Part shown: positions 1 to 64,000 of the stretch, one piece after another
Layout: the number at the start of each line of letters is the position of its first letter
Position numbering within the stretch: the stretch's first letter is position 1
DNA from: Nitrosopumilus sp.
GTDB lineage: Archaea; Thermoproteota; Nitrososphaeria; Nitrososphaerales; Nitrosopumilaceae
Assembly: GCA_965238275.1 (NCBI GenBank)
Contig: OZ250186.1
Span: forward strand, 256,001-320,000
DNA length: 64,000 nt
Reading direction: 5' to 3'
Made by a program: the position numbers and the translations under genes
Notes under the pieces: model-generated
Databases searched by the model: none
Told to the model about the DNA's origin: nothing
What the model saw: only the letters and a program-made list of their open reading frames with translations

Positions 1-323
1 CGTTCTTGTTTGCGTTCATGCGATCCAGTTCTCCGTCAGAGCCGGGATCCTTTTGCAGGTGGAGCAGCTTGCCCATCTCCACGTACCTGGCATCGTTTTG
101 GGCGTGCGTTATCTTTAGCCGCGATTTCTGCTTGGCCGGTTTTTCTTCATTCCTGTCCATGATTGCACACAGTTGATCTGATCCTTGTGCTTTTCTGCCT
201 AAGATGGTTGATCATCGTATTGATTTTTGTTGGCTTGTGTCGTCTTGACGGCGGCATGGGCAGACGGCGATGCCATTCTGGAATGACTGGCATGGATGCT
301 GGGCAGGGTTGTGAAACAAACTA
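1..323 (-). mobile_element. IS5-family element, partial copy running off the window (transposase 5' end, ATG at 160)
   Basis: Matches 1856-2178; ends in TIR GTTGTGAAACAAACTA at 323. Confidence 0.9.
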
Positions 324-425
324 GTCACGACTGCTGTTGCTGCTGCTGCTGCCTTGCAGTCGACTCATGACATGCAGCACGTTTGTGCGAACCAGCCAAA
401 AAACTACATGTTACAGCGATAACAT

Positions 426-689
426 TCAGAGCCCGAGATCCTTCTTCATCTCTAGGAACTCTTCCCGGGTTATCTCCCCGTTGGCGTATCTCCTTTTTAA
501 CACGGTCAGCGGATCATCTTGCTGCTGTTCTTGGGATGGCATGTTGCCTGCAATATTCTTGGACACCTTACTCGTCGCCTTGTTCACGCCGTCGGTAACC
601 GGCCCGTCAATCAGGTTGTCTGTAGCCTTGACCCCTTTGTCCAATGCCTTGCCGGCTCCCTTTATGGCCTTGCTCAAATACCCGCCCAT
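426..689 (-). CDS. Small SHOCT-domain protein
   Basis: C-terminal LKRRYANGEITREEFLEMKKDL matches the SHOCT pattern. Confidence 0.7.
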   Translation of the reverse strand: MGGYLSKAIKGAGKALDKGVKATDNLIDGPVTDGVNKATSKVSKNIAGNMPSQEQQQDDPLTVLKRRYANGEITREEFLEMKKDLGL

Positions 690-732
690 GCTACAGGTAG
701 CACATTATTGGATTTATGTGTATTTCTGGCGC

Positions 733-2178
733 TAGTTAGTTTCACAACTATGCCTTACCGTCATCCAAATTTCAACGACGCCAAAACATGGCCGTTTTGT
801 TCACGCCATCGCTATCGCCTCACGTGCCACTGCCAGCAGCATGTTGTATGTCCGGATCCTTATTGCAATCTCTTGTACTATGTTTTCCATCTTTACCGCG
901 TTGACCGAGCAGCCAAATATCCTTTTGAGTGACGAGAATACGATCTCTACCAGCCATCGCCGCCCGTACCCCACGCGCTCCTTCCATTCCTTTTGGTTGG
1001 AGACGCGTTCGTCCACGTCTAGCGAGGCCAGCTTCTTCGGACTGGGGTTGCTGCCACACATCTGATCCTGCGCGGCAAGCCCGCGCGTCCTGCCCACTCC
1101 ATTGGCCCGGCCGTTGGCGTTTTTCTTTATCCTGATGAGCGGCACGATGCCTAATCTGTGACAGTATTCGAATATCGCCCTCGTGTCGTATCCTGCATCT
1201 CCACGCAGTTCTATTACGATCTGCCCTCCCCCTGCGTGCATGACCGGGCAGAAAGGCACACGGCCGTACGGCCCGGTCGCGTTCTCGACGCCGGCCGCAC
1301 AGGATCCGTCCGGGACATCCCCGGCATCGGGATGATCCTTGCTTTGGGATTTTTTGGAACCTGCTGCACGCCGTGCTTCCCTTACCTTCGCCTTGCCGAC
1401 GCCGTCCCTGAGTCCTGCCGCATCCAGGCCGAGAATCTTCAGCGAGTCGTCTACGAGATCATTGAACTGGGACGAGTCGCCTTTCCTCTCGTCAGTCACC
1501 CTGAAGGCCAGTATTTCCCTCGTCTCCTGGTTTATCATGACGCTCAGCTTGATGAATCCGCGCACCTTTCTGTGCTTGTGGTGTATCCAGTCGCTGCGCG
1601 TGGAGGGTGCGAGTCCGGTGGCGTCAGGCACCAGGCACAAGACGTCGCTGCCGTTTTGGATTGCAGTCACGCCACCCTCCTGCCGCACTTTCATGCCGCG
1701 TATCCTTCTCCACAGTGTGACGTGGTCTGGGGCGTCCTCTTGGCCAAGTGCCGACATGGCCATCCCCTGACACATTCGGTACGACAGGGTGCCGTAGATT
1801 GAGCGTATTCCTGCAATTGCCATCACGGCCACGTCCGGGTACTGGTATGGGCGCCCGTTCTTGTTTGCGTTCATGCGATCCAGTTCTCCGTCAGAGCCGG
1901 GATCCTTTTGCAGGTGGAGCAGCTTGCCCATCTCCACGTACCTGGCATCGTTTTGGGCGTGCGTTATCTTTAGCCGCGATTTCTGCTTGGCCGGTTTTTC
2001 TTCATTCCTGTCCATGATTGCACACAGTTGATCTGATCCTTGTGCTTTTCTGCCTAAGATGGTTGATCATCGTATTGATTTTTGTTGGCTTGTGTCGTCT
2101 TGACGGCGGCATGGGCAGACGGCGATGCCATTCTGGAATGACTGGCATGGATGCTGGGCAGGGTTGTGAAACAAACTA
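733..2178 (-). mobile_element. IS5-family insertion sequence, 1446 bp
   Basis: TIRs TAGTT(A/T)GTTTCACAAC; 8-bp TSD TCTGGCGC at 725-732 and 2179-2186. Confidence 0.92.
801..2015 (-). CDS. IS5-family DDE transposase (404 aa)
   Basis: DATG, GDAGYD and GYGRRWLVEIVFSSLK motifs. Confidence 0.9.
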   Translation of the reverse strand: MDRNEEKPAKQKSRLKITHAQNDARYVEMGKLLHLQKDPGSDGELDRMNANKNGRPYQYPDVAVMAIAGIRSIYGTLSYRMCQGMAMSALGQEDAPDHVTLWRRIRGMKVRQEGGVTAIQNGSDVLCLVPDATGLAPSTRSDWIHHKHRKVRGFIKLSVMINQETREILAFRVTDERKGDSSQFNDLVDDSLKILGLDAAGLRDGVGKAKVREARRAAGSKKSQSKDHPDAGDVPDGSCAAGVENATGPYGRVPFCPVMHAGGGQIVIELRGDAGYDTRAIFEYCHRLGIVPLIRIKKNANGRANGVGRTRGLAAQDQMCGSNPSPKKLASLDVDERVSNQKEWKERVGYGRRWLVEIVFSSLKRIFGCSVNAVKMENIVQEIAIRIRTYNMLLAVAREAIAMA

Positions 2179-2296
2179 TCTGGCGCGTTCTGGTTATACC
2201 GTGCGTACACATTTGCATATGGCGTTGTCCGCATTCGGGTCGAGATGCGCCAAGGTCTGGTAAAGGACTAAATTATACGCGCCAGACATGAGGCTG

Positions 2297-2370
2297 GGGT
2301 CTATGGCGCAGCCAGGTAGCGCACCGGACTTTTAATCCGGCTGTCAAGGGTTCGAATCCCTTTAGACCCG
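2297..2370 (+). tRNA. tRNA-Lys (anticodon UUU)
   Basis: Acceptor stem GGGTCTA/TAGACCC; anticodon arm CCGGA-CTTTTAA-TCCGG; T-loop TTCGAAT. Confidence 0.95.
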
Positions 2371-2518
2371 CGTTATTAACGATGCTTTTATAGGTTCCAC
2401 ACGCATATGAATACATGAAGTTGGCAAAAGACGAGATCGTCAGGACGGGGGACGCGAATCCGCTGGACCTGTTCACGCAGGGCATAAGGACCGAGGCAAC
2501 GCGGGAAAAGTATACCAG

Positions 2519-3689
2519 AGACATAATCCGTAATTAGAAATTGTGCATATTTTCCTATATTGTGTAGGTTTTTGACTCCTACCCGATTGCTTCCCGGACT
2601 AGGAGAACCCTGAGGTTGGCAAATCCGCAAACGATGTCATTGATGGTGTCATATTTTTTCAGGCGGTTTCGGTAGACACCGCCCATTATGCGAAACCGTT
2701 TGACCCTGCGGATGGCGTGCTCCACATACACCCGTACCTTTGAGTGTTTTTTGTTGAATTCCTTCTGCTCGGGGGACAATTCTGCACCTTTTTGCTTCTT
2801 GTACGGCACTACGGCATCCCGGTCAGGAAACTCCTTGTTGATCCCCTGGTATCCGCCATCCAGGATCTCTCTGACCTTGATCCTTTTCTTGTCCTTGCTC
2901 CCGTCCTTGCGTGGAAGGTTGTCAGGGAATGTCGGGTGTTTCTTTTTGAATACTGCAAAGTCGTGGATCCTGCCCGGGGAATGCCGGGTCTTGTGAAGGA
3001 TGAGGCCGTCCGTGGCCGATGTGTACTGGACCTTGGACGTGTGCCTGTGTGCCTTGCCCGAGTAGTGGGACCGTTCCATGTCCTTGCGCCCGGGACGTTG
3101 TATCTGCTGCTCGGAGGCATCAATCAGGGCAGTCAGGCCCGGAATGATCTCCTCAAGATCGTCAAGCGTCTTGGTGGCCTTGATGCTGGCGTAGATCTTT
3201 GACGGAAGCGGAACGCACTGCCGGATCGACGGCTCCAGTGCCCCCATGCTGCGGGACACGCTAGCCTGGCCCACCTGAAACACCATGGCAAGAAGATCCT
3301 GTGTGGCGTATGTCCTGTAATAAAACAGGACCAGAAGAAACCTGTTTTTCAGATCCAGTTTCCACCTGCGTCCGGCACCAATGCCGCGCACCCTGCTTCT
3401 TTTGGAGAGTCGCTTTTGCTCTGCCCTGGGGTATTTTTTTGCCAGCCGCCCTGCCACCAAATTAAATTCGGAGACTGTCAGTCCAGTGCACCGGATGAAC
3501 AGTTTGGGCTTTTTTGCTAATTTGTCGTATAATGACATGCTTTGACATGGGCAATCAGAATAAAACACGGCTGACGTATAGTTTTGATCATCGGGTAAGT
3601 TCGAATTGACATGCAATTCCGTGCAATCAACCGGATTTGTCCTGCAATGCGTCCAATCGTGTGGTTATACCCAATTACGGATTATGTCT
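2519..3689 (-). mobile_element. IS5-family (ISL2/DDE_Tnp_4-type) insertion sequence
   Basis: 17-bp TIR AGACATAATCCGTAATT; 3-bp TSD CAG. Confidence 0.88.
2579..3616 (-). CDS. DDE_Tnp_4-type transposase (true start may be the ATG near 3538)
   Basis: IDASE, YSGK, DGGYQG and RVYVEHAIRRVK motifs. Confidence 0.88.
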   Translation of the reverse strand: MHVNSNLPDDQNYTSAVFYSDCPCQSMSLYDKLAKKPKLFIRCTGLTVSEFNLVAGRLAKKYPRAEQKRLSKRSRVRGIGAGRRWKLDLKNRFLLVLFYYRTYATQDLLAMVFQVGQASVSRSMGALEPSIRQCVPLPSKIYASIKATKTLDDLEEIIPGLTALIDASEQQIQRPGRKDMERSHYSGKAHRHTSKVQYTSATDGLILHKTRHSPGRIHDFAVFKKKHPTFPDNLPRKDGSKDKKRIKVREILDGGYQGINKEFPDRDAVVPYKKQKGAELSPEQKEFNKKHSKVRVYVEHAIRRVKRFRIMGGVYRNRLKKYDTINDIVCGFANLRVLLVREAIG

Positions 3690-5362
3690 CAGGACGCTAC
3701 GCAAGATAGTGTGCGAGTTCCTCGAGGAGATACTCGAGGGAACCTTTGAGGAACGCGTGGCACAGCTGGTCCGGCACGGCAGGGAGGAGCCGGAGTGGAC
3801 GCGCGACCTGCTGCTGAACCTGTCCAGAAAGATCCGGGAGAGGACAGTCCTACCGCACGACGACCCGAACTACCTCAACCCGGCATCATTTGCCAACTAT
3901 TTCAAGCCAATCAAGAAGCTCTTCGACATGACAGACGTGGCGATCCCGTGGAAGAGGATCTACGCCACGTACCCCGAGCTTGACAACGTGGCCGCATCGC
4001 GCGGATGGACCAGGGAGGAGATCGGCGCGATGGTCACGCACTCGCGCGACAGCATGGAGCGGGCCGTGGTGCTGGTGCTGGCAAGCTCCGGCATGCGGGC
4101 AGGGGGGCTGGACATGGAGTGGCGCGACATTACTCCCGTGTACCGCGCAGGCGACAGGCTCCTGCTGGATCCGGGGGCAGAAGGCCACGATATCGCGTGC
4201 GCCATGCTGGAGGTGTACCGGGGGTCGACCGAGAGTTACGTCACGTTCATAACGCCGGAGGCGTACGACGCCCTGCGGGAGTACGGCCGCGCGTGGGCCG
4301 AGAGGATGGGGCGCATGCCGGACCCGAAGGATCCGGTGTTTCTGATCAAGAAGGGTCCGCCCAAAAGGGCGTCATACAAGGTCCTCGGGCAGCTGCTCGA
4401 CAAGACGGCGGCGCGCGCCGGGCTGCGCGGAGGCAGGGCAAAGCAGGCAAGGAGATTCGACGTCCCGCTCATGAACGGGTTCCGCCGGTTCTGGAACAAG
4501 ACGTGCAAGGAGGCACTGTCCCAGGACTCGCCGCTGGCCTCGCTGATAAAAAAGGAGTTCATGATGGGCCACAGGGGACTGGTGCCGCTTGACAAAAACT
4601 ACTTCAAGACAACCGCGCTGGAGCTTGCGCGCGAGTACGTGGCAATCGTGCCCGACTTGACGATAAGCGACGTACCCAGACTCAAGCAGTCCACCAAGCG
4701 CATGTCCGAGAACATCCAAAAGCTCGAGTCTGACAAGGACGCCCGCATAAGGCAGCTCGAAGAAAAGGTAGTCGGGATGGAAAAATCCGGGCACAGGGAC
4801 GGGAAGGACGACGAGATAACGTTGCTGGAAGCCAAGGTGGCCCAGATGGAAAAGTCCGCAAGTAAGGCAGGCAAAAAAGATGACAGGGTACGGCTGCTCG
4901 AGGAAAAGGTAGCCCGAATGGAAAAACTGACCGCGTCTGCACTTGACATGGAAAGCCGCATCAGGGACTCCGAGAGGGACGTGAAACAGGCCGTCAAGGA
5001 GGACATCGGCAAACTGGCGGCACTGCTGGAAAGCCTGAAGGAACACTACGAGACGAACATGGAAGAGGTCAGGGCCTCAAAGAACAGACAGATAAACGAC
5101 CTCAAAAAGACGATAGAACGCCTGAAAAGCGGCGCAAAGTCAGACGCGCCGTCCGAGTACGAGATCAGGACCGCGCTGGACGAGACAGAAGACGACTGGT
5201 CAGATGGCCACGACCTGCCGTCCAGATCAGACTGAGCACGCCTTGTTGAAAACGTAACCTGAATTCCCATGTTATCGCTACACATTCCTGTGGATGACAA
5301 CCGGACCGGAACAGGTTTCGTGCAGATCCTGTCGCCGCGACATATTGGCAAAAAAATGGAAT

Positions 5363-6136
5363 TCAGAGGAACCCTCTTCTAGCCTTTTCTTTTCTGTCCT
5401 CTATATCCAGTTGTTCCTGCAACCACGCATGTCTTTTTTTCTCATATTCCGTTATCGGGGTCGTCCTGCCAATCGTGTACATTTTGTCTGACAATCCACA
5501 CGACTCGTCCAGTATCGCGTCCAGCCGCGTCTGGTTCCCCTTGATCTTGACCGGCCGCTGCCACGCGGGGCCGTCTTTCATTTCTGGCATTATGGTGCCC
5601 GCAGGCATTGTCTGTAGCTTCGGCTTGATCGTCTCTTGCATTGCCTGCGGTTTCGGCGTAATCGTCTCTTGTGCCTTTCCCGTCCGCCGCCTAGCTTCTG
5701 CCAGCACCAAGTTGTGCTTGGTCATCATCTCTCCCAAATCTTCCACCCTTTCCATGTCCTTGGTTAGCTCGTCGTTAAGGTCTTTGAGCCTTTCGTCTTC
5801 CTGTTTTGTCCTGTTCTTCTTCTCCATCAGCACCGCCGCCTCTGCCAGCATGTCGTTCCACCACCGCTTCTCGTCCCTGTTTCTCATGTAGCCTATCTTT
5901 TCCAGATCCCGTATCCTTTCGTCCTTTTCCATCTCCTTTTTCAACTGCTCCCGGATTCTTGCCTTGATCGTTTCCATATTTTCCTGCTTGTCCATGTACA
6001 ACCCGTCTTCATCCATCCTCACGTGCACCTTTGATCCCTTTTCAATACCCATCTGCTTTGCAGCCTTCTTCGGTATGCCAACGTATATGGTCGATTTGAC
6101 CTGCAATGCTGTCATTATCCACGTTGTCTCTTCCAT
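5363..6136 (-). CDS. AbrB/MazE/SpoVT-type DNA-binding protein with helical extension
   Basis: N-terminal VGIPKKAAKQMGIEKGSKVHV motif; paralog at 32565-33227. Confidence 0.7.
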   Translation of the reverse strand: MEETTWIMTALQVKSTIYVGIPKKAAKQMGIEKGSKVHVRMDEDGLYMDKQENMETIKARIREQLKKEMEKDERIRDLEKIGYMRNRDEKRWWNDMLAEAAVLMEKKNRTKQEDERLKDLNDELTKDMERVEDLGEMMTKHNLVLAEARRRTGKAQETITPKPQAMQETIKPKLQTMPAGTIMPEMKDGPAWQRPVKIKGNQTRLDAILDESCGLSDKMYTIGRTTPITEYEKKRHAWLQEQLDIEDRKEKARRGFL

Positions 6137-6214
6137 GCCGCGTGTTCCTGTTCAGAGTTTAAGAACATTGTGCGTCTTCCTATGCTACCGATGCTATCTA
6201 TGTCACAAATACCC

Positions 6215-6234
6215 GATTTGCAATATACTATTTT
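6215..6234. promoter_or_regulatory. Conserved 20-bp motif GATTTGCAATATACTATTTT upstream of AbrB gene 1
   Basis: Exact copy at 33290-33309 upstream of AbrB gene 2; both followed by TTCCCCCA. Confidence 0.6.
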
Positions 6235-6882
6235 ACCCATTTCCCCCAGTTTCTCAGCTTTTGGCAGTCAGATTTCCCAGTCCTCCGTTATTTTGTCATG
6301 GCAAAAGCGTCCATCATTTCCAGCATTACCAGCACATCTGGTTCCGGCCAATACTCGAACCCCTCGGCATCTGACCAATACACAGTCCAGAAGTCTGTTC
6401 CGTTTACCCAGTACCGACAGTCAATTCTTCCAGCCCATCCGGAATGACGTCCCCGGTTTTGTCCGCCATTGGTTGTCATGTGATCGCCGTACCGACATAA
6501 TCATTCACGTTGTCCCAAGATGAACCGGATACCTTCTGGTCCCCTCTCGCCCGCTCATACGTCTACAGGGAGACCAGTCTTCAGTCAGTGGTGATTACTC
6601 GGCTTTTGGCCCACGGTAGAATCCCCGACTCACACGGTTCGGGTTTGGCCTCTTGGTGGCTTTACCATACGCGGCTGATACCCCACACGGAAAGTCTGGC
6701 CTCTGGTTCATTCTCTGTAGATCACGTTGTCTCAGACATGTTTTGGCAACGTTTTGGCATCTTTGGACTTGGTCTAAGGGGTTTTCCCACATGGCCTAGC
6801 TTGACCCTCCCTTTGGCTTCATCCACTGTCATAACCGACTTCCAACTGGCTTGACGAGTCTTGAACTTGGCATGTATTCACA

Positions 6883-7003
6883 AGGGGGACTCGTTCATGT
6901 CTTGGAATGTAGGGGGACTCGTTCATGTCTTGGAATGTAGGGGGACTCGTTCATGTCTTGGAATGTAGGGGGACTCGTTCATGTCTTGGAATGTAGGGGG
7001 ACT
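6883..7003. repeat. Tandem repeat, 4 x 28 bp plus a partial copy (AGGGGGACTCGTTCATGTCTTGGAATGT)
   Basis: Identical units start at 6883, 6911, 6939 and 6967; partial unit at 6995; no spacers. Confidence 0.95.
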
Positions 7004-7624
7004 TGACGTGTTTACGACTTTACATTATTGAAGACATCAATTAGACCAATTCCCAAAGTCTGAAGCCCCGAAGGATCAACCAAGCTAGATCCCTCGGACA
7101 GCCGGTCTTTGAAAGTCCAGATGGATAAGACCTGGTGACAGCCTAACAAGCGGGCGGGGGTATGTAGTAGTATCATGATCGACTCTGTTGGAGTTGTATC
7201 CTGACGTTGTGCCCTGTTTGTATGGTGGATTGGTTCTATGGTGGAACGGCTTCCGAATTCTACGATGGTACGGTTGATTGGTTCATGGTGGAGCAGTATA
7301 GGTCTGGCCCTATTGGCTCTGAAGGGATGAATTGGTCAGAACAAACCGGAACTGTGGGGCAGTGGAGGGATGGAAGGTAGGGAACAGCCTCTTCACAACT
7401 GAGGACCCCCAGTGAGGCTCCCAAACGTCCCATTTCCAGAATCCCATTCAGGGAATACCCACCCACCACCCGAGTTTTAATTGGCAGACGCCGGCAACGT
7501 AAGGCCGCCTCCGCCCTTAGGCTCCGGCGGTTAACGATGATACCATCAGCAGTATCAACACTGGACGATATCACGACGACATGACATGACATGGACAAGA
7601 GAAAGGGGGCTAATCATGTTCACA

Positions 7625-7746
7625 AGAACCCCGTAACGGGGTTCTATCCATGTCGAATCCATTGGATTCGACGATACAAGAATTCCGTAACGGAATTCTA
7701 TACACGAACCGCCATCGGCGGTTCTATATCAATTCGGCTTCGCCGA
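7625..7746. repeat. Array of 5 short perfect inverted repeats with 3-nt loops, ~27-bp period
   Basis: AGAACCCCG-TAA-CGGGGTTCT, GTCGAATCC-ATT-GGATTCGAC, AGAATTCCG-TAA-CGGAATTCT, GAACCGCC-ATC-GGCGGTTC, TCGGC-TTC-GCCGA. Confidence 0.9.
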
Positions 7747-8040
7747 TATTACTTCATGTCTTGAGTGGGCAATGATTTAAGGGGAAACAATCTATGGTGA
7801 CGAATAGTACTCGGACGCCGCCACAAGACGCACGGATACGCCAAAAAATCGTCAACAACAACTTGACCGACTACACCACTTGACTGATTATCGCCGGAGC
7901 GAGTAGAGGCGACCCAACTAGGACAATCATCAACATAACCATGAATCATGAGGCGGGCATACAAATGAAGCACCCTACAGAATCAGTAGATCAAGCCGCA
8001 TGACACCGCTGATATCTTCAAGCATACTGCAATAGCGGGT

Positions 8041-8712
8041 TTAGGTTTGTTTTGGAACAAGCATGCCCAACGACAAAAACATGTCCGACCTTGGTTTCAG
8101 CATCGCCCATTCATGAAACGTGTTCCTGTGTCCATGGATTACAGACATCGTACGCATCTTCCAAGAATCTTTCCTTAGGAAGCCATCCGGATTCCTCTGG
8201 AGTTGGTACATCATGACATGCAGTACATACAAACCTGCCAATGCAAGGTAGGCATTCCCCACACTGCCTGATACGTATCCATCCGGCAAGCGATGTTTTG
8301 AATCATTGTATGCCGTCCACCATTTCGGCATTTTTCCACAACGGGGATTCATGTGAGGATCGTCATGCTCGTAGTGGTGAATGCATGCAAAGTCGCACGA
8401 AAATGGCTTTATCGCATTCCATTCCGTACGCGTCCTAAAGGCCACTTTCTGGTTACTCAGCACACCTTCATGATCCAGATCGGCATACAGAGCAGCGGCG
8501 ACCTTGTCGCTTTTAGAAAAGCACGCCTCATGCATGATTCTCGCGATTCCCTCAATCTGACTGCATGTACTTTGCAGGATTTCATACAGACGAGGCGAGA
8601 ACGTGTCTGGGTGGTTTTCCAGGGGGATTATTCTAGTGATCTCGTTGAATGACCATTCCAAATACCTGTAGTATTCTTCAAATCTGAGCATCCTGTTATC
8701 CGGATCATCCAT
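8041..8712 (-). CDS. Hypothetical protein, possibly HEPN-like
   Basis: 223-aa ORF co-oriented with the helicase; CSQIE and PKWWTAYNDSKH motifs. Confidence 0.55.
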   Translation of the reverse strand: MDDPDNRMLRFEEYYRYLEWSFNEITRIIPLENHPDTFSPRLYEILQSTCSQIEGIARIMHEACFSKSDKVAAALYADLDHEGVLSNQKVAFRTRTEWNAIKPFSCDFACIHHYEHDDPHMNPRCGKMPKWWTAYNDSKHRLPDGYVSGSVGNAYLALAGLYVLHVMMYQLQRNPDGFLRKDSWKMRTMSVIHGHRNTFHEWAMLKPRSDMFLSLGMLVPKQT

Positions 8713-8825
8713 GCCCGGCCTAGAATTTCGTAAAATAAGACTGTTGGTCTGTAGGCAACGTCAGTCTCGGGTATCTTTTGGTGTGTATTGTCATGCAGGT
8801 ATTGACTGCCCATAAAAATTCCAAA

Positions 8826-11800
8826 TCAGAACTGTTCCAGATCTGTTCGCGTCTCGTCGGATGCCGTGACAAAGAGCGCGCCGACCAGAATCAGTCTGCC
8901 GGGATCCGTCGTCGCACGCGCATCTTCCTTGTCCCTTGCCGCCATCTCCTTGCCGATCTTCTTCAACTCGTTTATGGCTCTCCGCACATCCGATCCTGTA
9001 TCGCACTCGTCAAGCAGCCTCTCGATGTAGTCACCCCATTGCCGCAGGTCCGCAGAATCCAATATGGAATCGGCCTCTTCTGCATCATGCTCCGTAAGGT
9101 TTCCGTCGTCGATCGCCCCATCCATCACCTCGCGGAAATGCTCTATCGTCCTCTCGCTCTTCTTGGGCTTTGAGCGGAGCTTGGCGGCCATCTTTTCGTC
9201 CTCGCTGTTGCGCCTGCCGATAGCCTCGCGCGCGATCCCGTCTATCTCCAGCAGTCTCCTGAAAGACTCTCCCCCGTTGACGGAGTCCATGGGAAGGTAC
9301 GGTTCTTCGTCTTCCCCGCACCTTACAATCTTGATTGCCTCCATGTCGTCTGCCACCTCGGCCGTTTTTGTAGAATAGTCGAATATGACGGCGTAAAACG
9401 CCCGTCGCGGCCCTTCCCGCACGTATGCCAAGACAATTTTCCTCCCCTCACCCACCTTTCCGGCCCTCCTGCCCATGGGAAACTCTTCCATCCTCATAAT
9501 CCCGGTCTTCCTGATGTGGCGGCTGATTTCGTTGAACGGGGAGGCTGTGGGCATCAGATCGGATTCGTGCTCAAGTGCGTTTGTCACCTTGCTAGAGTCG
9601 CCGTCACCTGCCAATACCCGCAGGCGTTCTGCGGTGGTTGCCTGGAAGTTTTTTGGTGATGCTTCCTGCCCCAGAAGATCCGCATCAAGGCCTACAGTGC
9701 CCTGTATGTCATCGATCTTCCCCATCAGCTTGCCTACCAATACGAGTAGCTCGTCAAGCTCCCTGTCCGGAAAGCACTCCCTAGAGTGCACCGTATCGTG
9801 TACGCTAGTAAGCCTATCCACCCTGCCGATCCTCTGCACCAACCTCATGGGGTTCCACGGCAGGTCGTAATTTACCACATAGTTGCAGTCCTGCAGGTTC
9901 TGCCCCTCCGATATCACCTCTGTCGAGACCAGTATGTCGATCTCTTCGTCCGGTCTTTCTTCCTCTTCGGACAAGTTAGCGGTAGGCGAAAACGCCCTTA
10001 TGATCTTGGGACGGTCAGATTTCCTTACGCTGCCCGTGATCAGGCCGACCCTACTCCCCTCGAACTTGCCCTGCAGGTATTTTTGCACGTACTTGGCGGT
10101 GGCCGTATACTCCGTGAACACTAACACCTTCCTGCTGCCTGACTCTAGAGCCCCGTCCTCCCGGATCGTCTCGGCCACGACTGCTGCCTTCTTGTCGTCT
10201 CCTCGTATGGCATTCAGGGCATCCAGATATTTTTTCAGATGAACAAGGTCGGACTTTATGTCTTCCCTCATGCGTCCCACGTCGTACTTGCTTGCGTCTT
10301 GCTGGGGCAGTCGCATTATCTCGTCCATGAACTCCTCATCTCTTGGCTCACCCTCATCACCATCGCCTTCCATGTCCTTGGCGTTCCACCTTAGCATGAT
10401 GCGGTTCAGCTCTTTTGGCGCCACGATGCGGTTCTCATCCAAGAGTCTGCCAAAATACTTGAACAACCTGATCTTGTTTTCTAGGCTGGCCGTTATGGCA
10501 CCAATGCTGCTCTCGAACCTCTTTAGGAGCAGTATGGTCTGGAGGTGTGCCAGCACCTTGTACCTTTGCTTCTCCTCGTCGGTGAGGGTGGTGTTGTACA
10601 TCTCCACCCCGTATGGTGTCATGTGGAGGGAGTTTATCGTATCAAGCAGGTCTTGGTATATGTTGCCGAAGCGTTCTGTCATGCTGTACCGGATCGGCCT
10701 GTAGTTCCTTTCAGGAAACGTGATGGGTTTTCCACCAAGTGCCACATCCGGGTACACTTCCCTGATGAACGTCCTTGTCCGCCTCACCATAATGGCCTCG
10801 AGAAGCAGTTGGACTTTCTCCAGTCCCTCGTCGATCTTGTGGTTTGTCGCCCGTCTCATGTAATCGTACAGGTCTGGTATCCCAATGTCGGCAAAATGAT
10901 CGTCCTTCTCGCCGGTGATTATGGATACCTGATAGTAGAGGTCCATGAGGGAGTTGTTGATCGGCGTGGCCGTCATCAACAGAACCTGTTTCCTAGGCCC
11001 CAGACTGAGCAATTTCATCAGGTTATGCCGCCTGCCGGTGATGCGTGAGCGGAAGTTCTGGCTTTCGTCTATCACTACAAAGTCGTACTTTTTGTACTTG
11101 AATACGTCAAAGTCTCTCCTGCCGAGCTCCTCAACGCCTATGGTTTTTGCCCTGATCTGTGCCTCGTCGAGCTTGTCCTCCCAGACCGTGTCCCTTACCT
11201 GTGCCGGGGCTATCAGAAGTATCTTCCTGTTCTCTACCATCTTTTTGCGCATCACCTCCAGGCCTATGTGCGTCTTGCCCAATCCGGTAGAGTCGGCAAG
11301 CATCGCCCCGCCGTGCTCGTCCATGGTCTGGAGCAGCACGGATACGGCGTCCTGCTGGAACTTGGGCAGATTAACAGATATGGGGCCTTCCTTCTCGCCC
11401 ATCGCCGTCAGCGCCCTCCTGTACTTTTCAAAGAGCATCTTCAGGTACACCTCGTGCGGCGATGCGGGCATGCCGAACTTTGACTGCTCCAGCACCTGAA
11501 GCATCTCCTCCTTGGCGTCCCTTGCACCATCCCACATCCTCTCGTACCAGTCGCGTATCTTCTTCCAAGTTGATGTAACAAAGATGCCAGCGTTCAGCTC
11601 GTCGTTCCTAGATAGGCCCGCCTCCGTAAAGTTGCTGGAGCCTATGATGGCACCCTCTTGGCCCAGTATGTAACACTTTGCGTGGTTGAACCTGGATCTT
11701 CCCAAGCGCACCTGCACGTTGTCGCGCCTCAGCAGCTTGATCAGCCCCGTGACGCTGTCCATACGATCCGTGTCAAGTTCCTCCCCACCTAAGCCCGATT

Positions 11801-12095
11801 CCAAGGTCTCAGGAAGCGTGTTGGCGTACTTGGTATACTCTTCAAACGTGTCAAAGGACGGGGGCCTCAGGGCGTCCTTGCCAACTAGCAACCTGAACCT
11901 GAACGAATCATTTGATGCTGCCCTCTCAAGTGCCTCGCGCACGGCCCCGTATCCGTTGACCTCAAAGTACCCGGTGGAGACGTCAAGGAAGTTTATCCTG
12001 CCCAGATTCATGTTGATGACGCTTGCCATGTCATGTTTCCTGTTGTCGATGATGTCCGGCTCGGCCTTTTCCTTGTCAAAATTAGGCATAGTCAT
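8826..12095 (-). CDS. PLD-nuclease/SNF2-type helicase fusion
   Basis: HAKCYI...GSSNFT (PLD); DSTGLGKT, DESQ, TATP and QRIGRVDR (SF2 helicase). Confidence 0.88.
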   Translation of the reverse strand: MTMPNFDKEKAEPDIIDNRKHDMASVINMNLGRINFLDVSTGYFEVNGYGAVREALERAASNDSFRFRLLVGKDALRPPSFDTFEEYTKYANTLPETLESGLGGEELDTDRMDSVTGLIKLLRRDNVQVRLGRSRFNHAKCYILGQEGAIIGSSNFTEAGLSRNDELNAGIFVTSTWKKIRDWYERMWDGARDAKEEMLQVLEQSKFGMPASPHEVYLKMLFEKYRRALTAMGEKEGPISVNLPKFQQDAVSVLLQTMDEHGGAMLADSTGLGKTHIGLEVMRKKMVENRKILLIAPAQVRDTVWEDKLDEAQIRAKTIGVEELGRRDFDVFKYKKYDFVVIDESQNFRSRITGRRHNLMKLLSLGPRKQVLLMTATPINNSLMDLYYQVSIITGEKDDHFADIGIPDLYDYMRRATNHKIDEGLEKVQLLLEAIMVRRTRTFIREVYPDVALGGKPITFPERNYRPIRYSMTERFGNIYQDLLDTINSLHMTPYGVEMYNTTLTDEEKQRYKVLAHLQTILLLKRFESSIGAITASLENKIRLFKYFGRLLDENRIVAPKELNRIMLRWNAKDMEGDGDEGEPRDEEFMDEIMRLPQQDASKYDVGRMREDIKSDLVHLKKYLDALNAIRGDDKKAAVVAETIREDGALESGSRKVLVFTEYTATAKYVQKYLQGKFEGSRVGLITGSVRKSDRPKIIRAFSPTANLSEEEERPDEEIDILVSTEVISEGQNLQDCNYVVNYDLPWNPMRLVQRIGRVDRLTSVHDTVHSRECFPDRELDELLVLVGKLMGKIDDIQGTVGLDADLLGQEASPKNFQATTAERLRVLAGDGDSSKVTNALEHESDLMPTASPFNEISRHIRKTGIMRMEEFPMGRRAGKVGEGRKIVLAYVREGPRRAFYAVIFDYSTKTAEVADDMEAIKIVRCGEDEEPYLPMDSVNGGESFRRLLEIDGIAREAIGRRNSEDEKMAAKLRSKPKKSERTIEHFREVMDGAIDDGNLTEHDAEEADSILDSADLRQWGDYIERLLDECDTGSDVRRAINELKKIGKEMAARDKEDARATTDPGRLILVGALFVTASDETRTDLEQF

Positions 12096-15000
12096 GGCGA
12101 TCCTCCAGCTATCTCGTCATAGTATGTGGGGGCCAGTTTGCGAACCTCGCCGTAGAACTGTCGCAGGACCTTGTTGTCATTAAAGTCGGCCGACTGGGCC
12201 GTTAGAAGGTCGGAATTTTCAAGGAATTTGAAGGACTTTAGGATTGTTTCGTATTCTTTTTTTGTCAGTCCGTACGCGTGGGCGACCAGCGCGTCCAGTT
12301 TGGCAGTTGTACGGATACGTTCAGAGGGAGCCAGGAAGACATTCTCCATTCTCAGAGACTCGGCAAACCCCTCGAATTCATCAGGACCCAAGACAAGTTT
12401 GGCAGACAGTTCCACCACATCATCGTAATGCTGCCTGTTTGGAATTGAGATTGTCTTGATGACCGTCGACACATGCATCTGAACCTTCGAACGGGATACA
12501 AAATCAAACGGCATGGAGTTGAGGATGCCGCACAGGTACGCTATCTGCTTGTTGTAGTCATCGCTGGTCTCAAGGCGTCCGTTACGGGTCAGCACGACGG
12601 AGCGCATTGAATATGTATGAAATCTTTGCGGCGGGATTATTGCGGCTATCGTTGTTCGCATGTTGGTTGAACTAGATATGTCACGAAATACCAGTCTGAA
12701 TGAATGGTAGAATTTTCTAGAGTCATTCTTGTATGCACGCTTGTGCTCTTCCCTTTGCAGGCCTGCCGACATGGGAGTGGTAAATATGGGCCTTGCAAAG
12801 GCATGATTAAACTGGTGGATATTGTTTCCCTCAAGCACCGGCCAGCCCTTCCCGCCGTCAGCCAGGAGGCCAGCATCGTTTGTCTTATCAAAACCCCTTG
12901 AGAGCGCCACGCTCCAGTCGTCCCCCAACCCCATCTCCAACGTACCACATGCAGACATCCTGGCCAGCACGGCAAGAATCTTCCCGTCAACCTCGGGGAT
13001 GTGGAGATCGTCAGGAGACAGGTCGCGGATCATTCTCTTGGAGATCGTATGGAATTTTTCTTTCTCTGCGTCCTTGGTTTCAAGCGATGACAGGTTGTGC
13101 AGGTAGAATCCGGAAGGAATATCATCCCCTCCAGGCAGGTTTCTGATTGTCAGGAGCACGAACCGATACCTGCTGTCTATGGGAAATATCTTTTTGCGGT
13201 TCTCAAAAACGTACATCTGCCGCACGTCTGAATCCAGAATCTGTTCCCGCATTCCTGCCGAGCCCGTGTTTGAGAGTACCTGGGAGGGAATGAGTACGGA
13301 TATGATGCCTCCCTCCGACACCAATGCCAGCATGCGCTCCATCATTATCTGCCACATGTCCCTGTCTCCCACGCCTTGCAGGGCATACGTTTTGTAGAAT
13401 TCCGACTTTTCACGAAACGACTGGCGAAAATCGTCGTACTCTTTCCGGATGGCGGTATCTTTTAGGATCTCATCTTGTTTGGTTATTTTTTTCGGTTTGG
13501 TGTCGATGGCGCGAAATGCCGGGTAGTGCCTGGTAAAGAATTCGTCATCGGATGGTTTTACCTTGTCCCACGGCGGGTTTCCCACGATCAGGTCAAAGCC
13601 GTGCCGGGCATCCACAAACGCGTCCATCATCTCAAGCTCCCAGTGGAAGAACCCATACTTGCTTTTCAGTCGTCGTGCAGTCGCAAACGTATTTTGCATG
13701 TCTGCATCTTCTGCTATCCGGCCAGAGAACCGGCGTATGTAGCCTGCCGCGTTCTTGCGCGCCGTTTTAGGTATCGCATTCTTGTCGATCTGTGCAGTGC
13801 AGTACACGTCCAGCATCTCCTTGTGGGGGGACATCACTCGTTCATACTCGTCGTGCGCGTCCTTACTCCGGTGGACCTGCTTTATAGTGACGTCTGCACT
13901 CTTGCTGACGCGATCGATTATGACTCCTATGTTGTCCGTTTTCTCCATCCAATCATCCAGCGATGCGCCTTTTGGATCCCCTATGTCGCTGCGCCACGCT
14001 CCCATGGTAGAGTCGCCTGCCTTGATGTGATGATTCAGGTATGTCAAAGGAACGCCAATGGCAAAAGAGTCAAGCCACAGTGAGACGCGAGCAAGCTCGA
14101 CTGCAAGCGGGTTGACGTCAACTCCAAATATGCACCGCTTCATTACGCGGCGCTTGAGCAGAACGTCATAAGTCAACAATCCCTCGTTTATGGTTATGCC
14201 GTGCTTCTTCTGTTCTGATATTACTGCCTGCCTGTCTTTTTCTATATCGGCAAGCAACGGGTGTTGTGGGTATTTCCTGAGCATGCCAGTGACCCATTTC
14301 GTAATCTGGTTCAACGCCTCAACCAGAAAGTGGCCGCTGCCCATGGAAGGATCCAATACCTGTATGTCAAGCAGCCTGTCCGTGCATGCGCGGATGTTTT
14401 TCTCATTTGGCAGGTCTCCGTACCTGCCTAGGTCAGACGGCAGTAATTTTTCGCGTTCGTCAAATATCGGCTCAAGTCCGCGCTTGACCAAAAACGATAC
14501 CATCTCCTGCGGAGTGTAGTAGCTTCCAGATGATTTTCTCGAGAGCGAACCTGTCCTTGACACTATGTAGAGGTCATTTTTCTTGTACGAGTACGTGGAC
14601 TCGGCACGGGATGCAACCTCACGCACAGCCTTGCCGTCTTCCACCAGCATGATGTCCCGATCTGCCTGGCGTACCTCGAATTCCATCAGAGTCTCGTAGA
14701 TGTTTCCCAAATGCCGTACGCCCAAACTGGCATAGTCTACAGGTTCCCCGTCCTTCTCCATGAACCCCCTCAGCGTCCGGACCGCGTGGAAATTCCTGAT
14801 GTTGATGCCGTCAATCTGCGGAGCGCTCCTGAAGAGGTCGCCGTTGTATTGCGGCAGGTTATGCTCCGGACTCCCATTCCTGACCCCACGGAACAGACTC
14901 AGGACATGCTTCCAGCAACCGTACGAGTCAGGATCCGACTCCATGTCGTCAAGAGAATAGCGTAACGCCAACAGGGACAACGGAGCGTATTTTTTGTCCC

Positions 15001-16146
15001 TGACAGGTAGCAAGTCACGCGATTCTGCATACAACAGGAACCATATGCGGTACATGATCTTTAGCGCAACCTCCTTGGCAGAGGCCAGATCGCCTGACTC
15101 GTACCTCCGAGTACCGTCATACCCCAGCACGCCTTTTACCAAGTCCACAAAGATGCCATCCGGCCTCAAAATCCGCTCAGCCAAGTTCGCCTCGAGATCT
15201 TGTACGTAGTCCCTGCCGTCGTCGAATACCACGTCTATTTTGGCCTTGCCGTTTATCTTCACGTACGACGCGGCGCCGAATACGGCCGCCAAGTACCGCA
15301 GGACTGACTTTTTTCTAGATTGCAGGTTTATCTCAAAGTAGTTGGTGGTGGATGCAGATACCCTCGACGTGTAAAGCCTCCACGTGATCCCGTCCGTGAG
15401 GATGACCCACGGTGTCACGGCAAGTTCTGCCACCGCCCTGTAGCTTGGTGCCACCTCGGCCCGGTTCCTCTGGATTCCAAAGTCCGTCCCCTTCCCAACC
15501 ACCACTATCGATGCTTCTGGAAAGGAATGAGAACGGTAAACGCCATCATTGTGATATTCAAGATCCGACCAGCCAAGCAATTCAAGTGACTTTGCAGAAT
15601 CTCCATTCCATGCCTCCTCCAAGCCATCCAGTTTTGTCGCACCGCCTTCAAGCAGTCTGGTCTTTAGGTAGTGTGTAGAGAAGACGCCCTTGTTGATGAA
15701 ATCTACGGCAGTGGTGGGTATGTTCTGTATAGTATTCTTGATGGCCGCCGCATCTTCAGGCTGGTGCCGGCAGACGCAAAACCGGCAGAAGAAAGCGCCG
15801 TGACCGCCTGTTCGCAGGCGTCAGTGCCGTCTAATGCAAAGACCAAGCTGCTTGATGCAGACTTGAAGTAGAGGCTGTAGTTTGATTTCAGACAGAGCAA
15901 TACAATACAGTGAAAGATGCCGGAGACCTGTCGTTTTGCGTCCGGGATAGCCTTGGCCTTGTGCTCAAATAGCAATACCGGGATTGGAGTGTCGTTACCG
16001 TCAGCCCGCGTGAACCTGTACCGTCCCCATCCGGCGGAGTTGTTGTCGGGGAGGGGCCTGCATTCTTCCGACAGACCCATGGAATCCAAGACTCCTTTGA
16101 TCCTGTTTGGAAATTGAGGGGTTTTTTCAGAATCTTTTATCATCAC
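12092..16146 (-). pseudogene. Type IIG/Eco57I-like N6-adenine methyltransferase-endonuclease, frameshifted near 15750 (main ORF 12092-15622)
   Basis: DPSMGSGHF and GNPPW motifs; the main frame continues upstream of 15622 as FINKGVFSTHYLKTRL and joins the 147-aa ORF by a 1-nt shift. Confidence 0.75.
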
Positions 16147-16899
16147 GCTACCGCCATTGTTTATTGGATTGGCACAGGTTCAGTGATAAACGTATTGACA
16201 TTAACAGTAGATGGAAATGTGTTTTTTTAGGATCACCTAATCTTGCCGCGTTCCTTATGATCACTAGGCGTTCGCCATTATTAGACTCTGGGTGTTAAAA
16301 ATGGAGCGCGCGAGTCTTACACGTTCAAATGAAAAACAAGCAATCACTCCAAATACAGTCCGCCGAATCTGCATATAAGATCATCGGTCCCGTACTGTTT
16401 TCCCTGTTGCAGATCAAGTTCTCAGACAGGTACAACGCCCTGTACGGACCGGTCCACTTTTTTGAACGCTTGTTTGGCATGTGCAGGCACACCGAATACG
16501 CAGAGACTGCATGGTCCAGCGACCCGGACGGCGGGACGGGCATTCCCACGGGCAGGTGGCTGCTTGACAGGATACGCCATATCCGGTACGACTACATGTT
16601 AAAGCGGTGCCAGGCGGTGACAGACCGCACCGTGCGCAGGATGAGGCGGCACGGCATGTTCAGGGAGCCGGTGGACATTGCAATCGACAAACACCTGGTC
16701 TGCAGGTACGACAGGTTCCGGAGGATCGTCAACACCATAAAGTCAAAACCAAAAAAGGGAACGTACAACTTTAACTGCCTGGCGACTGCAAACTGCATCG
16801 TGGCAGACTCCAGGGCGTTTCTGGCAGCCCGGCTGGTCAGAAGGGGAGATACAGACCTCGAGGTGGTCTCAGGACTGATAGCAGACTGCAGAAGGCGGG

Positions 16900-18669
16900 G
16901 TAATTGTTTCGCTTTTTGAAGTACCCCGGATGGCCTAGCGGGCATCCATGGCGCCGGGAATAAATCTAATGATTTCGTGCTCGGGACGACAAAGCTAGAC
17001 TGTCGTGATCTAAATGTGAGTGGGTGCTAGTTCCTTCGAGATAGCAAATGAAGAAACCAGCACACCAGACATGCTTGGAGGTGGAGGAATTTAAGGCAAT
17101 ACACGAGCCCTCCTTACACTTACCACAAATCCTTCCTGATGCCGGGGCGTGCATGAAATCCGGATGCAGGTGCTGTCGGTTCTGGACAAGGGCACTTGGT
17201 GATACGATCGGCTTGACAGGCAAGATCTTGGAGGCTGCTGCCGCCGAAGTTGCAGGCAGGTCAGGCGCCAACTGCAAGGAGATCGAGGGACTGCAGGCAC
17301 TCGTCTCATCCCTCACCGAGGACAACAAGAGGTACGCCAAGGCCAACAGGGAGCTTAACGCCAAGGCCAACAGGATCAACATCCCCACCGTGACCAAGAA
17401 AAAGGCAGGCCCAAGGAAGGCCGGCAGGCCCAAGGGGCAAAAACCCACCATCAACTGCAGGCCAAAACGCGTCGACCGCGTCGAGGAGATCGACTGCAAG
17501 GAATGTCCCGACTGTGGCAACGACAATCTTTCGGACGTGACTGACAGGTACGATCGCATCGTGACTGTCATGCGCGTCATACTGGAAAACGTCAGGTACG
17601 TCATCAAGCGGCGCTGGTGCCGCGGGTGCAAAAAACAGGTCTCTGGAAGGGTTCCCGGCGCGGCAAAACACGCGCGCCGTTCATCAAACTTTGATGCGGC
17701 CATGACGTCCCTGAACATGAACGGTTTGTCGCATGCCAGGGCCGCAGAATTTGGCAGTGACGCGTGGGGGCACAAAATCTCGCGCCCGTCTGCATACCGC
17801 GGCAAGATCAGGCAGGCAGAGCGCATGGCACCGGAGCGTGATTCTGTAAGAAAGCGCGTGTTAGAGGCGCCACACCTGAACGCAGACGAATTCCACTGGC
17901 CGTTGGGCGGCAAACGCGGCTACGGGATAGTGGCCCTGGCAAAAGACGCCTGCCTCGTGGAGGTGACCGGCTCGCGGGGCATCAAGACGCTTTGCCACAC
18001 ACTCCCGGACTACAAGGGAACCATAACGCAGGACTCGTATGCAGGATGGCTCCACGTGGGATCGTGCCGCCAGATGTGCGTGTGGCACCAGGAACGCCTG
18101 GTGCAAAAGGACGTCCTGACCAACCCCAAAGGTGACGTTCCAAAGTTTCTGGACAGGCTGTCGGCAATCCACGATAAGATTTATCGCGCATCCAGAATCG
18201 AGGACGGGCACACGAGGATCGTCGCGGCCCACTGCATAGACGCGGAGCTGCGCGGGCTGATGAACGAACCGTTTGCAGACGATGGGCACGGCACCATCGC
18301 CAGACACAAGAAGAGGAACCCCCGGGAGGGATACTTTATGACCACCTGCCTGCACGTGGACGGCATCGAGCCGGACAACAACGCAGTGGAGAGGGTCAAC
18401 CGGAGGTTCGTGGCCATAAGGAGCGACGGGGGCGGAAACCGCTCCCAGAAGGGCATGGATGCCAACTCGATCCTGTTCACGCTGCTGGCAACTGACAGGA
18501 TCAGCGGAAACAGCTTCTTTAATCACTTGGTCCACTCGTCCTCTGGAGACAGTTGAGGCATCGTCTTACGGCACGCGCGGTGCATCACGGGAAAAAAGAT
18601 TCCACGGCAAGGGAAAGGCTGCACCTGCTCCACTGTTAGGCAGGCCACTTCAAAAAGCGAAACTGTTAC
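16900..18669 (+). mobile_element. IS66-family element nested in the ISH3 element
   Basis: GTAA...TTAC ends, ~23-bp TIR, 8-bp TSD AAGGCGGG. Confidence 0.9.
17048..18556 (+). CDS. IS66-family transposase
   Basis: CPDCG/CRGC zinc finger; ADE, QDSY and DNNAVER motifs. Confidence 0.88.
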   Translation: MKKPAHQTCLEVEEFKAIHEPSLHLPQILPDAGACMKSGCRCCRFWTRALGDTIGLTGKILEAAAAEVAGRSGANCKEIEGLQALVSSLTEDNKRYAKANRELNAKANRINIPTVTKKKAGPRKAGRPKGQKPTINCRPKRVDRVEEIDCKECPDCGNDNLSDVTDRYDRIVTVMRVILENVRYVIKRRWCRGCKKQVSGRVPGAAKHARRSSNFDAAMTSLNMNGLSHARAAEFGSDAWGHKISRPSAYRGKIRQAERMAPERDSVRKRVLEAPHLNADEFHWPLGGKRGYGIVALAKDACLVEVTGSRGIKTLCHTLPDYKGTITQDSYAGWLHVGSCRQMCVWHQERLVQKDVLTNPKGDVPKFLDRLSAIHDKIYRASRIEDGHTRIVAAHCIDAELRGLMNEPFADDGHGTIARHKKRNPREGYFMTTCLHVDGIEPDNNAVERVNRRFVAIRSDGGGNRSQKGMDANSILFTLLATDRISGNSFFNHLVHSSSGDS

Positions 18670-19726
18670 AAGGCGGGGGATAATGATCAAGTCACTAAAG
18701 ATAGACCGGGAGTTCTTTTCTGTGGACATCATTAACATGCTGGAGCGTGAAGGGATCCCGTTCATGGTGCCTGCAATCAAGACCAAGGGCGTCAAAAAAG
18801 CCGTAGAGGAGTTCAAAGACGGCAGGAGGAAGGCGGTGTCGCGGCATTCCATAGATTCGGGACGCGATACTGCCGAGTTTACACTGATAATCCAAAAGAG
18901 GAAGAACGGCCACTTTACGCTTGCCACCAACGCCACGGTGCCGCAGGTGCTGGGGTTCGAGTCTGGCGGCGGCCTGACAGGCGCACACGGATTCGCAGAA
19001 CAGTACCGCCTCCGCTGGGGAGTGGAGACTGCGTACAGCAACTACGAGTCCCTCAGGCCCCGCACCACGAGCAGGAACGAGTCGGTGCGCATGCTGCTGC
19101 TGTTCTTCCCGATATTCATTTACAACGCCTGGGCGCTGGTCCGCCACCTGCTCCGGATCTCATTCCACGGCAGGCACATGACGCTCATAAAGATGCTCAG
19201 GCTGTTTCTCAGGTTCATGAAAGAGTTGGGCCTGGCCGAACCACCCACGTGAATTGTGTTTCTTGACGCATTGACACGCAAGTGCCGGCCGCAAGGCTGC
19301 GCGGACATGCAGCAACCGGTGCCGGGGTGCCAACGGAATGTGCGCAGGACAGTCAATTGTGATGATCTTCGGGATTTGTGGACAGTTAGTTGCTAATCAT
19401 GGGTTTGGTAAAGACTGTTGGGCATGTGCAATTAGACACATTTCCAACTACTGATTAAGATTAGGGGGGGTTATCTTACGTGTAGCCTGCTGCGTAATTT
19501 CCTCCGTTCAGACTGAGCGTGCACAGGCACCGTATGTATAATCCTGCACCACCTGCGCTCTCATTATCAACCTGTTGTACGTGGGCAACAAAACACGGTG
19601 CTGCATGCAATTCGTTGATCGACATATTGCCCGTCTGGCACGCTCATCAATCATCCATCTCGCGGTCCGCTACGGGTGCCGAATGCCCTTTGAACCATAG
19701 AAATAGGTACGCTTATAGATCCCATT

Positions 19727-20128
19727 TTGGGAATGTGCCTAATGTTGAAAACCAAGTCCATATATGCGCCGTCGGATCCTAACGACGGGGAGCGCGTTCT
19801 GGTCACTAGGTTCTATCCGCGCGGCGTAAAACGGGAGCGCTTCCACGAATGGCGGCGCGAGTTGGCGCCTAGCGTCAAGCTGCTCAAACAATACAAAGAG
19901 ATGGAAATATCCGAAGATGAGTTTGAGCGATGCTTCAAGATTGAAATGAACGCCGTTGCAAGCAGACAGGCCATCAAAGACTTGAGAACACGCGCAATGG
20001 TATCCAACGTGACGCTCCTGTGCTACGAACCGGAAGGAGAGATGTGCCACCGCAACATCTTGCAGGAGATCATACGCAACATGTTACACGCTTCGCTTAA
20101 ATCTAAATACGCTGATTACCATGAATGA
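19727..20128 (+). CDS. DUF488-family protein (YeaO-like)
   Basis: DGERVLVTRFYPRG, ELAPS and TLLCYE...CHR motifs. Confidence 0.8.
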   Translation: MGMCLMLKTKSIYAPSDPNDGERVLVTRFYPRGVKRERFHEWRRELAPSVKLLKQYKEMEISEDEFERCFKIEMNAVASRQAIKDLRTRAMVSNVTLLCYEPEGEMCHRNILQEIIRNMLHASLKSKYADYHE

Positions 20129-20848
20129 ATTTCTGTGTTGAGCCGCGTTACCCACCAAGAAATATTTGTCAAAATTCGGATCGGTGATGCCCAGGTTTGT
20201 CAGTCCCTGTTCCATGTTAGCAGGGTTCTTTCTCATCCATTCATAGATGCCCCATTCTAGAATCTGCTGATCGTGAGGTTTTGCTGACCGGCAGCCCGAA
20301 CAGTGATACTGTACGCGAGGCTGTTTCTGGTAGTTGTGTATCGTGAGGAACAGCACGTCAGAATCCAGCGTAGATTGCACGGACGGGCTGTAGTTTTTTC
20401 TATCTGCCATCCAGCTCTTGATTATCTTCGGTTTGATTATGCCCAAACTGCGTTTGGCGTCGTTGAGGTCTTGTACACAGTTAACACCGAATTCATCGTA
20501 CAGTTTTTTTAGCAAATCAATCTGTTTTGGACGTGTCAGTTTGTCAACTACTTGGATCTTCTCTCTTAGTCTAGACCATTCGTCTTTCGATCCCTGAACT
20601 TTCCAGCTTTCGGTTCTGGTGTCTTGCGGGTTTTTTTCTAAAGGCATGCTTACGACATTCCATCGAGGCATCTTAGCCTCGGGCGGCACGGGGTATATCC
20701 TAACAAGTCCGTGTTTGGGAGAGTAACACGCTGTACATACGGTTCTTCGGTTGTCGCTTATCTCATCAGGAACTGCGTTTCCCAACATAATAAGATCGTC
20801 CATTACAACTCTGTCTGGGTCCACATTACCAAGTATGGTCAGTATCAT
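20084..20848 (-). CDS. Conserved hypothetical protein
   Basis: 254-aa ORF with TVCTA..RIYPVP..DTRTES and CxxC..H motifs; convergent with DUF488. Confidence 0.7.
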   Translation of the reverse strand: MILTILGNVDPDRVVMDDLIMLGNAVPDEISDNRRTVCTACYSPKHGLVRIYPVPPEAKMPRWNVVSMPLEKNPQDTRTESWKVQGSKDEWSRLREKIQVVDKLTRPKQIDLLKKLYDEFGVNCVQDLNDAKRSLGIIKPKIIKSWMADRKNYSPSVQSTLDSDVLFLTIHNYQKQPRVQYHCSGCRSAKPHDQQILEWGIYEWMRKNPANMEQGLTNLGITDPNFDKYFLVGNAAQHRNSFMVISVFRFKRSV

Positions 20849-20939
20849 AAATCATTATCTATAGCTAAGATCAAAAATTTGTGTGGATTAATTCAGTTTT
20901 TTTGTTTACATGTATGATCAATTCCAGATTGAATCATGT

Positions 20940-21883
20940 CGTTCGGTAATACGTAGAGACGGCCTGGCACATGTCCGAAAATGTCCGATAATATTCAGAA
21001 ACAAACAGTCTGCGCTTTCCTTGAAGTCAGCATTCTTCCACGGCGTTCAGGTACGGTGAGTCCTTGAGGAAATACATGATCTTGATGTTTTTGGTCGTGC
21101 AAAGGAATTCTTTTACTCATTTTGAGTGGTGCTGCGGGGCCCGGTCTACCGTCACCGCTACCTTGCCAAAGTGCCCGTGCATATTCTTGAGGTATCTGAC
21201 AAACGTGAACCCGTCAAATTTCTCATGCGTCCGGAAGAACTGCCTGCCGTCCTGAGAAATCGAGCCGTACACTGTGATCCTCTTGTGGCTACCGGTGTAC
21301 GGTACGCTTATGGAATGACCCACCCGGGACCAGTACTTGCGGCCGACTATCACGTCGTGTATGAAAATTGCCTCGTCCTTCATTAATACGGTGAAACCAT
21401 CCTTTTCTAGGCGTGAAACGTGCTTGTTGAAGCAATATTTCCAGTTCCGCACCACCCTCTTGTTGGCCCTGTTGATGTGGACCTTGCGCGGTACCTTTGG
21501 AGACAGGCCGTGCTGGCGCATGATTTTTCGGACGTACGTGATGTGAAGTTTTACGCCAGTGTCCTTGCGTATGCTCTGCTGCAGTTCCGAGGGTGTAATT
21601 CCAAGGCAGGGTACCCTTGCAATTATTCCATCAATGACATCTCGCGGAATTCTTCTGGGTCGTCCTCATCGGGGAAGATCACGGAGGCCTTGCAGGCCCC
21701 CGTCGTCGAAGCGGCGCAACCAGTTACAGACCCAGCTTGGGCTACGTCTCTGGATGTCGGTAACCTAGTCCACGGTCATGTTGCGCACGCGAACCATGCG
21801 TACGTGACCATCCGGATTCTGACCCTGTAATCTTTTTCTTTTCTGTACGCCTTTTCGAGTTATTCCAGTTTGGCGTCGTCCAT
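20940..21883 (-). pseudogene. Degenerate IS630-family transposase
   Basis: HTH plus DEAIF and DRAPQH fragments broken by stops/frameshifts; homologous to 41085-41745. Confidence 0.75.
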
Positions 21884-22160
21884 ATCTCACTGAAGGGAGC
21901 CTGATCTAGAAACTTTGCGGTTGGCTAGGGTATTTGCTCAAAAACTTTTGCGCGTCAGTATACACTCTCGGAATACAGAGTGGTATCTAAAAATAGAATG
22001 GTTCATCCATCTTGATGTGTGCTCAGTGTTGATTATTCCGGCACGTATCCTATCTTGGATTTGATCCAGTTTTCGCTTACCTTTCCTTCCTTATAGGCAC
22101 GTATGCAGCCTGTTTTCGTTATTCCGTTTTTTTCAGCTTCCTCACATCCCTTGGCCCATT

Positions 22161-23745
22161 AGAAAATATGCGTAATCCCCCTGTTCACATCGATAAATTT
22201 AGATCAGGCACGATCGCGTCTCACATCAAATGCCAGACTCGCCTGATCAGATCATGCACAGATTGGAACAGGAAAACAGAAGCCTAAAAAATATTCTAAA
22301 GCAGAAAGACAAAAAGCTGGAACAGAAAGACAAAAAGCTGGAACAGAAAGACAAAAAGCTGGAACAGAAAGACAAAAAGCTGGAACAGAAAGACAAAAAG
22401 CTGGAACAGAAAGACAAAACCCTAAAAAATATTCTAAAGCAGAAAGACAAAAAGCTGGAACAGAAAGACAGGGAGTTGGGCCTTGAACGCGGCCTGTGGA
22501 AGAGCAGGAACGATGGCTGGAACCCCGGCAAGGGGCCAGCGTTGCACCTGCTAGAGGTGCTAGACGGCATAATACGCGACGGGGACAAGCTCCGCCATGT
22601 CACGCTGGCAGACGGGGAACAGTTCCGGTACATGCTGGAGCGGGCCAAGGTGTTTCTGACGCATTCGGGCCAGATGCCGCTGTTCCGCGATAACGCATCC
22701 CGGGTCTCCGATCCCGGAAACCGGTGCAAACTGTACCTGAGACACGCACTGCTCCTAGCACTTATCCGCAAAAAGGACAACCCCGCCCAAGGCGTGCTTG
22801 CCGCATTCTTCGGGATAGACCAGACCACCGTGTCCCGGTACATTCCGGTGATGGATGCGATGCTGGCAGGAATACTTCCGACGGCAGACAACATATCCGA
22901 GGAGGTAGCTGCTGCCCCGACCAAGGAGGATTTCAAGAAGATCGTGCCCGGGTCCGACGGGGGCGAGATATTCATAGACGGCACGCACTGCCCCGTGCAG
23001 CGCCCGTCTGTAAAGTCAGTCCGGCGCATGAAATACTCCGGCAAGAAGAAAAAGTTCACCAACAATACCAACGTGTACGCCAACCGGGACGGGGTGGTGA
23101 TCGGCATATCAAAAAGCACCGTCGGGTCAGTCGGCGACATCACGCTGCTCAAGGAACGCCCCATGCCGTTTGGAAAGTGGGAGGAGGCGATGCACGATCC
23201 GGATCTGCCAGAATCAGACAGGTGCCACCCCTTCGTCGACCGCGGCTACCAGGGAATCGCAGACCACCTGCCCGGCACCACGCCGGAGATCCCGTACAAG
23301 AAGACCAGGGACACGCCGCTGACGCCGGAGCAAAAAAAGCACAACCACAGGATCAACTCCACCCGGGTGTTGGTGGAGCACGCCATAGGCAGGCTCAAGC
23401 GCTACGCGCGTCTTGCCGACCCGTACGACGGCAACGCGGCGCAGTTCAACCGGGAGTTCAACGTGATCACCGGGCTGGTAAACCTGAACCTTTTGTGGGA
23501 CTGCATGGAAAAGGGCCCGCCACCACCGGGGCAGTGGAAGACGTCAGTAGACTGGGACAGGGCCTGCTCCCAAGCTCCGGTCAAGTAGAATTCAGGGCAC
23601 GATGAAGTGCTGCAAGGCTGCGCACGTCATTTTGGATTTTGGGGTGAACGGACTTGCCACATACCAGACACGACTAGTTTTAGGCCGTATTTTTCCGGTT
23701 TTTTATGGCCGGGTTGGCAAAATGGGTGGATTACGCATATCTTCT
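22161..23745 (+). mobile_element. IS5-family (DDE_Tnp_4) element copy 1; transposase 22230-23588
   Basis: TIR AGA(A/G)AATATGCGTAATCC / GGATTACGCATATCTTCT; 3-bp TSD ATT; IDGT, DRGYQG and RVLVEH motifs. Confidence 0.9.
22292..22470 (+). repeat. In-frame 21-bp repeats encoding QKDKKLE heptads
   Basis: CAGAAAGACAAAAAGCTGGAA units; arrangement differs among the three IS copies. Confidence 0.9.
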
Positions 23746-23748
23746 ATT

Positions 23749-25345
23749 AGAGAATATGCGTAATCCCCCTGTCCACATCGATAAATTTAGATCAGGCACG
23801 ATCGTGTCTCACATCAAATGCCAGACTCGCCTGATCAGATCATATACAAGTTGCAGCAGGAAAACAAAAGACTAAAAAATATTCTAAAGCAGAAAGACAA
23901 AAAGCTGGAGCAGAAAGACAAAAAGCTGGAGCAGGAAAACAAAAGCCTAAAAAATATTCTAAAGCAGAAAGACAAAAAGCTGGAGCAGAAAGACAAAAAG
24001 CTGGAGCAGGAAAACAAAAGCCTAAAAAATATTCTAAAGCAGAAAGACAAAAAGCTGGAGCAGAAAGACAGGGATCTGGGCCTTGAGCGCGGCCTGTGGA
24101 AGAGCAGGGACGATGGCTGGAACCCCGGCAAGGGGCCCGCGCTGCATCTGCTAGAGGTGCTAGACGACATAATACGCGACGGGGACAAGCTCCGCCATGC
24201 CACGCTGGCAGACGGGGAACAGTTCCGGTACATGCTGGAGCGGGCCAAGGTGTTTCTGACGCATTCGGGCCAGATGCCGCTGTTCTGCGATAACGCATCC
24301 CGGGCCTCCGATCCCGGAAACCGGTGCAAGCTGCACCTGAGGCACGCGCTGCTCATGGCGCTGATGCACAAAAAGGAAAACATCACGCAGGGAACGCTTG
24401 CCGCGTTCTTCGGGATAGACCAGTCCACCGTGTCCCGGTACTTTCCTGTGATGGACGCGATGCTGGCAGGAATACTTCCGACGGCAGACAACATATCCGA
24501 GGAGGTAGCTGCTGCCCCGACCAGGGAAGATTTCAAGAAGATCGTGCCAGGATCGGATGGGGGCGAGATCTTCATAGACGGCACGCACTGCCCCATACAG
24601 CGCCCGTCCGTAAAGTCAGTCCGGCGCATGAAATACTCCGGCAAGAAGAAAAAGTTTACCAACAATACCAACGTGTACACCAACCGGAACGGGGTGGTGA
24701 TCGGCATATCAAAAAGCACCGTCGGGTCAGTCGGCGACATCACGCTGCTCAAGGAACGCCCCATGCCGTTTGGAAAGTGGGAGAAGGCGATGCACGATCC
24801 GGACCTGCCAGAATCAGACAGGTGCCACCCATTCGTCGACCGCGGCTACCAGGGAATCGCAGACCACCTGCCCGGCACCACGCCGGAGATCCCGCACAAG
24901 AAGACCAGGGACACGCCGCTGACGCCGGAGCAAAAAAAGCACAACCACAGGATCAACTCCACCCGGGTGTTGGTGGAGCACACGATAGGCAGGCTCAAGC
25001 GCTACGCGCGCCTCACCGACCCGTACGACGGCAACGCAGCCGGGTTCAACAGGGAGTTCAACGTGATCACAGGGCTGGTAAACCTGAATCTTTTGTGGGA
25101 CTGCATGGAAAAGGGCCCGCCGCCACCGGGGCAGTGGAAGACGTCAGTAGACTGGGACAGGGCCTGCTCCCAAGCTCCGGTCAAGTAGAATTCAGGGCAC
25201 GATGAAGTGCTGCAAGGCTGCGCACGTCATTTTGGATTTTGGGGTGAACGGACTTGCCACATGCCAGACACGAGTAGTTTTAGGCCGTATTTTTCCGGTT
25301 TTTTATGACCGAGTTGGCGAAATGGGCGGATTACGCATATCTTCT
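23749..25345 (+). mobile_element. IS5-family element copy 2, tandem to copy 1; transposase 23818-25188
   Basis: Same TIRs; 3 bp from copy 1; truncates the IS481 transposase. Confidence 0.9.
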
Positions 25346-26311
25346 AATGCCATGAGTGGGGTCTCGCGGTTGGCAATGTCCAGCGAAAAGTGCAGGCGTC
25401 TCTCGTTATAGTATTCGACGTACTCTGCCAGGCTCCTGCGGTGACATATTTCATCTTCAAGCGTCCTGTGAAACCGCTCAAGCTTGCCGTTGGTCTGGGG
25501 GTGGTACGGCCTGGAGTTTATCAGCCCTATGCTCAGGTCCAGCAGCTCTGCCTCAAAGGTGGTGGGCTGCCATGATCCGGAAGGCGCCTTCATTCTCTTG
25601 CCGTCCTTCCCCTTCACGTACCTGCCTGTAGCGCCCACAAAGCATGAGCCGTTGTCTGACAGGATGGTGGCAGGAACGCCGAACTGCCTGACTGCATCCC
25701 GGAGAACCTTCACAACGTTCTCGGACGTGGCCTCAGTAAACAGACCCACCCCGGTCACGCATCTTGACGCGTCGTCCAGAAAGGTCACCAGATTGAGCCC
25801 TTTCATGCGCGGATCCTTCATGACATGCCAGTCTGTGTGCCACATGGAGTTGGAATGCCTTCGTTCGTAGCGAACCCACTTTCGTTTTTTGGACTTTGCC
25901 GCAGACGAAACCACCAGGCCGTTCTCCTTCATTATCCGGTATACCCTCTGGTAACCTATATCATGATTTACCTGCAGGTTCATGGCAGTGCGCAGCACGC
26001 CTTGCGGTTCCCGTCTGCATTCATCCAGCACAAGTCGTACTTCCTCTGGGGATGGTGGCCGTGCAGGTCGGCCGGGACGCTGCGGAGTGTCGGCAGTACG
26101 GAACACGGCCCGCAGCCTGCGGACATGTCTTGGCGTCACGCCGATCTCTGCTGCCACTTCCGTCGTGCCCCTGCCCTTGCCGAGCTGTGCCATCGCGTAT
26201 CTGATGGACTTTGCCGTCAGTCGTTTTGCCATCGTTTTTCTTGATCGGTAAAGGACAAGGTAATCCTTTACGTAACGCTTGATCTTAGGCGGACCTAATT
26301 TTCGTACAACA
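25346..26311 (-). mobile_element. IS481-family element, 3'-truncated (transposase likely starts at 26232)
   Basis: rve motifs WHTD, SDNG and PQTNGKLER; TGT left end at 26311. Confidence 0.8.
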
Positions 26312-26558
26312 GAGCTCCCAGCACAGGGCAACAAAGATACGCGAACTGGTTGAGAGAACAGACGGCCTGGAGATAGTCTTTCTGCCGACTGCAACCCCTG
26401 ACCTGAGCGCCATAGAGACGTACTGGAGGGATCTCAAACGGGCAGTGCTTGACGTGCCGTACACCAGCCTGCGGATGCTTCGCGAGGCGATCACCAGGTA
26501 CACGAGGTACAAAAAATCGAATCTGGTAGTCGAGAATTTCCTGTACAGGGCCATCTAG
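26312..26558 (+). pseudogene. C-terminal fragment of an IS630-family transposase
   Basis: Reads ...FLPTATPDLSAIETYWRDLKR... Confidence 0.65.
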
Positions 26559-26776
26559 AACAACATCAAACCGCACCGGATCCATGCAGCCCAGCGTGTG
26601 CCATGCACGGCGCATCAGAGCATGCAATGTCTAATGTTTGGGATGTCTTTTCTCGTCATTTGGGAATTCAATGCACCTCGTAATTTCCAGAGATGGCTGT
26701 CGCATCAAAAATTTATGAGCGATTTTGACATGAATTTTTCATTGCTGGTATGCTCTATAACCTATCCTCCTTTTGG

Positions 26777-27990
26777 GGGTGTGTCCTAGAGACATATACC
26801 CACGGATGACAAAAGATATGGATCGGCAGATCACGGCATCGCCTAATGACTACAAAGAAACGCGATCAACGACAGTACGATTTGGTTCAGCAGTACCTGC
26901 CGGGCCTCATATTGAATACCGTGCTGGGAATAATCAAAGAGCTTGGGGATCCGTACGCCGTCAGGCCCGGCCTAGGCGGCATGACGGCATATCCGCCTGG
27001 TGCCATGGCATCTGTCTGCATCATGCTTGAGGCACAACGCACGACCTATCGCAAAATGGTCGGCATTCTCAGAAGCAACAGTGCCATGGCATCCAAGATA
27101 GGCCTGGACAGAATTCCCTCCAAGAGCACGATAGCACGCGCCTACGGACTGATTCCGGAATGGTATCTGGCAGAGGCACACCGGGTCGTCATCTGGGAGG
27201 TGAATGCAGGCTCCCTGGCAGCAGACAGTACCGGGTACTCGTACCTGCGGTTTGTCAGGTGGTTTAACGTCAGGACAGACAGTTTTCGTACCAGAAAGGG
27301 ATGGGTCAAGCTGCACGCAATCGTGGACATACGCACCAAGGTGATAATCGACTGCATGGTGACTGACAGTGTGACGGCAGACATAAACGGGCTGTACGCG
27401 ATGCTCGGCAGGCTCGGTCGGGGCACCGGCGACTTTTGTCTGGATTCTGCATACCTGGCAAGGCTAATGTGCAACGTGATATCTGCGATGGGAATGGTGC
27501 CCCGCATCAAGCCAAAATCCAACACCGTGTGCAATGCCAAGGGAAGCCAGTCGTGGCGCGAGATGGTAAGCCTGTACATGGATGACAGGGACAGGTTTGA
27601 TACGGAATACCACCAGCGCAGCATCATCGAGGCAGTCTTTGCCGCCCTCAAGAAGATGTATGGGGACTGCACCCGGTGCCGAAGACATGAGAACCGGGCA
27701 AAGGAGATTGTGATCCGTACCATGTGCTACAACATCGAGCTCGTGGCCAGATTGCAGGCAAAAGACGGCAGGCTCACACAGGACCAAATCGCAACACTTG
27801 CAGCGTAACTGACGCGTCTGAACACGCGCCTCCTAGCGGAGCCTCCGCACAGTGCCTTGTATTTGGGGGATTTTATGGATTGTGGATGATCTATGGCGTG
27901 GCACGGTTGGTGCAGACAGGTTCTGGCATCCGTTATGCCTTTGTCATACTGGCACGCGGGATTGGTGTTTTTTATTACTAGGACACACCC
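26777..27990 (+). mobile_element. IS5/IS4-type element; transposase 26846-27808
   Basis: TIR GGGTGTGTCCTAG; 9-bp TSD TCCTTTTGG; ADSTG, DSAY and YHQRSIIE motifs. Confidence 0.88.
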
Positions 27991-28020
27991 TCCTTTTGGA
28001 GCCTTACATCTCTATGCACG

Positions 28021-29316
28021 TCATCGATTCCATTCTTCATATGGGACTTCGAAGTTAGTTGCCGTAAATCCTGACGACGTCACCTTGAAGTTTGGAGAGC
28101 AGTTGTGGATCGAGCTGCCAAGGGTGCTCGTGAGAATGACAGTAGAAATTTCTGTTTCAAGCGTGCCAACACCTTCAATAATATCTACGTTATAACTACG
28201 GCTGTCCCCACACCAGCCAGCGTGCCCAGACGGGGAGAATATTCTAAGGTCATTATAGGTTAATGGCGGGTCAGTCGTAAATGTGAGTACAATTGCATCA
28301 TCATTATTTTTATACAAAGGTCTATCAGAAGAGATTGCCACATCTACCAATGTACGTTGTATGACACTGGTAGCAGACATCTCAACCATGTCCGGATCAT
28401 CCACAAAGGACGCCTGTATGCTTATCATTTCATCCTCTAGATAGTATTTTGGAACCGTATACTCAATGCTTGCAGTGCCAAAATCGTTGGCCGTTACTGT
28501 TTCATCATGCAAGAGTTCTAAATTAGAATCAAATATACGCACCCTTACGTCCTCTGAGACTGCACTTGACAGTTTGATGATTGCTGTATGGGGGGTGTCT
28601 GGGAGCGTGGTTTTTTCAACTTCAAGACTTGTTTTCAGTCCAGCCATCGTTGTTGTGGAAGTGAGTTTTCTATCCCGGTCTCCCTGTAGGAACGCAATCA
28701 TTTCTAGATTCTCATCAATGTTGTAATACTTTGGAAGATAGAAGGTGGATCTTGCAATCCCAAAGTCATCTGCCGTGATGACATCATCATATATCAGATC
28801 GCCGATTGGATTAAAGACCCCAATCTTAATACCTACATCCTGTGACGCGTTGGTCTCAAAGGATATACGTATAGGATCACAGGAATTATAGCTTGATTCG
28901 TCAAATCCTCCGGTTAGGGTATGCTCCTCAGTCGCATCCACAGTCGTTATCTTGGCCGATGCCGGTTCCTGTGCTTCATCACACTCATTTTGCCCATTAT
29001 CAACACTGCTAGAGACCGTGACAGAACTGTCCTCACCAACATCATCATCAGGAACCGTGACAATCCCCTCGTTTATTAGAAACTGAAGAACGGCCACAAA
29101 GTCCTGATCACTTATGTCTCCCTGGGCCCAGAGGAGGGCGGTGTTCTTGACCCAGGTAGGTATGTCAAATGACTGGGCGTAAATTGAACCTGTGCCCAAC
29201 ACCACCAACACGCCCACTACCAAAAGAGACAACATGCGGATCCGGGAATACATTGCTTTTGAATTTGGCATGCGGGAAAGAGTCTTGAAAAACATAATTC
29301 TGCCTATTGTATGCAT
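28021..29316 (-). CDS. Secreted/surface protein with thaumarchaeal IPxWVKN domain and beta-rich repeats (start probably downstream of 29316)
   Basis: Hydrophobic signal, IPTWVKNTALLWAQGDISDQDF, internal repeat TADDFG/TANDFG..PKYY. Confidence 0.75.
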   Translation of the reverse strand: MHTIGRIMFFKTLSRMPNSKAMYSRIRMLSLLVVGVLVVLGTGSIYAQSFDIPTWVKNTALLWAQGDISDQDFVAVLQFLINEGIVTVPDDDVGEDSSVTVSSSVDNGQNECDEAQEPASAKITTVDATEEHTLTGGFDESSYNSCDPIRISFETNASQDVGIKIGVFNPIGDLIYDDVITADDFGIARSTFYLPKYYNIDENLEMIAFLQGDRDRKLTSTTTMAGLKTSLEVEKTTLPDTPHTAIIKLSSAVSEDVRVRIFDSNLELLHDETVTANDFGTASIEYTVPKYYLEDEMISIQASFVDDPDMVEMSATSVIQRTLVDVAISSDRPLYKNNDDAIVLTFTTDPPLTYNDLRIFSPSGHAGWCGDSRSYNVDIIEGVGTLETEISTVILTSTLGSSIHNCSPNFKVTSSGFTATNFEVPYEEWNR

Positions 29317-29370
29317 ATATATGTAGTTATCATACAGATATTTAACCGTGCCGTTGAACAGGGTAACTAT

Positions 29371-29511
29371 GTGGCACGCAAGCGAATTACAGTCAGTATC
29401 GATGCCAAGGTCTTGGACTGGATTGACTCCAAGGTAGAGGAGGGATTATTTTTTAACAGATCGCATGGCTTTGAGCATACAATCAAGAAGCGTATGCAAG
29501 AAGAGCCGTAG
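29371..29511 (+). CDS. Ribbon-helix-helix (CopG/Arc) DNA-binding protein
   Basis: RKRITVSIDAKVLDWIDSKVEEGLFFNRSH. Confidence 0.7.
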   Translation: MARKRITVSIDAKVLDWIDSKVEEGLFFNRSHGFEHTIKKRMQEEP

Positions 29512-29699
29512 GCCCATCACATGAATTACATGAAGGTGTCGGAGATCTTCACGTTCATTTGTCACGTGTAGACCATGCGAACAACAAGCACCCCTGCGTG
29601 CACCCTGTGATCTTTTTCTTTCCGATACGTCCTTTTCAGATCTTCCCGTCTTGTAGCGTCCATGGCGGCTCTGTTCAAAATTGAATACATGATAACCCT

Positions 29700-31954
29700 G
29701 GGCCAGCATAAAAAATGACACCATAGATGTAGTTTGTTTCACAACCCTGCCCAGCATCCATGCCAGTCATTCCAGAATGGCATCGCCGTCTGCCCATGCC
29801 GCCGTCAAGACGACACAAGCCAACAAAAATCAATACGATGATCAACCATCTTAGGCAGAAAAGCACAAGGATCAGATCAACTGTGTGCAATCATGGACAG
29901 GAATGAAGAAAAACCGGCCAAGCAGAAATCGCGGCTAAAGATAACGCACGCCCAAAACGATGCCAGGTACGTGGAGATGGGCAAGCTGCTCCACCTGCAA
30001 AAGGATCCCGGCTCTGACGGAGAACTGGATCGCATGAACGCAAACAAGAACGGGCGCCCATACCAGTACCCGGACGTGGCCGTGATGGCAATTGCAGGAA
30101 TACGCTCAATCTACGGCACCCTGTCGTACCGAATGTGTCAGGGGATGGCCATGTCGGCACTTGGCCAAGAGGACGCCCCAGACCACGTCACACTGTGGAG
30201 AAGGATACGCGGCATGAAAGTGCGGCAGGAGGGTGGCGTGACTGCAATCCAAAACGGCAGCGACGTCTTGTGCCTGGTGCCTGACGCCACCGGACTCGCA
30301 CCCTCCACGCGCAGCGACTGGATACACCACAAGCACAGAAAGGTGCGCGGATTCATCAAGCTGAGCGTCATGATAAACCAGGAGACGAGGGAAATACTGG
30401 CCTTCAGGGTGACTGACGAGAGGAAAGGCGACTCGTCCCAGTTCAATGATCTCGTAGACGACTCGCTGAAGATTCTCGGCCTGGATGCGGCAGGACTCAG
30501 GGACGGCGTCGGCAAGGCGAAGGTAAGGGAAGCACGGCGTGCAGCAGGTTCCAAAAAATCCCAAAGCAAGGATCATCCCGATGCCGGGGATGTCCCGGAC
30601 GGATCCTGTGCGGCCGGCGTCGAGAACGCGACCGGGCCGTACGGCCGTGTGCCTTTCTGCCCGGTCATGCACGCAGGGGGAGGGCAGATCGTAATAGAAC
30701 TGCGTGGAGATGCAGGATACGACACGAGGGCGATATTCGAATACTGTCACAGATTAGGCATCGTGCCGCTCATCAGGATAAAGAAAAACGCCAACGGCCG
30801 GGCCAATGGAGTGGGCAGGACGCGCGGGCTTGCCGCGCAGGATCAGATGTGTGGCAGCAACCCCAGTCCGAAGAAGCTGGCCTCGCTAGACGTGGACGAA
30901 CGCGTCTCCAACCAAAAGGAATGGAAGGAGCGCGTGGGGTACGGGCGGCGATGGCTGGTAGAGATCGTATTCTCGTCACTCAAAAGGATATTTGGCTGCT
31001 CGGTCAACGCGGTAAAGATGGAAAACATAGTACAAGAGATTGCAATAAGGATCCGGACATACAACATGCTGCTGGCAGTGGCACGTGAGGCGATAGCGAT
31101 GGCGTGAACAAAACGGCCATGTTTTGGCGTCGTTGAAATTTGGATGACGGTAAGGCATAGTTGTGAAACTAACTACCATAGATGCAAGGACCCTTGCCCA
31201 CCTGCTGAGGTCCAACCTGGTCGCAGCCTGCCACATAGGCTCGGCCGAATCCAGGGGGATCAAGCAGGTCCTCAGATACCAGATGACCCTGGTGCGGGAC
31301 CGCACTAAAGTGATCAACTCCGTGCACGCGCTGACAGACAAGTACGACATAAATCCAAAAGATGGCGGTGCCCACGTCTGGAACGGAAAGGCCCTGAGGT
31401 ACCTTGAAGAGGCAGACATGAGGAACCTGCAGGACAGGTTCGTGCTAGACGGCTACATATCGCAGATACGCCACTACAACGACGGGATCAAAAGAACCGA
31501 ATGCGAGATCAAGGGATACGTCCGGGACTCCCACGCTCCAAAGATACTGCTGAGCATGACGGGAATGAACGTGTTTTCTGCGGCGCTGCTGGCAGCGGAG
31601 ATCGACACCATCGCAAGGTTTGGGAGTCCAAAAAAGCTGGTATCTTGGGCCGGCATGTGCCCGACGCTTCACCAGTCAGGCGACACGTCATACCACGGCA
31701 GGATGAAAAAGGATTCGAACCGGAAGGTCAACTGGATCATGATCCAGTGCGCGCTTACGGCAGTGCGCCATGACAAGAGGATGAAGGAATACTACACGCG
31801 TCTCATGAAGAGACACAGGCACAACATCGCCATGACGCATGTGGCAAACAAGATGCTGACGATCATCTGGCACATGCTGACAGAAGGCAACCTGTACGAG
31901 GATAGAAACGAGAAACTGTACCGCGCCAAGATCAAAGAGGTCATGAGGGCGTAG
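29700..31954 (+). pseudogene. IS110-family recombinase, 5'-truncated and interrupted by IS5
   Basis: Removing the IS restores IKNDTIDARTLAHLLR; HQSG and VANKMLTIIWHML motifs. Confidence 0.8.
29730..31175 (+). mobile_element. IS5-family element, same element as 733-2178 in opposite orientation; transposase 29893-31107
   Basis: Identical 404-aa protein; same TIRs; 9-bp TSD CCATAGATG. Confidence 0.92.
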
Positions 31955-32564
31955 ACGCGGAACCGGCGGTGTCAGTAGACGATGATGATGCCGGATCTAG
32001 CGGATGCTGTATACAAATTATGGGAATGACGGGTGTTTTTACATGAATGCTGGGGGGCCAGCCCCCCAGACCCCCCGAAGGAGGATTATGCACGTCACCC
32101 CGCGGGGCAAAAAGCCATTTTTCTGCTGATCCGGCAGGATTCTACTCGCAGGTAATGCTTAAGAAGACAAAAAACATACCCAAAGTGACAAGTTGGACGC
32201 AAAACCTGGATAAGTCCGGGGATGGGTTAACATAGATGTGGATCCCAACCAACATCCATCCAACCAATACGTGTCAGATCACCCGATTTGAACAGAGTCT
32301 CCATGGCCAACACAAGATCATCAGATCCACATGCCTTTCGTTTTATTTGGAACGAATTTTGGCGTGTCGCTATACATCAGGTCCTATGTCAACGAGCATT
32401 CGAAGTCACTTCACAGGTAGCCGATAGACCAGCGATGGGTCAAGCAGCAGAGTCCGGATGTTTCGTTCATGATACCCGGTGTTTCCGCTAACATCAGGCA
32501 AAATTTTGCCTAAAGTTACACCGTTCCAGATATAACTCGGCAAAAAGACCACACGTAATCTCGG

Positions 32565-33227
32565 TTAGTCCATTTTTGCTGATTCCTTTTTTATGAGATC
32601 TGCCAGATTCTTATAATCCTCCCTTTCCTTGTCCGTTGCATGTTCCTTGCCCGGCATTTCCCACATCAGCCACGTCAATACTACGCTTTCATGTTCCAAT
32701 GCTTCCAGTCGTTCCTTGTTGTATTTTGAATCACTTTCCACAGCAGCGTGCCTTGCCGCGACCTTCGGATCCGGTTCTATCCGCAGCCTCTCGGTGTCTG
32801 CTGCCATCATATTGTCATAACATTTCAGCAGATCGTCTTCTGCCTTGGCCTTATCCCTCTTTGCTCCCAGTTCATCACGCACCTTTCTAAATGCGTTATA
32901 GTTGGCTCTTTCCTCATCTGTTCGTCTCCGAAATTCCGGTTTGGGTTTCCATGCCGGCTTGGATATGGTTTTGATGTTACTGGCTTTATCCGTGGTCTTT
33001 CTTTGTGGTTCGGATTCTTCCGATTTCATCTTCTTCAGTGCTTCCTCTACGGTTTCCTGTTTCCCGACAATGAATCCATCCGTGCGTTCAAATATTCGGA
33101 GTTGCATGCCCTTCTCGATTTCCAGTCTTCCTGCAAGTTGTTTTGGTATTGTGAGTACCAAGCTGGTGTTGTTTGTCGTTACGGTGCGTATCCAGTCTCT
33201 TGCGATCTTCTTTTTTGCCATACGCAC
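32565..33227 (-). CDS. AbrB/MazE/SpoVT-type DNA-binding protein with helical extension
   Basis: SLVLTIPKQLAGRLEIEKGMQL motif. Confidence 0.7.
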   Translation of the reverse strand: MRMAKKKIARDWIRTVTTNNTSLVLTIPKQLAGRLEIEKGMQLRIFERTDGFIVGKQETVEEALKKMKSEESEPQRKTTDKASNIKTISKPAWKPKPEFRRRTDEERANYNAFRKVRDELGAKRDKAKAEDDLLKCYDNMMAADTERLRIEPDPKVAARHAAVESDSKYNKERLEALEHESVVLTWLMWEMPGKEHATDKEREDYKNLADLIKKESAKMD

Positions 33228-33289
33228 GTCTTGTTTTTGACCAATTATAAGGATTTCTCAATTACATGTGTTTTACATGTAAAAAATAA

Positions 33290-33309
33290 GATTTGCAATA
33301 TACTATTTT
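33290..33309. promoter_or_regulatory. Second copy of GATTTGCAATATACTATTTT
   Basis: Exact match to 6215-6234 at a similar distance from the AbrB start. Confidence 0.6.
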
Positions 33310-33458
33310 TCTTATTCCCCCAATATTCTGTCAAAAACAGGTGTTAAATTCTGTCAAAATAAGACCAGTGATTCAACACCGTCTCTTAAACTGAACCAGA
33401 CTGAGTAGATCCAGTCAACCATTTGCCCCCTTCGGTGGTTTGTCCGGAAGCAACACGA

Positions 33459-33478
33459 CGTATTACATTTGTAATACG
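33459..33478. promoter_or_regulatory. Perfect 9-bp inverted repeat, candidate operator
   Basis: CGTATTACA-TT-TGTAATACG; TTACAT also recurs at 33262, 33273 and 33482. Confidence 0.4.
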
Positions 33479-34195
33479 GTGTTACATTCAAGAACTGACT
33501 GCCTGGATTTCAAGATTGTGATCCGATAATCCCCAACTTAGCCATACATCTTGTTCTTTCCCTGTCACGTCATTGAGATCCATACGGTGTCACTTCTTCG
33601 TAAGCAATTTTGGCACGTCGTTTTCCTGTTCCATCCCTCTGGTCCTTTCAGCCTGTCTCTGGTAGACCGGGTACACGCCTGGTAGCTGTCAACATGGCAG
33701 CCCGGGTACAGTCATACTTCTTGACTATGTCCTGAAACCCTGTCATTGTCTCTAGCCCGGTTTGTATTGAGAACTCTGTCCTCATGTCCTGTCCCCTGTT
33801 CCGGCCTTATCGACATAGACGTGGTTGGCGGCCTGGTAGATGTGATCAGATTCATACCAGACAGGGTACCAGAGGACAAAAACACCCTAGAGAACTTTGT
33901 ACATTTCAGATCTGTTCAACACCAGATTCGAGTAATATTCCGCCTCGGCTGTAGTCTCGGATTTCGCTTCGCGTTGGAGGTCGGCCTCCGGCTCCGCCTC
34001 CGGCCTCTCCCGGAACCGTCACCAGTAACCACCCCCACGAACGCCGCTAGGTCCCACACACAGCTCCCAGACACCGTTGCCCCATACGAGTCCCACACAC
34101 GAGTATGGAGCCATCCCCATGATGTATCATTCGCTCCTACGGAATATCATGGAATCATTCCACTATGGAGTAATATCAGGCTCCGTTTGACTAGT

Positions 34196-34471
34196 GTCTG
34201 ACTACGTCAGACTATGTGTCGGGCTCCGCCCGACTAAGGTCCAACAAGGTTGGACTATAGACGGCCTACGGCCGTCTGAGAGCACGCCCCCCCTTGTTCT
34301 AGTGTCCGGCAAAGCCGGACTATGGTACGGCCATAAGGCCGTACATGTACATGAGATTCTCTTAGAGAATCTCTGGGCTCGGCCCTTGGGGGCCGTAGAA
34401 CCGGCCTTGTGGCCGGATGGTATAGAATCCCATCACGGGATTCACGGTACAGTCAAGCCTTATGGCTTGAC
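34196..34471. repeat. Array of 11 short perfect inverted repeats (6-9 bp stems, 3-5 nt loops)
   Basis: e.g. GTCTGAC-TAC-GTCAGAC, GTCGGGC-TCC-GCCCGAC, GTCCAAC-AAG-GTTGGAC, AGACGGCC-TAC-GGCCGTCT, GTCCGGC-AAA-GCCGGAC, GAGATTCTC-TTA-GAGAATCTC. Confidence 0.92.
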
Positions 34472-34718
34472 ATGGATCCATTGGCAGTTCACGGTTGAGA
34501 TATGCTCTTTGTGTGCGCAGACAACCGACGCCGAAGCCGGAAGAGGCATCGCAGCCATAAGAGATGCCGTCAGTAAGAGCCAAAAACCCAAAAAACGAAT
34601 AAAGATTCCGGCAAAGACAGTTACGCTCCTAACTTTTCAAATCTCGGCGTACGGGATTGATTGTAATCCGGCAATGATTTTCGTGTTCCCCCGCATCCAT
34701 GACAGTACTCACATACAA

Positions 34719-37700
34719 TTAGAATGTGCGGTAATCCAATATGGATTTGCCTGACTGTGCGTCGTCAGGCGGCACCGTGCCCGGCGGGACGTCATTTGAT
34801 GATGAGTCGTGCGGTGGCGGATCACCGTCTACCGGCGTATCATCTGATGGTTCATCATCAGGCCGTATGTCAGAATCATCACTTGACGGCGGATCGTCAT
34901 TTGGTGGCGGATCGCCAGTGTCGAATTCATCCGCGTCGGAATCCTCGGGTTCCGTATCCTCAGGCTTGGCAGACGTAATGATTCGCGTCTCACCGCCCTC
35001 ATGATCCATTATGAACGCCGTGACTTTTTCCTTTATCGGACCTTCCCCTATCCTGTCGTATTCATCTTCAAGTTCCTTGTTGAACGACCACGCGTGGTAT
35101 TCACTGAATCCGGATTCGACCCATTTTTGCATGTTCTGCCCTGCGAGCTCGGGGTGGGAATCAACTTTTCCCTCTGGCTCTATCCTCACGGATATCGGGC
35201 TGTCGGTGTTGTAGTCGTACGCGACCATGTCTATGTGGTGCCAGTCGTTTCGTCCAAGCTGAACCGCCATCTCCAGAAAAAACCCTTTCCCTAAATAATA
35301 TTCGGAGACTATGGGGATTGCCTCCTTTATGTCCAGCGTCTTGCCCACCTCGTTGGAGCCGAAGGACAACTTGCCCATTGCAAAATCCGTGAGGCTGTAT
35401 TTGCCCTTGCGTCCCTCATCTTGGGTTACAAGTTTGGCACCTATCATCTCCTTCAATATGTCAGCTATCTCGTCCCGTGCGCGCGTGCCAGAGATAGGCT
35501 TGTTCTGCGGGTTGTACAGCTCTGTTATGGCTGTCAAGCTGAACTGCCTGTGTTGCAGTATCCTCATGATGTGCCAGTGGTCGTGCGACGGGATCCGTTT
35601 GTCTGCCACGCTCATCTTCCAGCGATTCTTTTCCATTTTCTTGGCATCGAGCATCGATATTTCCGGTTCCCGGTTCATGTAGAGTTTCTTTTGAGACTGT
35701 ATGAATTCTTTCCATTCCTCGTCGGATATGTTGGAACGGCAGACCTCGTCTGCGACCGGGTCAAAGTGCGTCCAGAACTGCACCGGCAGCGGCATCTCTT
35801 GCCCGGCTTCCGGCGCTATCCTGGCAATCCAGTGGTGTTTTGGCTGCGTCGCTATCTTTTCCTTGATCTCGTTGGCGTATTTTGGATCCCACGCCGACGC
35901 CAGCCTCTGGGCGTCGTTACCCTCGAGATGCCCCGCCATCTGCAGCCCGAAGTTCGTGGTTATGCTGCTGAGTTTGTTGTCATCCAATTGTTTGAGGTTT
36001 TGGTGCGCGAGTATCAGCCCGAGGCCCTTTGATCTTGCCTGCGATATCATCGTCTCCAGCACCCCTATGCTCTTTATCTTTTGGAACTCGTCGAGCGCGA
36101 GCACTACCTGCGTCCTGTCCTTTATTGATACCGTGGACGAACGGAACGAGACCTCGAACCACAGTTTCATGACGAAAGCCTGCATTGCAATGCCTATCTT
36201 GTCAAGCCCGATATCTGACTCGCTGAACCTTACCACGGTGTAGTGCCCAGGCCTGATCAAATCGCGGAAATTTATCGTCGACTTGCGCCTGCAGAACATC
36301 TGCCTCATCGTGTTGCTCACGACGAATTTCTCCAGTCTGTTCAGTACGGGCTCGAACGACTTTGCGTCCATGTCTGCAATCGACTGGAGCGCCATGTCCA
36401 GATCTCCGCTTGGCTCTCCTAGCGCGTCGTACATCACGCGCAGATAGTTCTTATCTGTCTGGATGTTCTGGATCATCTCGTACATGTCCTTGAAAGTCGG
36501 CTTGTCTTCCCCGACGTACAGGAAGAGCAGCAGGCTGTGCAGGATGCGGTTCATCCGGACGAACGCGTCCGAGTTGCCGTACCAGCCCTTGATCATGTCG
36601 AAAAAGTACCCCACGTACAGGTCCACGATTGCGTCCCTGTCCTCCTTATCGTACGGCGGCAACTCCAGCGGGTTGAGCGTAAAGTAGGTCTTTGACGGAT
36701 CCAGGTAATGTATCTTGTCGCCGTATATGGTGGAGCGTTCACACTGCCGGAGCAAGAACTCGGTGTCGTCGCCCTTTGGGTCGAAATAAATACAGGCGTT
36801 GGACCAGCCTATGCCGAGCTCCCTGAGGGTCTTGTTCTGGTCGAGATCGGCCAGGAGTTTCTTTGTTTCCATGTCGCACGGGATCATCCTCACAGGCACG
36901 TCCTGCCGAAGAGAAGCGTACAGGTTTGCCATCTCCAGATGTTTAAACATCACCTTGATTATGGAACTCTTGCCGCTGCCTGTTCCGCCTGACACGTATA
37001 CGTGGCATGCAAAATCATCTGGGGACATGGTGACTGCATCGATGGCGCTGGGGGCGTATTCTCGTCCAAACTGCCTGTAATATTCTTCCTGGTTGAAGGT
37101 GTTCTGTGGTTCAAATCTTCCTATGTTGAACCCCGGTTTGTTTATCTGCTGCGACGGCAGGACGGCGCCCCGCGTGGTGCTGATGTTGGGGGTGGACGGC
37201 TTCGGCAGGTGTATGTATGTCGGCATCTCGTTTGGAAGCGCTATTATGAACGGCGGCGAGCGGCGCGGCTTGTAAGAGCCCATCATTCCCTTGCGCATGT
37301 AATTGTCAAATATCTCGTAGCCGAACTTTCGCACGTCTGGGAGCAGGCGGAATGGGAACATGTCTATGCGCTGTCTCATCGTGTGCTGCTGCTCGACGTT
37401 GATGTAATCGGCCTTGTCGAGATTGCGGTTGAAGAAAGACGAGTGCCTGTACTTGAACGTCGTGAGGTAGTCGTAGGCGCACCTGATTGGTTCGAACGAT
37501 ATGGAGCCCATCACGTTGATGTCTGATATCGTCCCGGTATCCACGAGTCCGCGTATCGAGACCATCGTGTGCGGCCCCTGTCGTTTTTTGACGGCATCGG
37601 CATGGAGTGTAGGATAGTTGGTTTGAAAGTCGCCGTTTGCCTCCGGGTGCTCCTTCCTTGCTTCGGGTTTCGGCTTTCCGCTGAAGTTGATCTTCATGCC

Positions 37701-38282
37701 GTCAAGGATGCTGCCTCCTGTAATGTTCTTCTGTATCTTGCTGCGGTGGGCGCTGATAATATTCACGTGCCTGTTGAGGAAATACGTAAAGTCGTACTTG
37801 CAAAATACGACCTGCACCCACGCGGACTGGGCGCCCTGTATGGTGTTGGCGATGTTGGACAGCACCCACTGGGCCTCGTCTTCCTTGAACGCGGCAGTGT
37901 AGTGGCCGTGGTAATATCCGACGTCGAATATCTTGTATGGTATGGTCTTGTCATAGAAATCAGGATCAGGTTTTTCAAGCGGGATTATTTGGGCCCCGGG
38001 GTACATGTTGAGGAATGCCTGTTTGTATATTTGCGCGTCATCAGGCACCGTGACAATCACTATTTTGAGTTTCTTGGTCTCCCCGTCCCACCATATCTCG
38101 AACGATCTCACGGTGTCCGATGCCAGGCCGGCCGCGGCGTGCTTGATCATGTTCTCGTCGGAGTTGAGCGGTACCAATACTTCCATCGCCTTGCGCTCGG
38201 CGCCTTGGCCGATAAAGTCGGTTATCCCGTCCAGCCTGCCTTTCTGCTTGCGCGCGTTTGATATACTCCAAGTGTTACCCAT
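34719..38282 (-). CDS. VirD4/TraG- or HerA-like P-loop ATPase (1187 aa)
   Basis: Walker A GGTGSGKS, FDPKGD, Walker B LALDEFQ, ARSKGLGLILAHQ; acidic Pro/Asp-rich tail. Confidence 0.8.
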   Translation of the reverse strand: MGNTWSISNARKQKGRLDGITDFIGQGAERKAMEVLVPLNSDENMIKHAAAGLASDTVRSFEIWWDGETKKLKIVIVTVPDDAQIYKQAFLNMYPGAQIIPLEKPDPDFYDKTIPYKIFDVGYYHGHYTAAFKEDEAQWVLSNIANTIQGAQSAWVQVVFCKYDFTYFLNRHVNIISAHRSKIQKNITGGSILDGMKINFSGKPKPEARKEHPEANGDFQTNYPTLHADAVKKRQGPHTMVSIRGLVDTGTISDINVMGSISFEPIRCAYDYLTTFKYRHSSFFNRNLDKADYINVEQQHTMRQRIDMFPFRLLPDVRKFGYEIFDNYMRKGMMGSYKPRRSPPFIIALPNEMPTYIHLPKPSTPNISTTRGAVLPSQQINKPGFNIGRFEPQNTFNQEEYYRQFGREYAPSAIDAVTMSPDDFACHVYVSGGTGSGKSSIIKVMFKHLEMANLYASLRQDVPVRMIPCDMETKKLLADLDQNKTLRELGIGWSNACIYFDPKGDDTEFLLRQCERSTIYGDKIHYLDPSKTYFTLNPLELPPYDKEDRDAIVDLYVGYFFDMIKGWYGNSDAFVRMNRILHSLLLFLYVGEDKPTFKDMYEMIQNIQTDKNYLRVMYDALGEPSGDLDMALQSIADMDAKSFEPVLNRLEKFVVSNTMRQMFCRRKSTINFRDLIRPGHYTVVRFSESDIGLDKIGIAMQAFVMKLWFEVSFRSSTVSIKDRTQVVLALDEFQKIKSIGVLETMISQARSKGLGLILAHQNLKQLDDNKLSSITTNFGLQMAGHLEGNDAQRLASAWDPKYANEIKEKIATQPKHHWIARIAPEAGQEMPLPVQFWTHFDPVADEVCRSNISDEEWKEFIQSQKKLYMNREPEISMLDAKKMEKNRWKMSVADKRIPSHDHWHIMRILQHRQFSLTAITELYNPQNKPISGTRARDEIADILKEMIGAKLVTQDEGRKGKYSLTDFAMGKLSFGSNEVGKTLDIKEAIPIVSEYYLGKGFFLEMAVQLGRNDWHHIDMVAYDYNTDSPISVRIEPEGKVDSHPELAGQNMQKWVESGFSEYHAWSFNKELEDEYDRIGEGPIKEKVTAFIMDHEGGETRIITSAKPEDTEPEDSDADEFDTGDPPPNDDPPSSDDSDIRPDDEPSDDTPVDGDPPPHDSSSNDVPPGTVPPDDAQSGKSILDYRTF

Positions 38283-38289
38283 CAGGGAT

Positions 38290-39060
38290 TACCCCCATGA
38301 AAAAGATGGTTCGCTGAATTACGGGGAATTGTACACAAAGGCTGCACAGCCTCCGGCTGCAGGCGCCTGCCTTTGTCCGATGCCCCGGCGGTTCCTCCCG
38401 TGTTTGGCACCTGCACGACCTTACTTGAGGCGTCGGAGCGGCCGAGTTCAAGTTGCATCCGGATCCTCGCGCATTTCGTCTGCCTTTCCTGCGACCGCCC
38501 GAGCGCAGGCCCATGGGTATTTTTTGCCGTATTGGCATCGGCGTGTCTGCATGAAACGCAAAGAGATCCCCCCTGTCCCGGGTTTTTCTATCAGCCCTTC
38601 TGCAGGCATCACACGCGTCGCCGGCGTTGTGCGGTGGGACATGGATTGTTTTTGCGGCAGCGCGTACGGCCCCGTGGACAACACCAAGCATGGCAGCGCA
38701 TTGCCGCCCGCCCGCCCGCATCAAATCATGCACGTGCCACACGGGAACCAGATTCCCGCATGGATCACGGCATGTCATCGGGTCTGCCAAGTTTTCCTTT
38801 ACGGTAAAATTGAAAAGGCGCCTGTGACAAACGACGATGCCGTAAATCTTCTTGAATATCTCCGGGAATTGCCTAGCGTCGGGGATGCTCATATGGGTAA
38901 TGGCACGTTGAGCACGATCATTCAGATATGTGGTACCGTTTTGTACCGTAGTTTTTTTCATTTATGTTGTATGTTACCACACCAGATATTTAAATCTGTA
39001 AAAATTCAAAAATTCATAAATTTGCTTGATTTGGCCCATGTTAACTGTCCCAAGATATGC
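38290..39060 (-). pseudogene. Degenerate tnpB remnant (boundaries approximate)
   Basis: VPPHN..CDAC..D...R...FHAD resembles the TnpB C-terminal zinc ribbon/RuvC-III. Confidence 0.45.
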
Positions 39061-39295
39061 GCACGGGGTTAGACAAATACGCAAGTAGTCCTGATGAGGC
39101 AATGGCCAGGGCCATAACACAGGTAGCCGATAGCGTCTTGCCTGATATGGTAGAATCTGTTCGTGTGACGACATAGAATCTATTTGTGCTTGTCGAGCCT
39201 GCACTGAAGATCAAAAATTCGTGCACGGCATCATGTATTTTCTGCCGGCAAGTTTGGGAAGAACGAGCATGAACCTGTCGGTTTGATGGCATAAT

Positions 39296-41076
39296 AGAGA
39301 ATATGCGTAATCCCCTATTCACATCGATAAATTTAGATCAGGCACGATCGCGTCTCACATCAAATGCCAGACTCGCCTGATCAGATCATATCCAAGTTAC
39401 AGCAGGAAAACAAAAGCCTAAAAAATATTCTAAATCAAAAAGACAAAAAGCTGGAGCAGAAAGACAAAAAGCTGGAGCAGAAAGACAAAAGCCTAAAAAA
39501 TATTCTAAAGCAGAAAGACAAAAAGCTGGAGCAGAAAGACAAAAAGTTGGAGCAGAAAGACAGGGAGCTGGGCCTTGAGCGCGGCCTGTGGAAGAGCAGG
39601 GACGATGGCTGGAACCCCGGCAAGGGACCCGCGCTGCACCTGCTAGAGGTGCTAGACGGCATAATACGCGACGGGGACAAGCTCCGTCAGGCCACGCTGG
39701 CAGACGGGGAACAGTTCCGGTACATGCTGGAGCGGGCCAAGGTATTCCTGGTGCATTCGGGCCAGATGCCGCTGTTCCGCGATAACGCATCCCGGGCATC
39801 CGATCCCGGAAACCGGTGCAAGCTGTACCTGAGGCACGCGCTGCTCATGGCACTTGTCCACAAAAAGGACAACCCCGCCCAGGGCGTGCTTGCCGCGTTC
39901 TTCGGGATAGACCAGACCACCGTGTCCCGGTACCTTCCGGTGATGGACGCGATGCTGGCAGGAATACTCCCGACGGCAGACAACATATCCGAGGAGGTAG
40001 CTGCCGCCCCGACCAAGGAGGATTTCAAGAAGATCGTGCCCGGGCCAGACGGGGGCGAGATATTCATAGACGGCACGCGCTGCTCATGGCACTTGTCCAC
40101 AAAAAGGACAACCCCGCCCAGGGCGTGCTTGCCGCGTTCTTCGGGATAGACCAGACCACCGTGTCCCGGTACCTTCCGGTGATGGACGCGATGCTGGCAG
40201 GAATACTCCCGACGGCAGACAACATATCCGAGGAGGTAGCTGCCGCCCCGACCAAGGAGGATTTCAAGAAGATCGTGCCCGGGCCAGACGGGGGCGAGAT
40301 ATTCATAGACGGCACGCACTGCCCCATACAGCGCCCGTCTGTAAAGTCAGTCCGGCGCATGAAATACTCCGGCAAGAAGAAAAAGTTCACCAATAACACC
40401 AACGTGTACACCAACCAGAACGGGGTGGTGATCGGCATGTCAAAAAGCACCGTCGGGTCAGTCGGCGACATCACGCTGCTCAAGGAACGCCCCATGCCGT
40501 TTGGAAAGTGGGAGAAGGCGATGCACGATCCGGACCTGCCAGAATCAGACAGGTGCCACCCCTTCGTCGACCGCGGCTACCAGGGAATCGCAGACCACCT
40601 GCCCGGCACCACGCCGGAGATCCCGTACAAGAAGACCAAAAAGACGCCGCTGACGCCGGAGCAAAAAAAGCACAACCACAGGATCAACTCCACCCGGGTG
40701 TTGGTGGAGCACACGATAGGCAGGCTCAAGCGCTACGCGCGTCTTGCCGACCCGTACGACGGCAACGCAGCCGGGTTCAACAGGGAGTTCAACGTGATCA
40801 CCGGGCTGGTAAACCTGAACCTTTTGTGGGACTGCATGGAAAAGGGTCCGCCGCCACCGGGGCAGTGGAAGACGTCAGTAGACTGGGACAGGGCCTGCTC
40901 CGAAGCTCCGGTCAAGTAGAATTCAGGGCACGATGAAGTGCTGCAAGGCTGCGCACGTCATTTTGGATTTTGGGGTGAACAGACTTGCCACATACACGAC
41001 ACGAGCAGTTTTAGGCCGTATTTTTCCGGTTTTTTATGGCCGGGTTGGCAAAATGGGTGGATTACGCATATCTTCT
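39296..41076 (+). mobile_element. IS5-family element copy 3; transposase frameshifted by an internal 239-bp tandem duplication
   Basis: Same TIRs; TSD AAT; 39833-40071 repeated at 40072-40310. Confidence 0.88.
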
Positions 41077-41084
41077 AATGAGAT

Positions 41085-41745
41085 ATGAACGACACCAAAC
41101 GGGAAGAACTCGAAAAGGCGTGCAAAAAGGAAAAGGACCACAAGGTCCGGGCCAGGATGGTCGCGGTTCGCATGATTCGCGTGCTCAACATGTCCGTGGA
41201 GGAGACTGCCAGCATTCAGGCACGTTGTCCCACCTGGGTCCGTAACTGGCTGCGTCGCTACGACAACGGGGGCCTGGAAGGCCTCTGGGATCTTCCCAGA
41301 TGCGGACGGTCCAGAAGAATCCCGCAAAACGTCATGGAAAACATGATTGCAAACGTGGCCGGTCCCCGCATCACCCCGGTGGGGCTGCAGCAGTACATAC
41401 GGGCGCAGACTCACTAATCTTCACATCACGTACATTCGAAAGATCATGCATCAGTACGACCTGTCCCCAAAGGTAGCACAAAAGATACACATCAACAGGG
41501 CAGGCAGAAAAGCAGTCTGGAACTGGTGATACCGCCTCAAACGGCGGATTTCGTGTCTGGAAAGGGAGGGATTTGCCGTAATCATGCAAGACAAGGCGTT
41601 TTTCATACACGACACCGTGTCCAGCCAAAAGTATTGGTCTCCCAAGGGCAGACGGATAAACGTGCCATACACCGGAAGCCATAGGAAGGTCACCATATAC
41701 GGGTCACTTACCCTGGACGGCAGACAGTTCTTCGGATGTACGACC
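41085..41745 (+). pseudogene. Degenerate IS630-family transposase
   Basis: MNDTKREELEK..DLPRCGR HTH region with stops/frameshifts; truncated. Confidence 0.75.
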
Positions 41746-41808
41746 CACTGGTGTAGCCGCGTCTTCGCGGCCGTGCATCGGAGATTACTATGGACTCGTC
41801 CTGTATCG

Positions 41809-42300
41809 CTACGACTGTCCCTTCGCTGTTCTTTTTTTTATAAGCTCTGGCAGCTCTTTTTGGAATTTCCTGATCTCCTCGTCAGGTGCCCTTCTTGCAT
41901 GCTTTCCTACCGGGACCTTCTGGGAGTAGCCCCAGCTCCGCAGCATGTACCGCACGTGCGTGAGGTTGTACTTTACCCCCGTCTTCTGCCTGATGTATTC
42001 CCGCATCTCCCTGCCCGTCCAGATCAGCTTACTGCGCGCGTTTTTCCGAATCCGCCCCATGTCTGTCCTGCTTACCTTGGTCGGCCTGCCGGAGCGCGGA
42101 AGGTTTCCCAGCCTGTCAAAGCCGACTTCCCGATAGCGTTTGTGCCACTTGTAGCCCCACGCCGGCGACTTGCCAAGGGATTTTGCAGCATCGCTCATGG
42201 CTGCTCCATCGCGCTTGATCATGATTATCAGCATCATGCGATCCTTGACATTGCAGTCTTTCTCAGCGGCGTATCTTTTCAACATCGTCTTGATCTTCAT
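41809..42300 (-). CDS. IS630-family ORF A (HTH part); DDE part truncated
   Basis: LPRSGRP and winged-HTH pattern; A-rich slippery run near the 3' end. Confidence 0.7.
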   Translation of the reverse strand: MKIKTMLKRYAAEKDCNVKDRMMLIIMIKRDGAAMSDAAKSLGKSPAWGYKWHKRYREVGFDRLGNLPRSGRPTKVSRTDMGRIRKNARSKLIWTGREMREYIRQKTGVKYNLTHVRYMLRSWGYSQKVPVGKHARRAPDEEIRKFQKELPELIKKRTAKGQS

Positions 42301-42361
42301 TGACTATGTGATTCGGGATGAGCATAACACTGCATGCGAAAAAAATCTTTTACAATCGTAT

Positions 42362-45300
42362 GTAAGAGGTCGCCTTTGCGAAGCGATTCCGTGCCTGATC
42401 TGTTCCGATTAATTACCAACTGAGCTACGTTTTTGACCATAAATGCCCGATTAATTGCACGTTATCAACACGGTCCTCAGGCAGGGTGGTTTTCGGATCA
42501 AGGCTCTTCCGGTTGGATCTTTTGCGCCGCATTTTCCGGCAGGCGCTGCGTGCCCAAAAGCTTTATGGATCATGAACTTTGTTTCCTAATTATCCCCAGC
42601 CACGCCCAACAGATCCAGAATCAGGTCGGACCAGCTGAATTTGAACACATTATCAAGCATCTTCAATAGAAAACCACATTGATCAGAGAGGTGTGCAGAC
42701 AGTCAGGTTATCGCCATGACTGAAAACACATCCTCTCCAGACAAAACGGGCACGCATGAGGCTAAAAAATCTTTCAAATCCAAAGAACGCCGGTTCCAGT
42801 ACGATGACCGCAGGTACATAGACCGCGGCCAGTTGTGGACGCTCCAGATAAGCCCGGAGATCCTGACTCAGGGGGTCGAGAAGCTAAACTGCGGGAAGGT
42901 AGGCCGCCCGTACGTATTTTCAAACGCGTGCTTTGCAGCAGCATCCCTGTTCAAAAACGCCACCGGCATAAGGTACAGGCAGCTCCAGGGTCTGGCAGAG
43001 ACGATAGTCGGCAAGGAAAACGCGCCCACGTACTCGGCGTTCCAGAAGAGGATGACCAAGCTTGGCTGCACTGTTGCAGACAATGATGATGGTAGCGGCA
43101 CGGCTTCTGCGTGGTTCTCAGACGGCGGCACCCGGGCCGAGATCAAGCTGTTTGCCTTCGACTCCACTGGACTCAAGCCCACAAACCGCGGCGACTGGAT
43201 GACAGAAAAGTGGGGGACCAGGCGGGGCTTCATAAAGCTGCACGTCGGGGTGGATGCCAAAACCAAAAAGATCTACGCCGTGGCCATAACCGACGACAAG
43301 TGCGGGGACTCTCCGCAGTTTGAGGAACTGGTGGGGCAGGCCCTTGCAAATGCAAAAAAATCACCAAACTCAGACACTTCTGCAGGCACCAAGGCGGCAG
43401 CCGACGGCGCGTACGACACCCAGAAGATCCGCAGGTACTGCGACGAGCAGGGAATCGAGCCGCTGATTCCCGTCCGCATCGACTTTGCCGGAAAGGCGAA
43501 CGGGTGCATGCCCCGCAAGGAGGCAGGATTCAGGCAGCTGGGGGACCTGGACTGCATGGACAAGACGGCAGAACGCAAGTTTGCAGGCCTCACGCGCGAA
43601 CAAAAGAGGGAATTCCAGAAGGCGTGGCGCAGGGAGTCAGGGTACAACGACCGGTGGTCAGTCGAGATTGTATTTTCCACGTTCAAGCGGGTGTTGGGCG
43701 AGTGCATAAGCGCGCGCAAGTGGGAGAACGTCAAGGCCGAGATATACGGAAAGGTGCAGCTGTACAACCAGATGATCGATACTGCAATCGACAACGGGTA
43801 CGGCACGCCAAGGATCGTGCAAGCCTACAAGCCCGGCCCAAGGACTGCAAGGGAAGGGGGCAAGACGACGACGTAGGCAGAATTGCACAGACGAGTATCT
43901 GTGTCGAGCGTAATTAGGAAACAGAGTTGGATCATGCCTTCCCGTGTTATGGCGTGGTGCCTGTAATCGACTTGGAAAAGATTGACTGGGACTCCGTAAC
44001 CGACACCAAGTCCCTCTTCGAATCCGTCTTGGACATGCTCAAATCCAAGGACGAGGAGAGCATGGCACTGAGAAAAGACATCGAGCAGCTGAAGGAGGAG
44101 GCAGAGGCCTTCTCAGGGGAACATGCGATGCTGACGGAGATGGATGCCAGGATCAAACTGCTGGAAGAAGAGAATGTGCAAAAGGACTCCGAGATAGAGA
44201 AGCTGCGGGCAGAAAACGCCGCCCTCCTACAGGGATGCGACGTCTCGCAGGCAGTCATGGACAGGATAGCCCGCCTGGAACAGCAGGCATCAGAGCATGC
44301 CTCTCAGTTAAGGGAGGCGCGCGCGGCCAACTCGGCGCTGGCAGCCGAGAATCTGGGCATCAAAAGCCGCCGCTCCAAGAAGCGGCTCCGGGAATCACCC
44401 GGGCCTGCACCAGACCCGTTCAGAAAGGTCGTCTGCCTGCGCACCGGCCGTGATCCTCCCCCGATATCCGAAAAAAAGATAGTCGACATGTCCGCCTGCC
44501 CGCACGGCCACGCCCTATCGACAGAACCCACCGAGGTAACCTTCCGGGTAGTCGAGGAGATCATCGACGGGAAACTGACCGGCATCCAGTATACCATTAT
44601 TCGCAGGTACTGCAGGGAATGCGGCAGGCAGTTTGCCCCCGAGATCCCGGGAGTCGTCCCCGGTGGGCGGTTCGGCGCCAGCCTGACGTGCCTTGAGACG
44701 ACGATGAGGATGTACGGCATTCCCTACGAAATCATCCGCAAGCTGATCAACATAATCCACCACACAAACCTTGCAAAGTCGACTGTCATCGGCCACGTGG
44801 ATGCCGTGACAGGATCCCTCCACCCGCTCTACGAGGAGATGCTCGAGGATATGTTCTTCTCAGGGCATGTCTTTGGCGACGAGACCAGCTGGAGGGTAGC
44901 CGGTGTGCTGTACTGGCTGTGGATACTAGTCGGCTCCGACTCGGCTGTCTTTTACGTGGACAAGCGCCGGGGAGGAGACGTGCTGGAGGCCCTGCTTGGA
45001 GGGTACGCAGGCCACGTCACCTCTGATTCACACGCTGCGTGGAACCGCATCGGCAGGACCCACCAAAAGTGCCACTACCACTACCTCCGCGAGATCCTCC
45101 GCACCCTGACCATGAAAAACCCGGGGCCAGAATTCAAAAAGTTTGCCAAGGCCCTAAAGGGGATAATCATCGATTCCTGGCACGCAGAGAAGGGACTCAA
45201 CCCGCATGACGACAAGGCCGCGCGAAACCTCAAGGTGCGCAACCTCCTGGCCCGGGTAAGGCGCCTGATGTCTGGCAGCTACACCGAACCCCACTGCAAG

Positions 45301-45916
45301 CGGTTTGTCAAGCGGCTGCGGCGCGAGATCACCCACCTGTTCCCATTCATCCGCCTCAACACAAAGTGCCATAACAACGACGCCGAGCGCCCCCTGCGGC
45401 CCAGCGTCTCATCCCGGAATGTCTCAGGCGGCAGCAAGAGCCTTGCCGGCGCATACAACCACGCCGTCCTGGCCAGCATCCGCGAGACGTGCAGGATGCG
45501 CGGCGTCAACCCGCACGACTTTTTGGTAGACTACATGCGAGGTATCGTCGAAAGGATACCGGCAACAGCAGCAGCGGCAGCAACAACTGCATAAATCCTG
45601 CAAAATCCATCCATGGCTGCCCTGCATGTCCTGCGCGACTCCCGTCGCACCGGTTGCCTGACACGTATCAGGCCGCCGTACCGGCCCTCCACCAGATTCG
45701 GGCACAACGCACCGCCCCGGCAGCACCAAAAAAGATCCACTTCGCAAGTCCGATCACCGGATCGGCCAAAACGCAGCTCAGCCGAGCCTCACCCCGCCCG
45801 GAAAAAATCCTGAATAATGCCAATCAAATGGGCATTTACGGCCCAAAACGTAGCTCAGTTGGTAATTAATCGGGGCAGATCAGGCACGAAATCGCTTCGC
45901 AAAGGCGACCTCTTAC
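42362..45916 (+). mobile_element. IS66-family element with ~85-bp TIRs; transposase 43927-45594
   Basis: GTAAGAGGTCGCCTTTGCGAAGCG... inverted at both ends; GDETSW, TSD-S-H and HNNDAER motifs; no target duplication seen. Confidence 0.85.
42575..43928 (+). mobile_element. IS5-family element nested in the IS66 left end; transposase 42716-43876
   Basis: TIR AACT(T/C)TGTTTCCTAATTA; 8-bp TSD GGATCATG; DSTG, ADGAYD and GY..RWSVE motifs. Confidence 0.88.
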
Positions 45917-46033
45917 AAATAAACCCGATTTGTAAAAGGTGGGATTACTTTACAGGCAAACTTGTGTGACTGTTGGATTTGTGATTCAGGTCGGTAGGGC
46001 TTCATAAGGAGGCAGTCGTGTAGGCATCTAAAC

Positions 46034-46789
46034 TCATCTTTCCCTTGCAGGGCTTCCCGTGCCAAATATTTTCAGCGCCGTCTCCCCCTGCTTTTGGATT
46101 GATACCTCGCTCCTCCTACCCCTTGACTTGACAGAGATCAGGCTCCAGTCCCTCTCCATCGGATCAAGCAGTACCCGCAACCTGCTATGCTTTGCAGAAC
46201 CACCGAGTTCTTTCCCATCCACATCCGAGAGACTGATCACACCCATCTCTTCAAGTTCTTTCATAAGCTGAGCCTTACGCATGACACCACCATGTCTACT
46301 CAGTAGATCCAAAATCAACATGAACTCCTGCTTTGGTTTGTTGATGCTGTACGTGGGGAGATCCTCCGGTTCGTCTACGTGCTCTGAGAGGTCTACAATT
46401 TTCTTCCTCCCGACGTACGAGACAGGGGCGTAATACGGATGTGCATTCCACATCATACACGATAGCATACCTGCTATGGACGTGATCTTGGTGCCGGTCG
46501 AGACATTGACGTAGACATGATTCTCCTTTGCATCCAAGATGATCTTGCGAAACCCCTCCACACACTTGTACAGATTCCACAGATCCAAAGAGATCTCCTC
46601 TACATGGATGTGCTTGTAATTCTGTTTCAGTTCGTTCTTTACTTTAGTGTAAAATACTAGTGCGTCGTCATCAATCTCGGTGTGTTTCACAAGGTATACT
46701 AGATCCGCACGCATCTGTATGAGCGGCTGGGTCACGCGCCGGAATTCGAATCCTACAGGAGATATGTGTATCCTAAGCTTGGTCTGCAA
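46034..46789 (-). CDS. HFX_2341/DUF6293-type regulator (CARF-like Rossmann domain plus winged HTH)
   Basis: HISPVGFE, VYVNVSTGTKI and PYY motifs; C-terminal wHTH. Confidence 0.75.
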   Translation of the reverse strand: MQTKLRIHISPVGFEFRRVTQPLIQMRADLVYLVKHTEIDDDALVFYTKVKNELKQNYKHIHVEEISLDLWNLYKCVEGFRKIILDAKENHVYVNVSTGTKITSIAGMLSCMMWNAHPYYAPVSYVGRKKIVDLSEHVDEPEDLPTYSINKPKQEFMLILDLLSRHGGVMRKAQLMKELEEMGVISLSDVDGKELGGSAKHSRLRVLLDPMERDWSLISVKSRGRRSEVSIQKQGETALKIFGTGSPARER

Positions 46790-46898
46790 TGGGATCGTTA
46801 ACCATGTTTTCTTTATTTAGTTTTATCTCGTTATTAACTTTATTAACGTAATTACATCAAACAGATTAAAATAGTCGCAACCCCTTTAAAAAGTAGAG

Positions 46899-47135
46899 AT
46901 GAGCGAGATGGACAAGGAGAGCAAGATCATATTCGTCAATAACAAAAAGCTTTTCGTCAAAGAAGACGTGCTACTTGGAAAAGAGATATTGGAACTTGCG
47001 GGATTTGAGCCTAACAAGTACGATCTGTTTCTGGTGCGTGGCCAAAAAAGCGAAAGGATAGAAGAAAATCAACGGTGCGAGATCAAGAATGACATGCACT
47101 TTAATGCAATCCTAAAGGATGTGCCGTATGGGTGA
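46899..47135 (+). CDS. Ubiquitin-like (multi-ubiquitin-type) protein
   Basis: IFVNNK..LLGKEILELAG..YDLF beta-grasp pattern; ends in Gly. Confidence 0.8.
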   Translation: MSEMDKESKIIFVNNKKLFVKEDVLLGKEILELAGFEPNKYDLFLVRGQKSERIEENQRCEIKNDMHFNAILKDVPYG

Positions 47136-47521
47136 TACCAGACAGGCTACTGCAAGACACCAACATGCTAAAGGCAAGAGGCTTTAACCTCAGCCTTATT
47201 GAGCGTGATGGGAAGGTGTATGTGGAATTCAAGGACTTTCCACTCCCAGAAGGCGTATACAGTATGGACACTACCAACTTGATTATCTTTACTAGTCCGC
47301 ATTACCCTTGCGCATCGTTTGATATGTTCTGGACGTTGCCTGAGTTGGTCATGAAAGACGGTCCCGTCCCCAAACAGGCAGAGGTCATAGAGACCCACTT
47401 GGGAAGAGAATGGAGGCGGTTCAGCTACCACCCATATCAAAATGTCACTTGGAATCCTTCTGACGATAATGTCGTAAAGTATGTAGGGTATGTACAGCAA
47501 AGGTTGCAAAACGGCGATTGA
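47132..47521 (+). CDS. Prokaryotic E2/UBC-like protein (E2_E type)
   Basis: FPLPEG.Y, YP...DMFW and WRRFSYH..WNP motifs; 4-bp overlap with the Ubl gene. Confidence 0.8.
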   Translation: MIPDRLLQDTNMLKARGFNLSLIERDGKVYVEFKDFPLPEGVYSMDTTNLIIFTSPHYPCASFDMFWTLPELVMKDGPVPKQAEVIETHLGREWRRFSYHPYQNVTWNPSDDNVVKYVGYVQQRLQNGD

Positions 47522-47522
47522 A

Positions 47523-48857
47523 ATGTGGACTATCACATTCCCTAAGCCCCTGTACAAGGAACTGGAAGAGTTTTTGTTCAGCACAGCACCATACGAGAAC
47601 GGGTGCTTTTTGCTAGCGCAGGCATATGATGCTGGCAAGAGATCCATGCTACTTGCCACGGACATCCTAAAACCTGCTGAGGGATCTTGGAACTCCCAAG
47701 GAAGGCACAGCCTTATGCCTAGCTCGTCGTTTATCAATGAATGCGTCGTAAGGTCGGAGGCGACCAAATCCAGCCTAATCTTTGTGCACACCCACCCAGA
47801 TACTGCACACCCTCCAACATTCAGCAAGATAGACAGGATAACCAACAGGAAGATGTTCACAAACCTCTCTGAGATCGTGCCTGGACGACCACTAGGTAGC
47901 CTGGTGTTCAGCAGGCATGGTGTTTCCGGAGTCGTGTTTGATAAGGCTAGAATCTCTAGCGTCAAACGTGTAAAGATAGTGGGCAACACTCTGACTGAGT
48001 GTAATACTATCGGGACCAACGCCAGATCGTCCAAGACAATGGCCATGTTTGAGAGGCAGACCAGAGCGTTTGGCACACATGTTCAACAACAGATCCAAAA
48101 CATGTCGGTGACTGTCATAGGAGTCGGTGGCACGGGTTCGTCTGTGTCAGTCCAGCTCGCAAGGATGGGTGTGAAACACATACGGTTGGTGGACATGGAC
48201 CACGTCGACGAGTCCAACCTTACAAGGATATATGGCTCAAGAAAGTCAGATGTGGGCAGGATGAAAGTAGACGTGCTGAGGCGTCACATTATGTCGTTTT
48301 CAAGATCCACAGTGACTGCGATATGTGCCAACGTGTTAGATGACTCTGTACTCAATGCGCTGATAGAGTCAGATGTCATGTTTGGATGTACTGACAACCA
48401 CATAAGCCGGCACAGACTCAACGAGATCTCGAACAGGTTCTACATCCCGTTAATTGACGTGGGGTGCAGGATAGATGTGGACGATGCCGGATCGATATCT
48501 CAGGCAGTAGCAAAGATTCAGGCCGTCACACCGGAAAGCGCGTGCCTGTGGTGCTCTGGTACCCTTGATGGCAGAACCATGTTGCAGGAATCGTTGCCGG
48601 AGGAAGAAAAAAAGAAGCTCGCAGAAGAAGGATACTACGAAGAGGTCGGCAAGCAGCCCAGCGTAATATCGTTGACCACGCTGGCTGCCAGCATGGCGGT
48701 CAACAAGTTCCTTGGCATCGTAGGCGCGATTGAAGATGAGTCAGGTACGAGGCTGCAAGTGGAACTGAGGGGCGGTTTCATGATCAGCGATGTGCCAGAG
48801 ATAAGGGCAGAATGTGTCTGCCGAAAGAATATGGGCGTGGTGTTCCGTAACGCCTAA
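47523..48857 (+). CDS. JAB/MPN peptidase - ThiF/E1 fusion
   Basis: JAB E...HTHP...FS..D; E1 GVGGTG, D.D.VDESNL.R, CTDN, CLWC and CVC. Confidence 0.88.
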   Translation: MWTITFPKPLYKELEEFLFSTAPYENGCFLLAQAYDAGKRSMLLATDILKPAEGSWNSQGRHSLMPSSSFINECVVRSEATKSSLIFVHTHPDTAHPPTFSKIDRITNRKMFTNLSEIVPGRPLGSLVFSRHGVSGVVFDKARISSVKRVKIVGNTLTECNTIGTNARSSKTMAMFERQTRAFGTHVQQQIQNMSVTVIGVGGTGSSVSVQLARMGVKHIRLVDMDHVDESNLTRIYGSRKSDVGRMKVDVLRRHIMSFSRSTVTAICANVLDDSVLNALIESDVMFGCTDNHISRHRLNEISNRFYIPLIDVGCRIDVDDAGSISQAVAKIQAVTPESACLWCSGTLDGRTMLQESLPEEEKKKLAEEGYYEEVGKQPSVISLTTLAASMAVNKFLGIVGAIEDESGTRLQVELRGGFMISDVPEIRAECVCRKNMGVVFRNA

Positions 48858-49638
48858 AACGCGTCCTGAATTGGAACTGGTTGGGCTCTGGGTACTGCCA
48901 AGCCCGGACTCAGCATATCTTGATGAGCGCCTCGTCCACGTGGAATTTCGAAATGTTTCAAGCGAGACGATTCACGTAACGTCAGTCGCATGCTCGTTTC
49001 AAACGGAAGAAGATCTTGAAGATCATAGGATAGTGTGGACGCGTCCACTTTATTTGAAATCCAAACAGAGGAAGGCGATCACCATGAATCTAAAAATTGA
49101 TTTGGAACTAATTCCGTACACAAACATACCATTTACAGAGGTCTCATACACGATTGACAACTCAGAACGAGTTAAAAAATTTGAGTGTCCGCGTGGCTTT
49201 GCCAACATCAACAATATCCCGTCCCATGACAAATACTTCTTCATCTCGCACAAGATTCCCACAGACACACGACTGGCCAGACGACTCGATTATTACCTGC
49301 GGAAGATCGGATTTTGGGGGTATGTTGCGGAAGCCATCCCCCAGCCTGGTCAGTCGGTGTGGGAGGAAAAGCTCTTTCCAAAAATAGAAGAATGCACCGG
49401 CGTTATCGTACTATGGACCCGAGAGGCCAAAGGATCGCCCGAATCCATAGATCGAGAGGTGCGCCGTGCTAGGAAGTATGACAAGAGAGTAATGTCGCTT
49501 ATAGAAGGCGAATCAATACCGGATGTGGTTGCCAATCAACCAGAGGAATACATTATGACAAGTGGTCCCATAACGGAGTCTAGCCTCGTCAAACTTGTAC
49601 ACAGAATACGCATGATGTACGAAGACGGAACTTTTTGA
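48814..49638 (+). CDS. TIR-domain protein with beta-rich N-terminal domain (start uncertain)
   Basis: FFISH..D..LA..L, PG..W, VIVLWT..S..IDRE (catalytic Glu position). Confidence 0.78.
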   Translation: MSAERIWAWCSVTPKTRPELELVGLWVLPSPDSAYLDERLVHVEFRNVSSETIHVTSVACSFQTEEDLEDHRIVWTRPLYLKSKQRKAITMNLKIDLELIPYTNIPFTEVSYTIDNSERVKKFECPRGFANINNIPSHDKYFFISHKIPTDTRLARRLDYYLRKIGFWGYVAEAIPQPGQSVWEEKLFPKIEECTGVIVLWTREAKGSPESIDREVRRARKYDKRVMSLIEGESIPDVVANQPEEYIMTSGPITESSLVKLVHRIRMMYEDGTF

Positions 49639-49928
49639 TTGTATCACGACACCCAAACGTAATCATCATACTGACGAGTAGTGAAAAATTTGTATCACAC
49701 GCAACGGTACAGGATCTTTTAGGCCTGCAATCACGGCGGATCTGGATCCCTTGCAGTATCCCGACTTGGGAACTTCCCGTGAATTTACCCACTTGCTTGT
49801 GTTGCATTCCCCTGTAGCACCGCCAAAATCTAAAAATAGTATGTGATTCGCTTTTTGAAGTTCCCCGAGATTCCGTGCCTGTATGCGTAGTAATTTGATT
49901 AATGATTCGGACAATTAATTGAATTTTG

Positions 49929-51564
49929 GTATCTGTGTAGTTTTTTGATCAAATGTTGAACTCCATATCTACAATTAGAAAATCCGCGTCTGTCTAATTT
50001 TTTTAAAACTATTTTTGATCACTTGATCGAGTTTTTCTCTCCGTCCTAATTTTTAGATCATTGTTGCCCACGGTTTGCATATGTCTGATGATAATTCCGA
50101 GTCAAGGATTGCAGAACTGGAGGAAAAAGTGGGTGTGATGGCAGAGCAGATGGCCGAAAAAGACCGGCAGATGGCCGAAAAAGACCGGCATATGGCCAAA
50201 CTCGCTGATCTTTACGCTGCCGCCCTCAAACAGATCCAGGATCTCACGGCAGAGTTGCAGGAGGCAAAGGGCATCATATCGGCTGCCGTTGCAAGGAGCA
50301 TCGGCGCAAAACCGGACAAAAAGACCGGCAGTACCCGGCGCCGCGCAAAGGGCAAGGGCAAGGGCAAGCCAAGTGACCACAAACGCACGGGCCTTGCGCG
50401 TCCTGAAAGAATAGACGCAGAGGAAACAGCAGATCCGCACACGTGCGGCAACTGCGGCAGCTCCGACCTCTCAGAATGTGTGTCCACGTACACAAAGGTG
50501 GTAAGGGAGGCTGCCAAGGTGGAACTAGAGCACATCAAGGTGACAGTAAAGAGAAGGCGCTGCAGGAACTGCAAGAAGACCGTGTCTGGCATGACTCCGC
50601 TGGCACTGCCAAACTCCAGGTACGGGATCAACTTTATGATAATGATGGTCATCCTCAGGCTGCACGGCATGTCAGACCTCAGGATATGCCAGATTGTCCT
50701 GATAACGTACTCTGCAAGGATCACCGAATCTGCCATAAACCGCATGGTGTGCAGGATGGCACGGGAGCTTGGGCCGCTGTACGAGAAGATCAAGGAGGAG
50801 GTGAGGCGCTCGCCTGCGATAAACGGGGACGAGTCCGTCTGGCGCGTCAACGGCACCAACTACTGGCTGTGGGCGGTGGTAACAAAGTACGCCGTAATCT
50901 ACGAGGTACACCGCCGCAGGAACTCGAAGGTTCCAAAAAAGATGCTTGGCAGGGACTATTCGGGATGCGTGACGTCTGACTCGTGGGGAGCGTGGAACGT
51001 CATAGGAGCCATGCACCAAAAGTGCCACCTGCATTACGTCCGGGACGTCAAGGACACCCTGAAATACAAAAATCCCGGCCAGGACTACCGGCGGCACGCA
51101 AGGACGCTGCGCAGCATACTGTGGGACTCGCACGTCGACGGTGCCATTCTGGGAGGAGCAGACGCGCTTGCCACAAAGAAGAGGCTGGACCGTCGCATCG
51201 CGTCCCTGGTAGGCAGGCTCGAGAAGGACCGCGACTGCAAGCACTGCAACAGGATGCGCAAGAGGCTGGTGCGGGAAAGGGATCACCTGTTTGCGTTTCT
51301 GGAGACAGACGATGTCGAATACCACAACAACCGGGCAGAGCGGGCCATCAGGCCGTACGTCATCCTTCGCAAGAACAGCAACGGGAGCAGGTCAAAGAAG
51401 GGCGCAGACGCTATTGCCATACTGATGAGCATCAAGCAGACATGCAAGGCAAGGGGCGATGATCTTTGCACGGTCCTGCGCGAGGGTCTGGTTCTATGTC
51501 AAAAAAATACATAGTTTCTTGTAGACCTGGAATTCAACATTTGATCAAAAAACTACACAGTTAC
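49929..51564 (+). mobile_element. IS66-family element; transposase 50075-51514
   Basis: ~35-bp TIR; 8-bp TSD GAATTTTG; GDES and HNNRAER motifs. Confidence 0.9.
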
Positions 51565-51746
51565 GAATTTTGCCGTATTTTTGCCATAGTCTACATCCAT
51601 GCGGTAAATTTCCCGGCTTTGGTACAAGGGGACTACATCATGGACGGGCGTGCCCGTCATTTGGACATGGCTTGAATCAAAGACGGCGTGTATTGGACAG
51701 TTTGCAGGTGGCTGGAGCGAATCCACGCCGTATTTGAGATGCATAG

Positions 51747-53182
51747 TATTACGATTAAAGATCTGAAAAACCAAAGTCAGGTGAACCTGCCTTTTGGATG
51801 AACCTGTAGGCCAAACCCCGTTCTGGACGCATGGTGCGCCATGCAGGCGAACAAGACGGCGGGGGAAGCAGGCGTGGCTGCCGTCAGATCTGGAGTCTCC
51901 GATGGAATCATTCGGGCAAGGCCGTGATGCCTCAGGATGGGATGCCATAATGAACCGTCTGCTGCATCGAGCGTGTTATGTAGAAAGGGGGACTGTCAGG
52001 CCGTCAGGCGGGCGTTCCGGTGCGGAAACTGCATCCGGGCTCTCCCGAATCTTTATGGCATCCAGTATGTACTTGAACAGCTTTACTCTGGCCACCTCTC
52101 CGTCATTGAGCATCTTTCTGATTCTCTTCTCCAGCCTGTCAAACCCGCCAAAGAACGTGTCTGCAATCGCCCTCTTGATCTCCCTCCACTGTACCTCTAT
52201 GGGGTTGTGCTGCGGCGTGTGCGGGGGCAGGAACCACCTTACTACGGCACCATTTGCCTTCTCGATGAACTCGTCCATGTCCTTGCTCTTGTGTGTAGCC
52301 GCGTTGTCCATTATCACAAAGACCCTCCCGTACTTTTGCCTGATCTCCTCCAGGAGTGCGATTACGTTCTTTGTGCCCAGCTTTTCATGGAACTGCACGT
52401 CCAGAGTGTCCTCGCCAAGGGCACCGATGATCTTGATACTCTTCTTGGAATAGTTGATCTTGATTTCGTCGCATCCGCCCCTGCGCCGTATGCCGCGGCT
52501 GGATGCAGGCGAGTCGACCAGGGCTGCCGCATCCAGACACACCACCTTGTAGCGCTTCTGGACATACGTTTCTATCTCCCTCACGGTATTCTTTACGTAC
52601 TCTTCCTGCTCCTGCACGGTGGCCGAATTGTACGGCGCCGGTCTGGTCTTCCTGACTGAGAAGTTCAGTCTGGCCGTAAGCCTGAGGGCTCCGTCGGCAC
52701 TGTACCTGACGTTAAACGTATTCAGGATGTGGCAGGAGACGAGCTTGGCTGTCCAGTTGCCTCGTTGGAAGCCGCTCTCCTCGGGGCTCTTCTCCAAGGC
52801 CTCGTCCAGACTGCTCCTCTGCGGGTCGGACAGGCGGCACGGCCTGCCGGGGCTCTTGCGATCGTACCTCCTCCCCGTGTCGCCATCCAACCGCAGTAGC
52901 CAGCCGTGTATCGTACTCTGGCTTTCCGATGGCCTCGGATATCTCATTTAGAAACTTGCCCTTTTTCCTGTGACAAGCCGCCTGCAACATGATCTGGGCC
53001 TTGCAGTCCTTTTCCTTGGCCTGCATCGATTGGAGTTCCTCCTCACTGATGTCCTTGAGGAACTCCTCCCCACGTTTTACCACTTTTGCCGGCCTCACGG
53101 GGTTTCTTGTGGGATGATCGATCTGAACCTTTCGGTTTGCCGTGACTCATAATTGGGTTTTCCGGATCTTTAATCGTAATAC
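51747..53182 (-). mobile_element. IS630-family element; transposase 51976-53098 frameshifted near 52945
   Basis: TIR GTATTACGATTAAAGATC flanked by TA; homologous to 53206-54384. Confidence 0.85.
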
Positions 53183-54479
53183 TATGCATGTGCAATGGTT
53201 GGTTTCTAGCAGGCAACGGCTGCACGATTTGGCGGTCCCGCGTGGTACTGCAAACGTGTTTTCACTTCCGGCGTGGCAACGGCTGCACAGTTCAGTGGAG
53301 GTTCCGGGGTCGGAAGGACTGCCGTCCTGGTCTCCCCAATGACGCCGCAGGCCTCTAGCATGTACCACAGCATCTTGATCCGGGGAATCTCTCCGCTCTC
53401 CACCAACAGCGTGATCCTTTCCTTCATCTCGTCGGATCTGCCAAAGAACGTGTTTGATATGGCCCTTTTAATCTCCCTCCACAGCATCTCGATGGGGTTG
53501 TGCTGCGGGGTACGCGGGGGAAGAAAGCACAGGGCCACCTTGCCTTTTTCGGACCGGACATAATCCCTCATGGCCCTGCCGGTGTGGGCGCCTGCGTTGT
53601 CAAGGATCACGAAGATCTTTTCGTGTTTTTCACGGAGCTTCTTGAAAAATGCAATTATGCCTTCCGCCTTCAGGTTTTCCGGATAGTCAAGCTCAACTGT
53701 GTCTTGGCTCATGGCTCCAATGACATGGACGCCCTTTTTGGAATAGTTGACACGGACTGTATCCCTCTCGCCCCTGAGCAGTATGCCGTATTTTGGGACC
53801 GGCGTGTTGATGATGCTGGCTGCATCAAAGCAAAACAGCTTGAAACCGTTCTTGTGGTGTGTTGTTATCTCCTTGACAGTATTTTTCACGTATTCCTCCA
53901 GATCTTCCTCCGTGGCCGTGTTGTACGGCACGGGCCTGCGCTTTCGGACTGAGAAGTTCATCCTGTCAGTCAGCCTGAGGACTCCGGAGATGCCGTACTT
54001 TATGCCAAACGCATTGCCGATGTGGGAGGCGACCATGCGGGCAGTCCACATGTCCGAGCAGAAGCCGCTCTTTTCAGGACTGTCACGAAGTATGCCCTCC
54101 AGGTGTATCCGGATGCGCTCTGACAGGCGGCACGGTCTGCCGGGACTCTTGCAGTCATGCCTGTACTCCAACCCTCCGACTGCCAGTCGCATCAGCCAGT
54201 CATATACCGTGCTCCTTGCATATCCGATGGCATCCAAGGACATTCCCCTCTTCCGGTGTATGGCTGCCTGTAGCCTCATCTTGGCCTTGTGGCAGGATTC
54301 CTTGCCTTGCATGACTTTAAGATCCTCCAGAGGGATATCTGGAAGGAATTCTGCTCCCCGCTTTATTCTTTTTTCACTAGGCATGGGGGTGGTGGATAGC
54401 TCATATGATCTTAATGTTTCGGTTTGCTCAAAAAATGATTAAAAATCCCGGGATTTTGTCCGAATCATTAATCAAAATA

Positions 54480-54760
54480 CTACGCGTCCATCTTCTCCAA
54501 GTTATTCGAGGTGTACAGCAGCACTGATGCCCCGTGCTTGCAGACCTTCCCGGCGTAAAGGCACGTGCAATCACAACTCGGGTGTTCCGGGTCATGGCGC
54601 ATTCCCACCTGATGGACGGTGCCGTCCAAAACGCGTCCCCTCAGGACGTTCTTGTCGAGTCTGGCCCGGATTACTCCGCCGTCGCGCAGCAATTTTTGTC
54701 CCGGCTTGAACGACTCGCCTGACACGTTTTTGATCCATTCGGTAGTTAGCACTTCCTTGA
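54480..54760 (-). pseudogene. SWIM zinc-finger gene interrupted by IS630
   Basis: CDCTC...CKH motif; stop created at the IS junction. Confidence 0.6.
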
Positions 54761-54818
54761 CCTTTAGACCCGCATGATTCTTAATCATTCTGGAGTAATT
54801 CGGCCGTACCGAACGCGC

Positions 54819-56315
54819 TCAGGACGACACAGTGGCACCCTTACCGCTGCCAACAATCCGGCCCACCTCGTCTCCCAGACCCTCGATGCATGCGCTTATC
54901 CTGTTCTCCCTCTTTGTGAGATCCGTCCGGTACCGTTCTATTGCGGCAACGCGGTCTGATATCATCCTCTTCTGTTCGGCATACCCGGACGAGCCGTACG
55001 AGGTTCTGGCCTTCATGGAGGATGCGACAGTGGTGGAGGATGCTATTCTGGATACAACCTCTGCATCCACCCCTGTGCCCTCGACTGACCCCAGTATGTC
55101 TGCTGCATCAAGCCTCCGAATGGGCCTTTTGGACAGGTGCGCTGCCTGCACCAGGGAGCCTGCAATCTTGTGCGTGATGCGGAACGGGATCCCCTCCAGC
55201 ACCAGCCGCTCTGCTATGTCAAGGGCAATCAGGTTCCCGGATACGGCAGCCTTTCTCATCTGTTTTTCATTCACCCTCATGGTAAGTATCACGGACCGCA
55301 TTACCAGCAGCGCGCTGACTGACATCCTTGAGGCAGCCCAGACAGGCGCCTTTATCTGCTGCAGGTCGCGCCCGTAGCCGGAGGCCAGCCCCTTGAGGGC
55401 GGACAGGACGGCAGTCAGTCCCCCGATGGTGTGGGCAGTCTTGCCGCGGGTCAGCTCCAGTATGTCAGGGTTCTTCTTCTGCGGCATGACGCTTGAGGGG
55501 GACGTGAACTCGTCGGCAAGCTCGACGAATGAAAACTCTGATGTCGACCACACCACAAGGTCCTCTGCCATCCTGCTCAGGTTGGTCATCATAATGGATA
55601 TCATGGCGATGTATTCGGCCACAAAGTCGCGCGTTCCCGTGGCATCCAGGGAGTTCTCCACAAGCCCGTCAAAGCCCAGCATCCGAGCCGTGTCATGCCG
55701 GTCGATTGGAATGCTGGTCCCGCCTGCGGGTCCTGCGCCAAGCGGGCTTTGGTTGACCCTCTCAAACGTTCCGTAAAGCCTTTGAAAGTCCCTCAGCAGG
55801 GCGTCTGCGTGCGCCAGAAGATAGTGCGAGAAGAGTCCGGCCTGTGCCTGCTGGAGGTGCGTGTACAGCGGCATGACTGTCCTCTGGTGGATTCGGGCCA
55901 CCGATATCATGGCCTCTGCCGTATCCAAAAGACACCTGCAGACGGCATTGATATCATCGCGGATCTTCATCCGCATGTCCAGGGCCACCTGGTCGTTCCT
56001 GGAACGGGCAGTGTGCATCCTGCCGCCCGACTCCATCCCGGCCCTTTTAATCACCATGGACTCTATCATCTCGTGGACGTCCTCTGCTGCGCCTGATGTC
56101 GCAGCAGCCTCCCCCTCATTCCGGATATCCTCCAGTGCCGACAGTATCCTCTTCAGATCACGCATCTTCAGTATCCCTTTCCGGTAAAGCATCAGCACGT
56201 GCGCCTGGCTTCCAAGGATGTCATAGTGTATAATCTCAGAGTCGTCCTCAACAGACGAGACGTACCGTAGGGTAACGTCGTCCAGATCATTTCCAAGGCG
56301 GGAACGATACATCAA
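54819..56315 (-). CDS. argH: Argininosuccinate lyase
   Basis: HTARSRNDQ, YTHLQ.AQ and SSVMPQKKNPD signature. Confidence 0.95.
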   Translation of the reverse strand: MMYRSRLGNDLDDVTLRYVSSVEDDSEIIHYDILGSQAHVLMLYRKGILKMRDLKRILSALEDIRNEGEAAATSGAAEDVHEMIESMVIKRAGMESGGRMHTARSRNDQVALDMRMKIRDDINAVCRCLLDTAEAMISVARIHQRTVMPLYTHLQQAQAGLFSHYLLAHADALLRDFQRLYGTFERVNQSPLGAGPAGGTSIPIDRHDTARMLGFDGLVENSLDATGTRDFVAEYIAMISIMMTNLSRMAEDLVVWSTSEFSFVELADEFTSPSSVMPQKKNPDILELTRGKTAHTIGGLTAVLSALKGLASGYGRDLQQIKAPVWAASRMSVSALLVMRSVILTMRVNEKQMRKAAVSGNLIALDIAERLVLEGIPFRITHKIAGSLVQAAHLSKRPIRRLDAADILGSVEGTGVDAEVVSRIASSTTVASSMKARTSYGSSGYAEQKRMISDRVAAIERYRTDLTKRENRISACIEGLGDEVGRIVGSGKGATVSS

Positions 56316-56361
56316 CTATGGTTCTTGAATGGTTATATATAGCATCGACGCTTTTGCCGAC

Positions 56362-56676
56362 ATGAGCCAGGAGATCAAGCAGATGAGGGTAAGGATATTT
56401 GACGAGCTCTCCAAGATAGTGGACCCCGAGATAAACACGTCGATAGTGGATCTGGAACTGATAGACGAAGTCGACATCAAGGACAAGAACGTCAATGTCG
56501 ACTTGCACCTTACAAGCCCGTTCTGCCCTGCGGTGTTTGGTTTCAAGATATGCCAGGACATTCACGACAACCTCCTGAGGGTGGACGGCGTGGACGATGT
56601 CAAGGTAAACGTATCAAACCACTTCATGGCAGAGCAGATCAACAACCAGGTAAACAACAGTCCAAAGCCTGCGTAA
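56362..56676 (+). CDS. DUF59/FeS assembly (metal-sulfur cluster biosynthesis) protein
   Basis: DPEINTSIVDLELI and LTSPFCP motifs. Confidence 0.88.
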   Translation: MSQEIKQMRVRIFDELSKIVDPEINTSIVDLELIDEVDIKDKNVNVDLHLTSPFCPAVFGFKICQDIHDNLLRVDGVDDVKVNVSNHFMAEQINNQVNNSPKPA

Positions 56677-56778
56677 CCATTGCATGCCCGCGTTGTGTGC
56701 AAGACAGCCAATACCGTCAAGTAAATGCAATCCCGTCTCCGGACACGCATTAATTCATGATTCATTCCAGGACGGAAT

Positions 56779-57546
<768 letters not shown>

Positions 57547-57547
57547 G

Positions 57548-57892
57548 CTATGCCATCCCCATGTTGGTCATAATAATTGTTCTAGAGCCGTACGCTATCA
57601 GGGCGAACATGGCTGCAAGGCACCCGTAGGATACTGCCTTCTCATAGACCCTCCCCTGCTTGAGTTCCAGCAGTATCACCCGCAGTCCGTTGAACCCGTG
57701 AACCGATAAAAGTATCAGGATCAGTTCAAGCAGTATCACGTACGGAACAAACCTGTAGTTGGCAAGGACCGTCTCATACTCGAGCGACTCTGCAAACCCC
57801 GTCGTAAGGCGCATCAGCACGTGGACTGCGACCAGGGCGACTGCGGCAAGGGCGGTCCCGTAGTGAATCTTCATTATGACGCTCTCTCTCAT
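57548..57892 (-). CDS. sdhD: Succinate dehydrogenase membrane anchor subunit
   Basis: Three TM helices, HGFNGLR, operon position. Confidence 0.85.
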   Translation of the reverse strand: MRESVIMKIHYGTALAAVALVAVHVLMRLTTGFAESLEYETVLANYRFVPYVILLELILILLSVHGFNGLRVILLELKQGRVYEKAVSYGCLAAMFALIAYGSRTIIMTNMGMA

Positions 57893-57898
57893 CTCATC

Positions 57899-58330
57899 TC
57901 ACTCACCAAACATTACTGCCAGCCCGTACATCATGGCTGCTGCGGCAAGGACTATTGCAGAGTATATCCCTATCTTGTGCCTGTAGTTCTGGGATGCAGG
58001 AGTGTACGGGTAGTCTGGGCGGGCCGGCTTGCCCACGCCTACGCCTCCGTGTCCGAGCATCACCCGGATTCCATTAACCGTATGAAACACGCACATCCCA
58101 ATCACGATTGCCAGCACTATGTGGCCCTCGGTGGTCTGGGTCATGGCAAGGACCTCGTCCCATCCCACCCTGCCGCGCAGTATGTTGCTTGTCTCGTAAA
58201 TGTGCGCAATAAAGTATACCAGGAGGCCCAGCCCGCTGAGCCGCATCAGCCAGTATGCCAGGCGCTCTATTCCGTAGCGGCCCGGATTGGCCATTCCCCC
58301 GATGCCCTCCTTGTGCTCATCCTGTGCCAT
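57899..58330 (-). CDS. sdhC: Succinate dehydrogenase cytochrome b subunit
   Basis: RLSG, FHTVNGIR, TM helices. Confidence 0.85.
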   Translation of the reverse strand: MAQDEHKEGIGGMANPGRYGIERLAYWLMRLSGLGLLVYFIAHIYETSNILRGRVGWDEVLAMTQTTEGHIVLAIVIGMCVFHTVNGIRVMLGHGGVGVGKPARPDYPYTPASQNYRHKIGIYSAIVLAAAAMMYGLAVMFGE

Positions 58331-60043
58331 CTAGTATCTTCTCTCCACGGGCTTGTATCTGGTGATTGTGACCGGGTACTTTTTCATTATGGGCGCCTCA
58401 GGATCATAGTAGGCAAGGGTATGGTGTAAAAAGCTTGCATCGTCACGCTGGGCATAGTCGATCCTTGCGTGCGCCCCGCGGGACTCCCTTCTGTTTATTG
58501 CGCCAATCAGCACGATCTCGGCCACCCTGAACATAGAGTCAAGCTCCATGACGTTTTCAAAGTTGGTGTTGTACTCCTTTGCCTTGTCATCCACATGTCT
58601 CCATGACTGCCCCCTCAGCTGGCGGATCCTTTTGAGCCCGTCTACAAGATCCCTCTCGTTCCTGTACACGTATGCCTTGTCATTCATGGTATCGGTCAGC
58701 TGCTGCCTTATCTCATACGGATTGTCATGGCCGCCGCCCCGGAATATTCCGTCGTAGATGCGCTTCTCCTCTGCTGCCACCAGGTGGTGCGGCCACGGGT
58801 CGGCGCCGGTCTGCTTCTGCGCATACTCTGCTGCCAGCTCCCCGGTAATCTTTCCCCACACTATACACTCGGATGTGGAGTTTGCCCCAAGCCGGTTTGA
58901 GCCGTGGACGCTGTTGCATGCAGCCTCGCCGGCGGCCCACACGCCCTGGATCTCCGTTGCCCCCTCGATGTCGGTGTGAATGCCGCCCATCATGTAATGG
59001 CAGACCGGCCGTACGTCAAGCAGATCCTGCGCCGGATCGATTCCGGAGAACTTGATGGAGATCTCCCGGATGCCGCCAAGCTTCTCCTTTATCTGCTCAT
59101 CCCCGATATGCCTAAGATCAAGCTTCATGCAGTCGACGCCGGTCTCGTGCTTGAACCCGCGTCCCTCCTGAATCTCAGTCATGATTGCACGCGAGACGAT
59201 GTCCCGCGGTGCCAGTTCCATCTTTTCTGCAGCGTACTTTTTCATGAACCGCTCGCCGCCTGAGTTGAGCAGGTGTCCGCCCTCCCCCCTTGCGCCCTCG
59301 GTAATCAGTATCCCGGAGGGCATTATCCCGGTGGGGTGAAACTGCACAAACTCCATGTCCTTGAGGGCCATTCCCGAGCGCAGTCCCATGTCCAGGCCGT
59401 CAGGCGTGGAGGAGAGGGCATAGGTCGAAAAACTGTACATCCTTCCGGCGCCGCCGGTTGCAATTATCATGGCCTTGGCCCTGATGGTATAGAATGTGCC
59501 AGACGCAAGCTCTATTGCAGTAATCCCCATAAACTTCCGCCCGTCGTGTATTATGGAGGTTGCAAACCATTCGTTAAGATACTCTATACTGTCAAACCTC
59601 TGGCACGTGTCATACAGCGTCTGCATCTCAAAAAAGCCCACCTTGTCTGATGCATATGTGGCCCGCGGAAAGCTGTACCCGCCAAAGTTTCGCTGGTCTA
59701 TCCTGCCGTCGTCCCTCCGAGACCACGGCATCCCCCAGTGGTCCATCTGGTAGATCTCCCCTGAGATCTCAGTGCAGAGCCTCTCTGCGACGTCCTGGTC
59801 TGCAAGAAAGTCGCTCCCCTTGACGGTGTCATATATGTGGGACTCGACAGTGTCCCCCTCGTCATCAAACAGGACGGCCGCGGTGCCTCCCTCTGCAGAG
59901 ACGGAGTGTGATCGCATAACCTGCAGCTTTGAGACTATTCCAATCCTGAGGTTTGGGGCCTTTTGAGCAGCCGCGATTGCCGCGCGCAGGCCGGCAAGTC
60001 CGGAGCCGCACACCAATAGATCAAAATCTATGGAATCCGCCAT
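58331..60043 (-). CDS. sdhA: Succinate dehydrogenase flavoprotein subunit
   Basis: GSGLAG, RSHSVSAEGG, QFHPTG and HGSNRLGANS motifs. Confidence 0.96.
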   Translation of the reverse strand: MADSIDFDLLVCGSGLAGLRAAIAAAQKAPNLRIGIVSKLQVMRSHSVSAEGGTAAVLFDDEGDTVESHIYDTVKGSDFLADQDVAERLCTEISGEIYQMDHWGMPWSRRDDGRIDQRNFGGYSFPRATYASDKVGFFEMQTLYDTCQRFDSIEYLNEWFATSIIHDGRKFMGITAIELASGTFYTIRAKAMIIATGGAGRMYSFSTYALSSTPDGLDMGLRSGMALKDMEFVQFHPTGIMPSGILITEGARGEGGHLLNSGGERFMKKYAAEKMELAPRDIVSRAIMTEIQEGRGFKHETGVDCMKLDLRHIGDEQIKEKLGGIREISIKFSGIDPAQDLLDVRPVCHYMMGGIHTDIEGATEIQGVWAAGEAACNSVHGSNRLGANSTSECIVWGKITGELAAEYAQKQTGADPWPHHLVAAEEKRIYDGIFRGGGHDNPYEIRQQLTDTMNDKAYVYRNERDLVDGLKRIRQLRGQSWRHVDDKAKEYNTNFENVMELDSMFRVAEIVLIGAINRRESRGAHARIDYAQRDDASFLHHTLAYYDPEAPIMKKYPVTITRYKPVERRY

Positions 60044-60130
60044 TTTCTAAGACAGGCTTGTTTGGTACAGGATAAATATGTAATAACCTCCAGATGGGAA
60101 GATTAAAATATATCGCTACTGATATCGCTA

Positions 60131-60631
60131 GTGATGATTTCTGACTGGTTCCAGAGGGTGGGAAGTTCTGTTCCCAGGGGGTTCTCGCGATACTATGTCC
60201 TGGAACTGCTCAAGACAAAACCGCACACCGGAAAGGAGATAATCGACCATGCAGCAGAGCAGAGCAACGGGATGTGGAAGCCCTCGCCGGGGCTTGTCTA
60301 TCCGCTGCTAGGCAGGCTGCTTGAGGAGAAACTGATCGAGGAGACGCCCGACGGAAGATACCAGGTTACGGCAAGGGGCATGGAGACTGCAGGAGACATA
60401 GACAAGATAAACGAGACTGTCAGGAGGCAGCTGGACGTGCTGCTGAGGCTGGGAAACGTCGGAAGGTTTGTGGCAATGGATCTTCTCGAGAGGATATCAA
60501 TGATGGGTGCGGTTCTAAGCGCCAACATGGAAAGCATCACCGACGAGGAAAAGGAGAGGTACAGGGAATTCCTCAGGGACGAGCTTGACAAGATTGACGG
60601 CAAGGATGCAAAGGAGATCAAGGTAGAGTAG
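60131..60631 (+). CDS. PadR-family transcriptional regulator
   Basis: WKPSPGLVYPLL..L...LI...Y..T..G motif. Confidence 0.88.
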   Translation: MMISDWFQRVGSSVPRGFSRYYVLELLKTKPHTGKEIIDHAAEQSNGMWKPSPGLVYPLLGRLLEEKLIEETPDGRYQVTARGMETAGDIDKINETVRRQLDVLLRLGNVGRFVAMDLLERISMMGAVLSANMESITDEEKERYREFLRDELDKIDGKDAKEIKVE

Positions 60632-60710
60632 ACGGTCCTTTTTTCATCAGACTGTCAACAATGTCATATACTGTGTTGCTCACCACATTCTGATGGACAG
60701 GAAGATCCTA

Positions 60711-62221
60711 TAGTGAAAAGCGAAAGTTCGTGCAATTTTTTGAGATCCTTTTTAAGAAAATAAATCTCAACTACAGGTATGATTGTCAGTAAAATCATCA
60801 AGATAACACAATCTCGGGAACTGTCACGCAAGATCGTGAAATGCTCCCGGGAAACAGACATCGTTTACGACATGACAATCATGATGAAACTTGCACATCC
60901 CGGGATCACACAGTTTGATGTCAACAACCTGATAACAGGATGGCGCAGGGAATTCAACCTGACCAGCAGCGTCTACATGCATGAGGCCGCCTCAAAACAG
61001 GCTTTCCAGGCGGCAGTCAAATTCCGCAAGGCAAACCGGCTCAAGCACAACAAGCGCATCTGGCGCAAGAAACAGATCAAGCTGGGGAAAAAGAAGACGT
61101 ACAAGCACAATCGGTGGACCGAGCCGTCCAGCCTGATGAGGCGCGGCAGGAAAACAACCAGGCTGCGCTCGCTGAATTCACGCGGAAAGCCAAAACTGCG
61201 GGACGACGGCACCGTATTTCTGCCCGGACTCGGGGAAGCAAGGCCACGCACGAAGGTTCCAGAAGGCAGGCTCGTGTCATTCCAGATGATTGACACCACA
61301 GGCAAGGTCACGCGTAAGACCAAGGATGGTGATCGCGAATTCAAACTGCATTTGCAGATAGAAGTCCCAGACCCCGAACCCGCGACAGGTGGTGGTGGCC
61401 GCGGATGCAAGGCAGGGCTGGATCTTGGAGTCAGGCACCTTGCGGCAGTCGCAGACGAGCATGGGAATGAAAAACTGCACAATGTCCCCGGAGGCTGCAA
61501 GAGGCATGACGGCGACAGGATTGATCAGCTGAAATCGCTTAGATCAAGATGCCAGGCAGGCTCCAGAAGATGGAAAGAGATCGGCCGCAAGGTAACGCAT
61601 GAATTGAAAAAGATATCAAACAGGCAAAAACACAACGAGGCCGACATTGCCAGGCGGATAACAAAAGGACTGTCCGTATTGTTCTTGGAAGACCTGGATT
61701 TGACCAGGATGAGGAGATCCAACGGGGCGGCTTCAAAGACGGGGTTGAACCGCGAGATGGCCTATTCCAGAATGGGCGAGTTCAGGATCCAGCTTGAATG
61801 GCAGATGAAAAAGAAAGGCGGAATTTCAAGACGCGTGGAATCCGCACATACAAGCCAGAGATGCGCTGCCTGCGGGGTAGTGGACAAAAAGTCCAGGAAC
61901 GGTGAATCATTTGTCTGCGTCTCATGCGGATGGTGCCACCATGCCGACAAGAACGCGGCAAAAAACATTTTGGATAATGACTGTCTCCATACGGAGGAGA
62001 CTGGCGGCCAAGCCCACGGGAATCGTGGAGGCACCATTGCAGGTGTCGAGGTCGTCACAAGGCGCGAGGATCACGGATCGGATGGTTCTGGAATGAACAA
62101 TTCGACAGGTCGGCTTGGACCCGACAACGACGACAATATTGGAAGGTCTGACAGAGCGCCGGAAAGAGCATCAGGACATGCTACAGAGAGATCTGTTTGC
62201 ACGAATTTTCGCTCGCCGCTA
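60711..62221 (+). mobile_element. Non-autonomous tnpB element with imperfect 25-bp TIRs and a TA duplication at a CTAG site
   Basis: Left end TAGTGAAAAGCGAAAGTTCGTGCAA; right end (revcomp) TAGCGGCGAGCGAAAATTCGTGCAA; excision restores the carbonic anhydrase frame. Confidence 0.75.
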
Positions 62222-62224
62222 TAG
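60779..62224 (+). CDS. tnpB: RNA-guided endonuclease TnpB
   Basis: RuvC GLDLG / FLEDL / HADKNAA; TSQRCAACG..CVSCG zinc ribbon. Confidence 0.9.
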   Translation: MIVSKIIKITQSRELSRKIVKCSRETDIVYDMTIMMKLAHPGITQFDVNNLITGWRREFNLTSSVYMHEAASKQAFQAAVKFRKANRLKHNKRIWRKKQIKLGKKKTYKHNRWTEPSSLMRRGRKTTRLRSLNSRGKPKLRDDGTVFLPGLGEARPRTKVPEGRLVSFQMIDTTGKVTRKTKDGDREFKLHLQIEVPDPEPATGGGGRGCKAGLDLGVRHLAAVADEHGNEKLHNVPGGCKRHDGDRIDQLKSLRSRCQAGSRRWKEIGRKVTHELKKISNRQKHNEADIARRITKGLSVLFLEDLDLTRMRRSNGAASKTGLNREMAYSRMGEFRIQLEWQMKKKGGISRRVESAHTSQRCAACGVVDKKSRNGESFVCVSCGWCHHADKNAAKNILDNDCLHTEETGGQAHGNRGGTIAGVEVVTRREDHGSDGSGMNNSTGRLGPDNDDNIGRSDRAPERASGHATERSVCTNFRSPL

Positions 62225-63057
62225 TAGCCGTAATAATTGCAATTCTTGCAGTATTGGTGATAGATGTGATGACCTCGATGCTTCAGTCTGAAGAGGCAGG
62301 AACCGGCATGCAGACAGGACAGGAGACGGCCGGACTCCAATGGACAAACGTCCATCCCAACGTACAGACGACCTTCAACGAGGATGCGGCAATGCCTGCC
62401 ATTGAATCCGGCGCATTCATTCATCCGTTTGCAGTGGTTATCGGGAACTGCCATATTGGAGAGATGGTCTTTGTCGCACCCACTGCAGTATGCAGGGGGG
62501 ACGAGGGGACGCCGATTCGCGTGGGGGACGGATCCAACATGCAGGACGGGGTGGTGATCCACGCACTAGGGACAGTCGAGGACGGACGCAACATCGATGA
62601 CCGCCGGTTCTCGTCTGAGGGTACCAGGCTGAAAGGGGACGATCCGGCGTTTGCAGACGGCTACGCCGTCTTTGTCGGGGACAACACGAGCCTTGCGCAT
62701 GGCGCCATGATTCACGGACCGGCATGGATTGGAGACAACACGTTTGTCGGGATGGAGGCGCTCGTGTTTAATGCAAGGATCGGAGACGGGGTTGCAGTGG
62801 GGGTGTCTGCCACCGTTACAGGCGGCGTCGAGATAGCCGACGGCAGGTTCGTGCCGCCGGGCGCGGTGATCACCACGCAGGAACAGGCAGATTCGCTGCC
62901 CGAGCGTGTCGGGAGCGCGTACGAGGCCACAAACAGCGCGATAATTCACGTCAACCGGCAGCTTGCAGAGGGGTACGGCCTTTTGGACATTGAGAGGTTG
63001 ATAGAGCAGCGCGAAAAGGCCATGGAAGAGGGAATGTTGGAGACATCCCTACCGTAA
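62197..63057 (+). CDS. Gamma-class carbonic anhydrase with signal/anchor; native start (ATG 60693) separated by the tnpB element
   Basis: Hexapeptide repeats; RGDEG, QDGVVIH and LAHGAMIHGP motifs. Confidence 0.85.
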   Translation: MHEFSLAAIVAVIIAILAVLVIDVMTSMLQSEEAGTGMQTGQETAGLQWTNVHPNVQTTFNEDAAMPAIESGAFIHPFAVVIGNCHIGEMVFVAPTAVCRGDEGTPIRVGDGSNMQDGVVIHALGTVEDGRNIDDRRFSSEGTRLKGDDPAFADGYAVFVGDNTSLAHGAMIHGPAWIGDNTFVGMEALVFNARIGDGVAVGVSATVTGGVEIADGRFVPPGAVITTQEQADSLPERVGSAYEATNSAIIHVNRQLAEGYGLLDIERLIEQREKAMEEGMLETSLP

Positions 63058-63129
63058 GCCTTTGCCTAAAAGTCACACAGCCAGGATACGCCCTTAAAGT
63101 CATAAATAACTCCATGGCAAACCCAATCT

Positions 63130-63990
63130 GTGAAAACGCTGCGCAGGATGCTCAAGGATGACGGACCGCTGGTCATTCCAGGCGTCTATGACGCAATGGG
63201 TGCAAAGATTGCAGAGAAGGTCGGGTTTGGGGCGATGTTCCAGACCGGGTACGGCACGTCTGCAACCCTGTTTGGAATGCCAGACTACGGGTTCATCGGG
63301 GCAGCAGAGACTGCAGACAATGCCAGGAGGATATGCAGCGCGGTATCGGTTCCGGTAATCGTGGATTCTGACACCGGTTACGGCAACGCGCTGAGTGTGT
63401 GGAAGCTTGTAAGGGAGCTGGAGTCGGCCGGGGCATCGGGGATCTTTTTGGAGGATCAGAGATGGCCCAAGAGGTGCGGGCACATGCAGGGAAAGGAGGT
63501 CATACCGCAGGAGGAGTACACGGAGAAGCTCGGAGCCGCCATTGACGCAAGGCAGAGCAGGGACTTTGTCATAGTGGCAAGGACCGACGCGCGTGCCACC
63601 GACGGGCTTGATGCTGCAATCCAGCGCGGACTGGAAAACAAGAAGACGGGCGCCGATGCCATCTTCATCGAGGCACCAAGGTCGTATGACGAGATGAAGA
63701 GGATTGGAAGGGAGATCAAGGCGCCGCTTGTTGCAAACATGATCGAGGGAGGGGCGACGCCGCTGCGGCAGGCCCAGGAACTCTCCGAGATTGGATTCAA
63801 GATAGTTCTGTATCCGCTGTCCGTGCTGTTTGCAAGCACGTTTGCTGCCATGGGCGTCCTAAAGGAGCTCATGGAGACGGGGACCACCGGGAAGTTCAGG
63901 AGAAAGATGGTGGGCTTTGACCAGTTCAACGACATGGTGGATCTTTCAAAATTCAAGGACATGGAACAGAGATACGGATTTAAAGAATAA
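63130..63990 (+). CDS. Isocitrate lyase/PEP mutase family protein (methylisocitrate lyase-like)
   Basis: DSDTGYG, EDQ..PKRCGH and ARTDA motifs. Confidence 0.88.
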   Translation: MKTLRRMLKDDGPLVIPGVYDAMGAKIAEKVGFGAMFQTGYGTSATLFGMPDYGFIGAAETADNARRICSAVSVPVIVDSDTGYGNALSVWKLVRELESAGASGIFLEDQRWPKRCGHMQGKEVIPQEEYTEKLGAAIDARQSRDFVIVARTDARATDGLDAAIQRGLENKKTGADAIFIEAPRSYDEMKRIGREIKAPLVANMIEGGATPLRQAQELSEIGFKIVLYPLSVLFASTFAAMGVLKELMETGTTGKFRRKMVGFDQFNDMVDLSKFKDMEQRYGFKE

Positions 63991-64000
63991 AAGAAAAAGT

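Follow-up and report, generated by a model that had tools for sequence, protein, structure and literature searches.

We analysed a stretch of 64,000 nucleotides of Nitrosopumilus sp. (assembly GCA_965238275.1, contig OZ250186.1, positions 256,001-320,000 of the forward strand), hereafter the window, whose features are listed in Table 1. The window holds an island with putative limits at a tRNA-Lys gene and at a 13-nt repeat of its 3' end; core genes begin at 54819, adjoining this repeat, but a match of 13 nucleotides alone could be due to chance. A Pfam scan finds at least 15 transposase ORFs on the island.

Two regions of the island, module A (5363-7750) and module B (32565-34481), are built alike. 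An earlier note on this DNA had described in each of them a leftward AbrB-type gene, an exact 20-bp motif, an ORF-poor region and a hairpin array, and this shared architecture is confirmed in both. The neighbours also agree with that description: module A lies beside the presumed integrase and module B beside the VirD4-like ATPase. The label of integrase holds in part: the ORF has no Pfam or PDB sequence match, and its language-model features put it among the Phage_integrase clusters of Nitrososphaerota (score 0.98, Atlas); it is 50% identical to an ORF of a related locus, L053 (tblastn).

Table 1. Features of the window (window coordinates; a point marks a feature given without strand).
Feature	Position	Strand	Remarks
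tRNA-Lys (UUU)	2297..2371	+	ARAGORN and Rfam; probably where the island integrated (attL side)
Divergent tyrosine integrase with C-terminal coiled coil	3637..5235	+	probable, from language-model features
AbrB-A, AbrB/MazE-fold DNA-binding protein	5363..6136	-	257 aa, long charged helical tail; PF04014 E 4e-4, TIGR01439 AbrB E 5e-4
Conserved 41-bp block, copy A	6215..6254	+	TATA-like core GCAATATAC, then TTTCCCCCAG; in local AT-rich trough
Non-coding spacer	6255..6882	.	C-rich on + strand; GC skew -0.05 to -0.40
Perfect 28-bp tandem repeat, 4.3 copies	6883..7003	+	core TGGAATGTAGGGG, 2 errors from the host origin-recognition-box core
GC-rich patch A	7480..7535	.	GCCGCCTCCGCC..GGCTCCGGCGG; GC 0.59 at 7450-7549
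Hairpin array A	7625..7750	.	4 perfect palindromes, stems 8-10 bp, and weaker hairpin 7734-7748; spacing 26-28 nt
Fifth copy of TTCATGTCTTG, core of the 28-bp repeat	7753..7763	+	directly behind array A
AbrB-B, AbrB/MazE-fold protein	32565..33227	-	220 aa, three long C-terminal helices; PF04014 E 8e-4
Palindrome TTACATGT-N5-ACATGTAA	33262..33282	.	between AbrB-B start and conserved block; candidate operator
Conserved 41-bp block, copy B	33290..33329	+	at GC minimum of the region (0.26)
Small membrane-protein gene remnant	33812..33907	+	96 nt; homologous to C-terminal half of L037 14868-15125
GC-rich patch B	33966..34005	.	two GCTNCGC heptamers and 12-nt repeat TCGGCCTCCGGC/TCCGCCTCCGGC
Hairpin array B	34196..34471	.	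11 perfect palindromes, stems 6-10 bp, loops 1-5 nt; spacing mostly 21-28 nt
T-runs (T6, T5)	34570..34600	-	about 120-150 nt past the ATPase stop codon; probable ATPase terminator
TraG/VirD4-like coupling-type ATPase	34719..38282	-	1187 aa; PF12696 and PF10412 above their cut-offs
13-nt repeat of tRNA-Lys 3' end (CCTTTAGACCCGC)	54761..54773	+	putative attR, far end of the island

The AbrB-type genes

Both proteins match PF04014 below its cut-off of 24.7 bits, with scores of 20.7 (AbrB-A) and 19.8 (AbrB-B), and between themselves they share 26% identity (E 8e-10); codon statistics give AbrB-A a strong coding signal. The AlphaFold model of AbrB-B predicts the succession beta-beta-alpha-beta-beta (strands 15-19 and 22-26, helix 29-34, strands 43-48 and 51-56), and its best Foldseek rows are MazE, AbrB, VapB, SpoVT and C68. 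The best profile match for the window's AbrB-type protein is C56 (PDB 7xi6, E 0.003). The assignment made from the letters alone is thus borne out, by sub-threshold matches for both proteins and by a modelled AbrB/MazE fold for AbrB-B.

The conserved block

The 20-mer GATTTGCAATATACTATTTT stands at 6215-6234 and at 33290-33309, exact in both places and 63-80 bp upstream of the AbrB-type gene, as had been observed; the window contains no further match with up to three mismatches, and none of 100 shuffles of the window gave two or more matches. Compared by blastn, the modules have a sole significant match, 6215-6254 against 33290-33329 (41 nt, 85%), in keeping with the little overall similarity noticed before; a weak local similarity of 7089-7224 to 33633-33768 reaches a z of 4.6 against shuffles. 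The motif coincides with a local minimum of GC content, 0.40 at copy A and 0.26 at copy B. With a matrix derived from the genome's 37 tRNA promoters, the TATA-like boxes score 4.0 and 4.3 bits against a median of 10.5; this low score leaves a promoter role unproven either way.

A search of archaeal genomes, which the earlier note had proposed, gave a mixed outcome. The genome of 2,216,668 bp has no 20-mer beyond the two copies of the window, and 400 other genomes of the order have no exact copy; matches with three mismatches in these 400 genomes are noise, as reversed-pattern controls match too. The motif core TTCGCAATATACTAT, allowing two mismatches, is found near the AbrB gene in 5 of 21 related loci (the comparison set, with labels such as L037), against one match in 350 kb elsewhere, and is missing from the other 16. 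It points away from the AbrB gene in every case, and is kept across elements whose iterons and AbrB proteins diverge.

The ORF-poor stretches

The absence of coding signal holds for module A and, with one exception, for module B. On a scale where five real genes have codon log-likelihoods of 0.45-0.84, module A peaks at 0.058 at most, and the spacer 6255-6882 has no coding signal in any frame; in module B only 33800-33979(+) rises, to 0.217. That stretch contains the gene remnant of Table 1, whose translation is 47% identical over 32 aa (tblastx, E 4e-7) to a small ORF of L037, so some coding sequence does occur in module B. Five ORFs tested inside the ORF-poor stretches match no Pfam family, and no sequence conservation of the module region was seen in 200 genomes of the host's family.

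The GC-rich patches announced for both modules are there, with local GC contents of 0.65-0.66 at 33950-34099 (B) and 0.57-0.59 at 7400-7549 (A). The resemblance of the 28-bp repeat core to the host origin box is weak, the genome having 30 matches at that stringency and a shuffled genome 25, and the repeats of L043, L056 and L057 lack it.

The hairpin arrays

A hairpin array is present in each module, as claimed; the weaker fifth hairpin of array A comes from RNA folding. Three hairpins of array A end in TTC, then TAT, and the first five units of array B have the form GTCnnnn-loop-nnnnGAC, mostly with TAT behind. Array B consists of direct repeats that have diverged to 65-77% identity, so its units arose by duplication.

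Such arrays are rare: the genome has 914 perfect hairpins with stems of at least 7 bp, which form only three arrays of at least three, namely those of modules A and B and one 3-member cluster, and in its 2.2 Mb only A and B have at least four perfect hairpins. Hairpin cover per 200 nt reaches 0.72 and 0.47 at the arrays, against a mean of 0.042 (sd 0.069), and fold z-scores are -9.5 (RNA) and -10.5 (DNA) for array B and -6.0 for array A.

The pairing itself is selected and strand-symmetric. Among five paralogous units of array B all 35 of 35 cells pair; changes affect both sides in 4 of 7 pairs and one side in none, a covariation score reached by 0 of 500 shuffles. In 43 hairpins from 11 module regions, stem pairs comprise 335 Watson-Crick, 1 G-T, 3 A-C and 1 other, and several palindromes are perfect with a 1-nt centre. 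Near-pure Watson-Crick stems and double compensatory changes point to stems that act as DNA hairpins or cruciforms rather than as structured RNA, and no Rfam family matches the modules. Template switching could nevertheless keep palindromes perfect without selection.

Related elements

The ATPase has 63 relatives; among 269 genomes of the host's family, 47 carry a member of this protein family. In Nitrosopumilus-type integrated elements the usual order is the TraG/VirD4-like ATPase gene, a small convergent AbrB-type gene, and element-specific iterons, often followed by clusters of GC-rich hairpins and tandem repeats; in its order of parts relative to the ATPase, the window is unlike its relatives. 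Most related loci have the convergent gene behind the ATPase; of 20 ORFs tested, 13 match PF04014. The iterons upstream of this gene are 6 x 22-bp in L037, 6 x 9-bp in L043 and 6 x 43-bp in L055. Further on lie hairpin clusters (L037, L043, L049, L052, L055, L056 and L057) and tandem repeats (18 bp in about 27 copies in L037, 19 bp x 12 in L057).

Of the 21 loci, 10 have a cluster of at least three hairpins in the 4 kb on the AbrB side, and only 4 have one in the other ~15 kb; comparable clusters recur at the same place among elements of 31-56% GC and unrelated sequence. For the expectation that homologous AbrB loci carry arrays the outcome is mixed: in 11 of the 21 the clusters are absent or marginal, and the arrays of the window are far larger than those of any relative. 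The setting in a thaumarchaeal mobile element, on the other hand, is supported by the tRNA-bounded island, the spread of the ATPase family, its AbrB-type partner gene, and the iterons and hairpin clusters beyond.

Comparison with known systems

The earlier note knew of no named feature like these modules, and we found none; the pRN1 origin stem-loop offers a partial parallel, as does section B of the Sulfolobus conjugative plasmids. The pRN1 repressor Orf56 has a CopG-type fold, unlike AbrB; in the actinomycete integrative and conjugative elements (ICEs) discussed below, the repressor is of GntR type, not AbrB, and the transfer locus clt lies near traB. Close counterparts among the AbrB-type regulators known from archaeal viruses and plasmids are C68 of pSSVx (PDB 3o27), an autoregulator, and C56, which share this small DNA-binding fold with swapped hairpins and are likewise encoded by mobile elements of archaea; they measure 56-68 aa, whereas the window's proteins are predicted to add a helical tail of 150-200 aa.

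In pRN1, of the Sulfolobus pRN family, the origin is described as a stem-loop beyond the 3' end of the gene for the replication ATPase, conserved in structure and not in sequence (PMC4234260). The modules would resemble it as non-coding DNA 3' of a hexameric ATPase gene, needed as structure, with a small repressor (Orf56 in pRN1) that controls an operon (PMC4234260). They differ in that pRN1 has one stem-loop of ~100 nt, against rows of 5-11 short hairpins; its partner is the primase-helicase ORF904, of which no homologue was found in the window; and its origin function was shown by deletion, that of the window being putative (PMC4234260).

Section B of the Sulfolobus conjugative plasmids (pNOB8, pKEF9, pTC1 and others), relaxase-less elements with TraG and TrbE homologues, is regarded as an origin, a function itself only predicted from Z-curve and GC skew (PMC4390865). 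Like the modules, it is intergenic, rich in repeats and devoid of ORFs, and a short conserved word (TCTATACCCCC in the plasmids) stands in it amid element-specific direct and inverted repeats (PMC4390865). The sequences are unlike, the plasmids are crenarchaeal, and the account of section B describes no phased array of variable perfect hairpins (PMC4390865).

Single-strand initiation signals, such as ssiA/ssiB of RSF1010 (as described in PMC4234260) and the origin sso of ICEBs1 (PMC4595007), are also short non-coding DNA hairpins of mobile elements, active once the duplex is opened or single-stranded, and recognised by shape by a primase or polymerase. They comprise one defined hairpin, or two, or a single long imperfect hairpin, are strand-specific and have known partner enzymes (PMC4234260, PMC4595007), whereas the window has 5-11 strand-symmetric palindromes. 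The actinomycete ICEs with a kil-kor switch transfer double-stranded DNA without relaxase, and are described with tRNA-gene integration, an integrase, one large FtsK-like DNA-translocating ATPase, small hydrophobic proteins and a small repressor acting on an inverted repeat between divergent genes (PMC2440964). The island would share with them the tRNA-gene integration, integrase, large ATPase and small repressor; they are bacterial, hairpin arrays do not figure in their description (PMC2440964), and the window's ATPase is TraG/VirD4-like by Pfam.

Possible roles of the modules

Each module may act in cis as an origin-like region, defined by its shape and serving replication or transfer, under an AbrB switch, in an integrated element of the TraG/VirD4-ATPase type; this is the reading that we tentatively prefer. 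The origin that the earlier note suggested fits the mobile-element setting and the DNA-type stems; it sits less well with the gene content, since Pfam finds no replication initiator (Rep), primase, relaxase or HUH nuclease among 52 ORFs of the window, and no conserved unknown gene able to fill the initiator role was found across the elements.

A first alternative, which we consider unlikely, is that the modules are regulatory switches and nothing more: AbrB gene and box would form a divergent promoter/operator, the rest would be leader or junk, and the arrays would be two-way transcription barriers or insulators, without a role in replication or transfer. Both arrays do lie between convergent units: array A precedes the 3' end of gene 8041-8712(-), and array B is flanked by the box on one side and, on the other, by the 3' end of the ATPase gene, which has its own T-runs at 34582-34595 (A-runs at 34582 and 34590 on the + strand). 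However, archaeal transcription termination is thought to depend on T-runs, not hairpins, and on the + strand neither array is followed by a run of at least five T; 11 consecutive hairpins far exceed the needs of a barrier, and in L057 hairpins and repeats sit upstream of a cargo operon, not between convergent genes. In L040, L044, L046 and L048 a membrane-protein gene lies behind the box, which suggests that it can act as an ordinary promoter, and an insulating terminator is described in the bacterial element Tn916 (PMC11658703).

The second suggestion of the earlier note, a structured RNA, fares worse than the origin because the stems are strand-symmetric and perfectly Watson-Crick and no Rfam family matches, and we judge it more doubtful still. 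Controlled by AbrB, a non-coding RNA or leader would be transcribed rightward from the box, its hairpins working as RNA (e.g. as protein sponge or processing substrate). The layout of the box agrees with this, with GATTT 32-33 nt ahead of a conserved CCCCCA, and the genome's tRNA promoters have their box ~38 nt ahead of the mature 5' end; the + strand has no run of five or more T up to the arrays, array B folds strongly as RNA, and L055 has, by eye, a TATA-like box ~100 nt ahead of its hairpins. Against this stand a single G-U pair in 340, without strand bias, the 1-nt centres, the low promoter score of the box and the lack of conservation in the family genomes.

Least probable is a functionless by-product, in which the ORF-poor stretches would be decayed genes of a dead, IS-ridden island and the palindromes would have arisen, and would stay perfect, by slippage during replication, by template switching or as small selfish palindromic repeats: the gene remnant of module B, the many transposases and the duplicated units of array B suit it, but in no frame does module A show a trace of coding, comparable clusters hold the same place in elements of unrelated sequence, the genome has no other such arrays despite its 914 single hairpins, and the stem sequences vary, unlike those of REP or MITE families.

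To return to the origin-like reading, the presence of two modules in the window is proposed to reflect either one rearranged element or two elements stacked at tRNA-Lys; the island being full of insertion sequences, these copies may no longer work. By comparison of the loci, the AbrB-fold protein regularly accompanies the ATPase gene, with element-specific repeats upstream and, in one sub-clade, the conserved AT-rich TATA-like box next. The protein would bind the repeats, or the palindrome that separates the start of its gene from the box, and so set leftward transcription of its own gene and rightward transcription, in the manner of Kor- or CopG-type switches. On supercoiling or unwinding of the duplex, or in single-stranded DNA, the palindromes would fold into hairpins, which may offer a shape-recognised landing or priming site for the hexameric ATPase of the element or for a primase; nearby tandem repeats and GC patches are proposed as auxiliary protein-binding sites. 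The array would then be, in these thaumarchaeal mobile elements, a structure-defined origin of replication or transfer, as in pRN1.

The hairpin arrays and their setting

Modules A and B each join an AbrB-type gene, a shared 20-mer and an ORF-poor stretch to an array of palindromes, about 130 bp long in A and 280 bp in B (see the table). The earlier note had called these arrays phased. Their palindromes are perfect and spaced at 26-28 nt in A and mostly 21-28 nt in B, and the folding energy lies below that of shuffled sequences by 6.0 sd for A and, for B, by 9.5 sd when folded as RNA and 10.5 sd when folded as DNA. RNA folding adds a weaker fifth hairpin to array A, at 7734-7748. The genome contains 914 perfect hairpins with a stem of at least 7 bp, and arrays of at least three of them occur at three places: the two modules and one cluster of three.

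Array B opens with five units that are direct repeats, now diverged, on the pattern CTAGT-GTCnnnn-loop-nnnnGAC-TAT. In their alignment pairing is kept in 35 of 35 cells, both sides have changed in four of the seven pairs and one side alone in none; the covariation score was matched by none of 500 shuffles. A TAT directly follows three of the five hairpins of A and three of the eleven of B, where TAA and TAG also occur once each; the background TAT frequency is 0.013-0.014 per position, and since the units are paralogues, this may reflect shared descent.

REP/BIME or MITE-type palindromes were rejected, as the stems all differ and the genome has two arrays only, and so was a CRISPR, as there are no spacers between identical repeats. 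Four public DNA-contig runs from two studies were compared with the window. Contigs from them (X1-X3) are identical to it over module B, where 32000-39000 was compared, and a second X1 contig carries indels at 34293-34395; no joint pointing to excision was seen in the contigs over 32000-39000.

Positions of the main features of the window
Feature	Position	Strand	Description
tRNA-Lys	2297-2371		
13-nt copy of tRNA-Lys 3' end	54761-54773		followed closely by argininosuccinate lyase and further core genes
AbrB-A gene	5363-6136	-	module A (5363-7750)
Array A	7625-7750		four perfect palindromes, stems 8-10 bp, spacing 26-28 nt
AbrB-B gene	32565-33227	-	module B (32565-34481)
Array B	34196-34471		eleven perfect palindromes, stems 6-10 bp, spacing mostly 21-28 nt
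TraG/VirD4-like ATPase gene	34719-38282	-	
DDE_Tnp_1 transposase ORF, 404 aa	801-2015	-	
Same DDE_Tnp_1 ORF, second occurrence	29893-31107	+	
Tandem repeats of three DDE_Tnp_4 genes	22302-22419, 23848-24070, 39401-39562		perfect 21-bp/75-bp repeats in the 5' parts
Cargo operon, probably a defence system	8826-15622	-	by module A; PLD-nuclease/SNF2 fusion (1089 aa), then Eco57I/MmeI-like methylase (1176 aa)
Possible second defence cassette of the island	46034-49638		CARF/HFX_2341-like, ThiF-family and TIR-domain proteins side by side
TnpB/Cas12f-like ORF	60779-62224	+	OrfB_IS605 and Cas12f1-like TNB; among core genes, outside the island

The modules lie in an IS-ridden integrated island: between the tRNA-Lys and the 13-nt repeat lie at least 15 transposase ORFs (IS66, IS110, DDE_Tnp_4, DDE_3 and rve types), together with a PLD-SNF2 helicase and an Eco57I-like methylase, a ThiF-TIR pair, a CARF-like protein and the TraG/VirD4-like ATPase. 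Module B does sit beside the VirD4-like ATPase, its array of many short hairpins, and not one long stem-loop, lying about 250 nt past the 3' end of that gene. For the integrase said to adjoin module A, ORF 3637-5235 has no profile match, but its language-model features lead to Nitrososphaerota integrase clusters with a score of 0.98.

Several other observations concern this setting. The tandem repeats of the DDE_Tnp_4 genes would give the proteins a charged N-terminal segment, rich in K/Q/E, in repeated form. An SNF2/NOV_C helicase and a methylase occupy the same position after the hairpins in related elements (L057, a related locus). Over 32234-32467 the summed contig depth in the four public runs is 100 to 3000, against 0-16 over 32468-34573; short pieces of it (32253-32297 and 32340-32374) are found on many unrelated contigs, it is not multicopy in this genome (two partial matches), and it may be one end of some small element that is widely distributed. 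Elsewhere the genome has a further, partial ATPase copy (C1 455035-456471, residues 637-1113, 49% identity); next to it, neither a hairpin array nor the motif nor an AbrB-type gene of this family was found.

The earlier note had described 1.5-1.9 kb of each module as lacking a convincing ORF. We scored codon log-likelihoods trained on 467 long ORFs of the genome; five real genes used as a control peak at 0.45-0.84, with about one window in six, those in the true frame, above 0.15. No window of module A exceeds 0.058 in any frame. In module B the score rises only at 33800-33979(+), to 0.217, and there 33812-33907 resembles an 85-aa membrane-protein ORF of L037 in its C-terminal half (47% over 32 aa, E 4e-7), the sole place in the ORF-poor DNA with protein-level homology to a relative. 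The claim thus stands for A and, from the scores and this single homology, for B apart from one decayed remnant.

The AbrB-type genes and the conserved box

Both leftward genes are indeed AbrB-type. The proteins AbrB-A (257 aa) and AbrB-B (220 aa) share 26% identity (E 8e-10), and both stay below the gathering score of PF04014 (24.7 bits), AbrB-A with 20.7 bits and AbrB-B with 19.8. The AlphaFold model of AbrB-B predicts strands at 15-19 and 22-26, a helix at 29-34 and strands at 43-48 and 51-56, with pLDDT of 75-85 there: an N-terminal beta-beta-alpha-beta-beta unit, followed by three long helices, that has the swapped-hairpin fold of the AbrB/MazE/SpoVT superfamily. The best Foldseek rows for AbrB-B are MazE (1mvf_D, rmsd 1.6 over 42 columns), VapB, SpoVT, AbrB and pSSVx C68, all at weak E-values of at least 0.1, and in a family-profile search of the PDB the 12 best matches are all AbrB/MazE/SpoVT chains. 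AbrB-A has no word-sharing relative in a set of 5.8 billion proteins, where it stood alone among 491 candidates.

The identical 20-mer reported upstream of the two genes was confirmed, as was the scarcity of other similarity between the modules. Allowing up to 3 mismatches, the 20-mer occurs in the window only as exact copies at 6215 and 33290, 63-80 bp upstream of the leftward genes; two matches were reached in none of 100 shuffles, and no further copy exists in the rest of the 2,216,668-bp single-contig genome (GC 52.7%). The single significant blastn match between the modules is the 41-nt block that begins with the 20-mer (85%, 6215-6254 versus 33290-33329), besides which there is a weak local similarity of about 135 nt, 7089-7224 versus 33633-33768, with z 4.6 against shuffles.

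The 9-mer core GCAATATAC has nine copies in the 466 kb of window and related loci, and its reversed control none; six of the nine stand in a module context, two in the window and one each in L037, L040, L043 and L044. With up to 2 mismatches, the 15-mer TTCGCAATATACTAT adds L039: five of the 21 related loci carry it, 150-215 bp upstream of the AbrB gene and always oriented away from it, with a single match in the other 350 kb. The expectation that homologous AbrB loci keep the motif therefore holds for these five, the remaining loci being without a match. The box is kept though the iterons and the AbrB proteins differ among elements, which suggests that its reader is more likely a conserved factor, for instance the transcription machinery or the ATPase, than the AbrB protein.

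A membrane-protein gene lies 3' of the box in L040, L044, L046 and L048, and the 85-aa ORF in L037, which would suit a rightward promoter. A matrix built from 37 tRNA promoters of this genome (consensus CTAAAGGATTAAAA, about 38 nt before the tRNA) gives the box 4.0 and 4.3 bits in its two orientations, the tRNA median being 10.5. The conserved block has a GC of 0.40 in A and 0.26 in B, the genome as a whole 0.527. This AT-rich trough might be the unwinding region of an iteron-type origin, but it could also be a plain promoter region, and a promoter role of the box is what we infer.

Related loci

The protein collection holds 63 relatives of the ATPase, itself included, some of them source-named Nitrosopumilus or Thaumarchaeota; the closest (P0003-P0008) show 57-83% identity. 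The gene is present in 47 of 269 genomes and 10 of 24 genera of the family, and a scan of viral contigs found no relative. We compared 21 loci: L037, deposited as a Nitrosopumilus sp. MAG, and 20 stretches chosen by place. In most of them a small ORF, convergent on the ATPase gene, directly follows it; leaving out L053, 13 of 20 such ORFs match PF04014 at E <=0.01, and three pass the cut-off. At the DNA level, 6137-8040 had no homologue among 200 genomes of the family.

Upstream of the AbrB gene lie iterons that are specific to each element, such as six of 22 bp in L037, six of 9 bp in L043 and six of 43 bp in L055, or palindromic ATGCAT-type repeats (L050, L052, L057). Beyond them many loci have two to five GC-rich perfect hairpins with unrelated stems (L037, L043, L049, L052, L055, L056, L057), and some have long tandem arrays: an 18-bp unit stands about 27 times in L037, a 19-bp unit 12 times in L057. 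On the AbrB side, 10 of the 21 loci have a cluster of at least three hairpins per 160 nt no more than 4 kb away; in the remaining ~15 kb, only 4 of 21 have one. The arrays predicted for homologous loci are thus found in about half, and in the other half they are absent or marginal. Clusters of the heptamer GCTNCGC were seen only in module B of the window, L037 and L043.

In eight of the loci (L049, L050, L052-L057) a ParM-like actin gene (MreB_Mbl/ALP_N) stands just before the ATPase; combined with the AbrB-type protein and the iterons, it resembles a partition set of the ParMRC kind whose adaptor has an AbrB fold. No such gene was found in the window or anywhere in its genome, and a type II (ParM/ParR/parC) partition locus was accordingly rejected for the modules. 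The small proteins of the ParM-bearing subgroup end in the conserved motif LEKLRIK, the others in NPLxDLxL.

Three loci have further features of their own. In L043, from a genome of 31% GC, the GC-rich patches 6397-6445 and 7298-7350 hold inverted repeats (arms of 15 and 21 nt, 90-93% complementary) that flank about 900 bp with a hairpin array and a 72-aa zinc-ribbon-like ORF, a segment that could be invertible or mobile; the GC patches of the window have no such inverted-repeat partner. A 44-bp perfect palindrome, TTACCCGCAAACTGTCATA..TATGACAGTTTGCGGGTAA, is repeated two to three times upstream of the ATPase operon in L052 (12270-12440) and L053 (2510-3160), two elements of the same genome.

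For a scan of metagenomes and viruses the pattern was cut from 20 to 18 nt, at the price of more noise. It matched at least 120 metagenome stretches and 8 viral ones, and not one of the 128 loci examined encodes an AbrB-like or ATPase relative, so that nearly all the matches are due to chance in AT-rich DNA. L172, a 1.9-kb metagenome contig, is the only module-like context among the 128: behind the motif it has three palindromic repeats with much GGGTAGGGTA.

What the modules may be

On the best reading, the AbrB-ATPase pair of this family of integrated elements comes with a control and cis-acting region, of which the modules are two diverged copies. The AbrB protein would be a switch at a divergent promoter region, and the palindromes would be DNA sites recognised by shape after duplex opening, as in an origin of replication or transfer.

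The earlier note had proposed such an origin, and we hold it as a tentative possibility a little short of an even chance. It is favoured by the recurrent hairpin clusters and by iterons: module A has a 28-bp repeat in 4.3 perfect copies, and in the relatives units of 9-43 bp are repeated 6-27 times in tandem. Module B shows no tandem repeat except the hairpin units themselves. Against it stand the patchy clusters of the relatives, the unusual size of the window's arrays and the decay of the island, and also the genes: among the 52 ORFs of the window that were scanned, Pfam finds no Rep, Orc1/Cdc6 or primase-helicase initiator, no ORF904-like primase/SF3 helicase domain and no relaxase family. 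The single Cdc6_C match of the genome lies far from the window.

The nearest experimentally supported parallel is pRN1: its origin is a stem-loop located 3' of the gene for the replication ATPase, and its structure is kept while the sequence is not (PMC4234260). Array B lies 3' of an ATPase gene, and the clusters of the related loci have unrelated stems; the hairpins are many and short, and no ORF904-like gene was found. The nearest descriptive parallel is section B of Sulfolobus conjugative plasmids, ORF-free and repeat-rich (PMC4390865).

Mimicry of the host origin by the 28-bp repeat was tried and rejected. The repeat contains TGGAATGTAGGGG, two errors from the core of the orc1-adjacent origin-recognition boxes, TGGAAATGAAGGGG (two copies), and a regular expression fitted post hoc to both finds six sites in the genome, these only. 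However, allowing at most 2 errors gives 30 genome matches versus 25 in shuffled sequence, which is not significant. The repeats of L043, L056 and L057 show no likeness to their hosts' origin boxes, and those of L037 share only GTGGAATG.

That the modules are purely a switch with an insulator, with no role as an origin, seems to us unlikely. It is distinctly unlikely, too, that the arrays are the recognition and loading site of the relaxase-less archaeal TraG/VirD4-type ATPase, an archaeal counterpart of oriT or clt that is read by its shape, as cruciform or single-strand hairpins, and not by its sequence; the AbrB protein would then be the adaptor that delivers this DNA to the ATPase. An oriT of the relaxase type was rejected, as no relaxase family was found among the scanned ORFs of the window; Krupovic et al. 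2019 (PMC6563490) found none in thaumarchaeal elements.

The other proposal of the earlier note, a long structured ncRNA controlled by the AbrB protein, is improbable. Helices selected as RNA usually contain G-U pairs in appreciable number and are biased to one strand. In 43 hairpins of 11 module regions, with one internal mismatch per stem allowed in the search, we counted 335 Watson-Crick pairs, 1 G-T, 3 A-C and 1 other, and several hairpins are perfectly palindromic around a single central nucleotide. Pairing that is symmetric between strands, with one G-U in 340, suggests either that DNA hairpins or cruciforms are under selection or that a mutational process maintains perfect palindromes. 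A known RNA family was rejected on the same count and with no Rfam match in the modules, tRNA-Lys alone reaching its gathering score in the 64-kb window. A by-product without function is the least probable reading, a very doubtful one, to which such a mutational process, the decayed gene remnant in B and the IS-ridden island would lend themselves.

Significance

We know of no named feature like these modules, in agreement with the earlier note: a full-text literature search turned up no description of the arrays or of the AbrB-ATPase pairing in thaumarchaeal elements, and the main text of PMC6563490 contains neither 'AbrB' nor 'hairpin' nor 'non-coding'. The supplementary annotation table of the same paper already records 20 occurrences of AbrB-family regulators on thaumarchaeal elements.

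If the arrays are inert, what is left is a commonplace unit of repressor and promoter in an island that has decayed. Otherwise, the two arrays and the homologous positions in other elements are concrete, short DNA candidates, and the AbrB-type protein and the ATPase are a conserved pair open to direct in vitro tests. A row of hairpins variable in sequence and perfect in pairing would show selection on DNA secondary structure with unusual clarity. PMC6563490 reports neither relaxase nor origin of transfer for archaeal conjugative and integrated elements; the oriT/clt-like reading, if true, would be the earliest proposal of a cis-acting transfer origin in archaeal conjugative elements. The question matters for how archaeal elements start replication or pass their DNA to a transfer ATPase.

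Follow-up and report, generated by a model that had tools for sequence, protein, structure and literature searches.

A predicted Bub-type ubiquitin-like conjugation cassette with an adjoining beta-sandwich–TIR gene and a CARF-type regulator in Nitrosopumilus sp.

Within the window, that is, the whole stretch of 64,000 nucleotides of Nitrosopumilus sp. DNA analysed here, positions 46034 to 49638 hold five intact genes, each with a full-length open frame. Four of them are packed in a row on the plus strand and encode a ubiquitin-like protein (Ubl), a Prok-E2_E protein, a JAB-E1 fusion and a protein combining a beta-sandwich with a TIR domain. A CARF-wHTH regulator is encoded on the opposite strand, and the locus therefore consists of four co-directional genes and one divergent gene. 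The regulator gene (46034–46789, minus strand, 251 aa) and the Ubl gene (46899–47135, plus strand, 78 aa) flank an AT-rich intergenic region of 109 bp (46790–46898), presumably a bidirectional promoter/operator, in which TATA-like A/T-rich stretches lie, as judged by eye, approximately 25–30 nucleotides upstream of both divergent start codons. The E2 gene (47132–47521, plus strand, 129 aa) begins with a GTG codon, overlaps the Ubl stop by 4 nucleotides and is read in a different frame, and its own stop is separated by a single nucleotide from the ATG of the JAB-E1 gene at 47523 (47523–48857, plus strand; frame open from 47490). The frame of the last gene (48871–49638, plus strand) is open from 48814, corresponding to a 44-nucleotide overlap with the JAB-E1 gene, and homologues support a TTG start at 48871, 13 nucleotides past the JAB-E1 stop. 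Thus, the four tightly coupled and apparently intact genes of the initial annotation were borne out, and a Gly-ending Ubl, an E2_E protein, a JAB-E1 fusion, a TIR protein with the catalytic Glu position and a CARF-like regulator were each confirmed by Pfam, PADLOC and alignments.

The Ubl comprises a single beta-grasp domain that matches the Pfam model Multi_ubiq with 27.1 bits (cut-off 24.5) and ends with Tyr-Gly-stop. The terminal Gly is invariant in all 23 aligned relatives; the protein stops directly past it in 14 of 25 relatives, and in the other 11 a tail of 1–10 residues follows. None of the 25 carries a fusion of the Ubl to the E2, and in every archaeal relative examined the two are encoded by separate genes in different frames. 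The E2 matches Prok-E2_E with 81.9 bits, and its best relative of solved structure is Citrobacter BubB (E 1.8e-5), in which the D and the S-x-H residues have aligned counterparts. The putative catalytic residues Asp64 (47321), Ser98 (47423) and His100 (47429) are invariant in 29/29 unique relatives. No Cys is conserved, Cys60 being present in the window sequence only (1/29), which points to a cysteine-independent, BubB-like E2.

For the JAB-E1 fusion, Pfam yielded a ThiF match of 120 bits covering residues 188–417 of the 455-aa ORF and a Prok-JAB match of only 17.1 bits, under the cut-off. All 34 sequences have the JAB metal motif E..HxH..S..D (E25, H89, H91, S101, D104) unchanged, and the best solved relative, Citrobacter BubCD, aligns over both domains (residues 8–398, E 1.1e-31). 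Tyr371 (48633) is likewise invariant (34/34) and aligns with the crossover-loop Tyr of BubCD, which is Y370 in the numbering of the respective preprint (10.1101/2024.11.21.623953). A Cys is found in the E1 crossover region of one of the 34 sequences, and the four-Cys metal motif of the E1 is kept and is not aligned in BubCD. Comparison of sequences and structures shows the JAB-E1, the E2 and the Ubl to be related to BubCD, BubB and BubA of Citrobacter, respectively, and to have kept the residues that let Bub act without cysteines, namely the E1 crossover-loop Tyr and the Ser, His and Asp of the E2.

The initial annotation had compared the locus to operons of the Bub/Bil type. The Bub part of this comparison stands (BubCD match of 1e-31, BubB match, catalytic residues), whereas the features of Bil were not found, and by all sequence indications the conjugation core is of the Bub type and not of the Bil type. 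The preprint that describes the Bub mechanism (10.1101/2024.11.21.623953) gives Citrobacter BubAB-BubCD-BubE as an example of the Type I Bub operons, formerly termed 6E.1/DUF6527. As in these operons, the JAB lies N-terminal to a single E1 adenylation domain in the same domain order, the E1 has a crossover-loop Tyr and no catalytic Cys, the E2 of the Prok-E2_E/BubB type has Asp, Ser and His and no conserved Cys, the Ubl ends in Gly, and the contexts are mobile or defence-related. In contrast to Type I Bub, where a BubAB pre-protein is cleaved by the JAB, Ubl and E2 are encoded separately, CapW or CapH+CapP is replaced by a CARF-wHTH protein as the regulator, a subset of the cassettes carries a beta-sandwich–TIR gene, and the host is an archaeon. 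Moreover, no DUF6527 protease was found in the locus or the genome, whereas bubE, encoding a DUF6527 serine protease, is reported as a part of all Bub operons. Pfam gave no DUF6527 match in the five products, and a genome-wide search with PF20137 (DUF6527) returned no match at E 0.01 or better in this 99.92%-complete genome, with a positive result in the control genome. Among the genomes of five relatives, one contains a clear PF20137 match, which is distant from the JAB-E1 genes of that genome.

The resemblance to Bil (BilABCD, bacterial ISG15-like) is confined to the set of Ubl, E2, JAB and E1 in a defence context and to the likely logic of attaching a Ubl to proteins in the course of an infection. 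In Bil, as it is described, the JAB is a separate gene, the E1 has an inactive and an active adenylation domain in tandem as well as a Cys domain, and the E2 forms a thioester, whereas here the JAB forms a fusion with only one adenylation domain and neither the E1 crossover region nor the E2 has a conserved Cys. In line with the suggestion that the locus differs from systems already defined, no full match was found, the Ubl-E2 fusion of Type I Bub and DUF6527/BubE being absent; the combination of a Bub-type core without BubE, a dedicated TIR protein and a CARF-type regulator has not been described so far.

The TIR protein consists of an N-terminal beta-sandwich (residues ~1–115) and a TIR domain (residues ~120–255). 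The window protein scored 25.7 bits against TIR_2, just below the cut-off of 28; homologues reached 28.5, 48.4 and 51.7 bits, and the one in genome G344 (L025) remained below with 26.3 bits. In the AlphaFold2 model (mean pLDDT 96.8), residues 117–254 resemble the TIR domain of MAL (Z 14.3, rmsd 2.6, 128 aligned residues) and that of SARM1 (Z 13.4), nucleoside 2-deoxyribosyltransferases match the predicted fold about equally (Z 14.2), and the N-terminal domain resembles the Spo0M sandwich (Z 12.2). By sequence, the profile of the beta-sandwich–TIR family finds TIR NADases, namely SPARTA TIR-APAZ (E 3e-9) and SARM1 (6e-4), and not deoxyribosyltransferases. Glu196 (49456–49458), the candidate catalytic residue, is found in every one of the 77 family members and aligns, as counted in the profile alignment, with E77 of SPARTA TIR-APAZ, whose E77A mutant is described in the source as devoid of NADase activity. 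We regard the protein as an effector that would consume NAD+ or make a signal and whose activity would be tied to the conjugation machinery. It shares the TIR fold and the aligned Glu with SPARTA TIR-APAZ, ThsB, TIR-SAVED and SARM1-like NADases; unlike in these, the partner of the TIR domain is a small beta-sandwich and not APAZ, SAVED or STING, and the activator would be a Ubl cascade instead of an Argonaute or a cyclic nucleotide.

The regulator is composed of a CARF-family domain (HFX_2341_N, 103.3 bits, cut-off 30) and a winged helix (DUF6293_C, 47.6 bits, cut-off 27), and PADLOC matched CARF3 over residues 1–242 (5e-52). An NCBIfam Csa3-like match stayed under its cut-off, and the NCBIfam equivalog for full-length HFX_2341 gave 21 against a cut-off of 500, so that the protein is a member of the wider family only. 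Of the 24 close-clade metagenome loci with upstream sequence, 23 have a homologue with 40–60% identity that is placed divergently in the same way, and so do genomes G203, G224 and G240.

Of 400 other genomes searched, 14, all of one family, show this order of genes as well, as do 37 metagenome loci, which is more than chance. The distribution among the genomes is thus sporadic. Relatives of the cassette have known defence genes as neighbours, which include genes for a dCTP-deaminase (PADLOC 1e-149), a QatC-like protein, an AbiLi/AriA-like ATPase and McrBC. In the window, the cassette forms a unique piece of 4025 bp between multi-copy IS elements, with a GC content of 0.478 compared to 0.551 in nearby housekeeping genes, and the island also holds genes for a PLD-SNF2 helicase, an Eco57I-like methylase and a TraG-like protein.

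The initial annotation had asked whether the TIR gene co-occurs with homologous operons, and in 401 genomes it proved to be conserved with them. At 9 of its 10 places (9 of the 401 genomes), the beta-sandwich–TIR family directly adjoins a same-strand JAB-E1 gene, the two genes overlapping or being separated by a few to ~60 nucleotides. The JAB-E1 clades concerned include some only ~30% identical to the JAB-E1 of the window, and the one place that deviates holds an ORF that has a TIR domain only and lacks the beta-sandwich. Likewise, all five full-length TIR matches in the class sample adjoin a JAB-E1 gene. Conversely, only 5 of 21 JAB-E1 places in genomes have the TIR gene, and of the 32 metagenome loci that extend 400 bp or more downstream, only 2 do. 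The TIR link is thus real and limited to a minority of cassettes, that is, accessory and outside the conserved core, and since most cassettes have no TIR gene, the core works without it.

It is conceivable, albeit unlikely, that the TIR gene makes up a defence element of its own, consisting of a single gene, which lies beside the cassette in a defence island without any joint function. The gene downstream of JAB-E1 varies between relatives, encoding a dCTP-deaminase, an AbiLi/AriA-like ATPase, a QatC-like protein or nothing recognisable; several of these proteins are stand-alone defence genes, as the dCTP-deaminase gene directly 3′ of JAB-E1 in genome G203 (PADLOC 1e-149), and adjacency alone is therefore weak evidence. 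In addition, most cassettes are devoid of the TIR gene, and no adaptor domain common to the TIR protein and three other downstream proteins was detected. However, the dependence is one-sided, which is not expected from random adjacency in defence islands: nearly all TIR places lie directly beside a same-strand JAB-E1 gene of clades ~30% identical to each other, and the only free-standing member has no beta-sandwich domain.

We favour, as the probable reading, a horizontally mobile and probably antiviral module of Nitrososphaeria (Thaumarchaeota) that is built on a Bub-type Ubl conjugation cascade and that, in the TIR variant, includes an effector. By analogy with the Citrobacter proteins, the E1 would adenylate the C-terminal Gly of the Ubl, which would then be passed as an oxyester from Tyr371 of the E1 to Ser98 of the E2 and on to lysines of the targets. 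The JAB may trim the tails of the Ubl where present and would probably also remove conjugates, and in doing so it would stand in for the missing BubE protease. Judging from its position, the divergent CARF-wHTH protein may be a transcriptional control whose ligand would be small and probably nucleotide-like. In the TIR variant, the beta-sandwich–TIR protein with its intact putative catalytic Glu would be made from the same predicted operon, and the coupling to conjugation would most likely proceed via the beta-sandwich, which would serve as a target of conjugation or as a platform for Ubl-dependent oligomerisation. This is the least supported step of the scheme, and a triggering of the TIR domain by conjugation, as proposed in the initial annotation, is purely an inference. 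A precedent for conjugation-controlled signalling is Type II CBASS (Cap2 E2-E1, Cap3 JAB), which likewise combines an E1/E2/JAB module with an immune effector, in some cases a TIR protein, and in which conjugation is described to regulate the immune output. In contrast to CBASS, neither a CD-NTase cyclase nor a SAVED sensor is found among the five products, a dedicated Ubl exists and E2 and E1 are separate genes, whereas the Cap2 E2-E1 fusion conjugates the cyclase itself; the PADLOC models termed E1-E2 gave only partial matches to the E1 domain.

A different role of the TIR protein, as sensor or amplifier and not as killer, appears improbable. In such a loop an NAD-derived nucleotide made by the TIR protein would be sensed by the CARF regulator, which in turn would switch on the Ubl cassette. 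TIR domains are able to make signalling nucleotides, and the divergent coupling of a CARF-family regulator to the operon, the intact putative catalytic Glu and the failure of the one model searched to find a Csm1-type Cas10 cyclase, as a source of cyclic oligoadenylate, in the genome are consistent with this proposal. However, the 23 close-clade loci with the regulator nearly all have no TIR gene, and in the TIR-bearing loci of G105 and G344 the flanks analysed show no regulator of this kind, so that neither gene depends on the other.

Equally doubtful is a housekeeping Ubl system for protein turnover or regulation, or for sulfur transfer as by SAMP, ThiS or MoaD, with the TIR-like domain as a nucleoside- or nucleotide-processing enzyme: the ThiF/MoeB-type E1 domain, the deoxyribosyltransferase-like fold of the predicted structure and the fact that Bub operons have no known defence phenotype would fit, yet the sporadic occurrence, the IS-flanked low-GC setting, the defence neighbourhoods, the E2 and JAB domains that point to protein conjugation, the affinity of the family profile to NADases and a separate E1-like gene elsewhere in the genome argue against it. 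Not one of the Bub operons has a known function, and the authors who described them report no phage protection in E. coli, which also speaks against the antiviral reading favoured above. The cassette has beta-grasp modifiers and ThiF-type E1 activation in common with the archaeal SAMP/UbaA and Caldiarchaeum-type systems. In agreement with the earlier distinction from SAMP, the JAB-E1 scored 52.6 bits against NCBIfam SAMP-E1 (UbaA, NF047750; cut-off 450), and all NCBIfam ThiF, MoeB and SAMP-E1 scores were far under their cut-offs. To our knowledge, SAMP systems use no E2. The eukaryote-like system of the Caldiarchaeum type works with a Cys E2 and a RING E3, and it is further described to use Rpn11.

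With regard to the surroundings, the heavy IS decay noted in the initial annotation was not confirmed, as the transposase matches and terminal repeats show flanking IS elements that look largely intact. The left element, a multi-copy IS66-family member (43928–45830, plus strand), contains a transposase ORF at 43927–45594 (DDE_Tnp_IS66, 101.5 bits); contig depth is 55–2100 at this element compared to 2–11 across the cassette, and contigs reveal an inverted joint at 43928/45830. The right IS66-family element (49926–51567, plus strand; transposase ORF 50075–51514, DDE_Tnp_IS66, 121.4 bits) is inserted ~290 nucleotides downstream of the TIR stop and is bounded by 49-nucleotide terminal inverted repeats (49926–49974 and 51519–51567; 90% complementary). 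In contigs of runs X1 and X2, position 49920 is joined to 51565, which bypasses this element.

The cassette at positions 46034-49638 comprises five intact genes and is flanked on both sides by IS66-family elements. The first gene (46034-46789, minus strand) encodes a CARF-wHTH regulator of 251 aa, in which Pfam detects a CARF-like domain (HFX_2341_N, 103 bits) and a winged helix (DUF6293_C, 47.6 bits), and which PADLOC assigns to CARF3 (5e-52). An AT-rich spacer of 109 bp separates it from the gene for the ubiquitin-like protein (Ubl), with which a nearly gapless series of four plus-strand genes begins. The reading frame of the Ubl (78 aa; Multi_ubiq) ends with Tyr-Gly-stop, and this stop is overlapped by the GTG start of the E2 gene (129 aa; Prok-E2_E, 81.9 bits). 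The remaining genes encode a JAB-E1 fusion (ThiF, 120 bits) and a TIR protein (TIR_2, 25.7 bits, slightly below the cut-off of 28), with homologue-based starts at position 47523 and at the TTG codon at position 48871, respectively. PADLOC left the Ubl, the E2 and the TIR protein of the window unmatched and assigned the locus to no named system, and the same three proteins were left nameless by NCBIfam.

Judged by sequence, the conjugation core of the cassette is Bub-type. The best solved structure for the JAB-E1 protein is Citrobacter BubCD (E 1.1e-31), with both the JAB and the E1 domain aligned, and the best one for the E2 is BubB (E 1.8e-5). In the Bub preprint (10.1101/2024.11.21.623953), Bub chemistry is described as cysteine-free, employing a Tyr of the E1 crossover loop (Y370) together with a Ser, a His and an Asp of the E2, and its intermediates as oxyesters, not thioesters; the authors saw no phage protection by Bub in E. 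coli. Tyr371 of the window JAB-E1 is aligned with the crossover-loop Tyr of BubCD and is invariant in 34/34 relatives, only one of which (1/34) contains a Cys in the E1 crossover region. Likewise, Asp64, Ser98 and His100 of the E2 are invariant in all 29 unique relatives (29/29), whereas Cys60, the sole Cys of the window E2, is unconserved. The JAMM motif of JAB-E1 and the terminal Gly of the Ubl are invariant among the relatives as well. In contrast, Bil operons are described in the same preprint (10.1101/2024.11.21.623953) as having a free JAB together with an E1 that combines tandem domains and a Cys domain, and as employing thioesters, a description that the window cassette does not fit. 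The alignments show that the catalytic residues of the cascade are conserved and homologous to those of Bub. In the corresponding pathway, the Ubl would be adenylated, moved from the Tyr to the Ser as oxyesters and then conjugated onto targets.

In contrast to Type I Bub, the Ubl and the E2 are encoded by separate genes in all archaeal relatives examined. The Ubl frame stops exactly at the Gly in 14 of 25 relatives and extends by a tail of 1-10 residues in the other 11, and the JAB is therefore not always required for Ubl maturation. The DUF6527 protease BubE is said to occur in all Bub operons. DUF6527 was found neither at the locus nor in the whole single-contig genome, which is 99.92% complete, and the control genome gave a match; among the genomes of five relatives, one contains a clear DUF6527, located far from its JAB-E1 genes. 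The JAB may trim Ubl tails and would probably also reverse conjugation, standing in for BubE. Moreover, the regulator of Type I Bub is CapW or CapH+CapP, whereas the window cassette encodes the CARF-wHTH protein, which would set transcription and has been retained by 23 of 24 metagenome loci of the close clade, counting those that contain the Ubl gene plus 0.9 kb or more of upstream sequence.

The searchable part of Table S1 of the Bub preprint holds one thaumarchaeal entry, which is a Type II Bub, and lacks the term 'TIR'. In the literature accessible as full text, with most subscription journals outside its scope, we found no Bub-like cassette that has a TIR protein or a CARF regulator or that lacks BubE. 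The same holds for term look-ups in two Bub preprints and in the Bil preprint (PMC10557695), the latter with zero occurrences of 'TIR'. Given this coverage, the novelty of the cassette is provisional.

AlphaFold2 modelling of the TIR protein, based on an alignment of 77 sequences, yielded a confident two-domain model (mean pLDDT 96.8). When this model was compared by VIA-align, residues 117-254 matched the TIR domains of MAL (Z 14.3) and SARM1 (Z 13.4) as well as MyD88, RPS4, ThsB and TIR-SAVED; nucleoside deoxyribosyltransferases match the same residues about as well (Z 14.2). The N-terminal part, residues 1-115, folds as a beta-sandwich that matches Spo0M and sandwiches of the transglutaminase type with Z 10-12, which is not function-specific, and comparison of this domain with a protein atlas gave scores of at most 0.84, which serve as leads only. 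Foldseek with the whole two-domain model returned generic sandwich-plus-alpha/beta glycosidase matches only, whereas VIA-align separated both domains. A search of the PDB with the TIR protein as a single sequence gave no match, whereas the family profile did match; the best sequence match of this profile is SPARTA TIR-APAZ (E 3e-9). Glu196, the sole invariant acidic residue of the family (77/77), is aligned with position 77 of the SPARTA TIR-APAZ chains, and the SPARTA study reports that the E77A exchange abolishes NADase activity (PMC9097488). The TIR domain may use up NAD+ or produce a signal. The family alignment A2 and window positions 49627-49638 further indicate that most members keep a Gly 2-5 residues from the C-terminus, right after the last helix; this tail looks too short for recognition by the JAB or the E1.

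In the class sample, all full-length matches to the TIR family (5/5; the window, two in genome G224 and one each in G344 and G105) adjoin a JAB-E1 gene, as does a TIR-only match in G291. The class-sample tally of 18/401 genomes includes two unpublished genomes, and no other result depends on those two. In the family-level sample, the TIR family occurs at 10 places in 9 of 401 genomes at E <=1e-20, and 9 of the 10 lie directly beside JAB-E1 in the same orientation, the exception being a TIR-only ORF without the sandwich domain in G290. The TIR-adjacent JAB-E1 proteins of G105, G418 and G483 are only ~30% identical to that of the window. The TIR family profile matches 71 clusters at E 1e-30 or better. 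Counted from the side of the cassette, TIR genes are present at 5 of 21 JAB-E1 places in genomes and, among the 32 metagenome loci whose downstream sequence reaches 400 bp or more, in 2. At other loci the position after JAB-E1 is taken by a stand-alone defence gene for a dCTP deaminase (PADLOC, 1e-149), by an AbiLi/AriA-like ATPase gene, by QatC-like genes, by the gene for a DAC cyclase with DACNG/DACNH sensor domains or by McrBC in opposite orientation, or it holds no recognisable gene. An interpretation of this variable position as a slot for interchangeable effectors was rejected, because several of these genes are stand-alone defence genes without an adaptor common to the TIR protein; hhalign of the TIR family against the deaminase, a 395-aa ORF and the Mrr-like protein revealed no common domain (probabilities <1%), a weak comparison with single sequences on one side. 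We therefore regard the TIR protein as an accessory dedicated to a minority variant of the cassette, and attribute the other neighbours to the surrounding defence islands.

In one metagenome lineage (L037/L038, 3455-5242), the same strand encodes, ~195 nt past the cassette, a diadenylate cyclase of 595 aa whose sensor domains are DACNG and DACNH. Combined with the CARF regulator, this gene prompts the question whether nucleotides serve as signals. Locus L024 of G224 (contig C26; 191-967, plus strand, and 1131-1820, minus strand) holds a second, diverged beta-sandwich-TIR paralogue beside a TIR-bearing cassette. It shows 24% identity, scores 51.7 bits with TIR_2 and lies on the opposite strand ~1 kb past the first copy; a 229-aa ORF of no known family is located between both paralogues.

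The cassette joins ubiquitin-like tagging and TIR, two modules central to eukaryotic innate immunity. It is conceivable, though in our view rather unlikely, that a TIR immune enzyme of archaea is under the direct control of Ubl conjugation: at infection, the cysteine-free cascade would attach the Ubl to the TIR protein, or build Ubl assemblies bound via the beta-sandwich, leading to TIR oligomerisation and NAD+ destruction or a signal, and the fused JAB would reset the switch. Complex prediction with the Ubl, E2, JAB-E1 and TIR proteins gave 0.60, 0.00 and 0.00 in the individual runs, which is not evidence for or against. If true, such gating would parallel, in prokaryotes, the control of TIR signalling by ubiquitin in the innate immunity of animals and plants, and would give a Bub-type pathway its first assigned output. 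Among ubiquitin-like conjugation pathways, Bub forms a recently described branch with unusual chemistry. The lineage studied here presents a naturally minimal Bub core, in which Ubl and E2 are split, BubE is missing and the JAB is the sole peptidase, and adds a different sensor/regulator in the form of the CARF-wHTH protein. Moreover, the recurrent TIR sub-variant offers a measurable readout, NAD+ turnover, for the role of Bub conjugation, and candidates for conjugation-linked immunity now reach ammonia-oxidising archaea, whose antiviral systems are little known.

Relatives of JAB-E1 form at least 120 clusters with 49-69% identity, one of them named Candidatus Nitrosotenuis; two related records are labelled as Thaumarchaeota and Cenarchaeum MAGs. 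JAB-E1 is present in 14 of 400 other genomes of the class-wide sample, all of one family, and the metagenome scan yielded 37 loci, several of them near-duplicate. A scan of genome contigs with the single JAB-E1 protein gave no confirmed locus, and the same scan with the TIR family gave two loci only, both found before by other searches here. Pattern-based scans of viral contigs with JAB-E1 and the TIR family revealed no confirmed relative, a result that leaves room for viral carriage. Four distant cassettes (L074, L075, L080 and L073; JAB-E1 26-29% identical) likewise encode Gly-ending Ubls, and their next gene encodes a small hydrophobic, probably membrane protein of 72-209 aa, not a TIR protein. 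In a high-GC relative (L025, G344:C2, 5584-5937), the Ubl carries a Pro/Gly/Gln-rich repeat insertion of ~36 residues inside the beta-grasp domain. Two metagenome loci are truncated: in L045 the Ubl breaks off at residue 35 and the regulator is absent, whereas L062 retains no more of JAB-E1 than its C-terminal half, with an Mrr-like nuclease gene behind it. Decay thus affects the cassette as well.

Positions 45890-49914 of the window constitute one unique 4025-bp piece with zero differences in contigs from two studies, and the flanking segments are 10-100x deeper. The right-hand IS66-family element (49920-51567) has 49-nt terminal inverted repeats. Contigs of the sequencing runs X1 and X2 also hold the joint of 49920 to 51565, in which this element is skipped; since the element-free joint is also seen, the sampled populations are polymorphic for the insertion. 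The GC content of the cassette is 0.478 as opposed to 0.551 in the housekeeping genes at 54.8-64 kb. At least 15 transposase ORFs, many of full length, lie in the region from 1 to 54 kb; they belong to the DDE_Tnp_1, DDE_Tnp_4, IS66, IS110, DDE_3 and rve families. Among the repeated elements are transposase genes with identical Pfam scores on opposite strands (801-2015 and 29893-31107) and tandem DDE_Tnp_4 copies (22230-23588 and 23818-25188). A minus-strand gene with TraG-D_C/TrwB coupling-protein motifs (34719-38282; 1187 aa) hints that the IS-rich island is a present or former integrated conjugative element. In the same island, two overlapping minus-strand genes (8826-15622) encode a PLD plus SNF2/helicase protein of 1089 aa and an Eco57I/MmeI-type N6-adenine methyltransferase of 1176 aa, which together resemble a restriction module of the DISARM/BREX-like or Type ISP-like kind. 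A Csm1-type Cas10 was not found in the genome with the TIGR02578 model. Outside the window, the same genome encodes a second HFX_2341_N regulator (G000:C1:1366384-1366755; 123 bits), and a TnpB/Cas12f1-like gene (OrfB_IS605 + TNB; 60779-62224, plus strand) is located among the housekeeping genes of the window.

Follow-up and report, generated by a model that had tools for sequence, protein, structure and literature searches.

Positions 60711-62221 of the window, by which we mean the whole 64,000-nt stretch of DNA analysed from Nitrosopumilus sp. contig OZ250186.1, are occupied by a 1.5-kb element that lies within a gamma-carbonic-anhydrase-like hexapeptide-repeat gene. Read from the window letters, the sequence across it is ...ATGGACAGGAAGATCC-TA-[TAGTGAAAAGCGAAAGTTCGTGCAA ... 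TTGCACGAATTTTCGCTCGCCGCTA]-TA-GTAGCC..., comprising the left TA of the target-site duplication (TSD; 60709..60710, with a C of host origin before it at 60708), a left terminal inverted repeat (TIR) TAGTGAAAAGCGAAAGTTCGTGCAA on the plus strand (60711..60735), a right TIR on the minus strand (62197..62221; reverse complement TAGCGGCGAGCGAAAATTCGTGCAA), and the right TA of the duplication (62222..62223), which is present in the flank strings of all copies of the element. According to the open reading frame list and Pfam, tnpB is the sole gene between the TIRs and a DDE_3 transposase of the element's own is absent, and the element is therefore non-autonomous. The full tnpB frame runs on the plus strand from 60779 to 62224 (481 aa), its TAG stop being made up of the right TA and the flanking G, and is divided into a core coding region of about 400 aa (60779..61978), with WED/REC, RuvC-I D, RuvC-II E, a CxxC..CxxC zinc finger, and RuvC-III D, and an open-frame tail (61979..62224) that overlaps a conserved structured RNA on the same strand (61983..62216), a predicted omegaRNA-like scaffold. 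The interrupted host gene is also read on the plus strand, with a 5' fragment at 60693..60710 (ATG GAC AGG AAG ATC CTA, encoding MDRKIL) and a 3' part at 62224..63057 (VAVIIAIL..., with Pfam Hexapep repeats).

The 25-nt ends of the element are imperfect TIRs that are complementary at 20 of 25 positions. An inverted-repeat search of the window ranked this pair first (28 nt, 82%), and because the same search also listed an unrelated pair of 28 nt at 79%, a single-copy TIR of 82% is not beyond chance. The decisive evidence for the ends is instead homology, namely about 22 copies bounded by the same ends in the host genome, an archaeal assembly of 2.2 Mb in a single contig that is 99.9% complete. 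BLAST of the element against this genome gave 35 matches, from which a family of about 22 copies with 80-100% identity emerges, many of them 96-98% identical; it consists of 21 two-ended copies and one copy that is split by a 5.9-kb nest of other insertion sequences (ISs), together with several solo ends and truncated copies. All copies are bounded by N-C-TATAG... on the left and ...CTATA-N on the right, and the left TIR, which is similar to TIRs of the IS630x type (described below), is kept where the element begins at each of 24 left ends. The earlier note had read 25-bp imperfect TIRs with TA on both sides from the window copy, and this reading is borne out by the survey of further copies, which share common ends and TA flanks and for which empty sites with a 2-nt duplication are described below. 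A match at 1720532 that resembles a left end but follows a G was dropped as an end because it diverges after 11 nt. Two copies in which another IS is nested in the left TIR were considered as a case of movement as a unit; their nested parts are 99.9% identical, but their TnpB parts belong to different subfamilies, so that the evidence is not clean.

The target duplication is 2 nt (TA). At a K+ channel gene, the orthologous site is empty in a relative (G017), where it reads GTCACGCTGAC-CA-CCATAGGATACGGCGAC and encodes TLTTIGYGD, and the filled counterpart in the host genome reads GTCACGCTGAC-[TA..element..TA]-CAATAGGGTACGGCGAC, its flanks lying exactly 2 nt apart in the empty G017 site. This junction was settled by alignment with the orthologue; Pfam placed the right half of the split gene at positions 39-78 of the 79 of Ion_trans_2 and returned no match for the left half. 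Two paralogues supply a second comparison: they are empty and read ATATTC-AA-CGCACACG, and the filled site reads ATATTC-[TA...TA]-CGCACACG. The pre-TA C and a single TA are recorded for the orthologous and paralogous empty sites, the dinucleotide in the strings given here being CA and AA.

For the window copy, the homologues' N-termini were used in place of an orthologous empty site, because none was found for the carbonic-anhydrase insertion: a search of 40 genus relatives for the carbonic-anhydrase-like gene did not find it and gave 2 weak matches only, and in G017 the PadR-like gene adjoins the next gene directly. Excision of the element in silico yields the N-terminus MDRKIL|VAVIIAILAV, and the hexapeptide-repeat protein has 969 homologues at E<=1e-20, several of them named carbonic anhydrase by their source, with N-termini such as MDKRTVVAIVII, MDRRNAAMAVLAV, MDAKTVIIAVIIAV and similar; the proposal that excision restores the start of the carbonic anhydrase is thus upheld by homologues that begin alike. 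In this GC-rich genome, frames of at least 120 aa across the excised junctions of the 21 two-ended copies were about equally frequent whether 0, 2, or 4 nt were left (13, 11, and 14) and so do not discriminate between these lengths. Classical IS630 elements prefer CTAG targets, and the target of the window copy is indeed CTAG, yet CTAG is apparently not the general target of the family: C-TA is found at the left flank in 24/24 cases and TA-G at the right flank in 10/24 only (the base after the right TA at 24 right ends being G in 10, C in 9, A in 4, and T in 1).

The protein matches the Pfam domains OrfB_IS605 (45.8 bits, cut-off 30.5) and Cas12f1-like_TNB (60 bits, cut-off 26.3), and the ISDra2 TnpB structures 8H1J and 8EXA align with it over residues 172-399. 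In two further alignments, with an AI-designed nuclease and a chain labelled 'Transposase', GLDLG, LEDLD, and HADKN each fall opposite the corresponding motif of the target; we take these three motifs to be the carriers of the catalytic residues. The D/E/D triad is kept in all 16 aligned intact copies, and frames of at least 442 aa with D/E/D are present in 16 of the 21 two-ended copies. As far as sequence can tell, the tnpB is therefore catalytically intact, as had been proposed, and its product is predicted to be a TnpB RNA-guided nuclease. The core has dN/dS values of 0.15-0.42 and the tail values of 0.48-1.12 with depressed dS, and in relatives from G017 the tail region contains stops and non-triplet indels; the tnpB frame is under purifying selection. 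This selection on the core bears on the possibility that the family has lost its mobility and owes its copy number to recombination or to duplication of segments, with a tnpB that is decaying or domesticated. Broken frames in 5 of the 21 two-ended copies, the solo ends and truncated copies, and a copy pieced together from different subfamilies (core dS 0.84 vs tail dS 0.018) would fit such an origin, which we nevertheless hold to be extremely improbable, because the flanks differ in every copy, with the differences beginning exactly at the TIRs with TA, because genes are interrupted by copies at several insertion sites, and because the orthologous site in the congener is empty.

The structured RNA of ~235 nt begins just 3' of the RuvC-III motif and enters the right TIR, where its last helix pairs GCTC of the TIR. 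The RNAalifold consensus contains 54 base pairs, with compensatory changes in 20 of them; 97.4% of the paired cells of the alignment can pair, compared with 31-46% in a control in which the partners were slid, and the covariation score was reached by none of 500 shuffles. An Rfam search assigned the RNA to no family, the sole match being a chance SECIS (E = 0.25). A guide-proximal hairpin, ACAGAGAGATCTGT, was noticed by eye and left out of the structure because it has no single register across species. We thus predict an omegaRNA-like scaffold at the 3' end of tnpB that would extend to the right end of the element. The expectation that an omegaRNA would overlap a non-conserved tail of the frame is upheld by the covariation and by the relaxed dN/dS of the tail.

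Since TnpB is classically tied to the IS200/IS605 and IS607 families (PMC10691335, PMC13565253), the element might be of one of those types, similar to IS1341 and moved by a Y1 or serine TnpA, in which case TA would mark the crossover or the target and would not be a DDE duplication. A conserved motif on the left flank only recalls the left-side target of IS605, and the crossover dinucleotide of a serine recombinase would likewise flank both sides. We nonetheless consider this origin very unlikely: the complete genome contains 0 matches to the Y1 transposase (PF01797) and 0 to the serine transposase (PF00239) in searches that detected their positive controls, yet has many near-identical copies of the element, and the TIRs are symmetrical, unlike the ends of IS605 and IS607, and match those of an IS630 element.

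This IS630 element, hereafter IS630x, is an intact, single-copy member of its family at G000:C1:1873255-1874349, outside the window and 1.56 Mb away, and encodes a protein of 337 aa with DDE_3 (75 bits), HTH_32, HTH_29, and HTH_23 (Pfam). It is flanked by TA inside a (GTA)n run, and its TIR, TA included, is identical to the right TIR of the TnpB element (family consensus) at 23 of 27 positions, this being its best non-self match in the genome; by eye, the likeness ends at about 27 nt. In a genome-wide TIR scan, IS630x-type ends ranked first (4-8 mismatches) and other families did no better than a reversed-genome control, which gave 0 matches at <=5 mismatches, 1 at 6, and 7 at 8. IS630x is thus the likely best candidate partner, judged from its ends, and trans-mobilisation of the TnpB element by it can be inferred. 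The earlier note had looked for the partner among the IS630 copies of the window; its notion of an IS630 transposase acting in trans is supported by the TIR and TA match, whereas the choice of partner is not, the window's copies being fragments, subfamilies with unrelated TIRs, or a degenerate relative of IS630x (20860..21962, plus strand, ~69% nt identity, ends TATAGCTAAGATCAAAAATT / TATACTGACGCGCAAAAGTT) whose DDE_3 region contains 2 TGA stops. The IS630 transposase with the same TIR that the note called for does exist in intact, TA-flanked form, with a TIR that is similar rather than identical.

The mover could instead be a DDE transposase other than IS630x, from another IS630 subfamily or of the IS5/ISL2-like type (DDE_Tnp_4). 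The genome offers such sources, with 35 DDE_3 matches in several IS630 subfamilies and a wealth of DDE_Tnp_4, IS66, and rve elements, among them a 1.26-kb IS630 family that is likewise flanked by TA and whose TIR is loosely similar (TATACCAAGAAGGAAAAATTCATGCAA, 8 mismatches of 27), and TnpB-ISL2 associations have been published (PMC13565253). We judge this unlikely, given the ranking in the TIR scan and the situation in G017, where diverged elements (48-57% aa) have the same architecture in 7/7 examined and their TIRs (TATACTGACACGCAAAAGT...) resemble those of that genome's own six IS630x-like elements. A third genome, L088, shows the same architecture. No composite with an IS630 transposase and tnpB in one TIR pair was found in the host genome, G017, or L088; the one copy with an IS630 gene inside it (883619-891004) consists of ISs inserted into one another.

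We therefore regard it as probable that the element belongs to the IS630 family as a non-autonomous member, carrying tnpB and an omegaRNA-like scaffold as cargo and moved in trans by an IS630x-type transposase; the idea that an archaeal element with tnpB as its only gene sits in a shell of IS630 type and relies on a DDE enzyme acting in trans is largely supported by the shared ends, the TA empty sites, the lack of Y1 and serine genes, and the IS630x TIR. IS630x or a close relative would bind the shared TIRs and move the element by cut-and-paste into TA sites, with a loose target preference of roughly T-N-S-TA-S-N-A. Transcription through the right end would yield the scaffold and a guide copied from the right flank, predicted to start at 62222 or 62224. 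TnpB could then cut the empty or re-sealed allele, where the left flank ...C-TA is followed by the guide match, after which recombination with an occupied chromosome copy would restore the element. The C before the left TA would in this scheme form part of the TAM and set the empty site, with C-T-A, apart from the right junction of an occupied site, with A-T-A or C-T-A-T-A. Against the scheme count the single copy of IS630x, its incomplete TIR match, the lack of a composite element in the three genomes, and the argument of a 2026 review (PMC13565253) that DDE cut-and-paste elements gain less from a homing nuclease because DDE excision already leaves a break.

All 32 of 32 independent insertions have a C directly before the left TA (24/24 in the host genome, 7/7 in G017, and 1/1 in L088), whereas the mirror base at the right ends matches in 11/32. 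Among 19 ends of IS630x-type elements that bear a transposase, the pre-TA base is C in 10, G in 6, A in 2, and T in 1. The frequency at right ends and IS630 ends is about 35-55%, against 32/32 at left ends (Fisher p = 6e-9 and 3e-5). The invariant C is a new detail, and to our knowledge a strict left-only C is not a property of IS630 elements. The asymmetry may be the imprint of a TAM. The fuller version of this reading, that the C is a natural trace of the TAM of TnpB (~N-C-T-A, the TSD included) and that only insertions with a left flank satisfying the nuclease were kept, we put forward tentatively, as having a little less than an even chance; instead of a TAM, the left-only C could also betray an asymmetry in the transposase complex that has so far gone unrecognised. 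Were the TAM reading true, an archaeal TnpB would actively police or restore copies of a cut-and-paste DDE transposon. The element would then correspond, in a prokaryote, to the Tc1/mariner elements that carry Fanzor1, and would show in living form how TnpB of the IS605 type could have led to the Fanzors of eukaryotes.

Several known systems resemble the element in part. IS630-derived MITEs are non-autonomous, TA-flanked elements moved by IS630 transposases, and like them the element lacks a transposase, has IS630-like TIRs and a TA duplication, and outnumbers its autonomous partner; unlike them it is 1.5 kb long and contains a protein gene under selection together with a structured RNA, so that it is no gutted remnant. 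IS607 elements employ a serine recombinase TnpA and are without TIRs, and differ from the present element in its possession of TIRs and in the lack of PF00239 in its genome. With the tnpB-only IS1341 group of IS200/IS605 it shares a single tnpB frame, an omegaRNA-type 3' region, non-autonomy, and multiple copies, but IS200/IS605 elements are described as without TIRs and TSDs and as requiring a Y1 TnpA (PMC13565253), whereas this element has TIRs and a TA duplication in a genome with no Y1 gene. Fanzor1 in Tc1/mariner is likewise a TnpB-family RNA-guided nuclease inside a TA-duplicating DDE transposon, and in its case the TAM has been proposed or shown to include the 5' TSD, while the 3' TSD sits where scaffold and guide meet (PMC13565253); here, unlike Fanzor1, we deal with a prokaryotic TnpB of ordinary size on an archaeal chromosome.

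The closest precedent is an IS630-linked TnpB branch with symmetrical ends (DDE-6) in the survey of Altae-Tran et al. (2023, PNAS, PMC10691335), which also describes solo TnpBs whose ends are those of elements with a transposase, from which trans-mobilisation was implied. The arrangement noted in the window, TnpB in an IS630 shell, is hence real, but its kind had already been reported. Common to both are a TnpB within symmetrical IS630-family ends and a TnpB 3' end near the transposon end. Unlike in DDE-6, transposase and TnpB never occur here in one element, and there is no separate HTH protein gene inside; the host is an archaeon, whereas the DDE-6 examples mentioned in the available portions of the survey are viral (Klosneuvirinae), and the left-flank C asymmetry and a covariation-supported RNA are not met in those portions. 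DDE-associated TnpBs are so far known only from large-scale surveys, our literature search having returned the 2023 survey and the 2026 review but no experiments on an IS630-TnpB element from a prokaryote. The host genome offers a compact and complete test system, in which tnpB is intact in 16 copies, only one transposase is a candidate, the empty sites are defined, covariation delimits a scaffold ending in the TIR, and a TAM (C-T-A) is predicted. It bears on the passage of RNA-guided nucleases from IS605 (single-strand) and IS607 (serine) elements to TA-duplicating cut-and-paste transposons, the association seen for eukaryotic Fanzor1, and on the question of whether a cut-and-paste element has anything to gain from a homing nuclease.

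A profile of the TnpB-element family found no relatives among metagenome and viral contigs and one locus among genome contigs. Related TnpB elements with the TIR GGGAATTATATAC and an 8-bp TSD were observed in two further genomes, G078 and G280.

The TnpB element proper occupies 1511 bp of the window (60711-62221) and is flanked by TA dinucleotides (60709-60710 and 62222-62223), with the junction sequence ATG GAC AGG AAG ATC C-TA-[TAGTGAAAAGCGAAAGTTCGTGCAA ... TTGCACGAATTTTCGCTCGCCGCTA]-TA-GTAGCCGTAATA. Its terminal 25 nt are complementary at 20 of 25 positions, and this pair of terminal inverted repeats (TIRs) ranks first in a repeat search (28 nt, 82%); the same search also returned an unrelated pair of 28 nt at 79%, so the TIRs of a single copy do not by themselves exceed chance. 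The tnpB ORF (60779-62224, 481 aa) carries the domains OrfB_IS605 and Cas12f1-like_TNB; residues 172-399 of the protein align to solved TnpB structures, and in two printed alignments GLDLG, LEDLD, and HADKN stand opposite the targets' own motifs. The opening observation of the earlier note, a tnpB inside TIRs bordered by TA, is confirmed.

The genome holding the window (G000; a single contig of 2.217 Mb, 99.9% complete) contains 35 matches to the element at 66-100% identity: both ends are present in 21 copies, one further copy is interrupted by other ISs nested over 5.9 kb, and truncated copies and solo ends occur as well. Every copy has the same homology limits, beginning with TATAG directly after a C and ending with GCTATA before any base (N), and the flanks are mutually unrelated: the TnpB element is mobile, with many copies that all end at the same points.

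Its target duplication is TA. A K+ channel gene interrupted by one copy has an empty orthologous site in a congener genome (G017), reading GTCACGCTGAC-CA-CCATAGGATACGGCGAC (TLTTIGYGD) against the filled GTCACGCTGAC-[TA-element-TA]-CAATAGGGTACGGCGAC in G000, which leaves exactly two host nucleotides between the flanks; the right half of the split gene matches Ion_trans_2 positions 39-78 of 79. Another copy lies in repeated sequence, two empty paralogues of which read ATATTC-AA-CGCACACG. The proposal that the TA flanks are a duplication thus rests on orthologous and paralogous empty sites and on the restored N-terminus of the interrupted gene, in which in silico excision of the window copy yields MDRKIL followed by VAVIIAILAV. 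The downstream protein is carbonic-anhydrase-like with hexapeptide repeats, and its homologues begin MDKRTVVAIVII, MDRRNAAMAVLAV, MDAKTVIIAVIIAV, and similar, close to the MDRKILVAV start that had been anticipated; the organism names attached to these homologues indicate Nitrososphaeria. Two weak matches apart, an orthologous gene was not found in 40 genus relatives, and in G017 the PadR-like gene directly adjoins the PEP-mutase/isocitrate-lyase-like gene (compare window 60131-63990), which implies either lineage-specific acquisition or loss elsewhere.

Y1 transposase (PF01797) and serine recombinase (PF00239) each gave 0 matches in G000, in searches that did score positive-control hits in 6 and 12 of 14 reference genomes; DDE_3 gave 35. 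An intact IS630-family element of 1095 bp, IS630x, lies outside the window (G000:C1:1873255-1874349), embedded in a (GTA)n tract and bordered by TA at both ends, and encodes a 337-aa protein with DDE_3, HTH_32, HTH_29, and HTH_23 domains. Its TIR, TATAGTGGCGATCAAAAGTTCTTGCAA, agrees with the right TIR of the TnpB family, TATAGCGGCGAGCGAAAGTTCGTGCAA, at 23 of 27 positions and is the best match outside the TnpB-element ends in a scan of the whole genome, for which a reversed-genome control gave 0 hits at up to 5 mismatches, a single hit at 6, and seven at 8. Three IS630x relatives (~70% identity) have the ends TATACTGACG[AC][GT]CAAAAGT, one of them being a degenerate element in the window (20860-21962); the remaining IS630 material there consists of fragments or of subfamilies with unrelated TIRs. 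The interpretation of a TnpB in an IS630 shell, probably moved in trans, is supported with three corrections, which concern the CTAG target, the transposase partner, and earlier descriptions of the concept. A transposase with near-matching TIRs is encoded in the same genome; this best partner lies outside the window and is not among the window copies that the earlier note had invoked.

The architecture is conserved in relatives. Elements in G017 are ~1.49 kb long with 48-57% amino acid identity, and in every one of the 7 examined TA borders TIRs of the form TATACTGACACGCAAAAGT... or TATAGTGACACGCCAAAGT..., resembling those of that genome's own six IS630x-like elements, the transposases of which are 60-64% identical. 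A third genome (L088; OZ244651.1, 75% aa) reads CATTC-TA-TAGTGAAGAGCATAAGTTCCTGCAA...CGCCGCTA-TA-AAG; this locus, on a 2.46-Mb chromosome labelled as a Nitrosopumilus sp. MAG (OZ244651.1:126087-132284), is the sole genome_contigs match beyond near relatives and has the same TIR, TA, and left C. The TnpB clade is narrow: 38 database proteins match at E<=1e-5, with identity falling from 46% to ~30%; 4 of 201 genomes match at the order level and 11 of 151, in 3 of 27 genera, at the family level, and scans of metagenome and viral contigs found no relatives of the element.

The cargo looks functional. The ORF reaches at least 442 aa in 16 of the 21 two-ended copies (5 are broken), and D, E, and D are kept in all 16 of these; dN/dS is 0.15-0.42 in the tnpB core, and the last ~75 codons have a dN/dS of 0.48-1.12 at low dS, which argues for constraint on nucleotides rather than on protein. 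For an alignment of the 3' region of 12 sequences (the window copy together with four subfamilies from G000 and seven elements from G017), RNAalifold predicted 54 pairs; compensatory double changes occur in 20 of them, against 1-4 when partners were slid 1-3 columns; 97.4% of cells were paired against 31-46% in these controls, and 0 of 500 shuffles reached the covariation score. The structured RNA (61983-62216) starts right after the RuvC-III motif, uses GCTC within the right TIR for its last helix, and has no match in Rfam; it looks like what is expected of an omegaRNA scaffold. The predicted overlap of an omegaRNA with the ORF tail gains support from both the covariation and the tail's substitution pattern. 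If transcription continued through the right end, the flank on that side would supply the guide.

Both kinds of empty site keep the C preceding the left TA, so this base is host DNA. It is present at 24/24 left ends in G000, 7/7 in G017, and 1/1 in L088. On the right, the corresponding base following TA (G000, n=24) is G in 10 cases, C in 9, A in 4, and T in 1; these counts speak against CTAG as a general target. Read inward, the same position in IS630x-type elements that carry a transposase gives C 10, G 6, A 2, T 1 over 19 ends, and 16 further IS630x-like solitary ends, picked by eye, give C 11, A 3, G 2. By Fisher's test, the left ends (32/32) differ from the right ends (11/32) at p = 6e-9 and from the IS630x-type ends (10/19) at p = 3e-5. 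A weaker preference is symmetrical (T in 19/24 at -3, A in 13/24 at +3) and resembles a TNS-TA-SNA preference of the transposase itself; a symmetric DDE mechanism does not account for the strict one-sided C, which may reflect some unrecognised asymmetry in the transposase complex. We tentatively prefer to read the C as part of the TnpB target-adjacent motif (TAM), a parallel to Fanzor1, whose 5' TSD forms part of its TAM according to a passage of a 2026 review (PMC13565253). Under this TAM reading, C-T-A would stand beside the guide match in the empty site only, the occupied right junction being ...C-T-A-T-A, and insertions lacking C before the left TA would not be maintained.

Passages of Altae-Tran et al. 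2023 (PMC10691335) describe TnpB branches associated with DDE transposases, among them DDE-6, linked to IS630 transposases and an HTH protein and having symmetrical ends, as well as inverted repeats in all six DDE-associated groups and solo TnpBs with ends matching transposase-bearing elements; the 2026 review restates these links in naming ISL2, IS630, and IS1031 (PMC13565253). The kind is therefore already known, and the suggestion of an archaeal DDE-mobilised TnpB stands as a case and not as a concept: the element is a new, unusually clean archaeal example of the IS630-TnpB association, differing from the IS630-linked TnpBs in those passages in that nuclease and transposase sit in separate elements. 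A literature search found no experimental study of a prokaryotic IS630-TnpB element.

Distant relatives in two other genera of the family (L048, L052, L055, L058, L061, L064 in G078; L095-L104 in G280) occupy a different shell, with TIRs starting GGGAATTATATAC (or ...TATCGTTAAGTAAACAC) and target duplications of 8 bp (e.g., AAGCTAAA, TATTTAAA, and GCCGGCTG); this clade apparently travels in several DDE-type transposons. Outside the window, G000 carries at least eight more loci of TnpB type, with a TNB domain, that belong to other subfamilies (G000:C1:171837, 577394, 1130379, 1184189, 787096, 1933306, 501442, 1815073); the right end of the one at ~501200-501600 is IS630x-like (TAAAGCAGCGAGAAAAAGTCCGTGCAC). 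Two copies of different subfamilies, likewise outside (827297-830106 and 2146754-2149881), share an inserted 1.3-kb element, 99.9% identical, at the same point inside the left TIR, between TATAGTGAAAAGCGAAAG and AGTTCGTGCAA, which could reflect site-specific nesting or recombination. Copy 951041-952545 is a mosaic (core dS 0.84, tail dS 0.018 versus the window copy), and directly past its right end lies a 78-nt remnant (950963-951040) that preserves the 3' end, with RNA scaffold and TIR, of a second such element, diverged in sequence. Positions 1-52000 of the window are very IS-rich (e.g., 2582-3616, 17048-18553, 23818-25185, 25306-26394, 42716-45591, 50075-51511), with multi-copy IS5/ISL2-like (DDE_Tnp_4), IS66, IS3/IS481-like (rve), IS4/IS5 (DDE_Tnp_1), and IS630 types, many of them nested and in families of up to 12-32 copies genome-wide.
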